Made by a program: the position numbers and the translations under genes
Notes under the pieces: generated by a model
What the model saw: the letters and a program-made list of their open reading frames with translations, nothing else
What the model was told of the DNA's origin: nothing
Database searches by the model: none
Virus record (IMG/VR): IMGVR_UViG_3300023184_009074
Coordinates: 19,445 to 83,444 of that record
DNA: 64,000 nucleotides
Direction: 5' to 3' (one strand)
Origin: a virus
Shown here: positions 1 to 64,000 of the stretch, in pieces
How positions within the stretch are numbered: position 1 is the first letter of the stretch
Layout of the letters: the number at the start of each line of letters is the position of its first letter

Positions 1-555
1 TATCTTTACTACTTCTGTGAAAAACATAATTTTTGGATGTTTGTTTCTTAATACTTGTGAAGTTTTAATTACAAGTTTTAAGAAATCTTCATTTGAATAT
101 CCTTCTTTGCAGTACTTAATATTTTTTTCATCTAGCTTTATAAGTTGATCGTAAATATATTGTGCTATTTTTTCTTCATCATTTACACCAGTTAAATGTT
201 TAAAATCATTTACCAATGGATAGCATTTAATTAAAATTGGTGCTGGATGACCTTTTAAATCTTTTATATCTCTTCTCAATAATATTTTAAAAGATCCAAG
301 TGGAGACACAGATATTATGAATTTACCATAGCTATCTCCAAATTCTAAAACACTTGATTTTGATCTATATGCTTTTTTATTATTTAATGGACCTAATCTT
401 TGTAAATTGTCTAAAAGAAGATTAGAGTCTAAGTGTTGAATTGGATTTTGATCGTAAACTTCATCTTCTTTTGAAGATTTTTTATTAATTTCTCCAAAAC
501 CATATAAATCTTCTGGAGTTTTATTAAACCATGTTTTAAATTCAAGAAGCATCAT
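1..555 (-). CDS. partial hypothetical protein with CTS-like N-terminus (runs off window start)
   Basis: Not in ORF track. ATG at 555, open to position 1: MMLLEFKTWFNKTPEDLYGFGEINK... Confidence 0.8.
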   Translation of the reverse strand, partial: MMLLEFKTWFNKTPEDLYGFGEINKKSSKEDEVYDQNPIQHLDSNLLLDNLQRLGPLNNKKAYRSKSSVLEFGDSYGKFIISVSPLGSFKILLRRDIKDLKGHPAPILIKCYPLVNDFKHLTGVNDEEKIAQYIYDQLIKLDEKNIKYCKEGYSNEDFLKLVIKTSQVLRNKHPKIMFFTEVVKI

Positions 556-569
556 AATATATATATGAT

Positions 570-890
570 ATGAAACATTTAAATTTTTATAATTGGTTGT
601 TAAATGAAGAACAATCTTCTTATGTTCAAAAAATAAAACAATTGAAAAATGCTTTGGGGCTTTCTGTGCAAGTAGACGACACAGATGGAATAAAAGCTGC
701 TGGAAATATACCATTAAGCGATATAGAGAAAGATAACATTAAGAATTTTAAAACAAATTATATGTATACGGATGTTGGAGTGGAAGATAATAGAAAAGAA
801 AATCAAACTGCTATAGACGAATTATTAAGTTCCCCAAATAAAAATGTTAGTGATCTTGCAAATCTTATGGTTGGTTTAGAAAGCAAATAA
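570..890 (+). CDS. hypothetical protein, CTS-like N-terminus
   Basis: 106 aa, starts MKHLNFYNWLLNEE; followed by a terminator hairpin. Confidence 0.75.
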   Translation: MKHLNFYNWLLNEEQSSYVQKIKQLKNALGLSVQVDDTDGIKAAGNIPLSDIEKDNIKNFKTNYMYTDVGVEDNRKENQTAIDELLSSPNKNVSDLANLMVGLESK

Positions 891-900
891 CCTATAAATA

Positions 901-931
901 AAAAAGCAGCCCTTTTATAGGACTGCTTTTT
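901..931. terminator. bidirectional intrinsic terminator
   Basis: aaaaagcag-cccttttatagga-ctgcttttt inverted repeat with A/T tails between convergent genes. Confidence 0.75.
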
Positions 932-956
932 AAATATAAGTATAATATTTATAGTA

Positions 957-1535
957 TTACATTTGTGGTCTGTCTGCTGGATTTAATTCATTTTCTCCTC
1001 TTTGGTTATCCATATTAGATATATGTTTTTTTAAAACCATCTCAATTTTTTCTAGTGGATCTTGAATAAATCGTTTAAGAGCACCTAAATACTCTTTATC
1101 ATCAAATCTTCCTATTGATCTATTTCTGGCCATAGGATCAGTTGAATAACTTCTTCCTTTATTTAATTCTGAAAGTATGTCATCTACAGCCCGAATCATC
1201 ATTGCTTGGTCTGATGGAGAATTTTTATCAAAGTGTTGTGCGAATGCATTACTAAATCGGTGTAATGGTTCTATAATATTTCTATCAACGGCTTGAAAGT
1301 TTTCGTCATTAGGCAACAGGGCTAAATATCTTAGTTGTGGAATGCTATCTTTTTTGTCATTGCCTAATACATGCTCTATGTGATTTATTAAAGTAACAAT
1401 ACCTGCTTTGAATCTACTAGAATTTTCTTGATCCATTTGAGCAATATGGGTAGCAGTGTTAAGCCTAGCCATTTCAGAGAATTCTTTATAAAATGATTTA
1501 TCACGATTTTTAATAAACTGATTAAAACTTTTCAT
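957..1535 (-). CDS. hypothetical protein, CTS-like N-terminus
   Basis: 192 aa, MKSFNQFIKN; AAAAGGAA SD-like sequence upstream. Confidence 0.75.
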   Translation of the reverse strand: MKSFNQFIKNRDKSFYKEFSEMARLNTATHIAQMDQENSSRFKAGIVTLINHIEHVLGNDKKDSIPQLRYLALLPNDENFQAVDRNIIEPLHRFSNAFAQHFDKNSPSDQAMMIRAVDDILSELNKGRSYSTDPMARNRSIGRFDDKEYLGALKRFIQDPLEKIEMVLKKHISNMDNQRGENELNPADRPQM

Positions 1536-1603
1536 TTTTTTCCTTTTTAATATAAAACAATTTAATTTATATATAATTAATTAATAATAAATTTAAATAA
1601 ATT

Positions 1604-3844
1604 TTAAAATTTTAAATCATCTATAGAATCAAGTATTTTAATTTTATGCCCTTGTTTTTCTAATATACTTATTCTTTTTTCTGAATGTTTTTCTAAATAT
1701 TCATTATTTTCAAATAAGAAGTCATAATAATTTAAACCATTTTTATCTTTAGCTATTCTTAAACCTCTACCCATGCGTTGAATAATTAAATGGTCGGCTG
1801 AACCACCACAAGAATTTATTATGTTGTGTACGAAAACATTAATGCCTGTATTAAATATTTGTTGAGTAGCAATTGCCATTACATTACCTTGTGCTTTTTG
1901 AAGTTGATCTATAACTTCTTGTCTTACTTCGTCATTGTCTTCACCTTTAACCCAAAAAGCATTAGGCAATCTATATTTTAAAATATCACCATGCTGTATT
2001 CGATCAACAAGAATCAATGTTCTTCCTGTACATTTATTAGCAAGGTTCTCAACTATATCGTGAAAATAGTGATTTTCTACAATGCCATGTTGTACTGCAT
2101 CTTGATAAATTACATGTTCTAATTTTTCTCCTTTTATTTTAATAAAGAAGCAAGAGCTTTTAGATAGTCTTCCACGATCTTGAAGTTCTTTAGTAGTTAA
2201 TAAACCACTTTCTGTAGCAGTTGTTTTAAGGATTGGCCCAAAAAAACCTTTTACATAATACTTTTGTACTTTATCTGTTTCTCCATATTTAAATGGTGTC
2301 GCAGAAAGTCCTATTCGGATACCACAATTAATCATTTTCTTATAAACAGCTTTAGGAGTTTTGCTCATCATATCGTGAATTTCGTCAACAATAAGAACTT
2401 TAAACTTTGGTAATAACTTAGTTATTTTGCTACAAGATTGAACAGTAGCAACGGTAATTAGATTTGGTTCATTGTAGGTGTGATAAAGTCTTCCTACATT
2501 TTTAAAACCCCATTTTATTAATTCATTGTAGTTTTGAATAGCAAGTGATTTGCGATTTTGAACAACTAAAATAGGAGTATTAGGAGGAAGGCATTTTATA
2601 ATGCTTGTTAATATAAAAGTATTGTGAGTTACAACAAAATTATTTGTCAGGTATAATTGATCTGGATGATCAACACTAATACAAGCACAATCTTTTTCTT
2701 CTGTATATTCGATTTTATCAATATATCTTATTGGTTTAAAACAAGATAAATTTTTATAAGTTTTAATTTTCTCTATATCTGAAAATGGCATTATTTCTTT
2801 TGGTAGTATAATTCCTGTAAGAAAAATCATTCTATTTTTTCTTATTTTTAACTTTGTGTAAGTTATTCCACCTAGAGATTGTACTAGTTGTTTAATTTGG
2901 TCGTTTAATATTTTTGAATAAGAAACATAATAAATTGATCTTTTACCGAATAAAGATCTTCCATCTAATAATCCACATAACAATTTAATTCTATTATCAT
3001 AAGAGTTAAATAAATATTCATCTGGTATTATTGTTTCTTTGGCTAATTTATTTTTTTCGTAATTAATTACATTACTTATTATCAATCCAAAGAAATAAGG
3101 TTCTGTTTTTGTTTGTTTTTCTAAAAAATCAACTCTTTTTGGAGTTGGAACAAATACTTTATTTTTTTCATGCATTAAGTCTTTTGCTTCAACAATTTTT
3201 GTTTCTTTATTTATCTTTACCTTCCAGAGATGATTTTCGCAGCATTCAACAACATCGCCATTATTGAATGTTATTTGAACTATTTTCTTTTTTCCTTGTG
3301 GGAATATTCCTCGTAATTCTGCATATCCACCATTTGGAACACATACTTTATCTTTTAATTTTAAATCTTTTAATTTAACAAAACCATTTTGGGTAGCAAT
3401 CAAGGAATTATAAGGTTGTGCTTTACCAGAACTTGTAGGAGCAAATACAATTCCTCTTTGATGTTTAACAGCTTGGTTGGTAAAATCTACTTGATAATCT
3501 TCTAGTTTTATTTTATCAATTCCTTCTGGGAGCCATTGATTTAAGAAATTTTCATCAATTTCTTTAATTATAAAGTCAAACTTATCTCTAAGGTCATCAA
3601 TTTCATAATCTATATTTTTTAATTTTAATGCCATTAATATCTCTGGTAACAGCCCTGTCAGAAATTTACCAGAATCTTTATTAAAGAACGATGTGTATCC
3701 GTCCCAAATTTTTTGTTTGTAAAGTCTGTTGTGAAAATAGTTCCTTTCTCTGAACTTTAAACAGTTGCAAAGCATATCCTTGGTAGTTACATCAGATGTA
3801 ATTACTTGACTTATATCATTTTTAACCATTATTTTAACTGACAT
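1604..3844 (-). CDS. uvsW: SF2 DNA helicase (UvsW-like), intein-containing
   Basis: WDG motif, YQ motif, Walker A APTSSGK/T split by an intein, DEIH box, SAT motif III, QRMGRGLR motif VI. Confidence 0.85.
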   Translation of the reverse strand: MSVKIMVKNDISQVITSDVTTKDMLCNCLKFRERNYFHNRLYKQKIWDGYTSFFNKDSGKFLTGLLPEILMALKLKNIDYEIDDLRDKFDFIIKEIDENFLNQWLPEGIDKIKLEDYQVDFTNQAVKHQRGIVFAPTSSGKAQPYNSLIATQNGFVKLKDLKLKDKVCVPNGGYAELRGIFPQGKKKIVQITFNNGDVVECCENHLWKVKINKETKIVEAKDLMHEKNKVFVPTPKRVDFLEKQTKTEPYFFGLIISNVINYEKNKLAKETIIPDEYLFNSYDNRIKLLCGLLDGRSLFGKRSIYYVSYSKILNDQIKQLVQSLGGITYTKLKIRKNRMIFLTGIILPKEIMPFSDIEKIKTYKNLSCFKPIRYIDKIEYTEEKDCACISVDHPDQLYLTNNFVVTHNTFILTSIIKCLPPNTPILVVQNRKSLAIQNYNELIKWGFKNVGRLYHTYNEPNLITVATVQSCSKITKLLPKFKVLIVDEIHDMMSKTPKAVYKKMINCGIRIGLSATPFKYGETDKVQKYYVKGFFGPILKTTATESGLLTTKELQDRGRLSKSSCFFIKIKGEKLEHVIYQDAVQHGIVENHYFHDIVENLANKCTGRTLILVDRIQHGDILKYRLPNAFWVKGEDNDEVRQEVIDQLQKAQGNVMAIATQQIFNTGINVFVHNIINSCGGSADHLIIQRMGRGLRIAKDKNGLNYYDFLFENNEYLEKHSEKRISILEKQGHKIKILDSIDDLKF
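2621..3421 (-). mobile_element. intein (267 aa, Ala-start, class 3-type) with degenerate LAGLIDADG domain
   Basis: GK|AQPYNSLIATQNGF...ENHLWKV...DCACISV...YLTNNFVVTHN|T; removing it restores Walker A GKT. Confidence 0.9.
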
Positions 3845-3868
3845 AATTTTTCCTTAAGATAAGGTTTT

Positions 3869-3897
3869 ATTATAAAAAAGTAAATTTAGAAAAGCAA
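3869..3897 (-). promoter_or_regulatory. sigma70-like promoter upstream of the helicase
   Basis: TTGCTT-17 nt-TATAAT on the minus strand, then AAGGA SD before the ATG. Confidence 0.55.
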
Positions 3898-3924
3898 ATT
3901 ATTTATTCAATTAATAAATATAGT

Positions 3925-4377
3925 ATGAAGAAATATAATGAATGGTTAAAAGAAGAAGCCGAATTAGTGTTAACTACACCAATTCCAGTTGCACCAACTG
4001 CTGTTTCACAGACTGTTGCTCAAAAGGCAGTTTACCAAGCAGATAAAACAAAATTAAAGAATAAAGCTTGGAAAGCAAGTAAAGATGAAATATTAACATT
4101 TTGGAGAAGTGTTGCTGGTAATTCACCAATTCAATTAAAACCTATTCCTTACAATCACAAAGGAACTACAATTCAAGAAGATGGCATAAGAATTACTGGT
4201 ACTAAAGAATTTATCGCAAGTATTCTTTCTAGAATGAAGGAATTGATTAATTTTGAAAATGATAATAATAAATTAATAATTTCTTACAGGCAATCACCTA
4301 AAAGCTTAATACCTGGAAATAAAGAAAGTTATATGTTTTATTTGCAAATAAAAGAAAGAGGTCAAAAATCTAAGTAA
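3925..4377 (+). CDS. hypothetical protein, CTS-like N-terminus
   Basis: 150 aa, MKKYNEWLKEE; preceded by TAATAAATA-tagt-ATG. Confidence 0.8.
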   Translation: MKKYNEWLKEEAELVLTTPIPVAPTAVSQTVAQKAVYQADKTKLKNKAWKASKDEILTFWRSVAGNSPIQLKPIPYNHKGTTIQEDGIRITGTKEFIASILSRMKELINFENDNNKLIISYRQSPKSLIPGNKESYMFYLQIKERGQKSK

Positions 4378-4566
4378 TTAAACATTAATAAGTTTTTGCA
4401 TGTCTTCGTAAGCTTTAATAATTTTTTCTTCTTTGTTGTTGTTGTTTGAATGTATTATTTCTTGGATTTTTTCTTGCATTTGATTATGTTGTTTTTCAAC
4501 TTCTTCAGTGTTTTTAAAAATTTTCTTTGCTTTGTTAACAATTAAATTCAAATTTTCTTGCAACAT
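4378..4566 (-). CDS. small hypothetical protein
   Basis: 62 aa ORF with AAAAGGA SD upstream. Confidence 0.55.
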   Translation of the reverse strand: MLQENLNLIVNKAKKIFKNTEEVEKQHNQMQEKIQEIIHSNNNNKEEKIIKAYEDMQKLINV

Positions 4567-4687
4567 AAAGAATTATCCTTTTGTTTTAACAAATAATAAT
4601 TTATTTACTTTTTTAAAAATAAAATTTAATAATTTTTTGTTTATATTCCTACCAAAAAAAATTAATAATAATTAACTACATATTATT

Positions 4688-5059
4688 ATGGAAATGAATT
4701 TCAAAAAATGGTTAAATGAAGTGGTTGCTCCATTATCTGCTTCTGGGATTAAAACTACAGCAACGACAGGAACAGTTCAAACTAATGCTATAACGCCTAA
4801 TTCATCTGGACAAAAAGGTATTGAAGATAAAAATTTATCAAAAAATATTACAGATTTAGCTGGCATTATGCAAAGAGATCTTCAAAAAACAGGTCAAAGC
4901 ATTAATGACATGACTAAAAAGGCTGTCAACAAAGATTTAAGTGGTATTGTTGGAATGTTTAGAGCATATGATGCAAAAAACAAAAATAAACTTCCTAAAG
5001 ATGATAAAGTTTTGGCTGCTGCAATTACAGGTTTAACTGGACAAGGAGAAACGAAATGA
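4688..5059 (+). CDS. hypothetical protein, CTS-like N-terminus
   Basis: 123 aa, MEMNFKKWLNE. Confidence 0.75.
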   Translation: MEMNFKKWLNEVVAPLSASGIKTTATTGTVQTNAITPNSSGQKGIEDKNLSKNITDLAGIMQRDLQKTGQSINDMTKKAVNKDLSGIVGMFRAYDAKNKNKLPKDDKVLAAAITGLTGQGETK

Positions 5060-5406
5060 TTAATTTTCTAGAATATGTCAATATTCTTGCAGAAGCAGAC
5101 GCACCAGCGTTAGGAGCACCACCTGCTGGCGGTGCAATGCCTCCTCCTCCTGCTGGCGGTGGTGCTGGCGGTGCTGGCGGTGCTGGCGGTGCTGGCGGTG
5201 GTGCTGGTGATATGGGTGCACTTTCTGCTCCTTCTTCTGCACCTTCTCCTGTTCCTGCTGCAAGTGGTGGTGGTGGTGCTCCTCCTATGGATGCTATGGG
5301 TGGTGCAGCACCAGCTGGTGATGTCAGTGCTTTAAAAACTCCAAACATAAACCTAGAAGATGCTTATGATCATTTAGAAGATTTCTTTAATAAAAATAAA
5401 AAATAG
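5056..5406 (+). CDS. Gly/Ala/Pro-rich low-complexity protein, CTS-like N-terminus
   Basis: MINFLEYVNILAE, AAGGAG SD, ATGA overlap with the upstream gene. Confidence 0.75.
   Translation: MINFLEYVNILAEADAPALGAPPAGGAMPPPPAGGGAGGAGGAGGAGGGAGDMGALSAPSSAPSPVPAASGGGGAPPMDAMGGAAPAGDVSALKTPNINLEDAYDHLEDFFNKNKK
5161..5196 (+). repeat. 9-nt tandem repeat ggtgctggc x4 (GAG)
   Basis: Read directly; in frame in 5056..5406. Confidence 0.9.
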
Positions 5407-5469
5407 TTTAGATTGACAAAATTAGAAAATATCATTATTTTAAGGCTTTAGTCTTTCAAGAAAGATTCC

Positions 5470-6567
5470 ATGGCCAGAATACTGCTTTTCTCAGACATTC
5501 ACATTCACAATCATAAAAAATCTTATGACAGGTTAAATGATTGTTTAAAAGCCTTGCAATGGGTTTTTGATACAGCCAAGAAAGAGAATATTAAAAGTAT
5601 AATATTTGGCGGTGACATTTTACATGAAAGACAAAAAATAGATATATTTGTTTACAATCAAATTTATAATATTTTAAGCGTAAATTTAAAAGGTTCTGGA
5701 ATTAATTTTTATTGTTTATTGGGAAATCATGATTTATGGTTTAATGAAAACACAAGCATAAGTGGGGTTTATCCTTTTCAATCTATAGAAGGGTTTAAAG
5801 TTGTTTCAAACCCAGAAACAATTTTTGTTGAGAATTCCACATGGGATTTCTTGCCGTTTACACATGATCCATTAGACTCTATGAAAAATTTTGCTAATGA
5901 TAAATTAAATGAAAAATACTTAATTGGCCACATTTCAATAGATGGAGCAGTATTAAACTCTTCTGGTAATATATCAGATGTAATTATTGAACATGATGGA
6001 GAAATGGTAAAAGTATCAAAGGATATATTTCTTCATTATAAACATTCTTTTTTTGGTCATTATCATCAAGGACAATCTTTAGCAGAGAATGTTGAATATA
6101 TTGGATCTCCGCTTGAATTATCTTTTGGAGAAGCTGGAGAACAAAAACACATTATAATTCTTGATACTGATAAAAATGAAAAAAAATATGTAATTAATGA
6201 TTTTAGTCCGAAGCACATTTATATTTACGAAAATGAACTTGAAAAAATTAAAACAGATAAGTTAAAAAATAATTTTATATGCCTTCTAAGCACTGATGTC
6301 TCATCATTTAAAACCAAAGAATTTTCAGATTTTATAAAAGAAAATTGTGATATTTTATCTTTTCAAATAAAAAGCGTTTCACTTAAAGATGAATCAGTCA
6401 GCTTAGATAAAACCATAATAGAAGATGCAAAGTCTTTGATGTTAAATGATGAAAAATTAATTTCTATGTATGTTGAAAAACAAGATGTTAAATCTTTAGA
6501 TAAAACTATTTTAGCAGAAATAGGAAATAAAATAATTAAACTAATGAGCGAAAAAGTAAATGATTAA
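5470..6567 (+). CDS. Mre11/SbcD-like recombination nuclease (T4 gp47-like)
   Basis: SDIH, GGD, GNHD, GHYH, YIGSP metallophosphoesterase motifs; near the Rad50-like gene. Confidence 0.9.
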   Translation: MARILLFSDIHIHNHKKSYDRLNDCLKALQWVFDTAKKENIKSIIFGGDILHERQKIDIFVYNQIYNILSVNLKGSGINFYCLLGNHDLWFNENTSISGVYPFQSIEGFKVVSNPETIFVENSTWDFLPFTHDPLDSMKNFANDKLNEKYLIGHISIDGAVLNSSGNISDVIIEHDGEMVKVSKDIFLHYKHSFFGHYHQGQSLAENVEYIGSPLELSFGEAGEQKHIIILDTDKNEKKYVINDFSPKHIYIYENELEKIKTDKLKNNFICLLSTDVSSFKTKEFSDFIKENCDILSFQIKSVSLKDESVSLDKTIIEDAKSLMLNDEKLISMYVEKQDVKSLDKTILAEIGNKIIKLMSEKVND

Positions 6568-7279
6568 AAAAATAATAATTCCTTTAAATTATGATACTTA
6601 TAATTCCAACATAACATTTAATCTTATAGCATATTATAAATATGTTTTAAAATATTCTGGTGATTTAATTATTAGTATTAAAAAGCATATTGATGAAATG
6701 AATCTTTCAAGGTTGCCAATTAAAGATTGTTGTTTTCATGATTATTCTTTTTTAGAAAGCTGTTGTCAATATTTTAGTAATTGTGCTGGAGATGATGATG
6801 ATTACTATGCTTCAGTTCAAAACAATGTAATAATACAGAAATTTGAAATTATTGATGATAATTATGATGCATTTATAAAATACAATACTAATATTTTAGG
6901 CGTTAAATCTTATAACAAAATTAACACAAGAGTAATTGTAGCCAAAAAGAAAACATGGAAAGAAATAAATTCTTTTTATGATATATTAAAAAATAATTTT
7001 TCAATTTATAAGAAAATAGAAGAAAATTTATTTTTTGAAAGAATAGTAAATGGATTAGATATAAAAATAAAAAGCATTAATAAGTTGCAATTTATGGATT
7101 ATAAAATTGAATTTGATTATTTGAATGGCGAATTTTTATTCAGATATCAAAAGCCAAATTTTATAAATTTTAAAGATGGAATTGGAAAAGAAAAAGAACT
7201 AAGTAATATTTTATTTGAAGAAAACAAAGATTTAGTTTATAGTTGGCGAGAAGACTGTGGCGAACTTAAGATAATTTGA
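6560..7279 (+). CDS. hypothetical protein between the gp47- and gp46-like genes
   Basis: 239 aa ORF overlapping the upstream stop; no motif recognised. Confidence 0.65.
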   Translation: MIKKIIIPLNYDTYNSNITFNLIAYYKYVLKYSGDLIISIKKHIDEMNLSRLPIKDCCFHDYSFLESCCQYFSNCAGDDDDYYASVQNNVIIQKFEIIDDNYDAFIKYNTNILGVKSYNKINTRVIVAKKKTWKEINSFYDILKNNFSIYKKIEENLFFERIVNGLDIKIKSINKLQFMDYKIEFDYLNGEFLFRYQKPNFINFKDGIGKEKELSNILFEENKDLVYSWREDCGELKII

Positions 7280-7288
7280 AAAATAAAA

Positions 7289-9289
7289 ATGAAACAATTG
7301 AATTTTAAAAAAATAAAAGCACAAAATTTTTTCTGTTTTGGAAATAAAGGAATTGAAATTGATTTTGAGCAATACAATAATATTATTCTTATAAATGGAA
7401 TTAACAAAGATGTAGTGGATCAAAATGGAAAATTTTCTTCAAATGGTTCTGGCAAATCAACTATTCCTCAGATATTAACTTATTGCTTTTATGGCAAGCC
7501 AATTAAATCTCCTAAGAAAATAAGTCACAAAGATATTATTAATAACAAAAACGCTAAGAAGCTTAGCGTAGAAGTGACATTTGATAATTATAAAATAATA
7601 AGGACAAGAAAGCCTGATTCTTTAAGAGTATGGAAGAGCGATGATGGTGTTTGGGATGATTCTACAGAGATAACATTGGGAGGAATGCCTTCTACTCAAG
7701 AATTAATTAATAATATTGTTGGTCTTTCTTATGAATCTTTTTTAAATGTTTGTATTTTCACAGACGATAATAATTCTTGTTTCTTAGAACTTGAAGCTAT
7801 TGAAAAGAGAAAGATTGTAGAAAACTTACTTAATCTTGAGAAGTATAGACTTTATTTGGAAGTAACAAAAGAATTAATTAAAGAAAATAAAGATAAAATA
7901 AAAGCTTCATCTTTAGAAATTTCTTATATTGATAATAATAAAAAAACGATTGAATCTAATGTTTCTATTATAAAAAGAAACATAGAATCATATAAAACAA
8001 ATTTAATAAATGAAATAAATTTTATTGATAAGAAAATACAAGACTTAAAAAATCAAATAGTAAATTCTTCTTATGATGAAGATTTTAAAAAATATGAAGA
8101 TGCACAAGAAAATATTAAAAAAATAGATTCTGCTTTAGAATCTTTGGAAACTAAAAAAACTGAAGTTTCTTTGAAAATACAAGATTTATATGAATCTTAT
8201 AAAAAAGCAATTTCTAATAAATCAGATCACGATTTGATTTTAACACAGGAGAAAAACAATGTTTCTGTAATTTTGAAACTAATTGATGAATTGAATAAGA
8301 GAATTTCAAAATTTCAAAACATTGAACCAAACATTACTTGCGATAAATGTTATGGAACTATTAACCCAGAAAACTATCAAGAGTTTTTCGACAAAGCAAT
8401 TATTGATAAAAATATTCAAGAAAAAGAAATTGAAAAAGCAAAAGAAAAATTAAACGAGGAATTAATAAAACAAAAAGACTTGTCTGAAAAAATAAGTTCC
8501 TTAAATGAAAACATTAATAAGATAAAAGCATTTTATGATAAGATTTCTGCCGAAGAAACAAAACTTAAAAATGGAAGAAGTGTTTATTTTTCTGTGAAAA
8601 AGCCAGAACAAACCAATCAAGAAATCATTATTAAAAGCAAGGTTGAATCTTTGCAAGAAGAAAAAGCAGATAAAAACAAGCAACTTATAGAGAAGAATCC
8701 ACATGAAGAATTACTTGATCAAAATAATAAAAGCTTAGAAGAAATTAAAGAAAAATATGATGGCATTAAAAAACAAATAGCAGATACAGAAGCACTTTAT
8801 TCTTATTATGATTTTTGGGCTGATGCATTTGGTGATGATGGAATTAGAAAATTTGTTATAAATGAAATTGTACCAGCATTAAATTCAAAACTTGATTATT
8901 GGCTTCAAATATTAATTGATAATAAAATTAAAGTATCATTTGATGATTCTTTGAATGAAACTATAACTAAATATCCTGACAACGACAAAGAATTAATTTA
9001 TGCTGTCTTAAGCAATGGACAAAAAAGAAGAATAAACTTGGCTGTAACACAAGCATTTGCACATGTCATGATGCTTAGTCATGGTATTTGTCCAAATATA
9101 ATATTCCTAGATGAAATTTCTACAAACATAGATTCGATTGGCATACATGCAATTTATAATATGATTTGTGAATTATCAAAAAATAAAAAAGTTTTTATTA
9201 CCACTCATGACCAAGATCTTATTTCTATGCTAAGTGGTTGCCAGGAAATAACTTTGGAATTAAAAAATGGTGAAAGTTCCTTAAAATAG
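7289..9289 (+). CDS. Rad50/SbcC-like ATPase (T4 gp46-like)
   Basis: Walker A NGSGKS, coiled coils, CDKC zinc hook, LSNGQ signature, FLDE Walker B, ITTH. Confidence 0.92.
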   Translation: MKQLNFKKIKAQNFFCFGNKGIEIDFEQYNNIILINGINKDVVDQNGKFSSNGSGKSTIPQILTYCFYGKPIKSPKKISHKDIINNKNAKKLSVEVTFDNYKIIRTRKPDSLRVWKSDDGVWDDSTEITLGGMPSTQELINNIVGLSYESFLNVCIFTDDNNSCFLELEAIEKRKIVENLLNLEKYRLYLEVTKELIKENKDKIKASSLEISYIDNNKKTIESNVSIIKRNIESYKTNLINEINFIDKKIQDLKNQIVNSSYDEDFKKYEDAQENIKKIDSALESLETKKTEVSLKIQDLYESYKKAISNKSDHDLILTQEKNNVSVILKLIDELNKRISKFQNIEPNITCDKCYGTINPENYQEFFDKAIIDKNIQEKEIEKAKEKLNEELIKQKDLSEKISSLNENINKIKAFYDKISAEETKLKNGRSVYFSVKKPEQTNQEIIIKSKVESLQEEKADKNKQLIEKNPHEELLDQNNKSLEEIKEKYDGIKKQIADTEALYSYYDFWADAFGDDGIRKFVINEIVPALNSKLDYWLQILIDNKIKVSFDDSLNETITKYPDNDKELIYAVLSNGQKRRINLAVTQAFAHVMMLSHGICPNIIFLDEISTNIDSIGIHAIYNMICELSKNKKVFITTHDQDLISMLSGCQEITLELKNGESSLK

Positions 9290-9377
9290 ATTTGATTTTT
9301 TATAAAAGTAAATTTAAAATAGAATTCAGAAGCATAAATAAAATCCACAAATTAAAAAGTTGAATTGAAAGGTTAAA

Positions 9378-11621
9378 ATGTCTCTGAAATCATTATCTGA
9401 CTATACTTTTGCAAGTCGTTATGCACGATACGATAAAAATAAAAAAAGAAGAGAAACTTGGCATGAAGCAATTGAGCGTGTCAAAGGCATGCATCTTACA
9501 AAATATCCAATGGCATCAGATGATATTAATTGGGCATTTGAACATGTTCATAATAAAGTTGCACTTGGTAGTCAAAGAGCTTTGCAATTTGGCGGAGATC
9601 CAATTTTAAAGCGTAATGCAAAAATTTATAATTGTATTAGTGCCTATTGTGATAGGCCTAGATTTTTTCAGGAATGTACTTGGCTTTTACTTAATGGTTG
9701 TGGAACTGGGTTTTCTGTTCAGCGACATCATGTTGATAAATTACCAGATTTTCACATTACTAAATCAAGTGATTTGTCAGAAGAAAAAATTTACAAAATT
9801 GATGATAGTATAGAAGGATGGTCAGATGCTCTTGGGGCTTTAATTGCGAGTTATATTCCTCATTCTGAGTTTTCTGATTTTTACGGCAAAAAAGTAACTT
9901 TTGATTATTCTATTATTAGGCCAAAAGGTTCATCTTTATCATATGGTGTAGGTAAAGCACCAGGTCATGAACCACTTGAAAAGGCATTGGAAAAAATTCG
10001 TGATTTACTTAGTAAATCTGTCGATGCTGGTAATAAAAAATTAAGAACAATTGATGCATATGACATAGTAATGCATGCCTCTGATGCTGTACTTAGCGGG
10101 GGTGTCCGCAGAAGTGCCACTTTAGCCATGTTTAGTGTTGATGATGAATTAATGTTTAATGCTAAAATTGGCAATTGGTATTATGAAAATCCACAAAGAG
10201 CAAGGTCGAACAATAGTGCATTACTATTAAAAAATAATACAGGAAGAGAAGATTATCATCGTTTATTTGAATCTACTAGGCAATTTGGAGAACCAGGTAT
10301 TATTTGGAGTCACAGCACTGAACAATTATTCAATCCTTGCGTGGAAATTGGACTTTATGGTTATGATGAGCAAGGCAATTCTGGATGGCAAGCTTGCAAT
10401 CTTTCAACTATAAATGGTGCAAAATTACAAACTAAAGAAAATTTTGCTTTGGCTGCGAAAGTTGCTTCTATTATTGGAACTTTGCAAGCAGGCTACACTG
10501 ACTTTGATTATCTTGGTGAAATTAGCGAATCTATTATAAGAAGAGAAGCCCTTCTTGGTGTTAGTATGACTGGTATTATGGATTATCCAAACATTACCTT
10601 GGATAAAAATAATCTTCGTGAAATGGCGGGTATAGTTCTTCAGACTAATGAAGATATTGCAAATAAAATTGGAATTAATATTGCAGCAAGAACAACTTGT
10701 GTAAAACCAGAAGGAACAGCAAGTTGTTTGCTTGGTACTTCTAGTGGAATTCACCCTGCACACGCTAGAAGATATATTCGTAGAGTTCAAAGTAATGCTG
10801 CAGAAACACCAATTCAACATTTTAAACTTTATAACCCTACTGCTATTGAAACATCGTTATGGAGTGCAAATGGAACGGATGAAGTAATTAGTTTTTTAAT
10901 TGAAATGCCAGAACATGTAATAACAAAAGATAGTATTTCTGCTGTTCAGCTTCTTGAAACTGTTAAGTTGGTTCAGGAAAACTGGGTTGAAACTGGTAAA
11001 AGGCCAGAAAAATGTGTGCATCCTTGGATGTCTCATAATGTTAGTAATACAATTAATGTTAAAGATAGCGAATGGAAAGATGTAGAAGATTTTATTTATG
11101 ACAATCGTGAAAGCTTTGCTGGAATTTCTTTATTGCCAGCTACTGGTGATCTTGATTATCCACAAGCACCATTTTCTAAAATCCTTACAGTTGAAGAGAT
11201 AGTAGAAAAATATGGTAAGGGTTGTATTTTTGCTTCTGGATTAATTGTTGATGCTCTTCATGCTTTTCATAATAATTTATGGAGAGCTTGTGATGCAGCT
11301 TTAGGTGTTTTTGAAGTTCAAGAGCCTAAAGCACCAGAAAAACTAAACGATGAAATAATGCAAAAATTACAATTAGAGTGGGTTCATTTTAATTTACAAA
11401 AAGATTGGGTTAGAAGAGCCAAACAATTTTCAGAAAGACATTTAAAAGGTAATGTTAAAGAACTTACTTATCTTTTAAAAGATATCAACAATAATAAACT
11501 ATGGGAAGATTTAAACAGAGTGTACATTAATGTTAATTGGGATGAAATGTACGAGGAAGATGATACAACTAAATTGGTAGAAAATGTTGCTTGTGCTGGT
11601 GGAGCTTGTAGTACTTTTTAA
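9378..11621 (+). CDS. nrdJ: class II (adenosylcobalamin-dependent) ribonucleotide reductase
   Basis: YNC, GGVRRSA, NPCVEI, CNL, TTCVKPEGT, C-terminal CAGGAC; no beta subunit adjacent. Confidence 0.88.
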   Translation: MSLKSLSDYTFASRYARYDKNKKRRETWHEAIERVKGMHLTKYPMASDDINWAFEHVHNKVALGSQRALQFGGDPILKRNAKIYNCISAYCDRPRFFQECTWLLLNGCGTGFSVQRHHVDKLPDFHITKSSDLSEEKIYKIDDSIEGWSDALGALIASYIPHSEFSDFYGKKVTFDYSIIRPKGSSLSYGVGKAPGHEPLEKALEKIRDLLSKSVDAGNKKLRTIDAYDIVMHASDAVLSGGVRRSATLAMFSVDDELMFNAKIGNWYYENPQRARSNNSALLLKNNTGREDYHRLFESTRQFGEPGIIWSHSTEQLFNPCVEIGLYGYDEQGNSGWQACNLSTINGAKLQTKENFALAAKVASIIGTLQAGYTDFDYLGEISESIIRREALLGVSMTGIMDYPNITLDKNNLREMAGIVLQTNEDIANKIGINIAARTTCVKPEGTASCLLGTSSGIHPAHARRYIRRVQSNAAETPIQHFKLYNPTAIETSLWSANGTDEVISFLIEMPEHVITKDSISAVQLLETVKLVQENWVETGKRPEKCVHPWMSHNVSNTINVKDSEWKDVEDFIYDNRESFAGISLLPATGDLDYPQAPFSKILTVEEIVEKYGKGCIFASGLIVDALHAFHNNLWRACDAALGVFEVQEPKAPEKLNDEIMQKLQLEWVHFNLQKDWVRRAKQFSERHLKGNVKELTYLLKDINNNKLWEDLNRVYINVNWDEMYEEDDTTKLVENVACAGGACSTF

Positions 11622-11676
11622 GTATTTTAAAATAGTTTATTGTTGCGAAATTAAATAATATGAAAACAGGTGATTA

Positions 11677-12135
11677 GTGAAGCAAGAATTAGAAGATAAG
11701 CTGTATGATTCTTTTGCTCATTTATTTCCAAATAGTCTTATTTATGGAATTGAATGTGAAGATGGTTGGTTTGAATTGATATTTAATCTTTGCAAGCAGT
11801 TGGCTGATGAAAATATTGAAGTTACTCAAATAAAAGAAAAGTTTGGGACGCTTAGATTTTATTATAATTTTGGAAGTGATAAAATCAAAGATTTGGTTAA
11901 AATTGCAGAAGCTAAAGCTTCTGCCACTTGTGAGTTTTGTGGTAAGACAGGACAATTATATTCAAAAGGTTGGTGTAAAACTTTATGCAATGAACATGCA
12001 AATGAGTTTTATAAAGAAGAATATAAATATGATTACATTTGTGAAAATTGCAATTTTAATTTTAATTACGAAGGTAATTTAGATAATTTTCAATGTCCAC
12101 GATGTAGATGTGAAAAAATTGTAAAAAAATCTTAA
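11677..12135 (+). CDS. phage hypothetical protein (QIKEKFGxLRFY type) with C-terminal zinc ribbons
   Basis: GW...QIKEKFGTLRFY...CEFCG plus CENC...CPRC. Confidence 0.7.
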   Translation: MKQELEDKLYDSFAHLFPNSLIYGIECEDGWFELIFNLCKQLADENIEVTQIKEKFGTLRFYYNFGSDKIKDLVKIAEAKASATCEFCGKTGQLYSKGWCKTLCNEHANEFYKEEYKYDYICENCNFNFNYEGNLDNFQCPRCRCEKIVKKS

Positions 12136-12136
12136 T

Positions 12137-12283
12137 TTATCTTAGACAGCTTTCATTTTTTAATTCAAAGCAATGACAGGCATGACATTTACGAAAATGT
12201 TTTATGCAATGATTGTCAGATTTTGTCACAACAAAAATAAAAGAAGATAAAATAATTGATCCAATTAATATAATTTTTTTCAT
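12137..12283 (-). CDS. unannotated 48-aa signal-peptide/TM microprotein with CxxCH
   Basis: MKKIILIGSIILSSFIFVVTKSDNHCIKHFRKCHACHCFELKNESCLR; fills the intergenic gap; AATATATA-atat-ATG upstream. Confidence 0.55.
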   Translation of the reverse strand: MKKIILIGSIILSSFIFVVTKSDNHCIKHFRKCHACHCFELKNESCLR

Positions 12284-12372
12284 ATATTATATATTGCGTT
12301 TTATTATTTATTGCTTAAAATAAAATATAGGAAAATGGCACTATTGTTTTTTAATTAAAGCAAAAATTTAAT

Positions 12373-12957
12373 ATGGTATATTCTGAAGCCTGTGATGAAA
12401 TTTTAGCAATTAAGTTAAGTTGTGGAGACAACATAGCATTTGAAGTTATTTATCAAAGATATTATTCTTCTGCCTATAATATATTCTTAAAAAGATTATC
12501 AAATAAAGAATCAGCAGAAGATGCAACTCATGATCTTTTCGTTAAGCTAAGATGTAAAATAAAAACCTTTGATAAGGTAAGATGTTTTAAGGCTTGGTTT
12601 TTAATAGTAGCTAAAAGGTTTGCCATTGATATTTTAAGAAGAAGAAAAAATGAAATAAGCTTAGATGTTTTCAATGCCAAGAATAGTGGAGAGTGTTATC
12701 TTGAAAAGTTAAATTACAATCAAGATTTGTTAGAAAAAATCACAACGGAAGAAAATATTAACATTGTTAAAAAAGTATTCAATCAAATGTCAGATACGCA
12801 CAGAAGAATATTGATTTATTATTACTTTGATGATTTATCTTCTGAAGAAATAGCCGTGTTGATGAATACACCTATTGGCACTGTAAAATCAAGGATTTCT
12901 AGAGCTTTAACATTATTTAGGGAATTCCTTGGAAACATTAAAGGAGATTTAAATTGA
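12373..12957 (+). CDS. ECF-type RNA polymerase sigma factor
   Basis: GDxxAF, AEDATHDLF, FKAWF region 2; EIAVLMNTPIGTVKSRISRA region 4.2. Confidence 0.9.
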   Translation: MVYSEACDEILAIKLSCGDNIAFEVIYQRYYSSAYNIFLKRLSNKESAEDATHDLFVKLRCKIKTFDKVRCFKAWFLIVAKRFAIDILRRRKNEISLDVFNAKNSGECYLEKLNYNQDLLEKITTEENINIVKKVFNQMSDTHRRILIYYYFDDLSSEEIAVLMNTPIGTVKSRISRALTLFREFLGNIKGDLN

Positions 12958-13166
12958 ATGGATTTTGTTTTTTTGGAAATCTATCGAAGAAATTATTTTG
13001 GGAAATTCAAGTTCTTTCTAGAATAAGGAAATTTAAAGATGGCATAACATTTATAAAAATAAATTTAAATTATGATAATTATGAAGGCGATCATAATCCT
13101 TGTTTTACATTTGAACTTACAGTGTTTAATGTTTACAATCATTTTATTATTTTTAGTAAAAATTAA
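12954..13166 (+). CDS. hypothetical protein
   Basis: 70 aa, AAAGGAG SD, coupled to the sigma gene. Confidence 0.6.
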   Translation: MNGFCFFGNLSKKLFWEIQVLSRIRKFKDGITFIKINLNYDNYEGDHNPCFTFELTVFNVYNHFIIFSKN

Positions 13167-13175
13167 GGAATTGTA

Positions 13176-13610
13176 ATGAGCACTAAATCTTCTTTGTATT
13201 ATTCAAATGAAATGCATTTATATAAAGAATTCACTGAAGATAATTCTATATTTTTAAAAATTAAAAAAATTAATTTAGAATTAAAAATGGAATTTAAATT
13301 AATAGATTTTTTAAAAATTGTTAGCACTATTGATTTTAATTCATTGATATTGCAGACTAATTTGTCTGACATTGAAATAAAAAAATATTGTATTAAGCGA
13401 GTCAAAGAAAGAATCAACGAACAAAATCCTATTATGGGAATTTACGCATATATGATCTTTGGGGATAAAAACATGTCAGAAGATGAACAAGTGCAATTAG
13501 CATTTGAATATTATTGCAATAAAAGAGATGAACTTAAAAAAATATATGATGAGCTAAACAAGTCTAAGTTTTCAAAAAATTTTTTTGGATTGGAAGACAT
13601 CATTAATTGA
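13176..13610 (+). CDS. hypothetical protein
   Basis: 144 aa, AAGGA SD. Confidence 0.65.
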   Translation: MSTKSSLYYSNEMHLYKEFTEDNSIFLKIKKINLELKMEFKLIDFLKIVSTIDFNSLILQTNLSDIEIKKYCIKRVKERINEQNPIMGIYAYMIFGDKNMSEDEQVQLAFEYYCNKRDELKKIYDELNKSKFSKNFFGLEDIIN

Positions 13611-14348
13611 CTATATGCTTGATTCTGTAAGCCATTTTTTAAAAGAAAAATTCTCACTTGTGAATCTTTGCTGCCAATCCTGTGTCCTAGAAGGTTGTGG
13701 AATATACATGGATGCTTTTGTAGTTGGTGCAGTAACAGTCTTTAAAATTTGACCTTCTTCTAATTCTCCAAGAGTATAACTTCTAGATTGATTTGTTTTG
13801 TAAGAAAAAACTTCAATTTCTTGTTCTTTCAATTCGCTTTCATCTAGAATATCCATCACATCCATATCTTGTGCTATGTCATATGCTGCGTTGACAATTT
13901 TTCTAGCTGTTTCTTGATTAAATTCCCATACTTCAAAATTATTTTGTCTAATAATAATATATCCTAAATATTTACATCCATATTTTCTAGAATCTCCATG
14001 TAATGCTTGCATTGCTTCTGTTAATTTTGGATTAGAAACTAATTTATAATTAATATCTTTTATGCCATCGTAAAGACTATAAACATTATCTGGGTCATAC
14101 TCTTCTTGACGAATATCTCTCTCAACTTTCATTTTGTTTACTTCTAATTCTTGAATAAGTTCTTCTGATATTTTTGATTTTTCTGATTTTTCTATTAAGT
14201 CTTCTGCAATGTTAACTAGTTCTTCTGCATATGTTCCGCAAATTGCTTGCATAATATGTGCTTCATGACCCATATCACTGACATCACCATCAGCACCTAT
14301 TAAATAACTGCCATCATAAATATATTCGCCTCTTAAAAAGTCAATCAT
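13611..14348 (-). CDS. hypothetical protein, paralog of the central domain of 14917..16365, with a C-terminal CTS-like motif
   Basis: Shared EELVNIAE, KLTEAMQAL, RKYGCK.LG.IIIR, FEVWE.NQ.TA, SYKTN; ends SENFSFKKWLTESSI. Confidence 0.8.
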   Translation of the reverse strand: MIDFLRGEYIYDGSYLIGADGDVSDMGHEAHIMQAICGTYAEELVNIAEDLIEKSEKSKISEELIQELEVNKMKVERDIRQEEYDPDNVYSLYDGIKDINYKLVSNPKLTEAMQALHGDSRKYGCKYLGYIIIRQNNFEVWEFNQETARKIVNAAYDIAQDMDVMDILDESELKEQEIEVFSYKTNQSRSYTLGELEEGQILKTVTAPTTKASMYIPQPSRTQDWQQRFTSENFSFKKWLTESSI

Positions 14349-14350
14349 TA

Positions 14351-14920
14351 TTAATCCTTATTTAAAGTACTTATTACAATAGGTTGTATATCTAAAAGTT
14401 CAGTATCGTTTTTAAAAATTCTTGGAAATCTTTTTGCTATTACAGGATTGAAGTTAAATGGTTTTACTTTTACATGTCTATCTTCGTTTATTCCAAGTGC
14501 ATACAATTTAGCCATTGTTTTCCCAGCAGTAGGATCTAGATCATCTACAAGAATTGATTTTTTGCTTTTAGGTAATTTGTTTTCTTCTGGGTCAATAAAT
14601 TCATAATCTTCTATTCCAAAAATATTATTTTCATCTATTGGGATGCCAAGAGCTTTTATTACTTTTTTCTGAAATACACTTCCTCCAGCAGTAATAATAC
14701 AAACTTTGGCAATTGCTTTTAAATTATTTACAAAATCAATTGCATGTGGCCTTAGAAAACTAGCATAAGAATTGGTAATCAACACACCACTAAGAGCTTT
14801 AATTTCTTCTGGATTTTTAAAAGGTGGCACTTTATTAGTACTTACTAAAGTTTCATCTAAGTCTAAGAATATGATTGGATTTTCTTCTTTATTTTCAATC
14901 CATGTTTTAAAATTTATCAT
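14351..14920 (-). CDS. NIF/FCP1-type HAD phosphatase with CTS-like N-terminus
   Basis: FLDLDETLV (DxDxT), LRPH..DF, ILVDD; starts MINFKTWIENKE. Confidence 0.8.
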   Translation of the reverse strand: MINFKTWIENKEENPIIFLDLDETLVSTNKVPPFKNPEEIKALSGVLITNSYASFLRPHAIDFVNNLKAIAKVCIITAGGSVFQKKVIKALGIPIDENNIFGIEDYEFIDPEENKLPKSKKSILVDDLDPTAGKTMAKLYALGINEDRHVKVKPFNFNPVIAKRFPRIFKNDTELLDIQPIVISTLNKD

Positions 14921-16365
14921 TTATGTATTTTCTTTGTGTCTGTAGAAAATGTTCCTTTGTTTTTAATTGATTTTAATTGTTTTGGATCAAAAACTATGGC
15001 ATTAAATGTTCCATCTTTATCTTTTAAAATAACGCCATCGTATCCATCTCTAAGCAATTCATCTATACCTTTTTTATCATATTCATCCCAGCCAGCTGGA
15101 TTTTGAATAGATGCATAGAGTTCAAAAACGGCACCGCTAACACCAGCACCAGTTTCATTTTTATCAGCAGCATTTTTGTCTGATGTTACCCAAATTATCC
15201 CGCCCATAGCAGATTTCTTAGGGTCAAATCCAAATTTATTTATTTTTTCTGCTGCTTCTTTGCTTGTTTGATGATAAACCACAATTGGATTGCCTTCTGA
15301 ATCTATTACTTTTGAATTTTTAAACCAATTTTTAAAATCAGGATTGTCAATTATGGAGTTTTCTAACCATATTTTAAAAGAAAAACTTTCGCTTGTGTAT
15401 CGCAATTGGTGTCTTTGTGTAGTTGAAAGTCCTTCTGGAGTAGAAGCCTGTGGAATGAAATGATTTGATTTACCTTGACTTATTGTAGGTGTTACATTTA
15501 ATTTTTTATCTCTTAATTGCTCAATAGTATATTCACTGCCTTTATTGGTTTTATATGAAGTAATTCCTATAGTTTGCTCATCTTCTCTGCTTCTGTCTTC
15601 TCTGTTTTCTTCCATAATTTTTTCTGCTGCATCTACAATCTTATTTGCAGTATCTTGATTGAGTTCCCACACTTCAAAGAAAGGCCCTCTAATAATAATA
15701 AATCCTAAAGATTTACATCCATATTTTCTGACATCTCCATGTGATAATGCTTGCATGGCTTCTGTTAGTTTTTGATCAGAAACTAATTGCGGATTAATAT
15801 CTTTAATAGCATTATAAAGGGTGCCAATATTAGTAATTTCTTTTTCTCCAATATTATCATCTTCAATATAATCTGGAAGATTTTTAATTTTATATTTATA
15901 TCTCTTTAATTCCTCTAATTTTTCTTCTAATTCTTCATCTATTTCTTCTGGTTTTTTTGATTCAATTTGTTTAATTAATTTTTCTGCAATATTTACTAAT
16001 TCTTCTCTATGATTTAAAAAAATTGCTGCTTGTATCGTTTCTTCATGAGTTTTTACATCTGCTTCTGTTAATTTTCCGTGATCATAAATCCATTCACCTT
16101 TTAAAAGATCTACTTCTTCCTTGTCTTCAAATGGTGGCTCAATTATTTCAAGTTGTTCTTTCCACCAATTTAATTCTGCTTCAACATTATTTACTTTAGT
16201 TTGTTCTAAAAGAGATTTGATCCATATCATAGATTGTTCAATTTTAAATTTTTCTATTTCTTCCCATCCCAACCCATCTAAATTATTTATTATGTTGTGA
16301 AATGCTATAATAAAATCTTTTGGTATTTCTTTATTTATAAATTTGATAACTGCGTCTTTGTCCAT
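14917..16365 (-). CDS. multidomain protein: unknown domain plus C-terminal ADP-ribosyltransferase-like (ART-PolyVal-like) domain
   Basis: FKNWFKNSKVIDSEGNPIVVYHQT...FDP...IQNP...GYDGVIL...VFDPKQLKS..NKGTF. Confidence 0.7.
   Translation of the reverse strand: MDKDAVIKFINKEIPKDFIIAFHNIINNLDGLGWEEIEKFKIEQSMIWIKSLLEQTKVNNVEAELNWWKEQLEIIEPPFEDKEEVDLLKGEWIYDHGKLTEADVKTHEETIQAAIFLNHREELVNIAEKLIKQIESKKPEEIDEELEEKLEELKRYKYKIKNLPDYIEDDNIGEKEITNIGTLYNAIKDINPQLVSDQKLTEAMQALSHGDVRKYGCKSLGFIIIRGPFFEVWELNQDTANKIVDAAEKIMEENREDRSREDEQTIGITSYKTNKGSEYTIEQLRDKKLNVTPTISQGKSNHFIPQASTPEGLSTTQRHQLRYTSESFSFKIWLENSIIDNPDFKNWFKNSKVIDSEGNPIVVYHQTSKEAAEKINKFGFDPKKSAMGGIIWVTSDKNAADKNETGAGVSGAVFELYASIQNPAGWDEYDKKGIDELLRDGYDGVILKDKDGTFNAIVFDPKQLKSIKNKGTFSTDTKKIHK
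15359..15378. repeat. 20-nt exact direct repeat, copy 1 (encodes FKIWLEN on minus strand)
   Basis: ttttctaaccatattttaaa, identical to 16400..16419. Confidence 0.9.
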
Positions 16366-16374
16366 ATTATTTTC

Positions 16375-16425
16375 TTATATTTTTCTGGAATAGTTTCTAT
16401 TTTCTAACCATATTTTAAAGTTCAT
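16375..16425 (-). other. 16-codon mini-ORF MNFKIWLENRNYSRKI*, in frame with the downstream 482-aa ORF
   Basis: ATG at 16425 is exactly 60 nt upstream of ATG 16365; single TAA at 16377-16375; AATATATA-tttt-ATG upstream. Confidence 0.7.
16400..16419. repeat. 20-nt exact direct repeat, copy 2
   Basis: ttttctaaccatattttaaa, identical to 15359..15378. Confidence 0.9.
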
Positions 16426-16470
16426 AAAATATATATTGATTTTTTTTCATTATTAGATTATTTTTATAAT

Positions 16471-16650
16471 ATGGATAAAATAAAAAAAGAAGAAAAAGTT
16501 TGTTATAATTGCGAATATCTTCTTGGACAAAGTGATATTTCTTTTGGTCTTAGATGTAAACACCCAGAAAACCAAAAAGAAGAAACATTGCCTATTGTTC
16601 CAAGTCCAACGCATAATTGTAAGCATTTTGAAAATAAGCTTAGAAGGTAA
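16471..16650 (+). CDS. unannotated 59-aa Cys4 protein, paralog of the next gene
   Basis: MDKIKKEEKVCYNCEYLLGQSDISFGLRCKHPENQKEETLPIVPSPTHNCKHFENKLRR; aligns with 16654..16845. Confidence 0.8.
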   Translation: MDKIKKEEKVCYNCEYLLGQSDISFGLRCKHPENQKEETLPIVPSPTHNCKHFENKLRR

Positions 16651-16653
16651 TAG

Positions 16654-16845
16654 ATGTTTAATTTAGAAATAAAGCCAGAAGACAAAGTTTGTTATAATTG
16701 CAAATTTTTATTTTGGAGTGTTGGAATAGGCATGGGAATAAGATGTAACAATGAAAATAATAGAAAAGGTCAAGAGTTACCGCCTATAACACATAGTAAA
16801 AGCACTTGTGATTTATTTCTGCAGAAGCGAAGGCAATTAAAATGA
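16654..16845 (+). CDS. small Cys4 (putative Zn-binding) protein
   Basis: KVCYNC...GIRC...C; GAAGG SD-like sequence. Confidence 0.75.
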   Translation: MFNLEIKPEDKVCYNCKFLFWSVGIGMGIRCNNENNRKGQELPPITHSKSTCDLFLQKRRQLK

Positions 16846-17960
16846 CATGGTTTACTTCTATTTTGACTTTTGGTGGTATTTTTGTTGGCATATGGGCAAC
16901 CATTAAATATGTTATTTTGTTTGAATTAAGAATTGATAATAATACTTTTAGAACTTTATATGAATTATCTTTAAAAGAAACTAAGTTTGTATTAGAAGAA
17001 GAATTCTTTTCTGAGAAAAGACAGCCTGTTATTTATAGGGCTTTTTGTTTTTTTAAAAATCAACCTTGGTTTTACTTAACGCATGGAGAAAGGCTTCTTC
17101 AAGCAGGATTCAATGGAAAAGATCAAATATCTTATGTAATTTGTGCAAGGTGGAACTTTTACAAGCTTAAAATATTTTTACAATCTAATCTTCCGTGTTT
17201 ACAATTAGAATACTTTGGTATTCCAATTAGAGTTGCAAATCCTTGGTTTACAGATAAAATTGGATCAATTAAAGAGGCTAATTATCCAATTCAAGCTGAA
17301 TCTTTTTGGAAGGATCTAGATGAAGATATTCAGCTTGTTGTTGATGGTAATATTTCAAAAGCTAGTGCAATTTTTTATGGTGAACCTGGCAATGGCAAAA
17401 GCTCTTTAGTTAAGTACTTAGCAGTTAAATATAAGCTACCAATAGTAATTTTGACTTTTGTACCAGAATATACAAACATGGAAATCATGTATATGTTTTC
17501 GCAAATAAGCGAAAACTGCATAGTTTTACTTGAAGATTTTGATAATTATTTCGATAAAAGAAAATGTATTATTGGAGAAAGTAATAGCGGAAGTAACAAT
17601 GTTGGAATTAAATTTACATTTGACTCAATATTAAATTGTTTAGATGGCGTTTATAACAATTATAAAAAAACAGTATTCATCATGACTGTTAATGATATTG
17701 AAAAGGTTGATGTTGCTTTGAAAAATAGGCCAAGCAGATTCAAGCATTTGATGAACTTTGATAATCCTGATTTTGAATTAAGATTTAAAATAATACCATA
17801 TTGGGCAGCAGAAACTTCTGGATTAAACTTAGATCAAGTTTTCAGGATGAAAGAATTTAAAGAGAAAGGACTTTCTTTAGGCAGTTCTTTGTTGAAAATT
17901 AAAATAGAAAAACAAATAGAAGATGCAGAAAATAAAGATTTAAATATGCCTTATATTTAA
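16842..17960 (+). CDS. membrane-anchored AAA+ ATPase (BCS1-like)
   Basis: N-terminal hydrophobic helix, GEPGNGKS, LLEDFD, ILNCLDG, MTVN, ALKNRPSRF. Confidence 0.8.
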   Translation: MTWFTSILTFGGIFVGIWATIKYVILFELRIDNNTFRTLYELSLKETKFVLEEEFFSEKRQPVIYRAFCFFKNQPWFYLTHGERLLQAGFNGKDQISYVICARWNFYKLKIFLQSNLPCLQLEYFGIPIRVANPWFTDKIGSIKEANYPIQAESFWKDLDEDIQLVVDGNISKASAIFYGEPGNGKSSLVKYLAVKYKLPIVILTFVPEYTNMEIMYMFSQISENCIVLLEDFDNYFDKRKCIIGESNSGSNNVGIKFTFDSILNCLDGVYNNYKKTVFIMTVNDIEKVDVALKNRPSRFKHLMNFDNPDFELRFKIIPYWAAETSGLNLDQVFRMKEFKEKGLSLGSSLLKIKIEKQIEDAENKDLNMPYI

Positions 17961-18018
17961 ATTGTGATTCCATAAAGTTAAAGCTATTTAGTTTTATTGC
18001 TTTGCGGATATATAAATT

Positions 18019-18396
18019 ATGGTAAATAACAATCAGCAAATTTGGGATTTATTAGAAAAACAAGATATTTCAAAAGTTTATATTTCTTATTCTACTAAAA
18101 GAAAAAAAGCAGAAGACCAAATAATTATTACAATTCAAGATATTACAATTGTTTGCAAGCATGCAAATCATTCTATTTTTCACGATGAGATATTTAAAGA
18201 AGATTCATTTTTAAGAATGCCTATTTTTAATAGCCATAAAGAAATTATAGGAAAATCGGATGGGTTGTTAACATATGACAATGTTAAAAGAAAAATAACA
18301 TTAAAAGGAAAGTACAATAAAAAAATTATAGAAGAATACAAAATAGAATTGGATGAAAAACATGAATGTTTTAAAGCCAACATTGACAACGATTAG
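18019..18396 (+). CDS. hypothetical protein
   Basis: 125 aa; GATATATA-aatt-ATG upstream. Confidence 0.65.
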   Translation: MVNNNQQIWDLLEKQDISKVYISYSTKRKKAEDQIIITIQDITIVCKHANHSIFHDEIFKEDSFLRMPIFNSHKEIIGKSDGLLTYDNVKRKITLKGKYNKKIIEEYKIELDEKHECFKANIDND

Positions 18397-18625
18397 TTAT
18401 TGTTTGATTGTTTATGGTATCTTTTTGATATCTTGGCCATTTCCGTTTTTATTTTTAATACCAGAAGACTTGAAATTTATAATTTTTAATTGGATTTACA
18501 ATCTTGATAATGATAAAAGTAAAATGCCAGAATTACTTTTTTTATGGTTTTTTTGGCATGTTCCTTGTGGGATTTTTTATTTTTTAATTGGATGTTTAGT
18601 TAAATTTAAAAAAGATAATTTATGA
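18353..18625 (+). CDS. small two-TM membrane protein
   Basis: Two hydrophobic segments; ATGA coupling to the next gene. Confidence 0.55.
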   Translation: MKNMNVLKPTLTTISYCLIVYGIFLISWPFPFLFLIPEDLKFIIFNWIYNLDNDKSKMPELLFLWFFWHVPCGIFYFLIGCLVKFKKDNL

Positions 18626-19149
18626 AAAATATATTTTTAATTGCTGATACACATTTTGGTGATCAAAAATTATGTGAAATGCAATTTTTTAATGGAGAAA
18701 AATATCGTCCTTGGGACAAGGCTTCTGATATGGATGAAGCTTTAGTAGGTAAGTGGAATGAAGTTGTTGGAAAAAATGATATTGTTTATCATCTTGGCGA
18801 TGTCGCAGTTCAAAAAGAAAAGTTAAAGTTGTTAGGCAAATGCAATGGCGAGAAAATTCTTATAAGAGGAAATAAAGATAATTTTGGGCTTATTAATTAT
18901 GTTCCTTATTTTTCTGATATTAAAGCTATTCATGTAATTGATAAGTTTATTTTAAGTCATGTTCCTTTATTTCATGCTTGTATTAAAGATGGAAGGGTTA
19001 ATGTTCATGGTCATTTACATAGACAGGAAATTAAAAATAATAAATATTTAAATGTTAGTGTTGAAAAAATAAATTACAAGCCTGTTTCTATTGATGAAAT
19101 AAAAATAAAACTAGATAGAGATCAAATGTATTCTTTATTTTCATATTAA
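18622..19149 (+). CDS. calcineurin-like metallophosphoesterase
   Basis: ADTHFG, HLGD, GNKD, SHVP, HGHLH, NVSVE. Confidence 0.88.
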   Translation: MKNIFLIADTHFGDQKLCEMQFFNGEKYRPWDKASDMDEALVGKWNEVVGKNDIVYHLGDVAVQKEKLKLLGKCNGEKILIRGNKDNFGLINYVPYFSDIKAIHVIDKFILSHVPLFHACIKDGRVNVHGHLHRQEIKNNKYLNVSVEKINYKPVSIDEIKIKLDRDQMYSLFSY

Positions 19150-19222
19150 TAACATGCAAATAAAAAGCATGGATGGTTTTTTAAATTTAGTTTATTTTTT
19201 ATTATCGGTATGTATTTTAATT

Positions 19223-19801
19223 TTATGCTTTAAATGTTGGCATTATGAAATTAAATTTAATTTCAATTAATCCTTCTTTATTTTTTAACTTATTAAAATT
19301 ATTAATTATATCTAAAATTTTATCGCTAACTTTTATGTTTCTTATAAATTCTGAGAATTTTATAGTTTGACCAAAAATTTCTATATTGCAATCTGAGAAT
19401 TTTTCAAAATATACATTTTTAATAGAATTGTTCATAAGTTTATCGAAAATATGTACTTCTGTAGGTAAGCCAAAATCATCAGTTATTTTTACGAGTGCAA
19501 TTCTTTTATCTATTTCATCATGTATTTTTTTATGTACAATCGTATTGTTTAATCCAAAGCTATCTCTGATTAAAATAGTACCGCTTATTGCATAACCAGT
19601 CTTTACTATTGTTAAATTTCTATCTAGCTTAACTTCTACACTTTCTTTTACTTGTTTTTGAGGTTTTTGTAGAAAATTATTTTCTGCGTTTGCTACTAAA
19701 GCAGGTATTGGTTTTTCTACAGGTAAGTCTCCGTCTATGTATTCCATAAAATACCTGAAAGAAAAATATTTTTTATTATTTTGTTTAAACGAATGATTCA
19801 T
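19223..19801 (-). CDS. hypothetical protein
   Basis: 192 aa; ACTAAATA-atat-ATG upstream. Confidence 0.7.
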   Translation of the reverse strand: MNHSFKQNNKKYFSFRYFMEYIDGDLPVEKPIPALVANAENNFLQKPQKQVKESVEVKLDRNLTIVKTGYAISGTILIRDSFGLNNTIVHKKIHDEIDKRIALVKITDDFGLPTEVHIFDKLMNNSIKNVYFEKFSDCNIEIFGQTIKFSEFIRNIKVSDKILDIINNFNKLKNKEGLIEIKFNFIMPTFKA

Positions 19802-19844
19802 ATATTATTTAGTTGCGATTATTAATATTTAAAATAAATTTTGA

Positions 19845-20558
19845 TTAATTTACATTCTGTTTGGCAGTATTTATTAATTGTTTTCTTTCTTTTTCTCTTC
19901 TTCTTTTTTCTCTTCTTTTTAAAATCTCTTTGTCTCTTTTTAATTTATAAATTTCAGGATTAAGCCATATTTCTTTTCCAATTCTATTGTATTGAAAGAA
20001 AATATAATTATCTTGTTCTCTTACTGCTCCTCTTTTCAGTTTAACTGTTATGTTGCTCATAATAGTTTGTTTTTTTTTCTTTGATTTTAAATATCTCTTT
20101 GCGTAGGTAATTCTTAGTGATTCTTTTTTTTCTTTAAGTTTTTTTTTGTTTCCAAAAAAGCACTTGTTTCCAACTTTGTGAATTACAAACAAATTTGGAT
20201 TATCTGGATTTTGATCACCAAATTTCAAATTTTTTACTGGCAGATCAGAGCATCGTTTTACATATTCTTTCCTTCTTAAGTCTTGTCTTTTCCTGAATTT
20301 ATCTAAAAAAACCTTGCTTCTCCATACTTCTTTGCCAGAACTTGAAATTCCTATAAAATATAGATTTTTTCTATGATCATAATCACCAATACTTTTATGT
20401 TCTTTTTTTAATTTTTTATAAAGCTCCAAGCATTTCTTAACATAAATTTTTCTTTTAATTTCTCTATTTTCGTATTGTTCTTTAGTTAACCATAGCTGCA
20501 TGCCTTTTTGCATTCTTGCAAAAATTTTTCCGTCTTCTCTAACAGTTCCTCTTTTCAT
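19845..20558 (-). CDS. highly basic protein with four internal repeats (KRGxVRE.../G.E.W)
   Basis: KRGTVREDGKIF..LW, SIGDYD..F..GKEVW, KFGDQN..LF, KRGAVREQDNYIF..GKEIW. Confidence 0.7.
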   Translation of the reverse strand: MKRGTVREDGKIFARMQKGMQLWLTKEQYENREIKRKIYVKKCLELYKKLKKEHKSIGDYDHRKNLYFIGISSSGKEVWRSKVFLDKFRKRQDLRRKEYVKRCSDLPVKNLKFGDQNPDNPNLFVIHKVGNKCFFGNKKKLKEKKESLRITYAKRYLKSKKKKQTIMSNITVKLKRGAVREQDNYIFFQYNRIGKEIWLNPEIYKLKRDKEILKRREKRRREKERKQLINTAKQNVN

Positions 20559-20596
20559 TATATTATCTCTAATAATTGCTTCTTTTTAAAATAACA

Positions 20597-20630
20597 AAAC
20601 CCCTCTTAACATTAAATTAAAAGGGGTTTT
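20597..20630 (-). terminator. intrinsic terminator
   Basis: aaaacccc...ggggtttt inverted repeat downstream of the methyltransferase. Confidence 0.6.
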
Positions 20631-20651
20631 AAATCAAGAATTAAATATGGT

Positions 20652-21533
20652 TTATTTTCCTAAAATATAATCAATAAAATTTAAACCAAGTTGAAATGTT
20701 GGTTTATCAAGGAATTTATAATCTCTTTTGATTTTTTCTAAAACTTGAGAATCTCTAATTGTTGATTCTAAGTCTTGGCTAACAACATTTTCTGTAATAA
20801 TCTTAAATTCTGTTTTTGCAATTGTATCTCTGTATTTTCTTAAAGGGAAGAAATGCTTATTTACTTTTATTTGATTTGGTTTTTTGCCTAAAAATTCTTC
20901 TAATTCATTTTCAAGCAAAGCAATGTGAAGGAAGGCTTTATTGCATTCATTATAAAGATGACCACCATGTCTTGAAGTCCAAGGATGCATTCTTACATAA
21001 AGTTTTCCTTGAGGAGACAATACTTCTTTGATTTTATTGAAAACATCAACTTCTGATTCATTTTCTAAATGATCAAAAACATCATACATTAAAATAATAT
21101 CATAAGGGCCATTTTTTTCAACTACCGACCAATCTGTAGTAAACGATTCTGGATTTTTTTCTTTTAAGGAAGGACAGAAGGTATCTTTTATGTCATATCC
21201 TAAAGAATAAGATGCTTTGTTATCATCTGCTGCAATAGCAATGTGTCCTTCTCCACATCCAAAATCAAGAAATTTTTTATTTTTAATATTCTCTTCAATG
21301 TAAAGATCAAGAACACTATTTGCTCTTTCGAATTTATCTTCTTCAGAAGCTGCATCACAAATCATTGATGGATCAACTGCTTCAGGCCAAAGAGGATTTC
21401 TTAAATCTTCCAGCGTCAAATAATATGCTGCTGAATTTTTTTGATTTGGAAGGAGAAGATTTACTTTATTGTTAATTTCTTCAATTTTATCTTGAAGAAT
21501 CTTTATTTCTTTGATTAAATTTTCATTGTTCAT
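20652..21533 (-). CDS. class I SAM-dependent methyltransferase
   Basis: FLDFGCGEG, YDIILMYDVFDHL, LSPQG; true start may be slightly internal. Confidence 0.85.
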   Translation of the reverse strand: MNNENLIKEIKILQDKIEEINNKVNLLLPNQKNSAAYYLTLEDLRNPLWPEAVDPSMICDAASEEDKFERANSVLDLYIEENIKNKKFLDFGCGEGHIAIAADDNKASYSLGYDIKDTFCPSLKEKNPESFTTDWSVVEKNGPYDIILMYDVFDHLENESEVDVFNKIKEVLSPQGKLYVRMHPWTSRHGGHLYNECNKAFLHIALLENELEEFLGKKPNQIKVNKHFFPLRKYRDTIAKTEFKIITENVVSQDLESTIRDSQVLEKIKRDYKFLDKPTFQLGLNFIDYILGK

Positions 21534-21585
21534 AGTATTCTATAATAATTATCATTTTTATTTTTTAAAAAGAAAATTGGGAAAA

Positions 21586-23211
21586 ATGGCAAAATATTTT
21601 GTTGTTGTAGGCGGTGTCTTTAGTGGTATTGGAAAAGGAATATCTATTGCATCCATTGGATATTTGCTTTCTTTGAGAAGTTTAAAGGTTATTCCAATAA
21701 AATTTGATCCATATTTAAATACAAATGCTGGGATTCTTGCTCCAAGAGAACATGGAGAAGTATTTCTTTGCAACGATGGCAGCGAAACAGACTTAGATTT
21801 AGGTCATTATGAAAGAATAATTGGTTGCCAAGTTTCTAAAAACAACATTTGTACCAGTGGAACTATTTATAAAGAAATTATAGAAGAACAAGAAGAAGGC
21901 AAGTATCTTGGTGAGACTGTTCAAATAATTCCTCATGTAACAAATAAAATCATTGAAAAATTAAAAAACCTAGGAAAAGACAACGATGTTGTGTTGGTTG
22001 AAATTGGTGGTACGGTAGGAGATATTGAAAGTGGCCCTTTCATGGAAGCAATTAGGCAATTTAAGCGAAAAAACCCAGACGATGTAATTGTTGCTTTGTG
22101 TGCTCCTATTTTATGGGTTCCTACAATAAAAGAATTTAAAACCAAGCCTTTGCAGCAAGCTGTGCAAACAATGCAATCTTGTGGCTTGCAACCTGAAGTT
22201 TTGTTGTGCAGAGCAGAGAAAGAAATTCCTTCTAAGATACTTGATAAAATTAGTGCTTTGACAAATGTTCCAAAAGATGCTGTATTTGAAGCACTAGATG
22301 TTAAATCAATTTATCAAGTTCCAATTGAATTTTATAATAGGCATGTAGATGATTTGATTATTGATAAATTTCACTTGCCTAGAAATGGGTTAAGAATTCA
22401 CAAATATAAAGATTTGGTTGAAAAGTATGTTAATTGCGATGATTTAACTTCTGTTAAAATAGGAATTTTAGGAAAATATGATAATTGTGATGAAGCTTAT
22501 TTAAGTTTAAAAGAAGCAGTCTTCCATGCTGGTGTAGCTGCTAATGTTAAAGTTGAAATTGAATGGATATCAGCACAAGAAATTGAACAGATTAAGGATA
22601 ATAAAGCTTTTTGTAAAATATTTGATTCTATTGATGGATTAATTGTGCCTGGTGGTTTTGATTCAAAAGGAATTGAGGGAAAAATAAAAGGCATTTCTTG
22701 CGTAAGAAATAAAAAAATTCCTTTTTTGGGAATATGCTTGGGATTGCAATGTGCTGTAATTGAATTTGCAAGACATGTAGGTCTTGAAACTGCTAATTCA
22801 CAAGAATTTGACCCAGATACAAAATACCCTGTTGTACATTTTATAGCTGGACAAGAAAAACTAAAGAAAAAATCTTCCAACATGAGACTTGGTGCTTTTG
22901 ATTGTGATATAACAAAAGATTCATTGGCATTTGATCTTTATAAAAAGAAAACAATATCTGAAAGGCATAGACACAGATACGAAGTTAATGATTTATTAAT
23001 TGATGAAAAGTTTTACAAAGAAGGCTTTAGAATTACAGGAAGATATTTAGAATCAAATTTAGTAGAGATAATTGAAATAGACAAAGAAATTCATCCCTTT
23101 TTTATTGCAACTCAAGCACATCCTGAATTCAAAAGTAGATTAACATCGCCATCTCCTTTATTTTTAGGTTTAATAGAAGCTGCTAAAAAGAAAAAAGAAG
23201 TTAATATATAG
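21586..23211 (+). CDS. pyrG: CTP synthase
   Basis: GGVFSGIGKG, DPYLN, HGEVF, DLDLGHYER, EIGGTVGDIES, KTKP.Q, PGGF, GICLG, ERHRHRYE, HPEF; likely start MAKYF at 21586. Confidence 0.97.
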   Translation: MAKYFVVVGGVFSGIGKGISIASIGYLLSLRSLKVIPIKFDPYLNTNAGILAPREHGEVFLCNDGSETDLDLGHYERIIGCQVSKNNICTSGTIYKEIIEEQEEGKYLGETVQIIPHVTNKIIEKLKNLGKDNDVVLVEIGGTVGDIESGPFMEAIRQFKRKNPDDVIVALCAPILWVPTIKEFKTKPLQQAVQTMQSCGLQPEVLLCRAEKEIPSKILDKISALTNVPKDAVFEALDVKSIYQVPIEFYNRHVDDLIIDKFHLPRNGLRIHKYKDLVEKYVNCDDLTSVKIGILGKYDNCDEAYLSLKEAVFHAGVAANVKVEIEWISAQEIEQIKDNKAFCKIFDSIDGLIVPGGFDSKGIEGKIKGISCVRNKKIPFLGICLGLQCAVIEFARHVGLETANSQEFDPDTKYPVVHFIAGQEKLKKKSSNMRLGAFDCDITKDSLAFDLYKKKTISERHRHRYEVNDLLIDEKFYKEGFRITGRYLESNLVEIIEIDKEIHPFFIATQAHPEFKSRLTSPSPLFLGLIEAAKKKKEVNI

Positions 23212-23214
23212 ATT

Positions 23215-23598
23215 ATGGATAATTTTAAAGAATTTATATTAAATGAAAGCAAACAATTTTTTGCCACTCAATGTGGCGACATTTTAAATGCTATTCAAAA
23301 TCTTGAAGAAGAAGCAGACTATATTGGGACAAGAAATCTTGTAAGATATAGTCAGAATATTGCAAATAACATTAGAAATTTAATTCATTCTCATTGGAGT
23401 GATGATTTAAGTGATAATTTAAAACAATTGCAAACTATAGGAGTTGCAATATTAAAATCAATAGAAGAATCATCTGAATTGCTAGAAACAATTAAATCTG
23501 CAAGGGCATCTTTAGAAGAACTGGTTAAAAAACTTGGCGTACCAATTAACAATGTTGGAATACCAGAAAAAGAATCCAAACCTCAAGAAGCAGAATAG
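23215..23598 (+). CDS. hypothetical protein, CTS-like N-terminus
   Basis: MDNFKEFILNES; AATATATA-gatt-ATG. Confidence 0.75.
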   Translation: MDNFKEFILNESKQFFATQCGDILNAIQNLEEEADYIGTRNLVRYSQNIANNIRNLIHSHWSDDLSDNLKQLQTIGVAILKSIEESSELLETIKSARASLEELVKKLGVPINNVGIPEKESKPQEAE

Positions 23599-23601
23599 AC
23601 A

Positions 23602-24420
23602 ATGTGTGGAATAAGTGGTTTTATTGGAACTTCTAGTAACAAGTCTTTGTCTTTTGAATTATTAAGTAATTTGTTCAATAATTTACAAATAAGAGGAACG
23701 GATGCTTCTGGTTATTATGCTTATTCAAGCAATAATCAAGTTTACTACCATAAACAAAAAGGCAAATCTTCAGAAATTATTAATTCTAAAGAATGGAAAG
23801 ACTTAAAAGATTTAAGCTTTAATTTATTTTTATTACACACAAGAAGAACATCATCAAACTCAGGTTCTTCAGAAAACAATATAAACAATCATCCATTTGT
23901 AAATCAAGATAAGACCATAGCTTTGGTTCATAACGGAATTATTAACAGTAATGATTTTAAAAAATTAAAATCATTTTTAAATGTAAGTTCTGATTGCGAT
24001 TCTGAAATATTATTAAGCTTTTTATTAGAAAAGAAATTTGAAAATGAAGATTATTTTTACAAAAGACTTGAAAGGTTAAATGAACTTTTGTTTTTTATTA
24101 AAAACAGTGAATATGCTTTTGTGTTTTCAGATTTACTAAAAGATAAAATTGGCTTATGGTTAGTTAAAAATGATAAAAGACCATTGTATATTATTGATTT
24201 AAAAGAATCTTTGAATCAATATTTTTTTGTATCTACAATAGAAATTTGGCAAAATTCAATAAGTAATATTAAAAATATTAATAAACTACTTGGAAATTAT
24301 AATATAATAAATATACCTGAGTTTTCTATTGTAAATTTAACTTACGAAAATTCATTTTTTAATAAAATCGGATTTCGTTTTAATAATTACGAATTTAAAG
24401 AAAAAGAATTTTTCTATTAG
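23602..24420 (+). CDS. class II (Ntn) glutamine amidotransferase
   Basis: MCGI, RGTDASG, HTR, NNHPF, HNGII, DSE. Confidence 0.88.
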   Translation: MCGISGFIGTSSNKSLSFELLSNLFNNLQIRGTDASGYYAYSSNNQVYYHKQKGKSSEIINSKEWKDLKDLSFNLFLLHTRRTSSNSGSSENNINNHPFVNQDKTIALVHNGIINSNDFKKLKSFLNVSSDCDSEILLSFLLEKKFENEDYFYKRLERLNELLFFIKNSEYAFVFSDLLKDKIGLWLVKNDKRPLYIIDLKESLNQYFFVSTIEIWQNSISNIKNINKLLGNYNIINIPEFSIVNLTYENSFFNKIGFRFNNYEFKEKEFFY

Positions 24421-24427
24421 GAGCAAA

Positions 24428-24961
24428 ATGAATGAAGATTGGGAAAATGATTACGAGGTTGATGATATTTTGAAAAATGAAAAAAAATCAAAAAAAGTAA
24501 ATGGTAATAGTAAAGGTAAAAGAACTGAAAGATCTTTGGCGAACATCTTGAATAAAAGATTTACCAGTGGGTTTAGTCGTACAGTAGGCTCTGGAAATCG
24601 TTGGGCACAAGTAAAAAACTTACCTCAACACGCAAAGGATACTTTGACAGGCGATTTGTGCTGTCCTGAAGGATTTAAGTTTGTAATTGAATCTAAAGGT
24701 GGTTATTCAAAAGTTGATTTAAACAACATATTTGACAAGGGAAACTCTGAGCTAGATGAGTTTATCGAGCAAGTTTCTAAAGACTCAGAAAGATGTGAAA
24801 AAAAGCCATTGTTAATATGGAAGAAAAATCATAAGCCTTGGCTTGCTTTTGTAAAGAGTCAAGATTTAGAAGGCGAGTATCAATATAAAATTATTTACAG
24901 AGATTGGGTTGTCGTCCCATTAAAAGAACTTCTTGAACTACCAGATAGTTACTTTTTTTAA
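24428..24961 (+). CDS. Holliday junction resolvase-like PD-(D/E)xK nuclease
   Basis: SKGKRTER, GDL, VIESK, PLLIWK. Confidence 0.75.
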   Translation: MNEDWENDYEVDDILKNEKKSKKVNGNSKGKRTERSLANILNKRFTSGFSRTVGSGNRWAQVKNLPQHAKDTLTGDLCCPEGFKFVIESKGGYSKVDLNNIFDKGNSELDEFIEQVSKDSERCEKKPLLIWKKNHKPWLAFVKSQDLEGEYQYKIIYRDWVVVPLKELLELPDSYFF

Positions 24962-24969
24962 GTATAAAA

Positions 24970-25602
24970 ATGAATATAGGAATATTATTAGCTGCTGGCA
25001 AAAGCTCAAGATTTAATAGTAAAATCCCAAAGCAATTGTATGAGATTGATGAAAAGCCAATTATAAGCTATTCATTTGAAGCAATGAGAGATTGCTTGGA
25101 TGATATATTAATTGTTACAAATAGCTTGTGTTACAAAAAAATTAAAAACATTTATCCTAAAACAAAAATAGTTATAAATAATAAAGATTGTAGGTTGGAG
25201 TCTTTAAAAATAGCAATTAATAATATTAAAGGAGATGTTGAAAACATAGTAATACACGATGCAGCTAGACCATATATAAAATCTAATAATATAAAAGAGC
25301 TTGTGGAAAAGTCAAAAACTAATATGTATTCTCAATATTATTTGAAATTAACAAGTGGATTAGTTGAGAAAAATATCAATGGGTATGATGTTGTGGATAG
25401 AAACAATTTTATAGAATTATGTACTCCAAAAATTATTGACTATCATTTGTTTAATTTTTTATTTAATAAATATATTTATCCAAAAAACAGGATAACATGC
25501 GAAGTTCTTCCTTTGATGAATAAATTTAATATAACGCATTGTTTAATAGAAGGATCGAATAAATATTTAAGAAAAATTACAACTATAGATGATATTTATT
25601 AA
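24970..25602 (+). CDS. IspD/TarI-family cytidylyltransferase
   Basis: LAAGKSSRF, PKQ, R.ES, IHDAARP, KITT..D. Confidence 0.88.
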   Translation: MNIGILLAAGKSSRFNSKIPKQLYEIDEKPIISYSFEAMRDCLDDILIVTNSLCYKKIKNIYPKTKIVINNKDCRLESLKIAINNIKGDVENIVIHDAARPYIKSNNIKELVEKSKTNMYSQYYLKLTSGLVEKNINGYDVVDRNNFIELCTPKIIDYHLFNFLFNKYIYPKNRITCEVLPLMNKFNITHCLIEGSNKYLRKITTIDDIY

Positions 25603-26344
25603 TGCAATGAAAAAAATACCAGTCGTAATATGGATGTATCATACTGAACTATGGAATGAATTTTTACAGTTACTTATTAAAAACAAGAATTATTTATATC
25701 CAGTTGTTGGGCTGCACAAAGATAATGATAATAAAATTATTATAAAATCAATCAAAGAAAACTTCGATGAATTTAATATTGATTATTATGATAATTACGG
25801 CAAAGACATAGGTCCATTTTTATATCAAATACAAAAAATAGAATCTCCTTTTTTTATAAAGATACATTCTAAAAAGTCTAAATTAATTTTTGACGAATCT
25901 ATTAATTGGAGAGAATTACTTGTAAATGATCTTTTGGGAGAGGCTCTTTTGTCCAATATAAAAACTTTAAGTTCAGATAAGATACTTCTGCCTTGGAAAA
26001 AGATTGGAAACAATGACATCGGATTAATTGCCAACAGAAGATTTATAACAAGCAACCATGAATATAAAAACAAAGAAAAAATAAAACAAATTTGTAGCAT
26101 AATTAACATTGATTACGAAAAACTTAAAAATGGTAGATTTATTAGCGGAACTATGTTCATGAGCAGAACTGATATATTTAAGAAATACTTTAATTATATT
26201 ACTCTTCCAAAAATTATAAAATTAATAAAACATGAAACAGGTGATGTAAAGGATGCAGTATTTGGAACATTTACTCATGCACTTGAAAGAATATTTGGAT
26301 ATATTATAACAAACGAAGGGATGAGAATAACTTCCCCTAACTAA
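25589..26344 (+). CDS. rhamnan synthesis F (RgpF)-like glycosyltransferase
   Basis: N.GKDIGPF, KIHSKKS, WR..L, F.SGTMF..R, HALER; start may be 25607. Confidence 0.8.
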   Translation: MIFINAMKKIPVVIWMYHTELWNEFLQLLIKNKNYLYPVVGLHKDNDNKIIIKSIKENFDEFNIDYYDNYGKDIGPFLYQIQKIESPFFIKIHSKKSKLIFDESINWRELLVNDLLGEALLSNIKTLSSDKILLPWKKIGNNDIGLIANRRFITSNHEYKNKEKIKQICSIINIDYEKLKNGRFISGTMFMSRTDIFKKYFNYITLPKIIKLIKHETGDVKDAVFGTFTHALERIFGYIITNEGMRITSPN

Positions 26345-28079
26345 TATTGTTTAAAAATGTAGTAATTAATTGCAATTTATTGTTTCTATCTACAACACCA
26401 GATAATCTAGTGTTTAATACATCTAAGTATTTGATAAAATTATTTAAATTATTTGTATTATCAATTAAATCTTTAAATTCAGCTAATCCGTAATCTACAA
26501 AAGTTATTTTTTTATTTAACACTAGTATATTTTGAAGTCTAAATTCTGGATAAAAAATACCATTGTTTGTTAATTCATTAAATATATCTGTTATTTGCAT
26601 TCGCCAATCTTCAGGCAAGTTAAAATTATCATATAAAGATTCTCCACAATAAGACATCTTTATTGTTTTGTTTTCTGTATCAAAACTTATTAATTTTGGT
26701 ACATTATTTAAATTTTTTATTTTTTTTAATATGTTTAATTCTTTTGTAAATATATCTAAGGAATTTTCATGACCTTCTACTATCCATCTTAATTTATCAT
26801 TGTATTTTTTAACTACAATATTATTTTTAGGAAGTAAATAAACATGTGCAGTTGACCCAAATCCATAAGCTTTTAATTCTTCATTAAATTCATTGTCAAT
26901 AGTATTGTGATATTTAAAATTTTCAATAGTATATAAAAATATACTTATTAAATTAACAGATTCTGATTCATCTTTAATTCCTTTTTTACTACATTGTAAA
27001 AAGAATCTCATACTTTCTAACATTTCAATGTATGCTGGAAAATCAATATATTCATTGATGTTTATTTTATAATCTTCCTTGTTTTGGTTGTGTTCTTCAA
27101 AAGAATTTGGATTATGATGTAGTACATATTCATATAAAATATCATACATTAAATTTAACAATAGTATTTTATTTCTTTCAGCATTATCAGACAAAATATT
27201 ATCAATAAAAAAACCAAGACTATTTTCTATTTTTTTAATTCTTTCTCTAATTGGTTCGTAGTGAGGAGAATTAAATATAACATGCAGATTGTTTTGTGTG
27301 TTTGTTGATATATTTTTTTGATATACTGTTTCTTGAATATTATAAATATTTAATTTTTTGTGTAAGTTAGATATTAAAACATCGACCTGATCTGTAATTG
27401 GATAAAGATTTTCAAACAATGTAGGAATGCATTTGTGATTTATGATGTAAAAATGTGTAGAGTGAAATTCATCGTCAAATTTATACCAAATATTATTGTA
27501 TATTTTATTTTTAGAACAAGCATTTAGCATTAAAATATCCCAATCATCTGGTATTTCTTTAATGTATTTCTGAATGTTTTCTGTGTTTGCCACAGAGATA
27601 TCATCTTCTGTTATTATTGTATAATCTTTAAAATTAGTATAACCATATATCATGCTTCTTAAGTGAGAAATATAACATGCCAAAGGACCATCTTGAATGT
27701 GTATGTTATCATCGTTTATTTTTGAAAACTCATCTATTTCTAATGGCTTTAATTCTATTTTAGGATTAAAATCTGAAAGAAATTGCAAGACAAACGATAA
27801 ATCATTTATTAGCTGTTCTTTGTTTTTCCAATAAGTTGCTTTTAAGTGGGAAAAATTATTTAAAGATATTTTTTTAAATTCATTTATTGTACTTTCGTAT
27901 CTTTTACAATCTTTTTCAAGATTTATCATGATGCAATTCATATCAATTTTTTTTTTAAATAAATGATCTTCTATAATTTCTTTAATGTTGATTTTTTTAT
28001 CTGACAAATTACTTGCATATTCTTCATATTGGAATCTTTTAACATCTACTCCTATTAATCTTTTGTCTTTATTGTTCAT
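26337..28079 (-). CDS. GT25-like glycosyltransferase fused to a C-terminal protein-kinase-like domain
   Basis: INL...R, ACYISH, EDD, DWDIL; GFGSTAHVY, VVKK, VPKL, YPEFRLQNIL, DYG. Confidence 0.7.
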   Translation of the reverse strand: MNNKDKRLIGVDVKRFQYEEYASNLSDKKINIKEIIEDHLFKKKIDMNCIMINLEKDCKRYESTINEFKKISLNNFSHLKATYWKNKEQLINDLSFVLQFLSDFNPKIELKPLEIDEFSKINDDNIHIQDGPLACYISHLRSMIYGYTNFKDYTIITEDDISVANTENIQKYIKEIPDDWDILMLNACSKNKIYNNIWYKFDDEFHSTHFYIINHKCIPTLFENLYPITDQVDVLISNLHKKLNIYNIQETVYQKNISTNTQNNLHVIFNSPHYEPIRERIKKIENSLGFFIDNILSDNAERNKILLLNLMYDILYEYVLHHNPNSFEEHNQNKEDYKININEYIDFPAYIEMLESMRFFLQCSKKGIKDESESVNLISIFLYTIENFKYHNTIDNEFNEELKAYGFGSTAHVYLLPKNNIVVKKYNDKLRWIVEGHENSLDIFTKELNILKKIKNLNNVPKLISFDTENKTIKMSYCGESLYDNFNLPEDWRMQITDIFNELTNNGIFYPEFRLQNILVLNKKITFVDYGLAEFKDLIDNTNNLNNFIKYLDVLNTRLSGVVDRNNKLQLITTFLNNIS

Positions 28080-28774
28080 TTTAAATCCTTGGTTTTTAAT
28101 AGTTCATGTGAATTAATTGTTGTAACATCATTTATTACTTCTTCTGTCTTATGAGAAAAAGAGCTTGACTTAAATTTTTTCATATAATTTGGCCCGTAAT
28201 TCATTAGTAAAAACTTATTTGGATTTTTAGGAATAAATGTTTTAATACCCAAAAAATCTACCATTTTAAATGGTAAAAAATCATTTGCATTCCATGTTTT
28301 TTGGAAAAAAATTATTGATTTTTTATTAGATTCATATGTGAATAAATCAACAAATGGCCAACAATACTTTTTTCCTTTTAATGCATATTGCTTCCAATAT
28401 TTAACCCGTGAATTTTCTAATATTTCACTTCCTTTTGAATAACAAAATTTTGTTGTTTCTTTTTTGTCTTTATGGAAAATATTAATACTACTATATTTTT
28501 TTGAAATATCATAAATTTTTTTAGAAATAGTATCATCTACTAATAAGTCAATGTCATCATCCCAAGGTATAAAACCATTGTGTCTAACATATCCTAGAAG
28601 AGTGCCAGAAATCAAACAATGATTTATTTCAAAATCTTTTAGGATAGCAATAGTTTTTTCTAATAATTTAATTGCTGTTTTTTCATGCTGTCCGAAGCCA
28701 TTATTTTTGTTGAAGTGGCTTTCAACAATTTTTTTTGAAATTGTTTTATGGTTTTTATTTTTAAAATTTTCCAT
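28076..28774 (-). CDS. licD: LicD-family phosphotransferase
   Basis: GTLLGYVRHNGFIPWDDDIDL, VDLF, P...L...YG. Confidence 0.9.
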   Translation of the reverse strand: MENFKNKNHKTISKKIVESHFNKNNGFGQHEKTAIKLLEKTIAILKDFEINHCLISGTLLGYVRHNGFIPWDDDIDLLVDDTISKKIYDISKKYSSINIFHKDKKETTKFCYSKGSEILENSRVKYWKQYALKGKKYCWPFVDLFTYESNKKSIIFFQKTWNANDFLPFKMVDFLGIKTFIPKNPNKFLLMNYGPNYMKKFKSSSFSHKTEEVINDVTTINSHELLKTKDLK

Positions 28775-28786
28775 GTTTATTTATTT

Positions 28787-29527
28787 TTAATTGTAAACTT
28801 GCAATGATTGTCTGTCGCTAATATAAACACTATCACCAAAATCAAGTTCAAACCATACATCGTATATTGCTATGTCTAAATCTGTTGTATCAAGCATGTA
28901 ATATCCGTATAGTTTTTCTCTGTAATCCATATCTGCCTTTTCAACAATCATTCTCAAGTCTGTCTCACAAGGCAGACAAGTCCCAGTTCTTTGTTCAATA
29001 CTAATTTTTAGATTACCTCTAATAGCTAAATTTTCATAATATCTTTGAAGATCAGTACCCTTTGGCACATTTGGCGTTATTTGAGCAATTAGATATTGTT
29101 TAGAACCTTTGCGTAGTCTGTTTGGTCTGAATTGGAATGAGAAATCATAAACAAGCGGAATAGGTGCAGTATAAAAAAGATCAGGGTAAATTTGAAATAC
29201 ATTAGTTACATTTGCAGGATCTTCTTCATTTTCAAATATAACATTCCAAACATCAAAGTAATAACCAATTGTGTAGGCTGGAGCAGAAGTTGTTAAATTT
29301 AAAAGATATTTACCTATGCTTTCTTTGGTTACATCTTCACCTTTTATTCTTTCTACTAAATAGCTTTCGTTTGGATTTGTAATATCAGATGAAGTGCTAT
29401 TTACTTTATAAATATCAATATAATTAATGGTGTTGATATCTGCAAAGTTATTTGAGTTATATACAAATAATCTAAGTTTAATATCATCTCCAACTACAGG
29501 ATTTTGATATCTTTCTTTTATTGGCAT
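28787..29527 (-). CDS. hypothetical, probably virion/baseplate protein
   Basis: 246 aa, beta-rich with a repeated DVW motif; late-type upstream motif; next to the gp26-like gene. Confidence 0.6.
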   Translation of the reverse strand: MPIKERYQNPVVGDDIKLRLFVYNSNNFADINTINYIDIYKVNSTSSDITNPNESYLVERIKGEDVTKESIGKYLLNLTTSAPAYTIGYYFDVWNVIFENEEDPANVTNVFQIYPDLFYTAPIPLVYDFSFQFRPNRLRKGSKQYLIAQITPNVPKGTDLQRYYENLAIRGNLKISIEQRTGTCLPCETDLRMIVEKADMDYREKLYGYYMLDTTDLDIAIYDVWFELDFGDSVYISDRQSLQVYN

Positions 29528-29546
29528 AATTTATTTACCTGCTTAA

Positions 29547-29759
29547 TTATTTTTTCTTGTTTTGTTTTCTTACTTCTTCGTTTTCTTTATTTCTTTGCTC
29601 AATAAATCTTTCAATCATGAACGATCTTTCATTAATCGGCATGGACATAACAGAAAATCTATCCATGTGAAGGTGATATTGAAAGAAAAATATTATTTCC
29701 GCTAAATTACTCCATAGAATTAGGCTTGGGTCACTTCCTTCTTCCGCCTTGGGAAGAAA
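29547..29759 (-). CDS. -1 frame extension of the gp26-like gene (gp51-like/GT-like segment), likely reached by frameshift
   Basis: 70 open codons FLPKAEEGSDPSLILWSNLAEIIFFFQYHLHMDRFSVMSMPINERSFMIERFIEQRNKENEEVRKQNKKK*, opening at the slippery site. Confidence 0.7.
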   Translation of the reverse strand, partial: FLPKAEEGSDPSLILWSNLAEIIFFFQYHLHMDRFSVMSMPINERSFMIERFIEQRNKENEEVRKQNKKK

Positions 29760-30820
29760 AAATTTGTATCAAGCGGAAGATCAATTTCAAATTCTGCCGA
29801 ACAATTTGGGCATCCTAAAGGAATCTTTGTATCTAGGCCCCAGTCTGGATCAGTTACAAGCCCTCTTAAATAAGAAACATCTTGCATTGGAAGATTTTTT
29901 ATAAGTGTTAGTATTTCGTTTTTATCTCTTACATTTTCTATGCTTTCTACTAATTGTGCCATGCGGAAAGTAATAGTATCATCTGCTGCTTGGTCGCCAA
30001 ATTTCTTTACTCTTCTTTCACGATGCTCTTGTATTTCATTTTCGTCTTTTCCAATAGACATACGATAGGTAAAGCTAAAACCAGTTTTTGGTAACTTGCC
30101 ACGCAAATCCATACCAGCATCACTAGGATTTTCTACTGGGATATTATTTAAATCAATTACTGTTGCAAATTTTGAACTACAATCAGGACACTTTATTTCA
30201 ACATCATAATCTGGTCCATAGCTAATACCACGAAGATAGATAAGCAAAAATGTGCGATCAATTGAAAGTAATTCTTGAGTTTTTACAGGCTCTTGAATGC
30301 ATCTTTGGAAAATCATGTCAATTGCTTGACCTTTTTTTACAAATCTTGGTGTTGCTAAAATTTGTTCTTCTTCTCCTGTCATTGGTCTAATATTGAGTTT
30401 GCCGTTAATTGGACCATCTTCGCCATTGTAAAATCTACCAAGTGACGGAAGAGTAATTTCTTCATAGATAAACGATTGTCCTTTGATCGCTTCTAGAAGA
30501 TTTGCAAGTTCTAAACTTGCGTTTCTTGGAATTACAATATTTGGTTTTACAGGACCAGTATTAACGGAATTATTAGAATTACTATTCATGAACGGACTGT
30601 CTTCTTGGTTTGATTGCTGTGCTTTTTGCATTGCTGCTGCAACTTGAGGAGGCATACGACCACTAACTCCAGGAATACTCATCACATCTTCTGGTCTTAG
30701 AGATTTAGGCTGTTGATTTTGTGGCTGAACATTCTGTCTTAATGGATGATTATCTGGCAATGATTCAAGATCTTCTTTAGAAATATTTGATGGTTGTGGT
30801 CTGTAAATATCTTCGGCCAT
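29720..30820 (-). CDS. baseplate hub/tail assembly chaperone (T4 gp26-like)
   Basis: LPSLG, IRPMT..EE.IL, DRTFLLIYLRGISYG, CPDC and CPNC, ends NFFFP. Confidence 0.75.
   Translation of the reverse strand: MAEDIYRPQPSNISKEDLESLPDNHPLRQNVQPQNQQPKSLRPEDVMSIPGVSGRMPPQVAAAMQKAQQSNQEDSPFMNSNSNNSVNTGPVKPNIVIPRNASLELANLLEAIKGQSFIYEEITLPSLGRFYNGEDGPINGKLNIRPMTGEEEQILATPRFVKKGQAIDMIFQRCIQEPVKTQELLSIDRTFLLIYLRGISYGPDYDVEIKCPDCSSKFATVIDLNNIPVENPSDAGMDLRGKLPKTGFSFTYRMSIGKDENEIQEHRERRVKKFGDQAADDTITFRMAQLVESIENVRDKNEILTLIKNLPMQDVSYLRGLVTDPDWGLDTKIPLGCPNCSAEFEIDLPLDTNFFFPRRKKEVTQA
29756..29765 (-). promoter_or_regulatory. putative -1 ribosomal frameshift slippery site A-AAT-TTT-TTC
   Basis: Two overlapping in-frame X XXY YYZ heptamers (A AAT TTT and T TTT TTC). 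Confidence 0.7.
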
Positions 30821-30893
30821 TTTAATTTTGCTCCTAATTTTTAAAAATGTATAATATTATTATAATTATAACACGGAAAAAATTCAAATAAAT

Positions 30894-31259
30894 ATGATTT
30901 TTTTAAGCATAAACAATATAGAAGATTTGATATTTACTGATAAAAAAATACGGACTTTACTTCCAAAGTACAAATATTTATTTGATAGCTTTGATCTTTC
31001 TAAAGTAAGTCCAGCCCTTAGACAGCTTGGAATTAGATGTTTAAATGATTTTTTAAAACAAATTAAAGAAGAAGATTTGAAAATTATTGAAAATTATTTA
31101 AATCAAAAAGTGCAAGTAAATCAATTAAATTTAGATGTTGTAAAAAATATAGAAACTGATATTAACTATGCTGAATTAGAACTACCAGAATTTTACAACT
31201 GTATAGATATTTCAATTTATAGAAAAAAAGATGAATTAAAAATATCTTTGTGGAAGTAA
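30894..31259 (+). CDS. hypothetical protein
   Basis: 121 aa ORF. Confidence 0.65.
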   Translation: MIFLSINNIEDLIFTDKKIRTLLPKYKYLFDSFDLSKVSPALRQLGIRCLNDFLKQIKEEDLKIIENYLNQKVQVNQLNLDVVKNIETDINYAELELPEFYNCIDISIYRKKDELKISLWK

Positions 31260-31306
31260 ATTTTTAGCATATAATATATTAATATTTAGTCAAAGGAAGT
31301 AACAAC

Positions 31307-31747
31307 ATGTATTTAGATAACAGTTTTTCGTTTTTTATATTTGCTTTTGGATGCATAGGCATAACAAGTATTATTGTAGATGGAGAAATATTTAGACCAT
31401 TTAGAGAATATTTGAAAGCCAAAGCTCCAGATTTTATAAGTAAATTATTAAGTTGCTATCAATGTTCTGGGTTTTGGGTCGGTACAATTTTTGGTGGATT
31501 GCTTTTTTGGAACAATTTTTATGTAGAAAGCATTCATGCTACTTTAGCTTTTATATTTCTTGCTGGTGGAGCTTCTAGTGCTTTGAGTTATTTCTGGGCT
31601 TTGTATTTAACATATTTAGAAGCAAATTCTTTGATTAAATTGGATTCCGATCAAAGTTTTGATAACGACAGCAATCAAAGTTTTGATAACGACAGCAATC
31701 AAAGTTTTGATAACGACAGCAATTTGAGAGATCCAAGTAATGGCTGA
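31307..31747 (+). CDS. membrane protein with CxxC (DUF1360-like) and C-terminal repeats
   Basis: IFRPFRE...LLSCYQCSGFWVG, three TM segments. Confidence 0.7.
   Translation: MYLDNSFSFFIFAFGCIGITSIIVDGEIFRPFREYLKAKAPDFISKLLSCYQCSGFWVGTIFGGLLFWNNFYVESIHATLAFIFLAGGASSALSYFWALYLTYLEANSLIKLDSDQSFDNDSNQSFDNDSNQSFDNDSNLRDPSNG
31650..31721 (+). repeat. 24-nt tandem repeat x3 (QSFDNDSN)
   Basis: atcaaagttttgataacgacagca x3, exact. Confidence 0.95.
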
Positions 31748-32120
31748 TATTATTAGTTTGTTAGATGTAAAAAGAGCATTGCGTGACAGTGAATTTAGAA
31801 AAGAATTACCATCTTCGTTGTTAGATGATGTTCAAAAATTTTTAAATAATCCTGGATGCGTTTGTAATGTTCCAATATATAGAAAAATAATGAAATTTGG
31901 TGGAGAACAACTCAAGAAATACTTTTCAGAAAAAATACTTGTCACGCCAGAAGAAGAAGAAGCAAAATTAGCAAAAAATAACTGGAGTGTTATAAACTGT
32001 AGTATAGGTGAATTAGAAGCAAATTTAAAAAAATTAAATAAAGGAAGAAAACAAATAGCTATATCAAGATATGAAGACCAAGTTACTGTAATTATAAACG
32101 AATTAGATATTTTATTTTAA
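31740..32120 (+). CDS. hypothetical protein
   Basis: 126 aa, NPGCVCN. Confidence 0.7.
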   Translation: MADIISLLDVKRALRDSEFRKELPSSLLDDVQKFLNNPGCVCNVPIYRKIMKFGGEQLKKYFSEKILVTPEEEEAKLAKNNWSVINCSIGELEANLKKLNKGRKQIAISRYEDQVTVIINELDILF

Positions 32121-33053
32121 ATTAAAAGTCATTTGATTTTCTATCATTTTTTTACATGAATCTATCATTTTAAGAGGATATTTTTTATACTTTTCTGGAA
32201 TAATAAACCAATCATCATGTATATTTCTATTTTTACCAGATATAATTGCGTACTCGTAAAATTTTAAAGCATGTCTAAAGGCTTTGCTTTCATACCAATA
32301 ATCACCTACAAAACACCAAAATTCAGCCATTTGTGGCATTTTTGCTAAGCAAGTAACAATGTTTTGAATTATTTTATTTTTATCAATATTCTTATACATT
32401 AAAATACTAGAAATATAAAATCTTATTAATATTTCATTTTCTTCTTTAATATTTTTACTAAATAAAAATTTTTCTGCTTCGCAGATAAAATTATCATATT
32501 CTCCATTAATTAAGAAATTCATGGCTTTGTAATAATTTATCTGATTATTCAAAGGTTCTTGAATATGCCATTTTTCAAGTATTTCTTTGTAATTTTTTCT
32601 TTTACAATTTGTTGCATTTATAAAAATACCTTTGTTTAATTCAAATGTTTGGTCTTCTATAGACTCAAATACTTTATTTGAAAAAATAAATTTTTCTTTA
32701 AGACATATTCTAGTTTCTTTAACAATTGTAGTGTCGTAAACAATAGAAATTTTGCAATTTTTATTTTCAACTAATGATTTAATTGATTTAGTAATTAAAA
32801 TTTCTCCAACATTAATACTTAAAAGTAAATTATTTGGCAAGATATGATTGTTTTTATTTCTTAGCTTTGAATAATCTTCTTCCCATGAATTGTCTTTTAT
32901 AATTACAATTGTTGGTTGTTCTTCTATGTCTTTTGGTAATGTCGAAGTAGTGATAATATAAATATCATCAACTTCTTCATTTAAAGAAATTAAAGTTTTC
33001 TTTAAATCTTTGTAGTTTTCATCATGGAATAATATTACTGCGGTTATTTTCAA
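32112..33053 (-). CDS. degenerate GT2-like plus TPR-like protein
   Basis: N-terminus resembles GT2-TPR proteins (W..DYS.LRN) but has INVGE where LDADE is expected; helical C-terminus. Confidence 0.5.
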   Translation of the reverse strand: MKITAVILFHDENYKDLKKTLISLNEEVDDIYIITTSTLPKDIEEQPTIVIIKDNSWEEDYSKLRNKNNHILPNNLLLSINVGEILITKSIKSLVENKNCKISIVYDTTIVKETRICLKEKFIFSNKVFESIEDQTFELNKGIFINATNCKRKNYKEILEKWHIQEPLNNQINYYKAMNFLINGEYDNFICEAEKFLFSKNIKEENEILIRFYISSILMYKNIDKNKIIQNIVTCLAKMPQMAEFWCFVGDYWYESKAFRHALKFYEYAIISGKNRNIHDDWFIIPEKYKKYPLKMIDSCKKMIENQMTFNLK

Positions 33054-33210
33054 CTTTATTGTTCTCTACTATTATTTGATTGAAAATATTAGCATGATTC
33101 TTTAAATTGTTCTTTTCGTAATAATCTCTTATTTCTGATAAATCTTTTAAGCTAAATGGATTATTAAAAAGATTTATTAGATTATTGTAAAAATTTTTAA
33201 TCATTGTCAA
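33022..33210 (-). CDS. small hypothetical protein
   Basis: 62 aa, overlaps both neighbours. Confidence 0.5.
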   Translation of the reverse strand: MTMIKNFYNNLINLFNNPFSLKDLSEIRDYYEKNNLKNHANIFNQIIVENNKVENNRSNIIP

Positions 33211-33718
33211 AATTATTATTTCTATAATAGTTTTCTTTTATTTTCATAGAATAAGTACTCGACATTGATTTTTGATACATATCATTTATTCTACGCTTCA
33301 ATTCTTGGTAATTTCTAGCTGCTCTATACAATTGTTTAAAATGATTCAGAATACATGTAGTCATATAATTAAAAGCTTTACCCTTTGCAGGATCGAATTT
33401 TTCTGCTCTTTCAAAACAAATTACAACTCCTTCTTGAATAGAATCATCTTGATCTATATGGCTGAACTTTGCGTATTTAACGATGTTCTCTGACAAAGTG
33501 TAGAAAGCTTTAGCTAATTCAGTTTGTGCTTCTAAATGGCTTTTCTGAGCTTCTAATGGCTGAGTAAGCGGTATGAATAAAACTTTATCTTTGCTGTTTT
33601 TTTTATGTATTTCTACATCTTCATGAAGTATTTCATATTTTAATTTATTTTTTTTCGTTTCTTGAAAATTAATAATTAATTTTTCAAATGTCCTGTTATT
33701 TAAATATTCATTGCTCAT
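33197..33718 (-). CDS. late-transcription sigma factor (T4 gp55-like)
   Basis: YLNN..F, D.IQEG...C, KFDPAKGKAFNYMT..I.NHF. Confidence 0.75.
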   Translation of the reverse strand: MSNEYLNNRTFEKLIINFQETKKNKLKYEILHEDVEIHKKNSKDKVLFIPLTQPLEAQKSHLEAQTELAKAFYTLSENIVKYAKFSHIDQDDSIQEGVVICFERAEKFDPAKGKAFNYMTTCILNHFKQLYRAARNYQELKRRINDMYQKSMSSTYSMKIKENYYRNNNFDND

Positions 33719-33782
33719 TAAGATAAAATAGTTTGTTTTTTATAATTTATACGATAAAATATTATATAACGAAAGGATAAAT

Positions 33783-34022
33783 GTGATAAAAGATTTTATT
33801 GAAATTTTAGAAAGACAAGAACTTTTACAAAAAATTGAAGATGCTGGATTTAAACAAATCATAGATACTTTGCTTTTGAACGAAAATAAAGTTTATACAA
33901 AAAAAGGAAGGCTTAATAAAAGTGGTGCATGTAGAATTTTAAAATGTAAACCAAAAGACTTAGAAGATTTGCTTAAAAAATTTCGTGATATTATTAATGC
34001 TAACCAATTCTTGGAAAAGTAA
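33783..34022 (+). CDS. small protein, possible HTH
   Basis: LNKSGACRILKCKPKDLEDLL; GAAAGGA SD, GTG start. Confidence 0.6.
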   Translation: MIKDFIEILERQELLQKIEDAGFKQIIDTLLLNENKVYTKKGRLNKSGACRILKCKPKDLEDLLKKFRDIINANQFLEK

Positions 34023-34025
34023 TTT

Positions 34026-34526
34026 TTAGTCATTAAAATACGCCCTGTCATATTTTAATGACAGGGAGATATTTAAAATATCATTGCTACTCATGTCTAA
34101 ATCATCAAAATTAATTTCTTCAGGATATGAATTTTCAAAAGTCCAGCTTTCTATTGTGTTTCCACAACCATCAAGCATGGTTAAAAGTGCTTGTTTTTTA
34201 TATTTGGCATCAAGTACATAATTATAATTTCCATCTTTTGGGTTGTAAAAAGGTTTAATCCAATTTGTCCAAATAGGATTCATATTACACTTCGTATCAT
34301 ATAAAACAATATTAATTGGTTTCCATTCAGGCTTAACTGGAAATGATATTGTTTCATTTAAATGTTCAAATGTTTGTGATTTAAAACTTAAGGTTGGTCT
34401 AGCTCCTTTGTTTGGTAAAAGAGCATTAACGCTACCTCCAATAATATTATCAATAGAAAATAACCAACGAAACTTTCTTTTAAAAGTTGCATTACTTAAA
34501 TTTCCTAACCCCATTTGATATGCCAT
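34026..34526 (-). CDS. tail tube-like protein (gp19 family), paralog 2
   Basis: FKRKFRW, RP.L, W.PI...YD, LDGCG..IESW, P..INF.DLD.S, L.YDRA. Confidence 0.85.
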   Translation of the reverse strand: MAYQMGLGNLSNATFKRKFRWLFSIDNIIGGSVNALLPNKGARPTLSFKSQTFEHLNETISFPVKPEWKPINIVLYDTKCNMNPIWTNWIKPFYNPKDGNYNYVLDAKYKKQALLTMLDGCGNTIESWTFENSYPEEINFDDLDMSSNDILNISLSLKYDRAYFND

Positions 34527-34548
34527 ATGATTATATAGTAGTTTAAAT

Positions 34549-34582
34549 AAAAAAAGCTTGCATTATTAAATGCAAGCTTTTT
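34549..34582 (-). terminator. intrinsic terminator after the major tube gene
   Basis: aaaaagcttgcatt-atta-aatgcaagcttttt long inverted repeat. Confidence 0.85.
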
Positions 34583-34602
34583 ATTAAATAATTGAGTATT
34601 AC

Positions 34603-35244
34603 TCAACCAGTTGGTTGAGTTTGATTTCCAACAGAGCCAGGTTGTTTCTCGTCAAATGTTCCACAGCCAGCACAATAAATATCGAAATCTTTAGCACAGG
34701 CACTATTGGGAATGTATTGAAAGTTTCTGTATCTTAAAGTCACATCAATTGTACATTCATCATTTGAAGAATAATCTAATTCTCCAAAATTTATTTGAGT
34801 AGGCCAACAATCTAGATAAATAAATTTATCAATAGTATTGCCACAGCCATCAAGCATAGTTAATACCCCTTCATCGGCAGTGTAACCACCAATAGTAGCT
34901 TGTTTTGAAGATTGACTTAGACCAATAGGATCTGTAAAGTTATACACAGTTGCCAACCAAGTAAATAAGCTTGATATAACATCGCCACCTTCACCACTTG
35001 CTATATCATAATAAGTTACTTGAGTAGTATCAGGAGTTCCTTTGCCAGGAATCCACATTTTTCCATTTAAATAATTAATTTCAGTTTCTTCAATTGTTAA
35101 GCTTGGCCTATTTGCAGCCTTAACAAAAGATGGTGCTATGTATTTTTTTCTACAAACATTAAAAAATTCCATAGTCCAACGAAATTTTCTTTTGAAAATA
35201 TTATCAGCAGTTCCCAGTAACCCTAAACCCATTTGTGTTGCCAT
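34603..35244 (-). CDS. tail tube protein (gp19 family)
   Basis: FKRKFRW, RPSL.IEE, WIPGK, LDGCG, WPTQINFGELDYS, VTLRY; directly after the sheath gene. Confidence 0.9.
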   Translation of the reverse strand: MATQMGLGLLGTADNIFKRKFRWTMEFFNVCRKKYIAPSFVKAANRPSLTIEETEINYLNGKMWIPGKGTPDTTQVTYYDIASGEGGDVISSLFTWLATVYNFTDPIGLSQSSKQATIGGYTADEGVLTMLDGCGNTIDKFIYLDCWPTQINFGELDYSSNDECTIDVTLRYRNFQYIPNSACAKDFDIYCAGCGTFDEKQPGSVGNQTQPTG

Positions 35245-35270
35245 TTTTTTCTCCTTGTCTTAAATTTAAA

Positions 35271-37607
35271 TTAAATAGTGCCAGTTCTTTGTATTGTAAA
35301 TTCAATAAATATGAATTCTACTGCCTTAGTTGGAATTATGCCAATTTTTGCTCTCAATTCGTTTCTATCAATAACATCAGGAGTATTTAGCTTTTCATCG
35401 CATTCAACTGTGTAAGCAATTAATCCTCTTTGTATTAATACAGAATCTAATATTCTTTTTGCTAATGAAACAAATTGACTTCTTGTTGATTCATCGTTAG
35501 GTTCAAACAATAGTGATTTTGCACTATTTTTAATTTGTCTTTCAACATAAAACATCATTCTGCGAACATTTACTCGATCAAGAGCAGTTGGTCGCCTTTG
35601 TAATGTTTTCTGTCCGAATATTACAAAACCATTGGTGTCAGCAAATGTAACAATAGGATTTATAGCATTGCCATTGCCATACATCAGATCTCTTTCTGCT
35701 AAGGTTGGCCTATTGTAAACATCTAAAACATTATTTAAAACACCTCTGGTAAGACCAGCAGGAGCATACCAAGGACCAGCATTATTATCGTTTTGTGCAT
35801 AAACGCCACAAACAGAACCGCTTGGTGGAACCCAAACATTAATTCCATTGTCTGCATCGTTAATCATTAACCAAGGCCAGTACAAAGCTGCGAAGTCAGT
35901 ATTTAAAGGGAAACTATTTAGTGGATGAACACCATTTGCCCATTGAATAATTTCACGAACAGTTAATCCAAAAGGTGGATCAATTATTGCAAAAGCATCT
36001 CCACGCTCTGTACACATATCAATCAAGGCCTTGACAACTCTTGTTGAGGAATGCCCAGGAACTGCTACGACATCAATTGTTAGCTGATCTGGCTCACTTA
36101 ATGCCCAAAGACCAGTATAAGATATGCGATTTCCAATCAAAAGTGAATCTTGATCATCTGGATCAGGTGGAATACCATCAGTTCCCCCAGTTAAAACAGA
36201 TCCAGCTGGGCTATTGTTTGCTGGTGGAGCAGCAACAAGTGTATTATCAATAGCTCTTATATAGTCACTAACAAGATTCAAGTAAGTTTCAATATAATAA
36301 CGACTGCCAGGATTCTTTGATAATTGACCCCAAGCTTCGACTTGAAATCCTTTGTTGAAAACCAAAAGATTAAAATTACCAGTCTCAGGATCGTTTTCAA
36401 TAAGAATAGAAGTATCATTTCCATCAATACCAGCTGAATCAGCAGTAATAGTCATGCTAACATCAGTTGTCGAAGAAACGCCATTAATTATACCTAAAGT
36501 ATCAACATTTATATCTGAACTGCTTCCAGCAGGAGAAACACCGATTGCTGTAGTTCCAGTAAATCCAAATACAACTGATGCAGTTGCATTTGTTTTTATT
36601 AAAATTTTTGCATCTCTACCATTATGAAGAGTTTCAAATGCTAATTTATCTCCAATGGCTTTTGCATAAAAACCACCTGGTAAGTTTAATATCTCAGTAT
36701 TGATTGCCGATACTACATCTGCAATTACTTGATTAGATCCTTCAATTGAAGCAAGAGATATAACTTGAATTACTCCATCAATATTTGGATTATCAGTTCC
36801 ATCTACTACTATTTCTAAACTTTGACTAGTAAGACCAGTAAAATCATAGCTGCCATCTGCTTGATAAGGATCGGAAGTTGGGTATTTAGAAGAAGCACCA
36901 GTACTTTCAGCTGTCATCATTCCAGTTCCAAGACCAACTTCACTATTTTCGCCATAAAGTGAATTTAAAACAGAAACAAATTCAATAGAGGCTTCGTTTC
37001 CATATGCCCAAACTGATTTTACGCCAAGGGTATCGCTGAAGCCATCAGTATAAACGAAGAATTCAATACCGTCAATATCTGGAATTAATTGATCGTTTAA
37101 TAAGTTTACAATTTCAGCAGCTGTATAAGTTCCTGTTGGAACTACAACAATTTTTGAAGCCAAAGTTCCATTTAGTTTCCATCTAAAGAAACTATCGTTA
37201 GAAATTACATAGGTATTGTAAGCTCCAATATAGTTTGAATGAATTTCTACAACAGAACCAGCAGCAGTCAAATCAACGCTTGCAGTCGTTGCAGCGTAAT
37301 CAACAACAGTATTTGTTTCTGCAACTCTTAAAATATAACAAGCTTGTGAAGATCTAAGATATTGTGAAGCAGCATAAATAAGATAAGGATCGCCAGTATC
37401 AGGATGTGCATAGCCAAAAACTCTAGTTAAATCATTTTGGTTATTAATAAGTGTAGGTAGATTGATTGGGCCTTTTGATGCAAATCCAACGAAAGCCCCA
37501 ATGGTTCCGCTTTGAAGAGTATCTCCATAAAAGCTTAAGTCTCTCTCAGCAATTCTTACTGAAGGACTAATAGTATTTGAAGGTGGAAAGCCTTTTAATA
37601 ATGCCAT
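35271..37607 (-). CDS. contractile tail sheath protein (gp18 family)
   Basis: SPSVRIAERDLS, KGP, YWPW, VPPSG, WYAPAG..RG, INPI, GQKTL, DRVNVRR, FEPND, EFIFIEF. Confidence 0.96.
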   Translation of the reverse strand: MALLKGFPPSNTISPSVRIAERDLSFYGDTLQSGTIGAFVGFASKGPINLPTLINNQNDLTRVFGYAHPDTGDPYLIYAASQYLRSSQACYILRVAETNTVVDYAATTASVDLTAAGSVVEIHSNYIGAYNTYVISNDSFFRWKLNGTLASKIVVVPTGTYTAAEIVNLLNDQLIPDIDGIEFFVYTDGFSDTLGVKSVWAYGNEASIEFVSVLNSLYGENSEVGLGTGMMTAESTGASSKYPTSDPYQADGSYDFTGLTSQSLEIVVDGTDNPNIDGVIQVISLASIEGSNQVIADVVSAINTEILNLPGGFYAKAIGDKLAFETLHNGRDAKILIKTNATASVVFGFTGTTAIGVSPAGSSSDINVDTLGIINGVSSTTDVSMTITADSAGIDGNDTSILIENDPETGNFNLLVFNKGFQVEAWGQLSKNPGSRYYIETYLNLVSDYIRAIDNTLVAAPPANNSPAGSVLTGGTDGIPPDPDDQDSLLIGNRISYTGLWALSEPDQLTIDVVAVPGHSSTRVVKALIDMCTERGDAFAIIDPPFGLTVREIIQWANGVHPLNSFPLNTDFAALYWPWLMINDADNGINVWVPPSGSVCGVYAQNDNNAGPWYAPAGLTRGVLNNVLDVYNRPTLAERDLMYGNGNAINPIVTFADTNGFVIFGQKTLQRRPTALDRVNVRRMMFYVERQIKNSAKSLLFEPNDESTRSQFVSLAKRILDSVLIQRGLIAYTVECDEKLNTPDVIDRNELRAKIGIIPTKAVEFIFIEFTIQRTGTI

Positions 37608-37626
37608 GATTTTTCTCCCTTTTTTC

Positions 37627-37827
37627 TTATACGGTTCGTTTAGTAGTAATTAATCCTGCTTCAACAGCACGATCTATATATTCAGTTGCTCTTTCATCTT
37701 GTAACAAAAAAATATTATTTTTTTTGCCAATTCCTGGAATATTCAAGCAAGTGAATGAATTTGGTATTTTTGTAGATTTAACTACAATTTGCACTGGGTA
37801 TTTTTTCTTGTTTGTAATTTCAATCAT
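37627..37827 (-). CDS. small hypothetical protein in the tail operon
   Basis: 66 aa, AAGGAG SD, ATGA coupling. Confidence 0.65.
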   Translation of the reverse strand: MIEITNKKKYPVQIVVKSTKIPNSFTCLNIPGIGKKNNIFLLQDERATEYIDRAVEAGLITTKRTV

Positions 37828-38816
37828 TTACTTAACTCCTTAACCGATTCTTCAATTCTTCCGATTACTTCTGTAATGTCTTCTTCCTTTAAGCCATTTA
37901 CAAATTCTGTTCTTGTTTCCAAAACAGTTTTTTTTCTCACAAGAGGTTGTGCTACATAAGTCTCGGCAGTCAATGAGATTTCATATTTTATGACTCTTAA
38001 TGCAGCATCACCTGGTTCTTGATTTAGGTTATTTGCAATCGAATCAAGCTTAACTGGAATCTCCCAATTAATACCTCGTACAGTTATATATGAAATAGGT
38101 GAGAATTTTAAAAAAATTTGTTCTAAAATTTGATTAATATCTTCAACATACAAAGTCCATATTCCTAATTTATAAGAAACATCAATTGGTATTCCTCTTG
38201 AAACTCCAAAGACTGTATCTTTTTCATATTTTTCAGATCCATAAAAACTTGGCTTGCCTTTTACATCTCTAAGATAATTTACTGCTGCATGATATGTATA
38301 ACGATTTTGATTGAAAGAATACCCAGTGCTACTTATAGACATCATTGGAATTCTTATTCTATCAACAACTAATGTATCGTCTTTTCTTGCGTTTTCTTGG
38401 AGCATAAAAGCAACGGCTCTTTCTTGTGTGCCCCAGATAATAGGAATTGGATGTGCTTTGCCAGATTCATCTATAACAACTATATTTCTAAACAATCCCA
38501 TTACAGCTTCATCTGTTCCACGCAAAGATTTTGCATATCTAAAAACTGTATCACGCACTGGAGTTTCTAGATCATTTATAATTTTTCCACTTTGAATTGG
38601 ATCGCAATTATTTTCTTGCCCTAAATTTGTTTTTGTATTTTGCGAATCAGTAAACCAACTTTCTTTAGCTCCATCTACATTATTTTGATTTAAAGGATCT
38701 TTATTACAGTAACCAGGAGGCGGATCAATATTATTGCTTTGTCCTAAAGGACTTTTGCAATTGATATTGTTTAGTGCTTCTTCTGAAGAATTAATTTGTG
38801 GACCAAAATTTTTCAT
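37824..38816 (-). CDS. tail sheath stabiliser/terminator (gp15-like)
   Basis: IPIIWG, RIPMMSI, PIDVSYKLGIW, DINQILEQI; upstream of the sheath gene. Confidence 0.7.
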   Translation of the reverse strand: MKNFGPQINSSEEALNNINCKSPLGQSNNIDPPPGYCNKDPLNQNNVDGAKESWFTDSQNTKTNLGQENNCDPIQSGKIINDLETPVRDTVFRYAKSLRGTDEAVMGLFRNIVVIDESGKAHPIPIIWGTQERAVAFMLQENARKDDTLVVDRIRIPMMSISSTGYSFNQNRYTYHAAVNYLRDVKGKPSFYGSEKYEKDTVFGVSRGIPIDVSYKLGIWTLYVEDINQILEQIFLKFSPISYITVRGINWEIPVKLDSIANNLNQEPGDAALRVIKYEISLTAETYVAQPLVRKKTVLETRTEFVNGLKEEDITEVIGRIEESVKELSK

Positions 38817-38859
38817 TTTAAAACCTTTTAAATATTTATTATAACATAATAAATAAATT

Positions 38860-39081
38860 ATGATTAATTTTAAAGAATGGTTAAAATTACAAGAATATGC
38901 TTTTCATAATTATTTTGGACCACTTACTGGAACAGGGGTAAACGATGAACCTTTTTCAAAAGCAGGTGTGCGTTCTAAATATATTGGACCAGCAGATACA
39001 TTCAGTTCTAATGGAATAGAGAACACTCCTGAATGTTTATATTTAAAAAAACATTGTCCCAAGAAACATAAAAGGAAATAA
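38860..39081 (+). CDS. small protein, CTS-like N-terminus
   Basis: MINFKEWLKLQE; TAATAAATA-aatt-ATG. Confidence 0.75.
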   Translation: MINFKEWLKLQEYAFHNYFGPLTGTGVNDEPFSKAGVRSKYIGPADTFSSNGIENTPECLYLKKHCPKKHKRK

Positions 39082-39359
39082 TGGCATCATTAGGATTTTT
39101 AATTGAAAAGCTTTCTAAATCTACAGATTCAAACAAAGAAGAAAAAATAAAAGAAATAATATCTTTTGGTAAAAATATTCGTGATGATTTTTGGGATGAT
39201 TTTATTTTATTATTAAATGATCCTGATGGATTGTCTGCATTATTAGGAGTATCAGAAGATTTAATTGTAACATGGCATAGTAAAATTAAAAAATATTTAA
39301 ATGATAAAGATGATGAATTAGAGATATATAAAAAAAGAAGAAAAATTTTAAAAAATTGA
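39081..39359 (+). CDS. hypothetical protein
   Basis: 92 aa, SD AAAAGGA, TAATG coupling. Confidence 0.7.
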   Translation: MASLGFLIEKLSKSTDSNKEEKIKEIISFGKNIRDDFWDDFILLLNDPDGLSALLGVSEDLIVTWHSKIKKYLNDKDDELEIYKKRRKILKN

Positions 39360-39369
39360 AAGGAAAAAA

Positions 39370-39744
39370 ATGAAGAAATTTAATTCTTGGTTAAATGAAA
39401 GTAAGTTTGAGGAAAAAAATATTATTAAAGAGGTTGATTTTAATAGTCCTTTCGCAAATATAAATAGACTTTCTTCATTGGAAAAAACTCCTCTTAAGAA
39501 ATTTCAAAGAACCATTCAAGATTTAAAGGAAAAACACGGTAGTGATTTTAAAAGTACAGCATCTAACAACAGAGCGATGCTTCTTAATAGTATAAGTTTA
39601 GTTCCATATGATAATGTTGATGATTTTATGAGGGATTGGAATTATGTGAAAAATCATGTATCTCATACAGAAGATTTGAAAGTAGATAATCCTGTAGAGT
39701 TAGATAATTCTATAAAAGATGATTTAAATGTCGATAGAAAATAA
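39370..39744 (+). CDS. hypothetical protein, CTS-like N-terminus
   Basis: MKKFNSWLNES; GAAAGGA SD. Confidence 0.75.
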   Translation: MKKFNSWLNESKFEEKNIIKEVDFNSPFANINRLSSLEKTPLKKFQRTIQDLKEKHGSDFKSTASNNRAMLLNSISLVPYDNVDDFMRDWNYVKNHVSHTEDLKVDNPVELDNSIKDDLNVDRK

Positions 39745-39766
39745 AGAATTAATACTTTTTTAATTA

Positions 39767-40918
39767 ATGAACAATAAAGAATTAAATATGAATAGCATAA
39801 AATCATATCTTTCAAGGGAAGATATTCAGAAGCAAATTAAAATTGCTATACAAAATCATAAAAATATAGGATCTAACACTTATGATAAATTGAAAAATCA
39901 ATTTAACATTAAAGAAAACTCATTAGTTGAAAAGGTTCATGTTCAGAATAATGAATTGTTGCAAAAAAATAACTTTCAAGTAAGAAGATCTTCTATTATT
40001 AGAAATGATTCAGATAGAGAAGAAATAAATTTTTTAAAATTTATTTCTGAATTAGATGAATTTATGAATGGTGACAAAAATGTTTATTTAACATTTGGTG
40101 GTGTTGGTGATTTATTATTACTTCTTGCTGTTTGTTACAATAACGAAAAAGCAAATATAATTTTTTTAGCAAACGATGAATCAAACCAGTTTGCTAAAAA
40201 ATTTCTAGATTATTTTAATTTAAAATATGTTACTTACAAGAATTTAATGGGAACAAAATATTGTAATACTCTTTATAAAAAAGTTACTAGTCATCCTAAT
40301 TTTACTTTATCTGCACATTTAGCAGATAGATGCGATTATGGAGATTGGAGAAAAAATACTGATAAGTATAAGAACAGATTAGTATTTGGAACAGAATGGG
40401 TTAAGCTAATAGGAATTAAAAAAAGAGATAAGAAATATGCAATAGTTTGTCCTTCTGGTTCGCATAAATGCGAACATAGAAGAAGACACTTAAATATTCA
40501 AGAATATAATACTATTGTGAAAAAGTATTTAGAAAAAGGTTATGAAGTAATTACTGCAAGTAGCAAAAATGATTTAAAAAATTTGGGATTTTATCCTAAT
40601 AAGAATTGTTATTGGCTTACAGACTCCGAACTTATTAATTACAGAGGTTTAAGTCAACAAATTGACTTTAATGTTTTTTTGCAAATTATTATTTCTTGTG
40701 ATGATTTAGTATCAATGGATACATGGATTAAAACATTTATGGCATTATGTGGTAAACCAGCACATGTTATAAAGACTAGATATAATTCTAAATATCAAGA
40801 AATAGGAAAAGAATCTTGTGATTACATATTTTTAAATAAAGATTTTTGGCCAAAACTAAAAATGCATACCTGTGAAGATTTTATTGAATATCTTGATTAT
40901 TTACCAGAAGAACTATAA
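39767..40918 (+). CDS. GT-B fold glycosyltransferase (GT9-like)
   Basis: GGVGDLLL, CPSGS, LVSMDT...A.CGKP. Confidence 0.5.
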   Translation: MNNKELNMNSIKSYLSREDIQKQIKIAIQNHKNIGSNTYDKLKNQFNIKENSLVEKVHVQNNELLQKNNFQVRRSSIIRNDSDREEINFLKFISELDEFMNGDKNVYLTFGGVGDLLLLLAVCYNNEKANIIFLANDESNQFAKKFLDYFNLKYVTYKNLMGTKYCNTLYKKVTSHPNFTLSAHLADRCDYGDWRKNTDKYKNRLVFGTEWVKLIGIKKRDKKYAIVCPSGSHKCEHRRRHLNIQEYNTIVKKYLEKGYEVITASSKNDLKNLGFYPNKNCYWLTDSELINYRGLSQQIDFNVFLQIIISCDDLVSMDTWIKTFMALCGKPAHVIKTRYNSKYQEIGKESCDYIFLNKDFWPKLKMHTCEDFIEYLDYLPEEL

Positions 40919-41287
40919 ATTATTATTCTCGGCAACTAAATTTTTAGTAATTACACATGTATTTTTTGCTTCTACTAAATTTAACAATTCATCATAAAAA
41001 TAAGATTTTGCTAATTCTACTGCTTCGTTTTTAGTAACAAGCTCATCTGGATTATAAAAAAAATTAGTATTGTCTTTATAAAGAACAACCATTTTATTTG
41101 TTGAATAAGGTCCACCTGTAAAAATTAACTTTCTAATGCTTATAGATTCTAATTTGCCTTTTTTTGCTTTGTAACTTAGCCACGCAATATCTCCAACATT
41201 GAATTTATGGAATATGTTAATTCTTTTAAAGTAACCAGTACACAGACCAAATCTTATTTTGCCACTGCCAGTATAATTGTAGTTCAT
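40913..41287 (-). CDS. hypothetical protein (KFxVGD SH3-like motif)
   Basis: KFNVGDIAWL...FYNPDEL. Confidence 0.6.
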   Translation of the reverse strand: MNYNYTGSGKIRFGLCTGYFKRINIFHKFNVGDIAWLSYKAKKGKLESISIRKLIFTGGPYSTNKMVVLYKDNTNFFYNPDELVTKNEAVELAKSYFYDELLNLVEAKNTCVITKNLVAENNNL

Positions 41288-41294
41288 ATATTAT

Positions 41295-42095
41295 TTATTT
41301 TAAAGATTTTTTTTTTAAATCATTTTCATTAAATATCTTTGTTGTTTTTCCATTTGTTGCTTGATATTTAATTTCATTTTTTGAATTTAAAACATTGACT
41401 ACAGTCCAAACATGTAATTTATTATCAAAACATAATTCTCCTTTGGAAAATTTATTTTTTATTAAAGATACTGATTCTAATTCATTTATTTTATCAATTA
41501 CACTTTGAATTTTTGAATTAAGATTGTTTTGATAAAAATCATCAATTTCAGATGAATCACGCAATTCGTTTTCATTAAATATTCTATTTTCTGATTTATT
41601 GCTTGCGTTAATAACAATTGAGTTATTCTGTTTCAATACTGATTTAATTTTCCATTGAATTCCGTAAACATCATATGCAATATCATCTGGTCTAAATTTA
41701 ATTGATAAACTCAATGATTCAGGTTCTGGAGTAGGTACATATGAGTTTAGTTGATTAATTTTATTGATGATTGTTTCTATTTCATTGTCTAATTTATTTT
41801 GATGTATTGCGTTAATTTCAGCAGCATTAAATAAATTAAAATTATCAAATCTAACAATATTAATTCCATTAAAAGCATCATAAAAAGAAATATTATTTTC
41901 ATAATAGACATTTACAATACGCCATTCTATTCCTTTTAAATCATAGCCAATATCGAATGGAACAAATTTTAAAATTGATCTAAATTCAAATATACTAATT
42001 GATGTGTATGCTACCCCAGAAAGGGTTACTTTGCCTTGCCCATCATAAGCAAAGCATTTCAAATTCAAATTCATTAAGTATTGAATAATATGCAT
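41295..42095 (-). CDS. protein with three internal SH3/Tudor-like repeats
   Basis: KF.P.DI.YD..GI.W.I..V ... A.N.....F.E..L repeated three times. Confidence 0.65.
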   Translation of the reverse strand: MHIIQYLMNLNLKCFAYDGQGKVTLSGVAYTSISIFEFRSILKFVPFDIGYDLKGIEWRIVNVYYENNISFYDAFNGINIVRFDNFNLFNAAEINAIHQNKLDNEIETIINKINQLNSYVPTPEPESLSLSIKFRPDDIAYDVYGIQWKIKSVLKQNNSIVINASNKSENRIFNENELRDSSEIDDFYQNNLNSKIQSVIDKINELESVSLIKNKFSKGELCFDNKLHVWTVVNVLNSKNEIKYQATNGKTTKIFNENDLKKKSLK

Positions 42096-42129
42096 ACTTT
42101 ATTTATTTAAATAAGAAAATAAAAACGAA

Positions 42130-42666
42130 TTATTCTTTTTGTCCCATGATTTTAGCGTAGACATTTTGATGGTTAGGATTATTATTTATTATTCTAACTC
42201 TAATACCGTAAGGATCTAGGGTAGATGTTATTATTTCTGCTTGAACAAATTCCATTAAAATATAAGGAACTGCACTTGAGTAAAATCCTGTAGCGATAGT
42301 AGTCGCATTAATAATATTTCCTGCATTTAATACTCCATAATCAACAACTACTTTACATGGCCCTCCAGAAGAACTTGCCATAATGCCTTTTAAATAAAGT
42401 GTTGTAGAGGGGGCTAGAGTGTAATAAATATCGCCACTTGAGTATGGAGCAACAGAATTTACTTCTCCATATTCACTTACAACTTTAGTATTATCCGTAG
42501 TTAAATTACTTGAAAATATAGTTCCTGATACTGGTTGAACAACACCGCTATTATCAACTTTTAAAGCGTTGTTAATAACAACAGCTACTAAATCAGCTTG
42601 TCCAGAATCTCCAGTGTAGCCATCTCCGAATATTGTAACGCCTAAACCAGTATTTATATCAGGCAT
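42130..42666 (-). CDS. hypothetical, probable virion protein
   Basis: 178 aa, beta-rich, G/S/T/V-rich; AGGA SD. Confidence 0.6.
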   Translation of the reverse strand: MPDINTGLGVTIFGDGYTGDSGQADLVAVVINNALKVDNSGVVQPVSGTIFSSNLTTDNTKVVSEYGEVNSVAPYSSGDIYYTLAPSTTLYLKGIMASSSGGPCKVVVDYGVLNAGNIINATTIATGFYSSAVPYILMEFVQAEIITSTLDPYGIRVRIINNNPNHQNVYAKIMGQKE

Positions 42667-42803
42667 ATTATTCCTACTTTTAAATATAATATTTAATATT
42701 ATGTATTATATTATATTGAAAAATATATTTAAATATATAAATGATTTTTTAAAAATTAAATATTTTACATTGAATGTAATTGATATTTTTTTTACTTAAA
42801 TAT

Positions 42804-43409
42804 TTAAATGTTTGTAGTCTCAAATCCTAAAAGTGTTGCTTCGTAATTTGCAGCTGGAGGGTTTCCATTATACGAAGAAATTAAATTTCCAACAATTTTA
42901 ATTCTATATCCTTCTGGAATTGAGCCAATTGAAGTGGCAAGATTAAATATTCCATTTAAATTTCCCGCATTAGTTCTGTATGTGAAATATGTTTGACTAT
43001 TTAATAAATCATCTTGAATAATTAATTTATATTTAGCTGGAAGATCACCGCTTACATTAAAACCAGATATGTTAAAGCTTTTACCAGAATCAACAAGATA
43101 ATTTAAAATTATTGTATTGCTTAAAACTACATTTGTTTTTTCTTCATATATTGGAAATATATTTGTTACATGTGGAATATTTCTTGTTACTATTCCATAT
43201 TCGCAGCCTTCTGCACTAGTATTCTGAATGCTGCAAATTTCTTCTAGGTTTTCTCCACCTATTACAATTCTTGCTCTATGTCTAAGTTGAGTTGTAGGGC
43301 CAGGTCCAATCGGAAACAAAATTTTTGTTTCATCCATTATACTTCCGCCTTGTCCTGGACAAAGCTCAGTAAATGTAGACCTGTTTATTATTGGTTCATT
43401 GTTACACAT
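42804..43409 (-). CDS. hypothetical, probable virion protein
   Basis: 201 aa, beta-rich. Confidence 0.6.
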   Translation of the reverse strand: MCNNEPIINRSTFTELCPGQGGSIMDETKILFPIGPGPTTQLRHRARIVIGGENLEEICSIQNTSAEGCEYGIVTRNIPHVTNIFPIYEEKTNVVLSNTIILNYLVDSGKSFNISGFNVSGDLPAKYKLIIQDDLLNSQTYFTYRTNAGNLNGIFNLATSIGSIPEGYRIKIVGNLISSYNGNPPAANYEATLLGFETTNI

Positions 43410-43505
43410 TTTTTTATTAATTCATTTATTATTAGTTCATAGTTACACATTTTTAATTGTCACATAATATATATTTTAATCTTATATTTTTTGGAAATTA
43501 AATTT

Positions 43506-44591
43506 ATGAACAATAGAAATTTAAAGAACATACCTTGCAATTTACTTCCTTATATAAAAGAAAATGTTATCTCTTTTCAGAGCGAAGAGCAAAAATTAGG
43601 CTGGCAAATAACTAATTTCAATATACCAGACATATGGAAATTTTCCAAAGGTGAGAATGTTAAAGTGGCAGTTTTGGATACTGGAATTGATTTAGAGCAT
43701 AGTGATTTAAAAGAAAATATAGAAAATGGTGCTAATTTTGTAGAAAAAGATTTGCCTCCTCAAGATTTTAATTCTCATGGAACTCATGTTTCAGGCATTA
43801 TTGCAGCAAAAAACAATGATTTTGGAATAGTTGGAATAGCACCTAAAGCTAAAATAATACCAATCAAAGTATTAAATAATTATGGTGCTGGAGATATGGA
43901 AGCTGTATTAAACGGTATCAATTATGCTGTAAGTGTAAAAGCAGATATTATTTGCATGTCTTTGGGAACAAGAGATCCAATCGAAGAAATTAGAGTTGCA
44001 ATAGAAAATGCAGCAAAGAATAATACTGTTTGTTTTGTTGCTGCTGGAAATGCAGGTAATACAGAGCAGCTTTTATATCCTGCTGCATATACAGAAGCTA
44101 TATCAATTGGTGCCGTAGATGAGAATTGCTTAAGAGCAAGTTTTAGTTGTACAGGGCCAAACTTAGATTTTGTAGCACCTGGCGTTAAAATTTACAGTAG
44201 TGTTCCAAAAAATACTTATGCTTACATGAGTGGATCTAGCATGGCATGCCCATTTGCTGTTGGTGTAGCAGCGTTAATTTTATCTTCTAAAAGAAATATT
44301 GATCCAAATGCTACAATGAATGCAGATGATTACAGAGAGGTTTTCAAGGAAAATTCTAAGACTGTGAAAAATTTAGAAGAATTATTGGCAAAGCAAGGAA
44401 CTTCTAGATTTTGGCAAGGCATGGGTATTATAAATCCAGAAAGTTTTTCAGAATGGGTAGAGCTTAAGAACATTGAAACAATCAGAGAGAAAATTACAAA
44501 TTTAATAGATTTGATTAATATGATTAAAAATAAATCAAATTTAAGTAGAATAATTAAAGAAAAAGATTTACTTGTTTCAAAATTAAATTAA
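43506..44591 (+). CDS. subtilisin-like S8 serine protease
   Basis: VLDTG, HGTHVSG, AAGN, SGSSMACP; intact D-H-S triad; likely ATG at 43506. Confidence 0.93.
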   Translation: MNNRNLKNIPCNLLPYIKENVISFQSEEQKLGWQITNFNIPDIWKFSKGENVKVAVLDTGIDLEHSDLKENIENGANFVEKDLPPQDFNSHGTHVSGIIAAKNNDFGIVGIAPKAKIIPIKVLNNYGAGDMEAVLNGINYAVSVKADIICMSLGTRDPIEEIRVAIENAAKNNTVCFVAAGNAGNTEQLLYPAAYTEAISIGAVDENCLRASFSCTGPNLDFVAPGVKIYSSVPKNTYAYMSGSSMACPFAVGVAALILSSKRNIDPNATMNADDYREVFKENSKTVKNLEELLAKQGTSRFWQGMGIINPESFSEWVELKNIETIREKITNLIDLINMIKNKSNLSRIIKEKDLLVSKLN

Positions 44592-45037
44592 TTATTTTTT
44601 ATGTTTTTTATTATTTCTTTAATGTGAGTAGATTCTTCTTTGTTTTTAAATAATTTTTCTAAATCATTTATTACATGAGAAACAAGTATAGATTCTTTTT
44701 TATTTAATGCTATTTTACCAGTGTGTTTTTTTGAACCATGATAAGATTCTAGTATTTCTTCAAAATCTTTCTTGAAATAAACATAGCACAAAGAGCATCC
44801 TGCTCTTTTTTTACAAATATCAATAATATTTGATTGGCATTCGGGACATCTTTTTTCTATTTTATTACTTAATTCATTTCGTTCAGTTTCTATTAAATTA
44901 TTATTTTTTTTTATTTTGTATATACATTCCTCACAGCAGTTGTGATTTTTTTCTTTTCCATCTTCTAGCGTTAAATGAATAACTACATTTTTAATGTTAA
45001 GACATTTTGTTTTATCAAAAAAACATATATCATTCAT
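44588..45037 (-). CDS. McsA-like zinc-finger protein
   Basis: VIHLT..DG.....CCEEC, CPEC, RAGCSLCY..F...LESYHG...HTGK. Confidence 0.7.
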   Translation of the reverse strand: MNDICFFDKTKCLNIKNVVIHLTLEDGKEKNHNCCEECIYKIKKNNNLIETERNELSNKIEKRCPECQSNIIDICKKRAGCSLCYVYFKKDFEEILESYHGSKKHTGKIALNKKESILVSHVINDLEKLFKNKEESTHIKEIIKNIKNN

Positions 45038-45491
45038 TTTTAATTCCTAAAAAGATTTCTTTATCCAATTCAGTAAACCACTCTGGCTTTATTGCATAAA
45101 GATAAATTTTTAATTTTTTATCAATATTATCAAGATCTTTTATTGCATTTTTATAATTATAAATTAATTTTTGGTCTTCGTCTTTATTTTCTTTATTAAG
45201 GTCAGTAATTTTATTAGACAAAGCAGTTTTACATGACTTAACAATAATTTGTTTTATGATATTTTTTTTTATGTCATCAAACTCATCGTATTTTATTATT
45301 TTATTATTTTTAGAGGCTTCCGATGAATTCCAAAACTTTTCATCGTTAAAATTATTTTTTATTTTTAAATAAGTACTATAGGTATCATCTTTTTTAAAAT
45401 CAGTTTCGTTTTCTTGAAATCTTGCAAATAAATGTGGAATTAAAAATATTATTATCAATACAGTAAAATAAACTTTTCTTGATTCTATCAT
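45030..45491 (-). CDS. hypothetical protein with N-terminal TM/signal
   Basis: VYFTVLIIIFLIPHLFA. Confidence 0.65.
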   Translation of the reverse strand: MIESRKVYFTVLIIIFLIPHLFARFQENETDFKKDDTYSTYLKIKNNFNDEKFWNSSEASKNNKIIKYDEFDDIKKNIIKQIIVKSCKTALSNKITDLNKENKDEDQKLIYNYKNAIKDLDNIDKKLKIYLYAIKPEWFTELDKEIFLGIKNE

Positions 45492-45497
45492 AATTAT

Positions 45498-46322
45498 TTA
45501 TCCTTTGAATTCAATTAAAGCTTTTGTAATAATACTGCATCCATCATTTTCAATTGGTACAATACCAGAAAAAACTTGTCTTCGCAACCAAATAGGCAAA
45601 AAATCACCTACTTCTAAGAATACAAATTCAATTTTTGTTCCTCCATCTAAAAAATCAATTTTAGAAGGCGATTGCAAAGTATTATTTAATTTTTCTTGAA
45701 TGCAATTAACAGGACTACCATTTTGTTTTTTTATAATTGTTATTATTGGAACAGGAGTAAGCGTATAGCTTTCAACTTTTATTAATGGTTGTTGTTTATA
45801 TCCTGAACTTCCTTGAAAATAAATAATTAAAACACTATTTCCATTTGCGTAACTTCCATTAACTGTAACATCTTTTAAATTAAAGATTTTATTAATTGAT
45901 TTTTGAAAATTATTTACAAAAATATTAATATTTGTATTATATTTAACAATAAAGTTTCTACTATTAAATGAGAATGTTAATGATTGATCATTAATAAAAT
46001 CACCTCCAGTTATTGTTATTGTTTGAATATCGTTTTTAAAATTAAAACCAAGACTAAATATTGCACCTTTAAAAAAATCATCTAGGACAACAGATAAATT
46101 GTGAATTCTTTTGTTTGATATGTTTTCCAAATACACACATCTATAGTCAATTAGCCCTTGATTGTAATCAGATTCAGTAACATTATTGAAAATGTTTTGT
46201 TTGAAATTACTTACATTATAATTACTTATGTCGCCACCGATAGATTTATTTGAATCTTCGTTATCGAAACCACCTGAATATTTATATTTTAAAATATTAC
46301 TCAAATCATTATCTTTGGTCAT
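45498..46322 (-). CDS. phage structural-type protein
   Basis: YSGG..N...SIGG, DYRCVYLEN, PIWLRR motifs of phage virion proteins; TATAAATA upstream. Confidence 0.6.
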   Translation of the reverse strand: MTKDNDLSNILKYKYSGGFDNEDSNKSIGGDISNYNVSNFKQNIFNNVTESDYNQGLIDYRCVYLENISNKRIHNLSVVLDDFFKGAIFSLGFNFKNDIQTITITGGDFINDQSLTFSFNSRNFIVKYNTNINIFVNNFQKSINKIFNLKDVTVNGSYANGNSVLIIYFQGSSGYKQQPLIKVESYTLTPVPIITIIKKQNGSPVNCIQEKLNNTLQSPSKIDFLDGGTKIEFVFLEVGDFLPIWLRRQVFSGIVPIENDGCSIITKALIEFKG

Positions 46323-46326
46323 ATTT

Positions 46327-46334
46327 TATTTATA
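46327..46334 (-). promoter_or_regulatory. T4-type late promoter TATAAATA, 4 nt before ATG
   Basis: Exact T4 late consensus; a gp55-like sigma is encoded in the window. Confidence 0.65.
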
Positions 46335-46411
46335 AAAAGATTGATTTTTTTTGTTTTAGATTATTATATATGTTATAATAATATATTAAATTTCAAAATT
46401 AGGAGACTATT

Positions 46412-47272
46412 TTGATCATTGGCACAAATTCAAGCTTTTTTGTGACTCAAAATAACTCTTTTATAAATTCTTATAATGTTATTGAGCAATTAAATAAAAA
46501 AAACAAACCGCTTCATTTGCCAAATTACACTTACAACTTTTTTTATTTTGCATTACGCTTTAAAGCAACTTCAGAATATGACTTTATTAAAAAAATAAGC
46601 GAAAATATTAATGTTTTAAGTGACAGCTTAAATTTAATTAATGCAGAAATATCCTATGCTAAGTTTTTAGAATTAGAAGAAAATGTAGATTTTTATAACA
46701 AACAAAGTGAATTACAAGAATGCAATGATAATATTAATAAAATTAAAAATATTTATGAAATGAATATTTTTAATAAAAATGTTTATAAAAGTATTATTAT
46801 GCCTTCATTAAGTTCTTTGACAATTAACAGTGACTTGTTTTTAAACAATATAAACTGTGATATATTTGTAAAATTATTAGATTTATTCTTAGCTGTTCCA
46901 ATGTATTTTATTGATGATGATCATGATCAAGTCATAAGAAAAAAATTCTTTCAAGCTGGAGATTATTCAAAATATGGAAGTGAAATATCATATTATTTCT
47001 TAAGCAATTTTTGGCTTAAATCAGAAAATAGTAATATTGCAAAACTGATATATGAAATTATTTCTTTTTGTTATTCATGTTTAGAAAGTGGAGATTATCA
47101 TAAGTTTTATGATACATCAAAAGATTATGTTAATGTTTTTGGATATGATTATTTTGAACTAGCAGTTGCCTTGAATAAAAGTGATTTTGTCAAAATTAAA
47201 AAATATTTAGCCTTCATTTATAACTTTTTACCTGAGCATATAATTGCAGAAATTGAAAACAATAGATATTAA
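46412..47272 (+). CDS. degenerate phiEco32-like COOH.NH2 ligase type 2
   Basis: LDLFLAVP...D.D...RK.F.QAG.Y...SYYFLSNFWL resembles D..LG.P..D..RR..YG.AG.FR..EYRTLSNFW; AGGAG SD, TTG start. Confidence 0.55.
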   Translation: MIIGTNSSFFVTQNNSFINSYNVIEQLNKKNKPLHLPNYTYNFFYFALRFKATSEYDFIKKISENINVLSDSLNLINAEISYAKFLELEENVDFYNKQSELQECNDNINKIKNIYEMNIFNKNVYKSIIMPSLSSLTINSDLFLNNINCDIFVKLLDLFLAVPMYFIDDDHDQVIRKKFFQAGDYSKYGSEISYYFLSNFWLKSENSNIAKLIYEIISFCYSCLESGDYHKFYDTSKDYVNVFGYDYFELAVALNKSDFVKIKKYLAFIYNFLPEHIIAEIENNRY

Positions 47273-47904
47273 TCAATTTTTCTGCATGGTTTACAACGCC
47301 ATTTTTCAGGCTTAGATAAAATATTGCTTATTAAATTTTCATTTAATAGCTTTTTTTTCCTGCATCTACTACACCAAATAACAGATAATCCTTCACCTCT
47401 TGCTTTTTGCTTAAATATTCTTTTAAGTGAAGGAAGGTTGTGAAACTTTGCGAATTCAATTGGTATTTCTGGTAAATCATTATAATGTACTAGATCCTCT
47501 ATCCAAGCATAGCCTTTTTCTGAATTTACATTACTAGGCGGAACTACAGATTGGTGGCAATATCCTCTAATTTCAATTCTTCCAATTTGAATTCTTGATA
47601 TATTCCTAAAGGTATTTTTGAATAAATGATGATAAGATTTTTTGCTTTTGTAAATAGGATGATTAATCATCATAAAGTTATTGTTTAATATTTCGTTTGC
47701 TTCTTCTGAGTCACCTTCTATATCAACTATTTTCCCAAGCAGCAAGCCAATGTTGTATTTCTTTCCATTATCTAATAATGGCAAATAATTATTATGATTG
47801 TAGTTTTTTTGCCACTTGAAAAATATTGGAACTTTTGCACCATAATGCAAAAGTATTGGTTGATAGCCAAAATCAAGATATTTTATAAATGCTTCTTTGA
47901 TCAT
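47269..47904 (-). CDS. Prim-Pol-like domain protein with C-terminal Zn finger
   Basis: K.P...WQ, NIGLLLG..DIEGD, H..F, IEIRG...SVVPPS; CSRC...CKPC. Confidence 0.75.
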   Translation of the reverse strand: MIKEAFIKYLDFGYQPILLHYGAKVPIFFKWQKNYNHNNYLPLLDNGKKYNIGLLLGKIVDIEGDSEEANEILNNNFMMINHPIYKSKKSYHHLFKNTFRNISRIQIGRIEIRGYCHQSVVPPSNVNSEKGYAWIEDLVHYNDLPEIPIEFAKFHNLPSLKRIFKQKARGEGLSVIWCSRCRKKKLLNENLISNILSKPEKWRCKPCRKID

Positions 47905-47940
47905 AAAAGCATTTTAAGTAAATAAAAATAAAAAGCAAAT

Positions 47941-47970
47941 AAAAAAGCCCTGTGGATTACACAGGGCTTT
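47941..47970 (-). terminator. intrinsic terminator
   Basis: aaagccctgtg-gatta-cacagggcttt with T tract on the minus strand. Confidence 0.85.
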
Positions 47971-47988
47971 AAAGTTATTAATTAATAA

Positions 47989-48888
47989 TTACTTTTTCTT
48001 CATTTTATTCATTTTTTTCATTTTCTTCATTTTATTCATTTTCATCATCGCAGCTTTGGTTGCACCTGTATTAGTTGGTACAGTTTCAGCTTTATCTTCA
48101 GATTCTACTTCAGCAGCAGCAGCATTAAAAGCAGACTTAATAGCATTCATTAATTTAGTCTTTGCACTATTATCAGACATTTTATCTACAAAAGAATCAT
48201 GTAATGCCTTGATTATCTCTTTGGCTAAACCACTTAATTTCTGAGTACTAAAATTAGATCCAGTTAATTTACTTTTAAATTTTTCAAGTGGATTATCAAC
48301 ACCTGCACCATATGCTTCGTTTACCATACCATCAAAATTAGCTTGTGTTACACAAGCATTATCAAGCATTGAAGAAACACTTTTTTGCCAATCTTTAAAA
48401 GAAGGAATATGCTTTGGCATGGTGTTTTCAGAAGCCATGTAAGATCCACATTTGGACCAACAATTTTTTTCCTTCATGTCTTCGCCTTCTTCATCTTCAT
48501 CTTCTTCCATGTCTTCGTCTTCGTCTTCATCATCTTCGTCTTCATCATCTTCGTCTTCTTCATCTTCGTCTTCGTCTTCCATTTCATCTTCATCTTCCAT
48601 TTCATCTTCATCTTCCATTTCATCTTCATCTTCCATTTCATCTTCATCTTCCATTTCATCTTCATCTTCATCTTCATTATCTTCAATTTCTTCTATGTCT
48701 TCTTCTTCCATATCTTCATATTCTTTGTTTTTGTTTTTGTTTTTGTTTTTTACTTCATCTTCTTCTGAAGGCATGAAATCACTCATGCGTTGATCCATCA
48801 TGATTCCTAGGTTGTGAGTGCCAGAAAGACCGAGGTTTACTGATCCTAGGTTTTCGTTTAATTTTTTCCAATTGTTGTAATTCAACAT
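47989..48888 (-). CDS. low-complexity protein with acidic tract and basic Met/Lys tail, CTS-like N-terminus
   Basis: MLNYNNWKKLNE; long D/E block; ends MMKMNKMKKMKKMNKMKKK; AGGAG SD; own terminator. Confidence 0.8.
   Translation of the reverse strand: MLNYNNWKKLNENLGSVNLGLSGTHNLGIMMDQRMSDFMPSEEDEVKNKNKNKNKEYEDMEEEDIEEIEDNEDEDEDEMEDEDEMEDEDEMEDEDEMEDEDEMEDEDEDEEDEDDEDEDDEDEDEDMEEDEDEEGEDMKEKNCWSKCGSYMASENTMPKHIPSFKDWQKSVSSMLDNACVTQANFDGMVNEAYGAGVDNPLEKFKSKLTGSNFSTQKLSGLAKEIIKALHDSFVDKMSDNSAKTKLMNAIKSAFNAAAAEVESEDKAETVPTNTGATKAAMMKMNKMKKMKKMNKMKKK
48576..48665. repeat. 18-nt tandem repeat x5 (DEDEME)
   Basis: cttccatttcatcttcat x5, exact. Confidence 0.95.
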
Positions 48889-48928
48889 AATAATTCTTTC
48901 TCCTAAAAGGGGTTAACTTATATATGCA

Positions 48929-49165
48929 TTATTTAAAATATTTCTTATTTTTGTTTTTGTTTTTTTCCAATAATGCTTTTCTAATAATTTCTCCGTTTTT
49001 ACTAAGCTTATTTTGATTAGTTGGCAAAGGAGAATTTTGTCCAGATGGATTTACATTTTTCTGTAAAATATTAGATCTAGTTATAAAACTTGAAACTATT
49101 TTATTTTGAATTGGAACTTGATTTAAAGTTCTGTTTGAACTTTTAGCTTTATTACATCCACACAT
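48929..49165 (-). CDS. small basic protein starting MCGCNK
   Basis: 78 aa, GAGG SD. Confidence 0.7.
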   Translation of the reverse strand: MCGCNKAKSSNRTLNQVPIQNKIVSSFITRSNILQKNVNPSGQNSPLPTNQNKLSKNGEIIRKALLEKNKNKNKKYFK

Positions 49166-49183
49166 TTTTCCTCTTTCTAAGTT

Positions 49184-49393
49184 TTAACTTTTTCTTTTAA
49201 CATTAATAATTCTTCTTACTATTTTTGCTCTTTCAGAGCCACCACCGCCACCACAACCGCATCCTTTTTTTGGTGGTTGTGTTGGTTGTGGTACCTGCTG
49301 GTTTATTATTTGAGAATTAGGCGGTGTTTTTGGCATAACTTTAGATGGCTTTGCTGGGACACTAGTATTTTTAATTTTATTTGGTTTATCCAT
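49184..49393 (-). CDS. small basic protein with KKGCGCG motif
   Basis: 69 aa, AAGGA SD. Confidence 0.7.
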   Translation of the reverse strand: MDKPNKIKNTSVPAKPSKVMPKTPPNSQIINQQVPQPTQPPKKGCGCGGGGGSERAKIVRRIINVKRKS

Positions 49394-49449
49394 ATAAATA
49401 TTCCTTATTTAAATTTTCAGAGTAATATAATTTATTTATTGTATCAACC

Positions 49450-49484
49450 AAAAAAAAAGACAGTTATTTTCATAACTGTCTTTT
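49450..49484 (-). terminator. intrinsic terminator
   Basis: aaaagacagttat-tttc-ataactgtctttt. Confidence 0.8.
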
Positions 49485-49507
49485 AAAATTATATTTTAAA
49501 TATTTTA

Positions 49508-49765
49508 TTATTCGGTTGGCAATACAATATAACTCTTGCAGCTAAGCTTATTTGCTCTAGCATTACAAGCAGAAACAATTGCACTCTTATTTTCAAACAA
49601 AGTGCAATCCGTGGACATTTTGCTAAGTTTTGTAGGTTTCAATCCATCAATATTACAAATAGCTTCATAATAATCTTTTCCTTTAACAGTAGTTTTCTTT
49701 ACTTGAAACTTAATAGTTCCATTGGTGCTAGTCTTACTGGGCGATTTCTTAGTACAAGTCTTCAT
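49508..49765 (-). CDS. small basic hypothetical protein
   Basis: 85 aa, AAGGAG SD, followed by a terminator. Confidence 0.7.
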   Translation of the reverse strand: MKTCTKKSPSKTSTNGTIKFQVKKTTVKGKDYYEAICNIDGLKPTKLSKMSTDCTLFENKSAIVSACNARANKLSCKSYIVLPTE

Positions 49766-49821
49766 TTGAATCTCCTTGAGTTGAAAAAAACATCTTACTA
49801 ATTATATGCTTTTGAAATATA

Positions 49822-50397
49822 TTATACAAGTATATTTTTTAAGTTAATTAATTCTCTTTTTGAAATTTTATGTTCAATATTAAAACATGGCATTAATATT
49901 CTTTTTCCTAAAGGTCTTTTTTTTTCTTTTGCGAATTTGTTTATTGCTGTAATGTAAGAACTGCAAAACTTTGACCTTTCTATTTTAAAATTATTTTTTA
50001 TATTTAGAAATTCAAATATTTCTTCAAAAAAACTAATTAAATAATTTTCAAAACAAGAGTAATTATCTAAGTTTATATTTTTAAAGTTTATGAAAAAAAC
50101 AAGCATTTCCATATTTGCATTTACAAATTTATATTTTGATAATATTTTGATTATTTTATCCAAGAAATCAAGTTTTGATATTTTTAAATTATATATAAAA
50201 TTTTTAAAAGTAAAAATCAAAGTATTTTTCTTGTTGTAATCATTTAGATTACAAAAAGCACATTTGTTTTTTTTGTTTGAAAAATAAGTGCTTTCGCTAG
50301 GTAAATCACAGCATGAGCATATAAAGATTTGATTTTTTTCAAAAAATCCATCAATGTGTTGTATTTTTGGTAAAAGAATTATCTCTTGTTTTGACAT
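49822..50397 (-). CDS. hypothetical protein with Cys cluster
   Basis: CSCC...CAFC. Confidence 0.6.
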   Translation of the reverse strand: MSKQEIILLPKIQHIDGFFEKNQIFICSCCDLPSESTYFSNKKNKCAFCNLNDYNKKNTLIFTFKNFIYNLKISKLDFLDKIIKILSKYKFVNANMEMLVFFINFKNINLDNYSCFENYLISFFEEIFEFLNIKNNFKIERSKFCSSYITAINKFAKEKKRPLGKRILMPCFNIEHKISKRELINLKNILV

Positions 50398-50516
50398 TTT
50401 ATTTAATAAATTTAAACTCTAAACTATAAATAGTATAAGAACATAGTTTGCAAAACTATAAATTTTTATGAGTATTTAAATACATATTCATATCAACATT
50501 AAGAAGGAAGGTTATT

Positions 50517-50753
50517 ATGTTATCATTTGAAGAATGGGTTTATGAAACTTATCCATTGTTGACTGAAAAAACTAAGAGGGCTGGAATTGCTCATTGGGCA
50601 TATCCTCAAGGATATGCAAGAGCACATTATCCTGCTAGCTATTTTACACCTGTTGCAGCTGATGCAATTCAGAAATTAGGGCCAACTGCTTCTGATAGCT
50701 CAATTGATGTTAAAAAGTTTAATTACAGTCAATTTGGTGAAACCGAAGAATAA
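50517..50753 (+). CDS. small protein, CTS-like N-terminus
   Basis: MLSFEEWVYE; AAGGAAGG SD; followed by a terminator. Confidence 0.75.
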   Translation: MLSFEEWVYETYPLLTEKTKRAGIAHWAYPQGYARAHYPASYFTPVAADAIQKLGPTASDSSIDVKKFNYSQFGETEE

Positions 50754-50773
50754 TTTAAGCTTTAATTTTAATT

Positions 50774-50804
50774 AAAAGGCTAGCAGAAATGTTAGCCTTT
50801 TTTT
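50774..50804. terminator. bidirectional terminator
   Basis: aaaaggctagca-gaaa-tgttagcctttt between convergent genes. Confidence 0.85.
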
Positions 50805-50805
50805 A

Positions 50806-51174
50806 TTAGAAAATATCTTCGAAGTCATCTTGACTATTAACATTAATTACAATAAAATCTTGAATTCCTTTGATTCTCATTTTATGATCACGATCTAAAA
50901 CAGAATCAGTTTTTTCATTTATCATTTCTGGGACATTGGTCCAATAAGCCCATTGAGTATCAGAATTAGGATTTTGATAAACTACTTTCAATTTATAGTA
51001 CTTATCTAATATTTTTTCTACTTCTTCTTCTGGCACATTAGATTCTTTAGCTAAAGCCGATACACTTCTCCATTTCCATTTTTTATGTCTTGCAAGACTT
51101 TTAAATACTTTTTCTTCTTTGTCGCCTTGTTTTGTGCCTCTTGGATAAATATCATACCAATTTGGAATATTCAT
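50806..51174 (-). CDS. winged-helix-like protein
   Basis: WRSVSALAKESNVPEEEVEKIL; likely start MNIP at 51174 after AAGG. Confidence 0.6.
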   Translation of the reverse strand: MNIPNWYDIYPRGTKQGDKEEKVFKSLARHKKWKWRSVSALAKESNVPEEEVEKILDKYYKLKVVYQNPNSDTQWAYWTNVPEMINEKTDSVLDRDHKMRIKGIQDFIVINVNSQDDFEDIF

Positions 51175-51217
51175 TTTTACCTTATAAAAAAAATTGCTTA
51201 TACTATAGTAATATACT

Positions 51218-51475
51218 ATGAACAAAAAAAGATTAACCAAGGAAGAAAAAATGGCAGAAAATAAACAAAAAAGAGAAGATGCTTTTGGTGGTACTGGTAT
51301 TTATATTTTTGAAAATAAAACAAATTCAGATTTTTTACTTCCAAAAGTGACTTTGGATAATAAAAGATTTGTAGGGCCAGGACAAAGCTTTAGAGGCGAT
51401 AGTTTTTTCTTTAAATTAGTTAAAGAAAACATGCTTAAATTAGTTAAAGTTATAGATAATGGCGAAAATAATTAA
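51218..51475 (+). CDS. hypothetical protein, tandem paralog A
   Basis: G.G.Y..EN.TNSD.LLP..TL.N...GDSFF..LV...MLKLVKVIDNGE shared with the next gene; start may be 51251. Confidence 0.75.
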   Translation: MNKKRLTKEEKMAENKQKREDAFGGTGIYIFENKTNSDFLLPKVTLDNKRFVGPGQSFRGDSFFFKLVKENMLKLVKVIDNGENN

Positions 51476-51499
51476 AAATTACAATAAGGAAAATAAATA

Positions 51500-51895
51500 A
51501 TGTCAAGTAAAAATGAATCATCTGGAAAAGGCATGTATCTTTATGAAAATAATACAAATTCAGATTTATTATTGCCAAGATTAACTCTGGAAAATCAAAA
51601 GCTTATTAGACCAAAGCAAAGATTCAAGGGGGATAGTTTTTTTCTAGAATTAGTAAGAAATAAAATGCTCAAATTGGTTAAAGTTATAGATAATGGAGAA
51701 GACAAAATCATGAACGAAAATAAACTTATTTTGGATCAACCCGATATTGTTAAGCCAGCAGGAAAAGTTGAACATGTTCAGGCTAAAAATCCAAGCGTTT
51801 CTCTAAATGATAATGTTGATAATTTACAACAAAATCAAGAAAAATTATTGCTAACGGAAGACCCTGTTGGCAGCATTCAAGTTGTTATTGATTAA
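51500..51895 (+). CDS. hypothetical protein, tandem paralog B with C-terminal extension
   Basis: Same domain as 51218..51475; AAGGA SD. Confidence 0.75.
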   Translation: MSSKNESSGKGMYLYENNTNSDLLLPRLTLENQKLIRPKQRFKGDSFFLELVRNKMLKLVKVIDNGEDKIMNENKLILDQPDIVKPAGKVEHVQAKNPSVSLNDNVDNLQQNQEKLLLTEDPVGSIQVVID

Positions 51896-52294
51896 TTTGT
51901 ATTTATTTATTTCGTGAATTGTAAAGATATAGCTTTTAAATAGATTAATCTTTCTTAGCAATCTTTCGTGAAGATTATATTGATTAATTTCATCAAAATT
52001 AATCCATTTATAGTCTAAATGCTCTTCGCTTAAAGTACAATCAAAAGATTTTTCTATCATAACAACATAAGTGACGAAATAATTTTTTTTATGGAAATCT
52101 GGAAATTTGCCAATCTCTATCCCAGTTGGCAAAGTTCCTATTTCTTCTCTTGTCTCTCTGCATGCAGTTTCCCAACTGGTTTCATTTTTTTCTTGTTTTC
52201 CACCAGGAATACTCCATATTTTATTTTTTGAATTTTTTAGTAATATCAAAAAATTCCATCCATCAGTATAAAAAATACCAGATGATTTTTTCAA
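51851..52294 (-). CDS. NUDIX hydrolase
   Basis: PGGKQEKNETSWETACRETREEIG Nudix box; LSEEH.DYKW. Confidence 0.9.
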   Translation of the reverse strand: MKKSSGIFYTDGWNFLILLKNSKNKIWSIPGGKQEKNETSWETACRETREEIGTLPTGIEIGKFPDFHKKNYFVTYVVMIEKSFDCTLSEEHLDYKWINFDEINQYNLHERLLRKINLFKSYIFTIHEINKYKLINNNLNAANRVFR

Positions 52295-52875
52295 TTTTTT
52301 GGACCTCTTTTTAAATTAATACCTTTTAGTTTTTCTTTGTGTTTATCAGGTTTGTGTTTAATATCGTCCATTACATTTTTTAATTTATAAGTCATGCTTG
52401 ATGCATTTAAATCACCATCAATTTTTTCTGTATTTACTACAGATACTGTTTTCTTACTTTTATTGTAAAACCCTTTACTTAAAACAAACATATCAAGCTT
52501 ATGGTTGTAACTTATTAATGAGCACCATCCTCCATCATCCCAATTTCTCGCAGTAACAATTATTCTATAAGGCTCTTCGTCAAATATTAATTTAACATGA
52601 TATCCTTCTTTTTTAAGTGCTGCACTTACATAACCTAAAGTTATTTTTGCAAACCCACTTAAAACATCTTCCTTTTTAGTTCTATAGTTTATTTCTACAG
52701 AATATCTTGTGTGCTCTACAGATTCTAATAATATATTATTTTTTGTATTAAAAGTGTTAGATGTATAATTTTTACATATTTCTATAAAATCAAGCAATTC
52801 TTCTTGTTTTATGTCTTTGACATTTTCAAAAAGATTTTGTAATTTTTCTTTTTTGTATTCTTTGAAATTTTTCAT
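52291..52875 (-). CDS. hypothetical protein, CTS-like N-terminus
   Basis: MKNFKEYKKE; TAATAAATA-aattact-ATG. Confidence 0.75.
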   Translation of the reverse strand: MKNFKEYKKEKLQNLFENVKDIKQEELLDFIEICKNYTSNTFNTKNNILLESVEHTRYSVEINYRTKKEDVLSGFAKITLGYVSAALKKEGYHVKLIFDEEPYRIIVTARNWDDGGWCSLISYNHKLDMFVLSKGFYNKSKKTVSVVNTEKIDGDLNASSMTYKLKNVMDDIKHKPDKHKEKLKGINLKRGPKN

Positions 52876-52938
52876 AGTAATTTATTTATTAGCAAAACTA
52901 AAATATAATATAGAATAATATAGAAAAGAGGAATTTTT

Positions 52939-53778
52939 ATGAGTAAAAAATTAACTATTGGATTTGCTTGCTTTGATGATGTCGAAGGTGCATTTTTTAC
53001 TCTTGGAGCTTTAAGACTTTATCATCATAAAAATTTAGATAACATAGAGCTTTTGGTAGTAGATGATTTTCCAGGTAAAACTGAAGGATTACAAGGTTTA
53101 TGTGAGTTATCTGGGGCAAAGTATATTCACGAAACAGTTAATAAGGGTCCAGCCAGAGCTAAAAATAATGTTTTTAAACATGCTACAGGTGAATATGTAT
53201 TGCTTTTAGATAGTCATGTTTTATTATGTGAAAATGCAGTAGATAATATTTTTGATGGAATTTTTTATAATTTAATTAAAAAAAACATGTGGGTTGGTCC
53301 TTTGATAAATGAAATGGGAAATGTTGTTGCTACTCATTTAGAACCAAAATGGCGTGGTGCATTTTATGGAACTTGGAATGTAGATGATGAAATTGTTAAA
53401 GGAAAAATGAAAGAAGTACCAATGCATGGTGCAGCATTCATGTTAATGAAAAGAGAACATTGGCCTGAGTTCTCTCCGCATTTTGAAGGTTTTGCTGGTG
53501 AAGAAGGATATATTCACGAAAAAGTTAGAATGAATGGCGGTAAAATAATTTGTAATCCAAGATTAAAATGGATGCATAGATTTGTAAGAGGGAAACCAAT
53601 ATCTTTTAAATTAGATAACGCTGATAGAGTTTATAATTATTTAATTGGGTTCCATGAAATTAAATATGATGTAAATGAAGTAGTAGCATTCTTCAGAAAA
53701 GACGCAATGCCTGAAGAAACAATTCAAGATGCAATAAAAAGAGCATTAATTGTATATCCTAATATGTTTAAAAAATAA
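52939..53778 (+). CDS. GT2-family glycosyltransferase
   Basis: ELLVVDD, GPARAKN, ATGEYVLLLDSH, F.GFAGEE. Confidence 0.85.
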   Translation: MSKKLTIGFACFDDVEGAFFTLGALRLYHHKNLDNIELLVVDDFPGKTEGLQGLCELSGAKYIHETVNKGPARAKNNVFKHATGEYVLLLDSHVLLCENAVDNIFDGIFYNLIKKNMWVGPLINEMGNVVATHLEPKWRGAFYGTWNVDDEIVKGKMKEVPMHGAAFMLMKREHWPEFSPHFEGFAGEEGYIHEKVRMNGGKIICNPRLKWMHRFVRGKPISFKLDNADRVYNYLIGFHEIKYDVNEVVAFFRKDAMPEETIQDAIKRALIVYPNMFKK

Positions 53779-53826
53779 TACAAAATGATACATATAATGT
53801 ATATTGTTTTTAATTAAAGGTATTCT

Positions 53827-54273
53827 ATGGCAGATTTAACATTAGGACAAAGCGATATTTCTGTAGTAGTAAGTGATACTACAGGAAACATCGCTTTGAT
53901 TAATACAAGTGGTGATTCTGGCAATTCTTTGACTATGTTTGAAAGTTCTCGTGGTCAAAAAGTTGCATCTAATTCTATTCCTGTTGTTGTTTGTGATGAA
54001 CAATCTATTAGAAACAGTTTTTTAACAGGACAAATTGCAATAGGAATTACAGCAGTTCAATTACCATCAAATACATTGAAAAATTCTATCAATATAAAAT
54101 CTTCAGATTTTAATACTGGAATTCTTTATATTGGTAGTTCAAATGCCGTTACAATTTCCACAGGATATGAATTAAGTGCTGGAGAAAGTATTACTCTTCC
54201 AATAAATAATTCGAATTTGATTTATTTAATATCTGATTCTACAAATCAAATTATTTCTTATATTGCTTCTTGA
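53827..54273 (+). CDS. probable virion protein
   Basis: S/T/I-rich beta protein, NTGILYIG...GYELSAGESITL. Confidence 0.6.
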   Translation: MADLTLGQSDISVVVSDTTGNIALINTSGDSGNSLTMFESSRGQKVASNSIPVVVCDEQSIRNSFLTGQIAIGITAVQLPSNTLKNSINIKSSDFNTGILYIGSSNAVTISTGYELSAGESITLPINNSNLIYLISDSTNQIISYIAS

Positions 54274-54275
54274 TA

Positions 54276-54917
54276 TTAATATTTATTGATTTTTATTACT
54301 CTCTTTGTATTTTCAATAAAATGTGATAAAATATAATTATTATATCTTATTGTTAATTGATTTATAATTGATTTTAAATTTTCTTCTTCTTTATTTCTTG
54401 CGTTTACATCTTTGTTAATAATTTCATTTCTTAAAACATTTGCATTTCTTAACAACTTTATTTGATTGTTTATATTATTTTTACATTTATTTGTTTTGCA
54501 GTCATTCAATTCTATTAAATTGCTAATTTGATTTTTATTAGCTTTAATTGTATTCTTTGTTTTTTCAATATTCACTTCATAATTCCAAATTTTTTGTATA
54601 CTAGTAGTAATTGATGCTAATTTTTTGCCCATTGCATCACGCTGTGCTTTTGTAATCCCCCCAAAAAAATTAAAATATGCTTTGTTTAAACATAAAATAG
54701 TTTTACAATTTCCAAATTCTTTAAGTAATTCATTTACTTTATTTTTTAGAGTTGTTAAAACTTGAGGTTTTGTAGTAATGGTAGGTTTTTTAGTGGTAGT
54801 AGGTTCTGGCGTAGTAGTAGGTTCTGGCGTGGTAGTAGGTTCTGGCGTGGTAGTAGGTTCTGGCGTGGTACTATCAGATAATTTAAATATTCTTTTATTA
54901 GCGTTGGTTTTTTTCAT
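54276..54917 (-). CDS. hypothetical protein with TTTPEP repeats and coiled coil
   Basis: 213 aa; two CKTxxC motifs. Confidence 0.65.
   Translation of the reverse strand: MKKTNANKRIFKLSDSTTPEPTTTPEPTTTPEPTTTPEPTTTKKPTITTKPQVLTTLKNKVNELLKEFGNCKTILCLNKAYFNFFGGITKAQRDAMGKKLASITTSIQKIWNYEVNIEKTKNTIKANKNQISNLIELNDCKTNKCKNNINNQIKLLRNANVLRNEIINKDVNARNKEEENLKSIINQLTIRYNNYILSHFIENTKRVIKINKY
54796..54867. repeat. 18-nt tandem repeat x4 (TTTPEP)
   Basis: gtagtaggttctggcgt(a/g) x4. Confidence 0.92.
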
Positions 54918-55006
54918 TTTTTTTCTTTTTTAAAAAAATTAAACAATTAAATCATCAATAATATAGCTTTAAAAATTTATTTTATTTAAATTTGATTATT
55001 TTTTAA

Positions 55007-55459
55007 TTAGCAAATTCCATTAAATTTATTTATTGAATCTAGCATGAAAAGAACAGCATGTCTTTTCTTTGCTTTGCTTTCTTTCAACATATTAATTCCA
55101 ATTTTTCTTTTTTTTATTCCAACTTTTTTGTTTTTAATAGTTTTATTGAATTTATTTTTTTGTTTTATTGCATTTACTAATGTACTTAAAAAATAAAATT
55201 TATTTTTGTTGAGGAAATCTTTAAGTCCACCATAATGTTGACTAAAGCATGCTTGTTCTGTCATGCTTTGCTGTGTGCCTTTTTGATCCCCTCCATTATT
55301 ATAATTTACATATTCATTATTCATTATACAGTCAAAAGAATTACAATTTGCTTGAGCAATTACATATTTTTTAAATTTATTTTTTAATTCACTAAGTGAT
55401 ATACCACAATGAATTATTTGGTCGCAAGGCACTTTGATTTCATTACAGCCACAGCCCAT
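55007..55459 (-). CDS. Cys-rich basic protein starting MGCGCN
   Basis: 150 aa, AGGAG SD, downstream of the neck gene. Confidence 0.7.
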   Translation of the reverse strand: MGCGCNEIKVPCDQIIHCGISLSELKNKFKKYVIAQANCNSFDCIMNNEYVNYNNGGDQKGTQQSMTEQACFSQHYGGLKDFLNKNKFYFLSTLVNAIKQKNKFNKTIKNKKVGIKKRKIGINMLKESKAKKRHAVLFMLDSINKFNGIC

Positions 55460-55479
55460 ATTAATCTCCTAATTAAAAA

Positions 55480-56361
55480 TTAACCCCAAGTTGGGCCTAG
55501 TACATCTCCAAATCTAGTTAAAAGTCTTTCTTCCCAATCTTTCTTTTCTTGTAATCCTTCTGCAAGAATGGTATCTCCATCTAATTGAACACCACCATTT
55601 GGACCAGGAGGATTTTTTATTTTTGATCTAATTCTTCCAAGCATAATTTTAGCAAAGGCTATGGCTCCTTCTTGCATTGCTTGTGTTACACGATTCCAAT
55701 CTTTGTTTTTTTGAATGTAATGAACTATTACACTGTGACTTCTCATTGGAATTGGATAAATCTTAATTTGATCATAGCTTCCATGCCATTCCCAACCGCC
55801 TGTATTACTTGCAACATTTGAATACATTTGTTCGTATTGTTTGTAAAGAACCCATTCTCCCATGTTACCCCAAATAGGCTGCATTGGATCTATCATGCCA
55901 CCTTGAATAGAGTTATAGGCACCACCAGGATAAAAGTATTCAATTGGAATTGCTCCACCTAAATCTGAAGCAGAAAAGTTAAAGGTTGGCACATCTTTGT
56001 AACTTATATTTCTAATGTATCCTACTTCTGGAGGCATTTTATAAATAGATTTACCAGGACTTGTTAAGAATACATAAAGTTGAAAATATTCACGAGGAGC
56101 ATAATCTTCTAAAACTTGTAATGATAAATCTACACAGGCATCAAGTTGTTGCTGATCTAATTCGATACTAATGACAGGAGCACCTAACATTAAAAGAACA
56201 TAATCTTTTATTTGTGCAATAACTTTGCTGCGATTTTTTCTTGATCCTAGTTGAGATACATCTAAAGGATCTGAAACTCCAAGATTAGAACTTGAAGAAT
56301 CATTACATTTAACAGAATTATTATTTTGTCTGTTAAAATACATAATATTATTGGTATTCAT
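55480..56361 (-). CDS. neck/head-completion protein (T4 gp13-like)
   Basis: IKDYVLLMLGAPVISIELDQQQLD, AKIMLGRIRSK, GGVQLDG..I..EG..E. Confidence 0.8.
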   Translation of the reverse strand: MNTNNIMYFNRQNNNSVKCNDSSSSNLGVSDPLDVSQLGSRKNRSKVIAQIKDYVLLMLGAPVISIELDQQQLDACVDLSLQVLEDYAPREYFQLYVFLTSPGKSIYKMPPEVGYIRNISYKDVPTFNFSASDLGGAIPIEYFYPGGAYNSIQGGMIDPMQPIWGNMGEWVLYKQYEQMYSNVASNTGGWEWHGSYDQIKIYPIPMRSHSVIVHYIQKNKDWNRVTQAMQEGAIAFAKIMLGRIRSKIKNPPGPNGGVQLDGDTILAEGLQEKKDWEERLLTRFGDVLGPTWG

Positions 56362-56405
56362 AATAATATATATTACATAAGTAAATTTATTAATAAGGTT
56401 AAATT

Positions 56406-59400
56406 ATGCTAAAGAAATTTTATATTGAAGATTATTTGTCTAATAAAATAAAACAAGAAGATTTTGTTCTGAATGAAGCTGTTCAAGGTGATATTACTAA
56501 ACATACATTGTTGCAATTATTTTCTATAGATAATATTAAATATTTAAATCAATTTTTGCCAAAAGATCACAAATCTGCTGAAAAAAAAAGAATGCAAATT
56601 CTTTATGATGCTATGCAAGATAGAGATAGTTTTTTAAAAAAAGATTTTGAAGAAAATTTTAAAGAGCAAAAAGAAAAATTAAAAGTATTGTTTGAAAGAA
56701 AAAAAGAAGTTAAAATTTATTTCACTAAAGATTTCGAAGAAACAATTATTAATCATTGTTCTAGAAAACAAGCATGGGAAAAAACACTAGAAGAAGGACA
56801 AAAAGAATGGTGGGACTCTCCTGCCACTGATGGTGGTAAAAAATATCAAGCAAGTGATTTTGTAGTAGATATAAAAGATAGAAAAGCTACTAGAAGATAT
56901 AAAGTAAATCTTCATTTGAAAGAAATGGTTCAAAGAATAGAAGGAACTTCAGGTAGTGACATGGGATCTGACTTAAGTTTTCCTAGAGAAGATCCATTTT
57001 CATGGTCACACAAAAAGAATGAATTTTTAAATAAAAAAAGATTTAACGGCATGCTTATGCCAGATGACAATACTATCGAAGAAAACTACGACAAATGGCT
57101 TGCTGCTTCAGCTTCTGGATTACTTTCTTCTAAATCATTAAAGCATGGAGATGAGATTGATATAGCAGGAGAAGAAAAAGAAGAAATACCTGGTTTGGAA
57201 AGTAAAAATAAAATTTCTTTTGAAAAGCATAGTTCTTTAAAAAACAAAAACATGCTTGATGTAGAAAGAGTTTTAATTCGCAAGGAAATTAGAGCAATTT
57301 TTGAAAATCATAATTTATCAAAATCTATAATTGATTCTTACGGTAAACCCAAGAAAGCATCAAAAGAACCAAGTAGAAATACTGGAGAACTTTCTTCAGT
57401 ATATCCAAAAGAACCAGATAGATATAAAGATAATTTAGTTATATTTATTGAAAAATTATTAAATTTAGGAAATGATATTCATGTTGGATCTTCAGGATCT
57501 AAAAGACTTTTGACTTTTCTAAATAAAATTTCTTATGATCCAAAAAACCCCGAGCAATTTTTCAAAGATGTACTTACTTTTCCATCTGACGAAGAACAGC
57601 TTTTAACTTCGCTTGAAAGGGCTTCTACGGAAGAAGGAGAGAAATCTAAAAGCCTTTCTTTTTACGAGGACTTAAAGAATGCAGTTGATAAACATGGTGC
57701 AATTGAAATATTCGATAAAGAATCTTATAAAAAAAGTTTTATAAATTTGATTACTATGAGACAGTTTATAAAATGGATTAAAGATGGAAATTATAAAGTT
57801 AAAAATCCAATAACTGGGATGGATGAATTAGCCGAAATAAAAGGCAATGAAATTATAATCCCAGATTTACATGTACCTTCGTTTAAAAAAACCATTGTGT
57901 ATTATAATCCATATGAAGCTGTATATGATCCACGAACAAAAGGAAAAGTAAAAAAAGAAAAAGAAATTAAGGAATCTGTTCAAATGCCAGTTTTATTACC
58001 AGGTTCAGTACTTGTTGAAAAAGGAAGATATGAAGAAGATGATACATCTTCTTCTTTTGGTGATATTCCAAAAACAAAAACTGGAGAAGAAATATGGAAT
58101 CCACATGAGGGAAAATATGAACAAAGATATTATGATTTAAAAAAACAATATGAAGACAAAAAAGCAGCTGGATTGTTAAATATTAATGATTTAATTGGTA
58201 TTCAAGGAACAGAAGATAAAATAATTGGTGGTTTAAGTCCAAATCGTATGATTGAATCATTTAAATTTTTATGTCCTGATCCTGAAGGTAAAGATAATAC
58301 ATTTTGGAATAGAATTAATTCTATTATAGCATTCAATGGGTCGCTTGCATTGTGTCATTTTAAATCAGCATCTAGTACAAGTGAAATTCCAACTGTTGAA
58401 TTCAAAGAATTATCCCCATCTGTAAGTGGTTATAAATCCATCGTTGAGACTCCAAGTGAGTTTATTGTTATCAAGAGAATAGCAGAGGTTATAGCAAATA
58501 AACTGCACATGAGTAAATATAGAGATAGTCATGATATTACTCCAGAAAGATTGAGTGCAATGCAACATTTTCCAGAATTATATCATGTAATATTTGCAAA
58601 AATATTTTCTAATCTTGGCGATAAATCTATGTTAGAACCTGAATTATTAGATAAATTTATTGGCGAAAAGGTTGCAAATTATATTGATAAGGATATTGCT
58701 TCTAGAAGTGGAAGATCAAGTAGAATTGGAACTGTTGCTAGTGAAATAGGAAAAGAAGAAGAAAAATCTTCTGAGATTTCACTTCCTAGTGGATTAGAAA
58801 AAGTGGTTTCTAAAGAAATTGCCAGTCGTGATATTCAATCATATATATTTGCTTTACACAGAAACTATTTAACATTATGTAAGACTGGAAAAAGTGCTTG
58901 TGGTATTTGCACTGATCCTTTAGACACAAGATGTGGAATTGTAATGGATGAACATCTTATTAGAGAAAAATTAGAACAATCAATTAAAATTGCTGATCAA
59001 GTTGATAAAAATAGAAACATAGATTTAGGTAACGCACCTGTCGCTTCTAAACCACCAGAACCAGCACCAGTGCCAGCAGCAGCAGCAGCACCAGCAGCAG
59101 CAGCAGCAGCACCAGCAGCAGCAGCACCAGCACCAGCAGCACCAGCATCTAAAAAGCCAACTCAAAAAAGTCTTTTCGATGATCCAAGCCAACCTGAAGA
59201 AAAAATTAAAATAAAAGATCCAGATCATAATAAAATGGAGTTTGTAGTTAAATCTAAAATGAAAATTATTGAATATATCGAGCCTGTAATTAATATTAAA
59301 TTTGCAAATAATGAACTTGATAACCAACAAGAAGAAGAAGAAAAAAGAAAAGAAATTTTTAATAATTTTATGAGTAAAAAAAGAGAGGCACTTGCAAGCA

Positions 59401-59672
59401 CAAGTTTGTCTAATGATGAAAAAAATATTATTGTAAAAGAAATGGAAAAAGGAAGAGATGATCAATATATTACATTATCTAAAGAATACAAAACAATAAC
59501 AGATCAGCTAGAAGTTAAAAAAAGAGAAATAATCATTAGTTTGACTAATTATTTTAGGCATGTAGATGAAACTCAATCTTTAAAATTAAGTTTATTAGAT
59601 GCCTTAGAAATATATGGAATACATATTGAAGACCACATCCCAGCAGATATTTTAAGGAAGTACGGTTTATAA
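56406..59672 (+). CDS. large hypothetical protein, candidate head-packaged protein
   Basis: 1088 aa, charged, Cys cluster CKTGKSACGICTDPLDTRC, Ala/Pro linker; weak CTS-like start ending ...VLNE. Confidence 0.75.
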   Translation: MLKKFYIEDYLSNKIKQEDFVLNEAVQGDITKHTLLQLFSIDNIKYLNQFLPKDHKSAEKKRMQILYDAMQDRDSFLKKDFEENFKEQKEKLKVLFERKKEVKIYFTKDFEETIINHCSRKQAWEKTLEEGQKEWWDSPATDGGKKYQASDFVVDIKDRKATRRYKVNLHLKEMVQRIEGTSGSDMGSDLSFPREDPFSWSHKKNEFLNKKRFNGMLMPDDNTIEENYDKWLAASASGLLSSKSLKHGDEIDIAGEEKEEIPGLESKNKISFEKHSSLKNKNMLDVERVLIRKEIRAIFENHNLSKSIIDSYGKPKKASKEPSRNTGELSSVYPKEPDRYKDNLVIFIEKLLNLGNDIHVGSSGSKRLLTFLNKISYDPKNPEQFFKDVLTFPSDEEQLLTSLERASTEEGEKSKSLSFYEDLKNAVDKHGAIEIFDKESYKKSFINLITMRQFIKWIKDGNYKVKNPITGMDELAEIKGNEIIIPDLHVPSFKKTIVYYNPYEAVYDPRTKGKVKKEKEIKESVQMPVLLPGSVLVEKGRYEEDDTSSSFGDIPKTKTGEEIWNPHEGKYEQRYYDLKKQYEDKKAAGLLNINDLIGIQGTEDKIIGGLSPNRMIESFKFLCPDPEGKDNTFWNRINSIIAFNGSLALCHFKSASSTSEIPTVEFKELSPSVSGYKSIVETPSEFIVIKRIAEVIANKLHMSKYRDSHDITPERLSAMQHFPELYHVIFAKIFSNLGDKSMLEPELLDKFIGEKVANYIDKDIASRSGRSSRIGTVASEIGKEEEKSSEISLPSGLEKVVSKEIASRDIQSYIFALHRNYLTLCKTGKSACGICTDPLDTRCGIVMDEHLIREKLEQSIKIADQVDKNRNIDLGNAPVASKPPEPAPVPAAAAAPAAAAAAPAAAAPAPAAPASKKPTQKSLFDDPSQPEEKIKIKDPDHNKMEFVVKSKMKIIEYIEPVINIKFANNELDNQQEEEEKRKEIFNNFMSKKREALASTSLSNDEKNIIVKEMEKGRDDQYITLSKEYKTITDQLEVKKREIIISLTNYFRHVDETQSLKLSLLDALEIYGIHIEDHIPADILRKYGL
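59062..59148 (+). repeat. gca/cca low-complexity repeat (PAAAAA linker)
   Basis: ccagcagcagcagcagca units. Confidence 0.85.
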
Positions 59673-59953
59673 TGAAAAACCCAGTAAATAATTTTGAATC
59701 TTCTTATGGTCTTAGACAAAAAATATTAAATGATTTTTTGAAAAATATTATTGGAGAAAAATCAGTAGAACACAAAGAAATAATCTCTAGACTTTCTTCT
59801 TTTTTAATAGTAGAAAGAGATGTAGAATGTTTTGCGAAGCTTTGCAATGATATTTTTGTAAATGGTTATACAAAAGCAACTATGCAATACAAAGAAAAAG
59901 TTGAAGAGAAGGGATATAAATTTACAATTGTAAATCTTCAAAGCTCGGAGTAA
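59672..59953 (+). CDS. hypothetical protein
   Basis: 93 aa, TAATG coupling. Confidence 0.65.
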   Translation: MKNPVNNFESSYGLRQKILNDFLKNIIGEKSVEHKEIISRLSSFLIVERDVECFAKLCNDIFVNGYTKATMQYKEKVEEKGYKFTIVNLQSSE

Positions 59954-60524
59954 TAGAACTTAATACACAAGATAATATTTTTCCATCAAACTTACTTGAT
60001 ATGTTGTTTACTTTCCACCATCTTTTATCAAAATTTTGAGGATAAAGTATTGATTCTTTTTCAATTACTACTGCATTTGTCCAAATATCCATGCCGACAT
60101 CAGTGATATTAAGTATTACAGCTTCAAACTTAAACTTCTTCTCATAAGTAATTATTTTCTTAACTTCTCCATACAAAATGTCTTCATGAATTTTTATTTT
60201 AGCGGGTAAACAATAAATTAAAGTTTTTTTAACAGATGATTCTTCTTCGGCTTCTTCCTTGGCTTCTTCTTTGACTTCTTTGACTTCTTTGAATTCTTTG
60301 ACTTCTTTTTCTTCTATCTCTACTTCTTCTATCTCTACTTCTTCTACCTTTATTTCTTCTACTTCTATTTCTTTTATTTCTACTTTATTTTTTTTAATTA
60401 ATCCTTTTATGTTTTCAAAATTCATATTATGAAGTTCGAAACTATCCCAAAGCAATTGATTTTTCATATGCGGGTTCGGCTTACTTAATTTATATTCAGA
60501 TCCATCTTTGTTTTTTATTACCAT
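59922..60524 (-). CDS. hypothetical protein with E/K/V-rich repeat linker
   Basis: 200 aa; TTTAAATA-attt-ATG upstream. Confidence 0.7.
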   Translation of the reverse strand: MVIKNKDGSEYKLSKPNPHMKNQLLWDSFELHNMNFENIKGLIKKNKVEIKEIEVEEIKVEEVEIEEVEIEEKEVKEFKEVKEVKEEAKEEAEEESSVKKTLIYCLPAKIKIHEDILYGEVKKIITYEKKFKFEAVILNITDVGMDIWTNAVVIEKESILYPQNFDKRWWKVNNISSKFDGKILSCVLSSITPSFEDLQL

Positions 60525-60598
60525 AAATTATTTAAATGTTTTGTGAAAATAGAACTATATATATTAAAGTATTGTTTATTAAAAAAGAAAGTTATTTT

Positions 60599-60997
60599 AT
60601 GGCTTTAATAGTACCAGATGTTGGAAAAGTTGAGCTTTTAAAGTATATGCTTAAAGTTTCAGCTTCACAAAATCAAATTTTACATTTATATTCAAATGAT
60701 CCTACTATTTCTGATTTAACAGTATTAGCAGATCTTAATGAAGTGTCTGGATCTGGCTACAATCCAATTAATATTAATGGAACTAGCTGGACTGTAAATC
60801 AAACAAATACATCTGCTAGTTATTCAGATCAAACATTTTCTTTTACTGGTGCGGTTGTTGCATACGGATATTTTTTAACAAATACAGATGGTGATTTACT
60901 CTGGTGCGAGAGATTTACTAACGCACCATTTTCCATACCTGTTTCAGGAGGTCAAATAGCAATTGCTTTAAATATTAGTTTAAGTGATTGTCTATAA
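60599..60997 (+). CDS. probable tail-associated virion protein
   Basis: MALIVPDVG, LHLYSND, E.SGSGY, YGYFL, LLWCERF; likely start 60599. Confidence 0.65.
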   Translation: MALIVPDVGKVELLKYMLKVSASQNQILHLYSNDPTISDLTVLADLNEVSGSGYNPININGTSWTVNQTNTSASYSDQTFSFTGAVVAYGYFLTNTDGDLLWCERFTNAPFSIPVSGGQIAIALNISLSDCL

Positions 60998-61005
60998 GGA
61001 GAAAT

Positions 61006-63438
61006 ATGTTTATATTAGAATTTAAACAATGGATAGAAGAAGAGTTATTAATTGAAGCACTTTTATCTAAAGATCAATCAAAGCTTTTTTCGATTATATT
61101 AAATCACATAAAACTTAATCCATTAGTAAACATTGTTGGAGTTGGTAAGAAAAATGTAAATCAATTAGTAAGTTCTATAACAGGTTCACTATTAGACAAA
61201 TTTTCTAAAACCAGTATTAATGATGATGTTTTTTTGAAAGCTTTTTTAGCTGTAGTATTAAGAAGAGCATTTCAATCAAAGGATTTCAGTTCTATAATAG
61301 ATGATAATTTTTTCACTTTATCTAAACAAGATAAAGAATTACAGATAGATGCAGCTATAGGATACATTTCAATGTTCTTAGAAGATTTAGATGAAAAATC
61401 ATATATTTTTGGCGAAATATTACATAATAATAATGGAGATTTATCAAAATCAATAAATGATTTTTTAACAAATCCTAGAGGAATACATAGCCATTTGGGA
61501 TTGGAAAAAAAGCCATTGTTTAAAAAAGCATTAGAAAAACCATCGCAAGAAAAACTTATCATGAGAAGTTTAGATCAAGATTCTAATACTGATTCTAAGC
61601 AGTATATACCTACAGAAGATGAATTGCTTTCAAAAAGAGATGCTTCTGATAAGCCAAAAAAAGAATTTGATGATATTTCTAGAATAGAACAACAAGAATT
61701 TCAAAAGAAACTACTTAGTGTTACTCCTGCTAAGGCTAAAGAAAATTTAAATATTAATCTAAAAAGATCTTTGGATGAAAATAAAGATGCTATTATTAAT
61801 CCTGATAATTTAGACTTTTTTGCCAAAAATCCAAAAAGTAAAAAGCCAGAAATTAACGATACTAATAATTATTTAAAAATAAAAGCCTTATATGATATTA
61901 GTACAAAATTTGAAAAAGGCATTTCTGAATTAGAAGGCCATTCTGGGATACCTTCTTATGAAGGAAGATCATATTCTACATTACCAACTAGAAAAGATGT
62001 TCTTGATTCTGATTCTTATTTTTCAAAATTAAAAGATGATCAATGGATAAACTTAATTAGCAAATACATATTATCGCATTATAATGCAGGTAAAGATCCA
62101 AAAATTGCAATAAGCTTTTTTACTAATTTATATGGTGCTCCAAGTGACATGTGGAAAAAAGTTATAGATACAGCAGTTGAAAAATCTGTGAATGTAAAAA
62201 AAGATTTATTAGAAAAAGATTTTCCTCTTACTCAAGATGATTTTGAATTTGAAGATGAAAAAGCTAAAAAAGATAAAGAAAGATTTAAAAGAACTTGGAT
62301 GAATATGTCTGGGCGTTTAGCTGTAAGTGCAAAATCTGACTTACATGAGTTCTTACCAGATTCTATAAATCCTTATGATGATAATGGAAATCCAAAAGAA
62401 GAAGGAAAGTTTGATAAAGATGGATACGACAGAGTAAGTAAAATATTAGATGATTTTTATTATAATAAATTTTATGGAAATACTTCTGTTAAATCTGGCA
62501 GTAAAATTGATGACAAAGAAAAAGAAGTAGCAAACAAAAGTCAAAATTTCCAAACACTAGTAAAATTATATAGAATTTTATTGGGGTTATCTGCAATTGA
62601 AGTAGCACAAGTAGATGCAAAAACAATACCAATATGTAAACAACTGCAAATATGGTTGGATTTTTCATTTAGAGATCCAGGTTCTAATGTTTCTGTTGAA
62701 GAATTAAATAAAATTAAAGACATTAAGAAGATTAAAGAATTATTAGATAGCAGTGAGAATATAATTAAAAATATATTCAAAAAACCTTTGAATGCTATTT
62801 GTAATAATGATAAATTTGATGACTTTGAAATTGAAGATGATGATTGGAAATCAAGCCATGAAGAATATTTAGCTGCATTAAACATTAAAGATTTACCAGC
62901 AGGGTATTCTATAGGAAGTCGATTTGGATTTAAAGATTTTTTGAAATTAAAAAATTCAAAAAATAAAGAAGATATTGAAAAATATAAATATTTGATTAGC
63001 AAGGGAAAAGAATCTTTAAAAAATGAGCCATCCTTGGCTAAGAAGGCAGAAGAAAAAGAATATCTAGATATTGCTGAAAAAATTGTTGCTCTTAGGCAAG
63101 GAGTTGGCGATCCATATGCTATCGCAGAAAAGCTTAAAACAGGTTTATCTGTAGGATCTCCTTTATGGCACGATTTACAAATTGTTAAGAGTAAATTCAC
63201 GCCTCCTGATGTGTATACGCCTAGATCTAAAGAAGAAGAAGAGTTTGGCATTACTAGATCTTCTGAAATTCCACAACTACCAGCATGGAAACCAAAAACC
63301 CCTGAAGTTTCTTCGCCTGATCCAAAAGAAAAAGAACAGATGATAGCAGCAGCTAAGCAAAGAGCACAAGCAGCAGCGGACCAAAGAAGAGCTTATTACG
63401 CAAGTAATTTGAATAAAGACACAGGGAGGGTAAAATGA
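61006..63438 (+). CDS. large hypothetical protein, CTS-like N-terminus
   Basis: AAGGAG SD then MFILEFKQWIEEELLIE; about 810 aa. Confidence 0.78.
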   Translation: MFILEFKQWIEEELLIEALLSKDQSKLFSIILNHIKLNPLVNIVGVGKKNVNQLVSSITGSLLDKFSKTSINDDVFLKAFLAVVLRRAFQSKDFSSIIDDNFFTLSKQDKELQIDAAIGYISMFLEDLDEKSYIFGEILHNNNGDLSKSINDFLTNPRGIHSHLGLEKKPLFKKALEKPSQEKLIMRSLDQDSNTDSKQYIPTEDELLSKRDASDKPKKEFDDISRIEQQEFQKKLLSVTPAKAKENLNINLKRSLDENKDAIINPDNLDFFAKNPKSKKPEINDTNNYLKIKALYDISTKFEKGISELEGHSGIPSYEGRSYSTLPTRKDVLDSDSYFSKLKDDQWINLISKYILSHYNAGKDPKIAISFFTNLYGAPSDMWKKVIDTAVEKSVNVKKDLLEKDFPLTQDDFEFEDEKAKKDKERFKRTWMNMSGRLAVSAKSDLHEFLPDSINPYDDNGNPKEEGKFDKDGYDRVSKILDDFYYNKFYGNTSVKSGSKIDDKEKEVANKSQNFQTLVKLYRILLGLSAIEVAQVDAKTIPICKQLQIWLDFSFRDPGSNVSVEELNKIKDIKKIKELLDSSENIIKNIFKKPLNAICNNDKFDDFEIEDDDWKSSHEEYLAALNIKDLPAGYSIGSRFGFKDFLKLKNSKNKEDIEKYKYLISKGKESLKNEPSLAKKAEEKEYLDIAEKIVALRQGVGDPYAIAEKLKTGLSVGSPLWHDLQIVKSKFTPPDVYTPRSKEEEEFGITRSSEIPQLPAWKPKTPEVSSPDPKEKEQMIAAAKQRAQAAADQRRAYYASNLNKDTGRVK

Positions 63439-63968
63439 TATTAAATCAAAATGGATTACCTTATAGTGTCAATGGAGAATATAAGCTTTTTAATGATAAG
63501 CTACCAGAAAGAAATTTGTTTAACGAATGGGATGCAGAATCTATAAGAATTGGCGGATCTCCAATTCAATATTATGAAGTATTTATTGATACAAATAACA
63601 TTGATCCTCTTTACTTAGAATCAAGAGGAAAGTTATTTAGTCAGACTCCAATAGATCTTTATTGTTTTTACGAGCCTATACCAAGTCAAAATTTTCAAAC
63701 TTCTTTTGGACTAGATAGTCCTGATGAAATGATATTTGAATTTAATTATTCAGATGTTTTAACAAGACTTGGATATGCTCCAAAAATTGGTTCTAGATTT
63801 CACACGCCTTTTCTTAACGAAAATTGGGTTATTGTTGAGAGAAAATTAGGTGAGTTTAAAATGTATCAGTCTACTAGATTACAATGTATATGTAGTAGAT
63901 TCCAAGAAAGTCTTACTGATGGTTCTAATGGAACAAAACAAGAAAATGTTGATTTTAAAATTACATAA
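63435..63968 (+). CDS. neck/head-closure protein (T4 gp14-like)
   Basis: ESIRIGG.PI.YY, IDPLYLE, FGLDSPDE..F, PKIG; GGGAGG SD. Confidence 0.7.
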   Translation: MILNQNGLPYSVNGEYKLFNDKLPERNLFNEWDAESIRIGGSPIQYYEVFIDTNNIDPLYLESRGKLFSQTPIDLYCFYEPIPSQNFQTSFGLDSPDEMIFEFNYSDVLTRLGYAPKIGSRFHTPFLNENWVIVERKLGEFKMYQSTRLQCICSRFQESLTDGSNGTKQENVDFKIT

Positions 63969-63977
63969 GGAGAAAAT

Positions 63978-64000
63978 ATGAAAAGTTTTTATGATTTCTA
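63978..64000 (+). CDS. start of next CDS (MKSFYDF...), CTS-like
   Basis: AAGGAG SD, ATG at 63978, runs off window. Confidence 0.6.

Follow-up and report, generated by a model that had tools for sequence, protein, structure and literature searches.

The window analysed here is a 64,000-nucleotide stretch of an 83-kb contig from a huge uncultured lake phage, approximately one-eighth of whose genes begin with a ten-residue label in the style of the T4 head-loading signal. The tagged genes and the features linked to them are listed below in window coordinates (ART, ADP-ribosyltransferase; SD, Shine-Dalgarno).

1..555 (-), tagged gene starting MMLLEFKTWF, which extends left of the window; orthologue in the related contig G003 also tagged (MNKSFKSWIFNE)
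570..890 (+), tagged 106-residue ORFan (MKHLNFYNWLLNE)
957..1535 (-), tagged 192-residue ORFan (MKSFNQFIKNRD); weaker tag with no adjoining [LIV]-x-E
3925..4377 (+), tagged 150-residue basic protein (MKKYNEWLKE), nearest to the T4 register
4688..5059 (+), tagged 123-residue protein (MEMNFKKWLNE)
5056..5406 (+), tagged 116-residue acidic protein rich in Ala, Pro and Gly (MINFLEYVNILAE)
13611..14348 (-), X', paralogous to the ART gene's N-terminal domain, with a C-terminal tag copy (..FSFKKWLTESSI) directly before the stop
14351..14920 (-), tagged NIF/HAD-type phosphatase (MINFKTWIE; Pfam PF03031, 1.8e-9)
14917..16365 (-), 482-residue ORF combining domain X, an internal copy of the tag and an ART-PolyVal domain (PF18760, 2e-14)
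16375..16425 (-), orphan tag ORF (MNFKIWLEN..) of 16 codons closed by TAA, sharing the frame of the ART ORF
23215..23598 (+), tagged 127-residue protein (MDNFKEFILNE)
33197..33718 (-), T4 gp55-like sigma factor with region 2 only (PF04542 only)
38860..39081 (+), tagged 73-residue basic protein (MINFKEWLKLQE) adjoining gp15; tag kept in L001-L007
39370..39744 (+), tagged 124-residue protein (MKKFNSWLNE)
47989..48888 (-), tagged 299-residue poly-acidic protein (MLNYNNWKKLNE)
50517..50753 (+), tagged 78-residue protein (MLSFEEWVYE)
52291..52875 (-), tagged 194-residue basic protein (MKNFKEYKKE); weaker tag
61006..63438 (+), tagged 810-residue protein (MFILEFKQWIEE) with a strong SD; orthologue in L014 tagged
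63978..64000 (+), first codons of a tagged gene (MKSFYDF..) that runs off the contig end

All 16 N-termini named in the preliminary description are present at the starts given there, with four corrections. The gene at 16425(-) is an orphan tag; at 555(-) and 61006(+) the tagged start is an ATG inside a longer mechanical ORF, although the promoter or SD context there is the better one; the gene at 63978(+) is incomplete; and the same contig has a further, 17th tagged gene, 702 nt to the left of the window. Full-length orthologues of the 63978(+) gene in L014-L022, at a syntenic position, encode acidic proteins of 187 to 214 residues starting MKSF[FY].FY, that at L014:5029-5592 being 187 residues long. 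The 555(-) and 570(+) genes stand head-to-head across a 14-nt ATATAT spacer, and the G003 orthologue of the 23215(+) protein, 37% identical, is tagged (MRFRDYLLNE). The gene ahead of 61006(+) has a weak PHROG match to 'head protein'.

Enrichment and register of the N-terminal tag

The pattern M-x(0-4)-[FY]-x-x-[WFY]-[LIVK]-x(0-4)-E, applied to starts set blindly as the first ATG, was found in 12 of the approximately 108 to 109 ORFs of the 83-kb contig, versus 0.78 expected from shuffled N-termini and a maximum of 5 in 2000 shuffles, which bears out the earlier claim that some 16 proteins share an N-terminal tag. Internal Met positions, employed as a second control, gave no match among 328, internal positions predict 0.5 matches, and all 13 pattern sites in the contig proteome fall within the first 9 residues. 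That the pattern is a chance or compositional effect of AT-rich N-termini, in which Lys, Asn, Phe and Ile are frequent, is refuted by these controls and deserves practically no credence: it is not reproduced by shuffles, internal Met positions or three control genomes, and Trp, a rare residue (1%), occupies position 7 in 6 proteins.

Past the tag, the contig's tagged proteins showed no similarity to one another in BLASTP, in agreement with the earlier statement that they are unrelated there. Also as described previously, the tag was absent when looked for in RNR, helicase, gp46/47, both sigma factors, sheath, tube and gp15. Genes with the tag are found all over the genome, and their turnover is rapid, as with T4 internal proteins.

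The enrichment extends to relatives, with 24 matches versus 1.25 expected in G003 (a 225-kb contig), 7 versus 1.1 in the contig G002 and 27 versus 4.0 in the 595-kb record LR756511; no enrichment was detected in LR756508, a 484-kb huge phage with a 45% identical major capsid protein, or in pelagiphage HTVC008M. One G003 match, a primase, looks like a false positive.

The consensus is a tag of approximately ten residues, M-[KLI]-[SNT]-F-[KN]-x-[WYF]-[LIV]-x-E, conserved as aromatic at 4 and 7, aliphatic at 8 and Glu at 10. Of 61 tags, 34 have their first aromatic residue at position 4 and 11 have it at position 3; the second, whose +3 spacing is fixed by the search pattern itself, is Trp in 30, Tyr in 17 and Phe in 14. 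Position +4 after the first aromatic is Leu, Ile or Val in 47 of the 61, and Glu is frequent at +6. The Glu of the first hydrophobic-x-Glu lies 3 to 6 residues past the second aromatic in 40 tags, and 11 have none. Approximately 4 of the 16 window tags lack a canonical [LIV]-x-E directly behind the second aromatic, the deviating ends, read from that residue, being WIE, WLE, FIKN and YKKE.

Internal proteins of T4 carry a capsid targeting sequence (CTS) of approximately ten residues, MKTYQEFIAE, which is removed by the gp21 prohead protease after Glu. This N-terminus, that of IPIII, has the same four-position register as the tags described here. A T4-type CTS is a short N-terminal peptide (10 to 19 residues) on otherwise unrelated proteins; besides IPI, IPII and IPIII, the propeptide of Alt belongs to this system (Mullaney and Black 1996; reviewed in PMC9026906, PMC3012670), and in IPIII residues 4 and 7 (Tyr4, Phe7) drive capsid targeting and residues 8 and 10 gp21 cleavage (PMC9026906). 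When 100 kb of T4 was searched with the same pattern, only IPII and IPIII were recovered; the earlier claim of many more cargo proteins than in T4 holds for motif counts, and for those only.

Conservation, promoter boxes and copies of the tag

The tag is under purifying selection in diverging orthologues and better kept than the remaining protein, as judged from alignments whose members are 22 to 66% identical overall. F4, K5 and E9 are invariant among 16 orthologues of the phosphatase; M1, L2, W7, K8, N11 and E12 among nine homologues of the 47989..48888(-) protein, versus a mean column identity of 46%; and M1, L2, F4, W7 and E10 in the 50517(+) family, whose members are 22 to 41% identical. 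In the AlphaFold2 (AF2) model of the phosphatase, pLDDT falls below 50 only in residues 1 to 11, a well-folded HAD domain begins at residue 16 and the DxDxT motif at residue 20; in this model the tag stands detached from the folded domain and independent of it.

A T4-late-like TAAATA box is associated with the tagged genes. In LR756511 a TA[N]ATA box ends 4 to 8 nt 5' of the ATG in 16 of 27 tagged versus 74 of 1057 untagged genes (odds ratio 19, p 9e-12), and a box of this type precedes 20 of 57 tagged versus 63 of 507 untagged genes in three contigs. No association was detected in the window contig alone (p 0.48); the link is weak in AT-rich contigs because the box is itself AT-rich. Within the window, the 3925(+) and 38860(+) genes each have a TAAATA box 4 nt 5' of the ATG. 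Similar boxes are found ahead of capsid, tube, gp15 and portal genes, and the gp55-like sigma factor is the likely reader of TAAATA boxes.

Copies of the tag also occur internally and at C-termini. In the 482-residue ART ORF an internal copy, SFKIWLEN, lies at about 15361-15384, and an exact 20-nt tag repeat (15359-15378 and 16400-16419) flanks a 1041-nt segment which is missing from a natural variant: in a contig from a lake metagenome, 15358 is followed directly by 16400, which yields a plain tag-ART gene. The G003 orthologue is likewise a stand-alone tag-ART of 117 residues. In the window contig a stop codon and a 340-residue domain separate the N-terminal tag from the ART domain, the family of which differs from that of Alt. 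By analogy with T4 Alt, the tag-ART forms may be taken to support a cargo role.

This repeat, together with the promoter-like box 4 to 8 nt 5' of the ATG in many tagged genes, would also suit an explanation at the DNA or RNA level, in which the shared 5' end of the tagged genes is kept either as a promoter-start cassette for translation without a leader or as a joint for recombination, the peptide having no function. Such an explanation is very improbable, given that approximately two-thirds of tagged genes carry an ordinary SD leader in place of the box, that substitutions preserve residue class rather than codon (F/Y, W/F/Y, L/I/V), that the motif persists from 27% to 42% GC and that the invariant residues in protein alignments are those of the tag.

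Probable capsid targeting and its alternatives

The S77 prohead protease and scaffolding core were found in the relatives G002, G003, G004 and LR756511. In G002 the genes run portal, protease, scaffold, capsid; its capsid protein is of the gp23 type (2e-87) and its protease of the S77 family (7e-27). No head module, and hence no S77 protease, was found in the window's own, incomplete contig, which is why the protease is known only from relatives. In these the protease N-terminus carries QINE or NLNE and the capsid protein FLNE at residues 7-10, with LINE or LMNE ahead of the Pfam domain; from their sequences, these tag-like [LI]-N-E sites appear to be the two proteins' own processing-type sites. 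The phage is only distantly related to T4, its sheath protein being 33 to 37% identical to those of cultured T4-like phages.

We consider it probable that the tag is a T4-type capsid targeting sequence, from which we infer docking, cleavage, packaging and injection. Aromatic residues 4 and 7 would dock the nascent protein onto the prohead scaffolding core, the aliphatic-x-Glu (8-10) would next be cut by a T4-type S77 prohead protease, and the mature protein would be retained in the head and exit with the DNA at the next infection. The label would have been placed on dozens of unrelated, scattered genes in a clade of very large freshwater phages, among them those for a HAD phosphatase, for an ADP-ribosyltransferase, for poly-acidic proteins and for numerous ORFans, and many of these genes would be driven by the box directly ahead of the ATG. 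This suggests that a large protein set is carried into the host together with the DNA. The capsid-targeting interpretation advanced in the preliminary description came through every computational test able to break it, namely, the T4 register, head genes in relatives, [LI]-N-E sites, selection, the possible parallel of the tagged ART with T4 Alt and the late-type box. Against it, a strictly N-terminal signal does not need internal and C-terminal copies, several tags lack a canonical [LIV]-x-E and one orphan tag is ended by a stop codon.

Several tagged proteins are acidic, low in complexity or poly-Asp/Glu, as are the T4 core proteins gp67 and gp68. In G002 and G003 the portal gene has small tagged genes as neighbours, and the MKSF family lies inside the neck and tail module. 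These features would be expected if the tag led into the prohead but most tagged proteins were assembly parts (core or scaffold accessories), cut up and expelled at maturation rather than carried as cargo. We regard this as unlikely, since the enzymes (HAD phosphatase, ART and HAD_SAK_1) have no obvious assembly role and since tagged genes are spread genome-wide with the fast turnover of T4 internal proteins.

The detached state of the peptide in the AF2 model and its internal and C-terminal occurrence are compatible with a short linear motif for another shared partner (such as a phage chaperone, compartment import or a regulatory protease), in which case the resemblance to the T4 CTS would be convergent; packaging, moreover, is something we infer. 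This reading is, however, improbable: the four-position register shared with T4, the L-N-E motif common to tags, protease and capsid protein, the untagged state of helicase, nuclease, sigma factor and polymerase-side genes and the late-type promoter box argue against it.

If the capsid-targeting reading is true, the T4 code would be ancient and conserved far outside the T-even phages, so that its determinants (residues 4, 7, 8 and 10) could be read directly in metagenomes, and the proteins injected by uncultured huge phages could be catalogued with a simple sequence pattern. Dozens of ORFans would become candidate first-minute effectors against host defences, the tags and passengers would form a natural, working library for capsid-based protein delivery, and one answer would be available as to the uses of very large phage genomes and capsids. 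As a tentative extension, which we hold possible but would not yet favour, a lake phage clade of approximately 0.5 to 0.6 Mb may use the T4 tag as a general shipping label for an injected effector set of perhaps 30 to 100 proteins (including ADP-ribosyltransferase, phosphatases, enzymes of RNA repair and poly-acidic proteins that could mimic DNA), made from late leaderless TAAATA-promoter transcripts, the tag coding sequence doubling as a recombination joint for swapping, duplicating and losing effector modules in natural populations.

Comparison with known systems

The proposed mechanism is that known for the T4 CTS; what differs is the scale and spread of the tag over unrelated genes in a phage only distantly related to T4. 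Shared with T4 are an N-terminal peptide of approximately ten residues on unrelated passengers, in which positions 4 and 7 are hydrophobic or aromatic, position 8 is aliphatic and position 10 is Glu, as well as the S77 protease, scaffold and gp23-type capsid protein (here from relatives' genes) and a putative ADP-ribosyltransferase among the passengers. T4, however, has three such proteins, two of which fit the pattern, versus 12 to 17 in 83 kb here and 24 to 27 in larger relatives; its internal-protein genes occupy a few polymorphic loci, whereas those described here are scattered, favour Trp at position 7 and are accompanied by internal and C-terminal tag copies.

The phages phiKZ, 201phi2-1 and SPN3US are likewise very large and contain dozens of head proteins; their prohead protease is homologous and cuts after Glu, and the propeptides are believed to direct proteins into the prohead (PMC5694885, PMC7411985). 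Those propeptides are mostly longer than 100 residues and share no single motif, whereas one tag of T4 length is reused here. A phiKZ-type propeptide, protein-specific and of about 100 residues or more, does not fit the tag, the common part spanning approximately 10 residues and the phosphatase fold starting at residue 16.

In phage P1 an N-terminal signal suffices to load the anti-defence protein DarB into the capsid (PMC9024508), but that signal has 30 residues and no common consensus, serves one protein and belongs to stepwise Dar assembly rather than a T4-type core. The ART domain of the ART-PolyVal polyvalent proteins is of the same family (PF18760), and their co-delivery with DNA has been proposed (Iyer et al. 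2017, as cited in PMC7824862); they are single giant multidomain chains, whereas the domains described here are encoded by separate small genes, each with its own tag.

Enrichment of an N-terminal tag in the window and its relatives

The tag, a peptide of approximately 10 residues that resembles the T4 capsid targeting sequence (CTS), had been ascribed in the preliminary description to 16 starts in the window; all 16 translate as stated, and one more tagged gene, the 17th, is located immediately outside the window on its left side. ORFs were called greedily, the first ATG being taken for each, so that starts were not picked to suit the motif, and the pattern ^M.{0,4}[FY]..[WFY][LIVK].{0,4}E was scored. 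Enrichment over shuffled N-termini was borne out, with 12 matches among 109 ORFs against 0.78 expected (sd 0.85, maximum 5, 2000 shuffles). The pattern occurred at none of 328 internal Met positions (the expectation from internal positions in general being 0.5), and all 13 pattern sites of the proteome fell inside the first nine residues. Trp represents 1% of residues overall, yet occupies residue 7 in six proteins. BLASTP among the contig's tagged proteins detected no mutual similarity between their bodies, as had been claimed. Examples of the tag are MKKYNEWLKE and MINFKEWLKLQE; tags with W-I-E or W-L-E, or without a nearby Glu, also occur. The 1088-aa protein at 56406-59672 (+) starts MLKKFYIEDY, while its orthologue in L022, a stretch of a relative, has the tag-like start MLKKFYEWNFFINE; this very large protein may carry a degenerate tag.

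Control genomes, and relatives gathered by searches with conserved window proteins, were counted with the same script; two large related contigs, G002 and G003, were examined in full.

Matches to the tag pattern in control genomes and relatives
T4, 100 kb: 2/153 ORFs, exactly the internal proteins IPII and IPIII; 0.64 expected
Pelagibacter phage HTVC008M, T4-like, 100 kb, 34% GC: 3/120, all weak and none CTS-like; 0.58 expected
LR756508, first 250 kb of a 484-kb huge phage: 2/326; 1.1 expected
G002, 116 kb, 28% GC: 7; 1.1 expected
G003, 225 kb, 37% GC, 44% complete by CheckV: 24/317; 1.25 expected (maximum 6)
LR756511.1, 595,163 bp, 42% GC: 27; 4.0 expected (sd 2.1, maximum 11)

The three controls indicate that the enrichment is not general to AT-rich, T4-like or huge phages. 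It was absent from LR756508, whose capsid protein is 45% identical, and the expansion was present in G002 and LR756511.1, whose capsid proteins share 75% identity. The accession block of LR756511.1 is the one cited in PMC9723777 for the huge phages of Al-Shayeb 2020. The tag observation is thus confirmed and extends across the clade, the relatives' tags (MKTFEDFIIE, MKTFEQYFNE, MKTFNQWLE and MKSFSEWVIE) being nearer than those of the window to T4 MKTYQEFIAE and MKTFKEF, as taken from the T4 sequence record. A match in the G003 DnaG-type primase was treated as a false positive, since the G002 orthologue has F..W without the aliphatic-Glu part. The CCA-adding enzyme is tagged in G003 and untagged in its G002 orthologue.

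Register, conservation and predicted structure of the tag

When 61 tags were aligned on the first aromatic residue, which is position 4 in 34 of them, this residue was followed by K/N, any residue, W/Y/F and L/I/V, and then usually by any residue and Glu. Amber-suppressor substitutions in T4 IPIII assigned capsid targeting to residues 4 and 7 and processing to residues 8 and 10 (PMC9026906); the four conserved tag positions are the same four.

Across 16 phosphatase orthologues (mean column identity 62%, with one member only 38% identical), F4, K5 and E9 never vary, and W7 is almost invariant. In a family of 78-82 aa with 22-41% identity, M1, L2, F4, W7 and E10 make up five of the eight invariant columns, and M1, L2, W7, K8, N11 and E12 are invariant in a 299-aa poly-acidic family. 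A rival and unlikely reading is that the tag represents a DNA-level cassette. Against it, tag substitutions remain within residue class (F/Y, W/F/Y, L/I/V) and the motif persists from 27% to 42% GC; in its favour, an exact 20-nt repeat is common to the two tag copies at the ADP-ribosyltransferase (ART) locus discussed below.

In the AlphaFold2 model of the phosphatase (pLDDT 86.7), residues 1-11 are the sole segment below 50; they form a short helix that stands off the HAD fold. As modeled, the tag therefore behaves as a docking peptide rather than a structural element, a property that would also be expected in the less likely case of a signal for another docking partner. For the G002 S77 prohead protease paired with an 82-aa tagged protein (alignments A2 and A3), complex prediction scored 0.30, the mark being 0.32, and is weighed neither for nor against the reading.

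Head genes, tail genes and a promoter-like box

The window spans positions 19445-83444 of a linear IMG/VR contig of 83,444 bp with an estimated completeness of 17% (CheckV); its GC content is 27-28%, and the DNA is present in metagenomes of lakes and other fresh waters in 15 studies. Neither a capsid protein nor a prohead protease was found on this 17% complete contig, which encodes the following:

35271-37607 (-), T4-type sheath, 33-37% identical to cultured T4-like phages
34026-35244 (-), two tail-tube paralogues (three in G003, L021:14481-16306)
gp15, a T4-type tail gene
a T4 baseplate protein
a gp55-like sigma factor, region 2 only
an ECF-like sigma factor
1604-3844 (-), 746-aa helicase, which may carry an intein: a weak intein-splicing match (PF14890, 9e-4) covers residues 179-408, ahead of the helicase motifs

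The head module is known from relatives alone. G002 encodes, in T4 order:

a portal-like protein
an S77 prohead protease (PF03420, 7e-27)
a 300-aa scaffold-like protein
a gp23-type capsid protein (PF07068, 2e-87)

The same head genes are present in G003 and LR756511; a protease of the clade is encoded at L017:18368-19021 (-). The protease begins with a short leader ending in QINE or NLNE. In the capsid protein, FLNE occupies residues 7-10, and LINE or LMNE is found a little ahead of the Pfam domain, which starts at residue 56. With W-L-N-E being the most frequent tag ending, one motif is common to protease, capsid protein and tags. The leader end is probably the self-cleavage site of the protease, and the capsid-protein sites probably mark maturation. 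In a less likely rival reading, the tagged proteins would be assembly parts rather than cargo.

In many tagged genes, TAAATA, TATATA or TAGATA ends 4-8 nt ahead of the ATG. In LR756511, whose base composition makes the box less likely by chance, it precedes 16/27 tagged versus 74/1057 untagged genes (odds ratio 19, p 9e-12); with three contigs pooled, the figures are 20/57 and 63/507 (p 4e-5), and the association in the window contig alone is not significant. In the more general form (C)TA[ACT]ATA, the box lies 4-8 nt before the ATG of many genes in LR756511 (L046-L057) and the window, and is strongly linked to tagged genes. Similar boxes of the capsid, tube, gp15 and portal genes are located farther upstream, with an SD leader present. 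Such proximity to the ATG, coupled with a gp55-like sigma factor, points to late transcription of the tagged genes into leaderless or nearly leaderless mRNAs. Late synthesis of presumed early-acting enzymes would be sensible only if these were carried in the virion. At 556-569, the start codons of divergent tagged genes are 14 nt apart (ATATATATAT-like spacer), which would place each promoter inside, or overlapping, the tag-coding region of the other gene.

Tagged proteins and comparison with T4

Pfam and PHROGs returned nothing for most tagged proteins. Those matched are:

window: NIF/HAD phosphatase, 14351-14920 (-) (Pfam)
window: ART-PolyVal ADP-ribosyltransferase (Pfam)
G003: HAD_SAK_1 RNA-repair phosphatase, adjoining a tagged CCA-adding-type nucleotidyltransferase

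These two G003 genes and one for an unknown 185-aa protein form a run of three adjoining tagged genes (L033:8763-11655), which may represent a packaged RNA-repair set. The tagged protein at 47989-48888 (-), conserved across the clade, contains a run of approximately 100 residues nearly all Asp and Glu, and a Lys/Met-rich tail; it may act as a DNA mimic or belong to the core.

The ART locus of the window contig reads tag, TAA, 340-aa domain X, second tag copy and ART, the second copy being internal to the ART ORF:

16375-16425 (-), orphan tag
14917-16365 (-), domain X, tag and ART
13611-14348 (-), paralogue of domain X with a C-terminal tag copy

C-terminal copies also occur in two small basic proteins of G002 and G003. 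The internal and C-terminal copies, like the deviant tag endings and a head module seen in relatives alone, sit less easily with the capsid-targeting reading. Tandem small paralogues of 59 and 63 aa, each with a KVCYNC Cys motif, lie at 16471-16845 (+). Stop-codon reassignment was rejected as an explanation of the TAA, because ordinary genes across the contig end in TAA. The G003 ART is a 117-aa protein with the tag directly ahead. A contig from an independent freshwater (lake) metagenome (run X6) joins 15358 to 16400, omitting exactly the 1041 nt between the 20-nt tag repeats and thus producing a plain tag-ART gene; on this single contig, which is modest evidence, the locus seems to exist in nature in two forms, one having domain X and the stop codon and the other lacking them.

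Taken together, the tag is best explained as a capsid targeting sequence, a reading we consider likely. No description of a CTS-like tag in huge phages was found in a literature search of limited coverage. T4 Alt, an ART packaged through a propeptide, is a precedent for the tag-ART arrangement, and the T4 record likewise describes a duplication of the 5' part of alt in which a stop codon interrupts the duplicate. The CTS mechanism itself is already known from T4; what would be new is that it is conserved in phages so distant from T4 and has expanded to cover roughly 2.5-15% of genes in huge lake phages.

What the first reader, a model, noticed from the sequence alone, without database searches (positions are those of the whole stretch)
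13611..16425. Modular effector cassette in which the capsid tag acts as a module junction (tag-X-tag-ART / tag-phosphatase / X'-tag)
Seen: a translationally coupled minus-strand operon (ATGA overlap at 14917-14920; TAAtaATG at 14353-14346), inverted relative to its neighbours. It holds four copies of the F-K-x-W-[LI] tag: at the operon start (MNFKIWLEN), inside the 482-aa ORF just before the ART-like domain (SFKIWLENS), at the phosphatase start (NFKTWIEN) and at the C-terminus of the last gene (SFKKWLTES). Domain X is duplicated, with clear nucleotide similarity between about 13920-14070 and 15660-15820. Known: T-even internal-protein loci are polymorphic and encode injected anti-defence proteins, and T4 Alt is a packaged ADP-ribosyltransferase. 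Inference: a shufflable cassette of packaged host-takeover or anti-defence enzymes, where internal tags double as prohead-protease cleavage sites (polyprotein). This is the best candidate for an undescribed system in the window.
Basis: partly seen in the sequence, partly recalled or inferred. Interest (0 to 1): 0.85.

Follow-up and report, generated by a model that had tools for sequence, protein, structure and literature searches.

The report
Tag-joined effector cassette in huge phage
Three genes of an uncultured huge phage are assembled from interchangeable enzyme modules joined by one short peptide tag; related phages swap modules exactly at that tag, which most likely (not shown) works like phage T4's signal for loading proteins into the virus head.

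Summary
The minus-strand block 13611-16425 holds three genes: a 482-aa protein (N-extension + domain X + tag + ART-PolyVal ADP-ribosyltransferase), a tag-NIF/HAD phosphatase, and a 245-aa X paralogue (46% identity) that ends in the tag. The fourth tag, at the "operon start", lies in a 16-codon mini-ORF cut off from the X gene by an in-frame TAA.

The motif F-K-x-W-[LI] is about 15-fold enriched on the contig and over 100-fold enriched at N-termini.

New here:
- Homology between related contigs breaks at the tags.
- Three modules occur both free with an N-terminal tag and fused behind X-tag.
- Domain X is an unnamed family of at least 127 clusters with no known fold. Members carry one tag, at either end, or a different leader (MNWYK).
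- Relatives hold arrays of up to 13 consecutive MNFKxWL genes.
- In the models the tag lies in a low-confidence stretch outside the confidently folded domains.

The tag as recombination joint and selected portable peptide is well supported. Capsid loading and cleavage rest only on analogy with the T4 capsid-targeting sequence; no head protease or virion data were available.

The scan noted the same cassette on another genome and similar leader tags elsewhere.

Verdict: new variant of a known kind.

The parts
16375..16425 (-). 16-codon mini-ORF MNFKIWLENRNYSRKI* carrying the tag. It is in frame with the X-ART gene but separated from it by a TAA.
   Evidence: The mini-ORF and its stop are conserved in L001/L044 and L002/L015. 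P0001 and P0002 have the tag fused in frame, and P0003 reads Leu at the stop position.
14917..16365 (-). 482-aa protein: N-extension + domain X + linker + tag + ART-PolyVal domain
16114..16365 (-). Helical N-extension (residues 1-84), absent from the X paralogue
   Evidence: the alignment starts at residue 85. AF2 block pLDDT is 50-79. No family above a Pfam cut-off.
15490..16113 (-). Domain X, copy 1 (about residues 85-292)
   Evidence: 46% identity to the 245-aa paralogue. AF2 pLDDT is mostly above 90.
15382..15489 (-). Low-confidence linker ending in the conserved TSE motif
   Evidence: pLDDT 44-52 for the blocks covering residues 291-350. WRGTSE/YTSE is conserved across the family.
15355..15381 (-). 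Internal tag SFKIWLENS at the X/ART junction
   Evidence: Homology with L002 ends at 15364, the last base of FKIWL. A 20-nt stretch is identical to the mini-ORF tag.
14956..15303 (-). ART-PolyVal ADP-ribosyltransferase domain (PF18760, residues 355-470). Just upstream (around 15310-15339) lies the family's own tag-like DFKNWFKNSKVI segment.
   Evidence: The tag-like segment is seen in all ART-PolyVal homologues examined.
14351..14920 (-). Tag + NIF/HAD-type phosphatase (189 aa). The tag FKTWI lies at 14897-14911.
   Evidence: The gene is absent from the relative L001, which is about 95% identical in DNA. Orthologues down to 61% identity all keep the tag.
13611..14348 (-). Domain X paralogue (245 aa) ending in the tag (FKKWL at 13629-13643) plus 5 residues. 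Relatives carry a further 137-aa module after this tag.
   Evidence: AF2 mean pLDDT is 90.6; residues 201-230 average 56-72 per block, and the tag helix 236-243 about 70.

Best explanation
The block encodes modular effector proteins of a huge, uncultured contractile-tailed phage. The modules are joined or headed by a portable peptide of 8-10 residues, consensus [M]-N/S-F-K-x-W-L/I-(0-3 residues)-E/N.

Shown:
1. The peptide is selected as a peptide. It is kept on diverged orthologues and on dozens of unrelated proteins, and it has synonymous variation.
2. Structure models place it in low-confidence stretches outside the confidently folded domains.
3. Its coding sequence is where related genomes recombine. 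This creates fusions (X-tag-ART, X-tag-other modules), fissions and module losses.

Inferred:
- The peptide is an address label like the T4 capsid-targeting sequence. It would load the ADP-ribosyltransferase, the phosphatase, the X proteins and many other enzymes into the prohead, for injection with the DNA.
- A Glu a few residues after the Trp would mark where a head protease trims the tag.
- In fused proteins that cut would separate the modules.
- In effect this would be an 'unbundled' form of the polyvalent proteins of phages.
For: Enrichment and position.
- 10 motif hits against 0.68 expected on the contig, and 4 at N-termini against 0.03 expected.

Selection on the peptide.
- Twelve phosphatase homologues were read. 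Eleven, at 61-91% identity, keep F, K and W with the x residue varying; one at 36% has FKKFL.
- Tags use several synonymous codons: TTT/TTC, AAA/AAG, TTA/CTT/CTA.
- All 34 X-family representatives with a strict tag carry exactly one, at the N-terminus or after the C-terminal TSE motif.
- A further 11 X members start with MNW[YF][KR] instead. An earlier scan note lists M-N-W-Y-K-x-A-Q as a leader in other huge phages.

Structure.
- In the X' model the last 45 residues average pLDDT 56-72 per block, with a short tag helix.
- In the 482-aa model the blocks covering residues 291-350 average pLDDT 44-52, between two confident domains.

Recombination at the tag.
- Window-to-L002 homology (96%) runs only from 16441 to 15364. 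That is from just upstream of the mini-ORF tag to the last base of the internal tag.
- L001 lacks the phosphatase gene and has an extra module after the X' tag.
- The ART is free with a tag in P0004/P0005 and fused here.
- The 'LLNE-RQG' module is free at L029:8150-8614 and fused in L002.
- The ankyrin module is free in L005 and L035 and fused in P0023 and in a 791-aa L005 protein.
- Tags within one locus share the x residue and exact 20-24-nt stretches.

Breadth.
- A pattern scan found 45 stretches in viral contigs; 30 of 48 matches open ORFs of at least 60 aa.
- Arrays hold up to 13 consecutive tagged genes.

Likeness to the T4 signal.
- In T4, residues 4 and 7 of the capsid-targeting sequence target, and residues 8 and 10 direct processing. 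The ADP-ribosyltransferase Alt loses both an N- and a C-terminal propeptide to gp21 (PMC9026906).
- T4 internal proteins share only the leader (PMC12373910, PMC3012670).
- Here the two aromatics are also three residues apart.
- All 57 tags have a Glu 2-7 residues after the Trp. 36 of 57 have [LI]-x-E, against an 8-12% background.

Cargo types.
- ART, GNAT, 2H/Acb1-like, ParB C-terminal-like, HNH nucleases and a tRNA nucleotidyltransferase. Several of these (ART, 2H, ParB-type, nucleases) are kinds of domain found in polyvalent proteins, which are held to be delivered with the DNA (PMC5512222).
- An ART-PolyVal homologue is fused to the head protein domain MuF (P0011).
Against: - There are no virion data for any tagged protein.
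- No prohead protease, capsid or scaffold gene is on the contig, so no cleavage specificity can be compared.
- Three of the four tags in this cassette are of the WLEN/WIEN subtype without [LI]-x-E.
- The [LI]-x-E count is inflated, because the seed pattern demanded Asn three residues after the Trp.
- None of the tagged proteins matches a PHROG head or packaging family. Homing-type HNH nucleases are odd capsid cargo.
- The tag closely resembles the N-terminal segment native to ART-PolyVal domains in unrelated phages. It could therefore be a spread domain fragment.
- Not all module junctions lie at a canonical tag; P0004 and P0005 diverge after ...KEFKSAVEDTP.
- T4's signal is known mainly at N-termini.
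Confidence: 0.5

Rival explanations
1. The tag is a docking motif for some other hub, not the capsid. The hub could be a host complex such as RNA polymerase, the ribosome or the replisome, or a phage-made compartment or machine. It would bring many enzymes to one place after ordinary expression in the cell.
For: - Cargo is mostly nucleic-acid and protein-modifying enzymes, including HNH nucleases, a tRNA nucleotidyltransferase and 2H enzymes. None has a head-related family.
- The tag is a short amphipathic helix on a flexible tether at either end of a protein, as expected for a short linear motif.
- Different tags (MNWYK against NFKxWL) on the same X family fit a partner that varies between lineages.
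Against: - No candidate partner was identified.
- The spacing of the two aromatics, the following Glu and the leader-only similarity among unrelated proteins match the T4 precedent closely (PMC9026906).
- ART-PolyVal cargo is fused to the head protein domain MuF in another phage.
Confidence: 0.2
2. The tag has no signalling role. It is the N-terminal segment native to the ART-PolyVal domain (F-K-x-W-F-x-x-S-K-V-V-D). It was duplicated next to the ART and then spread to other genes as a by-product of recombination, and it persists as a neutral linker or recombination scar.
For: - Nearly all ART-PolyVal homologues examined, including those of quite different phages, start with this segment just before the Pfam model.
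- In the 482-aa protein the tag and the native segment lie in tandem (SFKIWLENSIID / DFKNWFKNSKVID).
- Tags within a locus are homogenised at the DNA level.
Against: - A neutral scar would not keep F, K and W on phosphatase orthologues that are 61-91% identical elsewhere.
- It would not sit right after the start Met of dozens of unrelated genes.
- It would not obey a one-tag-per-protein rule with N- or C-terminal placement in the X family.
Confidence: 0.1
3. Domain X is the receptor or adaptor for the tag. X proteins would bind tagged enzymes (or each other head-to-tail) and carry them along. Fusion to X would simply make that link covalent.
For: - X and the tag co-occur, and X is the domain most often fused in front of tagged modules.
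- The tag helix at the end of X' has higher confidence (about 70) than the linker before it.
Against: - Most X proteins carry their own single tag, which fits cargo better than receptor.
- Tag arrays exist without an X gene nearby in the stretches fetched (L029, L035).
- X members in other lineages carry a different leader.
Confidence: 0.08
4. The repeated motif is a chance or compositional effect of an AT-rich genome, whose N-termini are rich in Asn, Phe and Lys.
For: - The genome is about 27% G+C.
- Looser versions of the motif listed by first readers ([FY]-x-x-[WFY]-[LIVK]) could partly be compositional.
Against: - The strict motif contains Trp and is 15-fold enriched overall and over 100-fold enriched at N-termini.
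- It recurs in contigs of up to 54% G+C.
- It is conserved on orthologues.
Confidence: 0.02

Closest known systems
Capsid-targeting sequence (CTS) of phage T4 internal proteins IPI-III and Alt, removed by the prohead protease gp21, in polymorphic internal-protein loci of T-even phages
   Same: - A short leader is the only similarity among otherwise unrelated proteins.
- Two aromatic residues lie three apart, followed by an aliphatic residue and a Glu.
- The loci vary between close relatives.
- One cargo is an ADP-ribosyltransferase.
- T4 Alt also loses a C-terminal propeptide (PMC9026906, PMC12373910, PMC3012670, PMC2839356).
   Different: - Here the peptide also lies inside proteins at domain junctions, and at the C-terminus of a whole protein family.
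- Dozens of genes carry it, against a handful in T4.
- Recombination breakpoints fall inside the tag itself. In T-even internal-protein loci, shuffling is linked to associated PeSL-like regulatory elements (PMC2839356).
- The sequence is different.
- Packaging and cleavage are untested, and no gp21-type protease was seen on this fragment.
Polyvalent proteins of phages and conjugative elements (Iyer, Burroughs, Anand, de Souza, Aravind 2017, PMC5512222)
   Same: - The domain repertoire overlaps: ART-PolyVal, ParB-type, 2H and nuclease domains.
- Some X-family members lie inside true polyvalent proteins (P0046, 1447 aa, with GNAT and ART).
- The predicted role is delivery with the DNA at the start of infection.
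   Different: - The proteins here are small, with one or two effector domains.
- No zincin-like metallopeptidase domain was seen that could process them.
- The modules are mostly separate genes, each with its own tag.
Polymorphic toxin systems with a conserved pre-toxin motif (e.g. VENN of CdiA) and MuF-fused phage toxins
   Same: - A short conserved motif marks the border between a constant part and a swappable C-terminal enzyme.
- Its coding sequence offers homology for module replacement.
- An ART-PolyVal homologue is fused to MuF (P0011).
   Different: - No immunity genes, secretion domains or orphan toxin arrays of the CDI type are present.
- The motif here also heads free-standing proteins.
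- What I say about VENN rests on my own knowledge of that literature, not on a test here.
Proteolytic maturation of head and ejection proteins in giant phages phiKZ, 201phi2-1 and SPN3US
   Same: Large phages pack many internal proteins. A gp21-related protease cuts after Glu, sometimes at several sites in one protein (PMC5694885, PMC9026906).
   Different: - Those propeptides are long (over 100 residues) and are not a shared short tag.
- No homology to those proteins was found here.

Membership tests
ART-PolyVal ADP-ribosyltransferase (Pfam PF18760) | Match to the family profile above the curated cut-off | tested here: met
   Residues 355-470 cover model positions 1-136 of 140, at 54.9 bits against a cut-off of 31.2. 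19 homologues were found, most carrying PF18760.
ART-PolyVal ADP-ribosyltransferase (Pfam PF18760) | Intact catalytic residues of the ART fold | not tested
   The conserved VVYH[GQ]T, W(F/V)TS and E-LY stretches are present by eye. No residue-level comparison with a characterised enzyme was made.
NIF/FCP1-like HAD phosphatase (Pfam PF03031) | Profile match above the cut-off, and HAD motif I DxDxT | tested here: met
   37.9 bits against 21.8. DLDETL follows the tag directly.
T4-type capsid-targeting leader system | A short leader shared by otherwise unrelated proteins | tested here: met
   57 tagged proteins have 7% mean column identity; only F, K and W are invariant. Five N-terminal cases lie on this contig.
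T4-type capsid-targeting leader system | Leader ends in the cleavage motif of the phage's own prohead protease | tested here: inconclusive
   A Glu lies 2-7 residues after the Trp in 57 of 57 tags. [LI]-x-E occurs in 36 of 57, against an 8-12% background. No protease or capsid gene is available for comparison.
T4-type capsid-targeting leader system | Tagged proteins are packed into the prohead and the leader is removed | not testable with these tools
   This needs virion proteomics. No cultured relative was found.
Polyvalent proteins (PMC5512222) | Several unrelated effector domains in one polypeptide, drawn from the polyvalent repertoire | tested here: inconclusive
   The 482-aa protein has one recognised effector (ART-PolyVal) plus domain X of unknown function. 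Distant X members lie in 1447-aa and 1950-aa proteins, and the 1447-aa one (P0046) carries GNAT and ART.
Polyvalent proteins (PMC5512222) | Zincin-like metallopeptidase domain for self-processing (frequent, not universal) | tested here: not met
   No peptidase family was found in the three proteins.
ParB/sulfiredoxin-like nuclease (for the module that follows the X' tag in relatives) | Profile or sequence match to ParB-type domains | tested here: inconclusive
   Pfam at E up to 1 and the PDB sequence search gave no ParB match for L001:8213-8620 or L029:8150-8614. One other tagged protein matches PHROG 'ParB C-terminal domain'. The label came from motifs read by eye.

The most novel reading that the evidence does not exclude
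A position-independent address tag of 8-10 residues (F-K-x-W-L...E) loads dozens of enzymes into the capsid of huge phages. It works at the N-terminus, at the C-terminus or between domains. Because every cargo gene shares its coding sequence, it also serves as an in-frame recombination joint, letting the phage assemble and break up polyproteins that the head protease cuts back into single enzymes. Injected effector sets could then be read straight from the sequence, and domain X would be a new, widespread class of packaged protein.
Probability: 0.3. Interest if true: 0.8.

Novelty: new variant of a known kind. Interest (0 to 1): 0.62.

Why it matters
**Reading cargo from sequence.** If the tag is a capsid-loading signal, the injected protein set of a large group of uncultured huge phages can be listed from sequence alone. 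That set includes ADP-ribosyltransferases, phosphatases, acetyltransferases, nucleases and an anti-CBASS-like 2H enzyme.

**How effector sets evolve.** The cassette shows how such sets change quickly. A shared in-frame microhomology of about 25 nt lets modules be fused, split and exchanged without breaking reading frames. This resembles polymorphic toxins and the T-even internal-protein loci, but with the joint inside the protein.

**A new protein family.** Domain X has at least 127 clusters at 50% identity, a confident predicted fold with no known match, and invariant Glu and His residues. It needs a function.

**A possible tool.** A short tag that works at either end of a protein could be used to load foreign proteins into phage heads, as the T4 signal has been.

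Tried and rejected
The long contigs behind P0001, P0003 and P0010 could not be read.
- The 197-kb relative (L001) is not held for whole-record searches.

**Searches with no result**
- Pfam Peptidase_S77 (T4 gp21) and Gp23 on G000 and G001 gave no match. The controls also rang nowhere, so this is uninformative.
- blastn of 13000-17000 and tblastn of X', P0130 and P0040 against 50,697 phage records gave no match.

**Domain X fold**
- Foldseek against PDB and BFVD: nothing at E <= 0.001.
- VIA-align wide: only generic three-helix-bundle matches, Z <= 8.3, over residues 32-118.
- PDB profile search: nothing.
- ESM Atlas: no usable hit.

**Complex prediction**
- X'(1-205) with the tagged phosphatase scored 0.29 against a mark of 0.32. 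The verdict was 'no answer', so it counts neither for nor against binding.

**Other**
- Sigma-70 promoter and terminator scans of the block were not above shuffles.
- The ATAAATA motif found just before many tagged genes in relatives is not in front of this operon.
- Literature search for tag strings (MNFKEWL and similar) found no paper.
- Repoila et al. 1994 could not be read.
- 'ParB-like' for the C-terminal modules of relatives was not confirmed.
Full report
**1. What is there**

The window is the larger part of an 83.4-kb viral contig. It has about 27% G+C, and CheckV rates it 17% complete, so it is a fragment of a very large phage genome.

Genes identified on the window:
- tail sheath, baseplate hub, and SbcCD-like nuclease subunits
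- tail tube proteins and a head-tail adaptor
- tail sheath stabiliser
- two sigma-like factors

The finding's block is a run of three tightly packed minus-strand genes between plus-strand neighbours.

- **Gene 1 (14917-16365, 482 aa).** It has a helical N-extension (residues 1-84) and domain X (about 85-292). A linker follows that ends in YTSES, then the tag SFKIWLENS (about 328-338), then an ART-PolyVal ADP-ribosyltransferase domain (PF18760, residues 355-470, 54.9 bits against a cut-off of 31.2).
- **Gene 2 (14351-14920, 189 aa).** It starts MINFKTWIEN and runs straight into the DLDET motif of a NIF/HAD phosphatase (PF03031).
- **Gene 3 (13611-14348, 245 aa).** It is a paralogue of domain X (46% identity, E 1e-57) and ends ...FTSENFSFKKWLTESSI.

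The fourth tag, however, belongs to a 16-codon mini-ORF (16375-16425). That mini-ORF is in frame with gene 1 but cut off from it by a TAA.

**2. More than chance**

- The strict motif F-[KR]-x-W-[LIFMV] occurs 10 times in 27,009 ORF residues of the contig, against 0.68 expected.
- It occurs 4 times within the first 14 residues of 124 ORFs, against 0.03 expected.
- The two X copies are also alike as DNA: 79% over 195 nt, and 87% over the 31 nt around the tag.

**3. The tag is a junction where genomes recombine**

- **L001** (a 197.5-kb contig, about 95% identical in DNA, 98% in the 482-aa protein) has X-tag-ART followed directly by X'-tag plus a further 137-aa module. It has no phosphatase gene. 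Homology with the window breaks at the end of the ART gene, resumes 26 nt before X', and breaks again near the X' tag.
- **L002** (a 40-kb contig) shares with the window only 16441-15364, at 96%. This stretch runs from just upstream of the mini-ORF tag to the last base of the internal FKIWL. Beyond the tag L002 has a different C-terminal module, and its flanking genes are different, including a tag-GNAT gene and another tagged gene.

Three modules occur in both free and fused states:

| Module | Free, with N-terminal tag | Fused behind a tag |
|---|---|---|
| ART | P0004, P0005 (MNFKIWLEGSMID...) | behind X here, in L001 and in P0001/P0002 |
| 'LLNE-RQG' module | L029:8150-8614 | behind X in L002 |
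| Ankyrin module | L005, L035 | behind X in P0023, and behind another domain in an L005 791-aa protein |

In the fusions, the residues after the Trp are those of the free gene's tag. The crossover therefore lay inside the tag.

Tags in one locus share their variable residue: Ile in both tags of gene 1 here, Gln in three tags in L002. They also share exact stretches of 20-24 nt. In the gene arrays, the first 27 nt are about 80% identical while the next 200 nt are about 30% identical.

**4. The tag is selected as a peptide and is portable**

- Twelve phosphatase homologues were read. Eleven, at 61-91% identity, keep M-(x)-N-F-K-x-W-[LIF]-E-N (or a close variant) with the x residue varying. One at 36% has FKKFL.
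- A scan of viral contigs for a back-translated MNFKxWLxN found 45 stretches, in contigs of 25-54% G+C and up to 373 kb. 30 of 48 matches open ORFs of at least 60 residues.
- The stretches fetched hold 62 distinct N-tagged proteins of 90 residues or more (57 aligned). They include runs of 13 (L029, from the same contig as L001), 7 (L035) and 6 (L026) tagged genes.
- In the alignment of the 57, only F, K and W are invariant.
- Their recognisable domains are GNAT, ankyrin, a treble-clef/HNH nuclease, tRNA nucleotidyltransferase, 2H/Acb1-like, NIF and a ParB C-terminal-like domain. Most have none.

**5. Domain X is a new family**

- phmmer against 1.84 billion representatives gave 127 clusters at E <= 0.001.
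- Members are mostly 200-290 residues, begin (I)RGEYWIxDG...ADGDxGDxNHE and end WRGTSE. A Glu and a His are invariant.
- All 34 representatives with a strict tag have exactly one. It is either N-terminal or a few residues after TSE.
- In about ten the tag is followed by further modules, among them PF17338 GP88.
- Eleven others start MNW[YF][KR]. I checked only that these X members carry it and lack the FKxWL tag.
- The AlphaFold model of X' is confident (mean pLDDT 90.6). The last 45 residues average 56-72 per block and end in a short tag helix.
- No fold match was found beyond generic helical bundles. There was no PDB, Pfam or Atlas match and no homologue in 50,697 phage records.
- In the model of the 482-aa protein, X and ART are confident. 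The blocks covering residues 291-350, which hold the tag, average pLDDT 44-52.

**6. How it most likely works**

*Shown.* The peptide is portable and conserved. Structure models place it in low-confidence stretches outside the confidently folded domains. It heads or joins unrelated modules, and it is the place where related genomes recombine.

*Inferred.* It is an address label of the kind T4 uses.
- In T4, the first 10 residues of IPIII suffice for loading into the prohead.
- Residues 4 and 7 matter for targeting, and residues 8 and 10 for cleavage by gp21.
- The ADP-ribosyltransferase Alt loses propeptides at both ends (PMC9026906).
- T4 internal proteins share nothing but the leader, and their loci are highly variable (PMC12373910, PMC3012670, PMC2839356).

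The tag here has the same layout: two aromatics three residues apart, then an aliphatic residue, then a Glu. All 57 tags have a Glu 2-7 residues after the Trp. 36 have [LI]-x-E against an 8-12% background, although the seed pattern biases this count.

The cargo types overlap with those of polyvalent proteins, which are thought to enter the cell with the DNA (PMC5512222). One ART-PolyVal homologue is fused to the head protein domain MuF, and another to an Acb1 domain.

Frequent switching between fused and free forms among near-identical genomes would be easy to tolerate if the fusions are cut at the tag, or if the modules act independently on a tether.

**7. What weakens this**

- Nothing shows packaging or cleavage.
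- No head protease or capsid gene is on this fragment.
- Three of the four tags in this cassette (WLEN/WIEN) lack [LI]-x-E.
- No tagged protein matches a head family.
- The tag is very like the segment F-K-x-W-F-x-x-S-K-V-V-D that precedes ART-PolyVal domains in unrelated phages. It may have arisen from that segment. In gene 1 the two lie in tandem.
- The N-terminal tag of gene 1 is cut off by a stop here, in L001 and in L002. P0003 reads Leu at that place but starts differently. P0001 and P0002 have it fused. That may reflect the one-tag-per-protein tendency, or simply decay.

**8. Rivals**

- A docking motif for some other host or phage hub
- A spread ART-domain fragment with no signalling role
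- Domain X as the tag's receptor; the complex prediction gave no verdict
- Composition, which contradict

**9. Novelty**

The principle is known from T4: a leader shared by variable injected proteins. This scan has flagged comparable leaders in other uncultured phages, and the same cassette on another genome.

What is new:
- the tag is used inside proteins and at C-termini
- nucleotide-level evidence that it is the recombination joint
- free and fused pairs of the same modules
- the domain X family

No paper with these tag strings was found.

Noticed in passing
window 43491-44591 (+): A phage-encoded subtilisin-like serine protease (Peptidase_S8, E 3e-56; PHROG 'protease' E 3e-83). It could process proteins, but no link to the tag was examined.
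   Followed up: partly
L029 and L035 (upstream of tagged genes); window 3925, 28774(-), 41287(-), 42095(-), 45491(-), 46322(-), 52875(-): The motif ATAAATA lies 4-5 nt (in the arrays) or about 10 nt (on the own contig) before the ATG of many genes. It resembles the T4 late promoter TATAAATA. If it is a promoter, the transcripts would have almost no leader. It is not present before the finding's operon.
   Followed up: partly
window 16842-17960 (+): An AAA ATPase with an N-terminal membrane helix (PF00004, E 1.5e-13) lies next to the cassette, here and in L001 but not in L002.
   Followed up: partly
window 16471-16650 and 16654-16845 (+): Two small tandem paralogous ORFs with a CxxC motif (KVCYNCEY... 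/ KVCYNCKF...) lie between the cassette and the AAA gene. They are conserved in L001.
   Followed up: no
window 13611-14348 (-) and family alignment A1: Domain X has an invariant Glu and His (E8, H28 of the 245-aa protein) and near-invariant G7, Y9, A19, D20, E29 and D119, within GEYW...ADGDxGDxNHE. This looks like a metal or active site in a fold with no known match.
   Followed up: partly
proteins P0075, P0077, P0085, P0103, P0116, P0120, P0130, P0134, P0136, P0145: X-family members from other metagenomic phages start MNW[YF]K... directly before the GEWWI strand. So the same cargo family carries a different leader in other lineages.
   Followed up: partly
protein P0013 (445 aa, from a 569.7-kb contig): An Acb1 (anti-CBASS) domain is fused to an ART-PolyVal domain in one protein. 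P0010 combines GNAT, DUF5661 and ART-PolyVal.
   Followed up: no
window 21511-23211 (+) and 9378-11621 (+): A CTP synthase (PF06418, E 1e-97) is present. A 747-aa protein that reads like a ribonucleotide reductase was identified by eye only.
   Followed up: partly
window 61006-63435 (+) and window 1-555 (-): An 810-aa protein of no known family starts MFILEFKQWIEEE (tag). Another ORF at the window's start has MMLLEFKTWF at a possible internal start.
   Followed up: partly
L008 12157-13696 (-), a contig of 49% G+C: Three consecutive MNFK[LQ]WL genes lie in a quite different phage with higher G+C. One has an HExxH-like motif (TIVHELAHAIQ).
   Followed up: no
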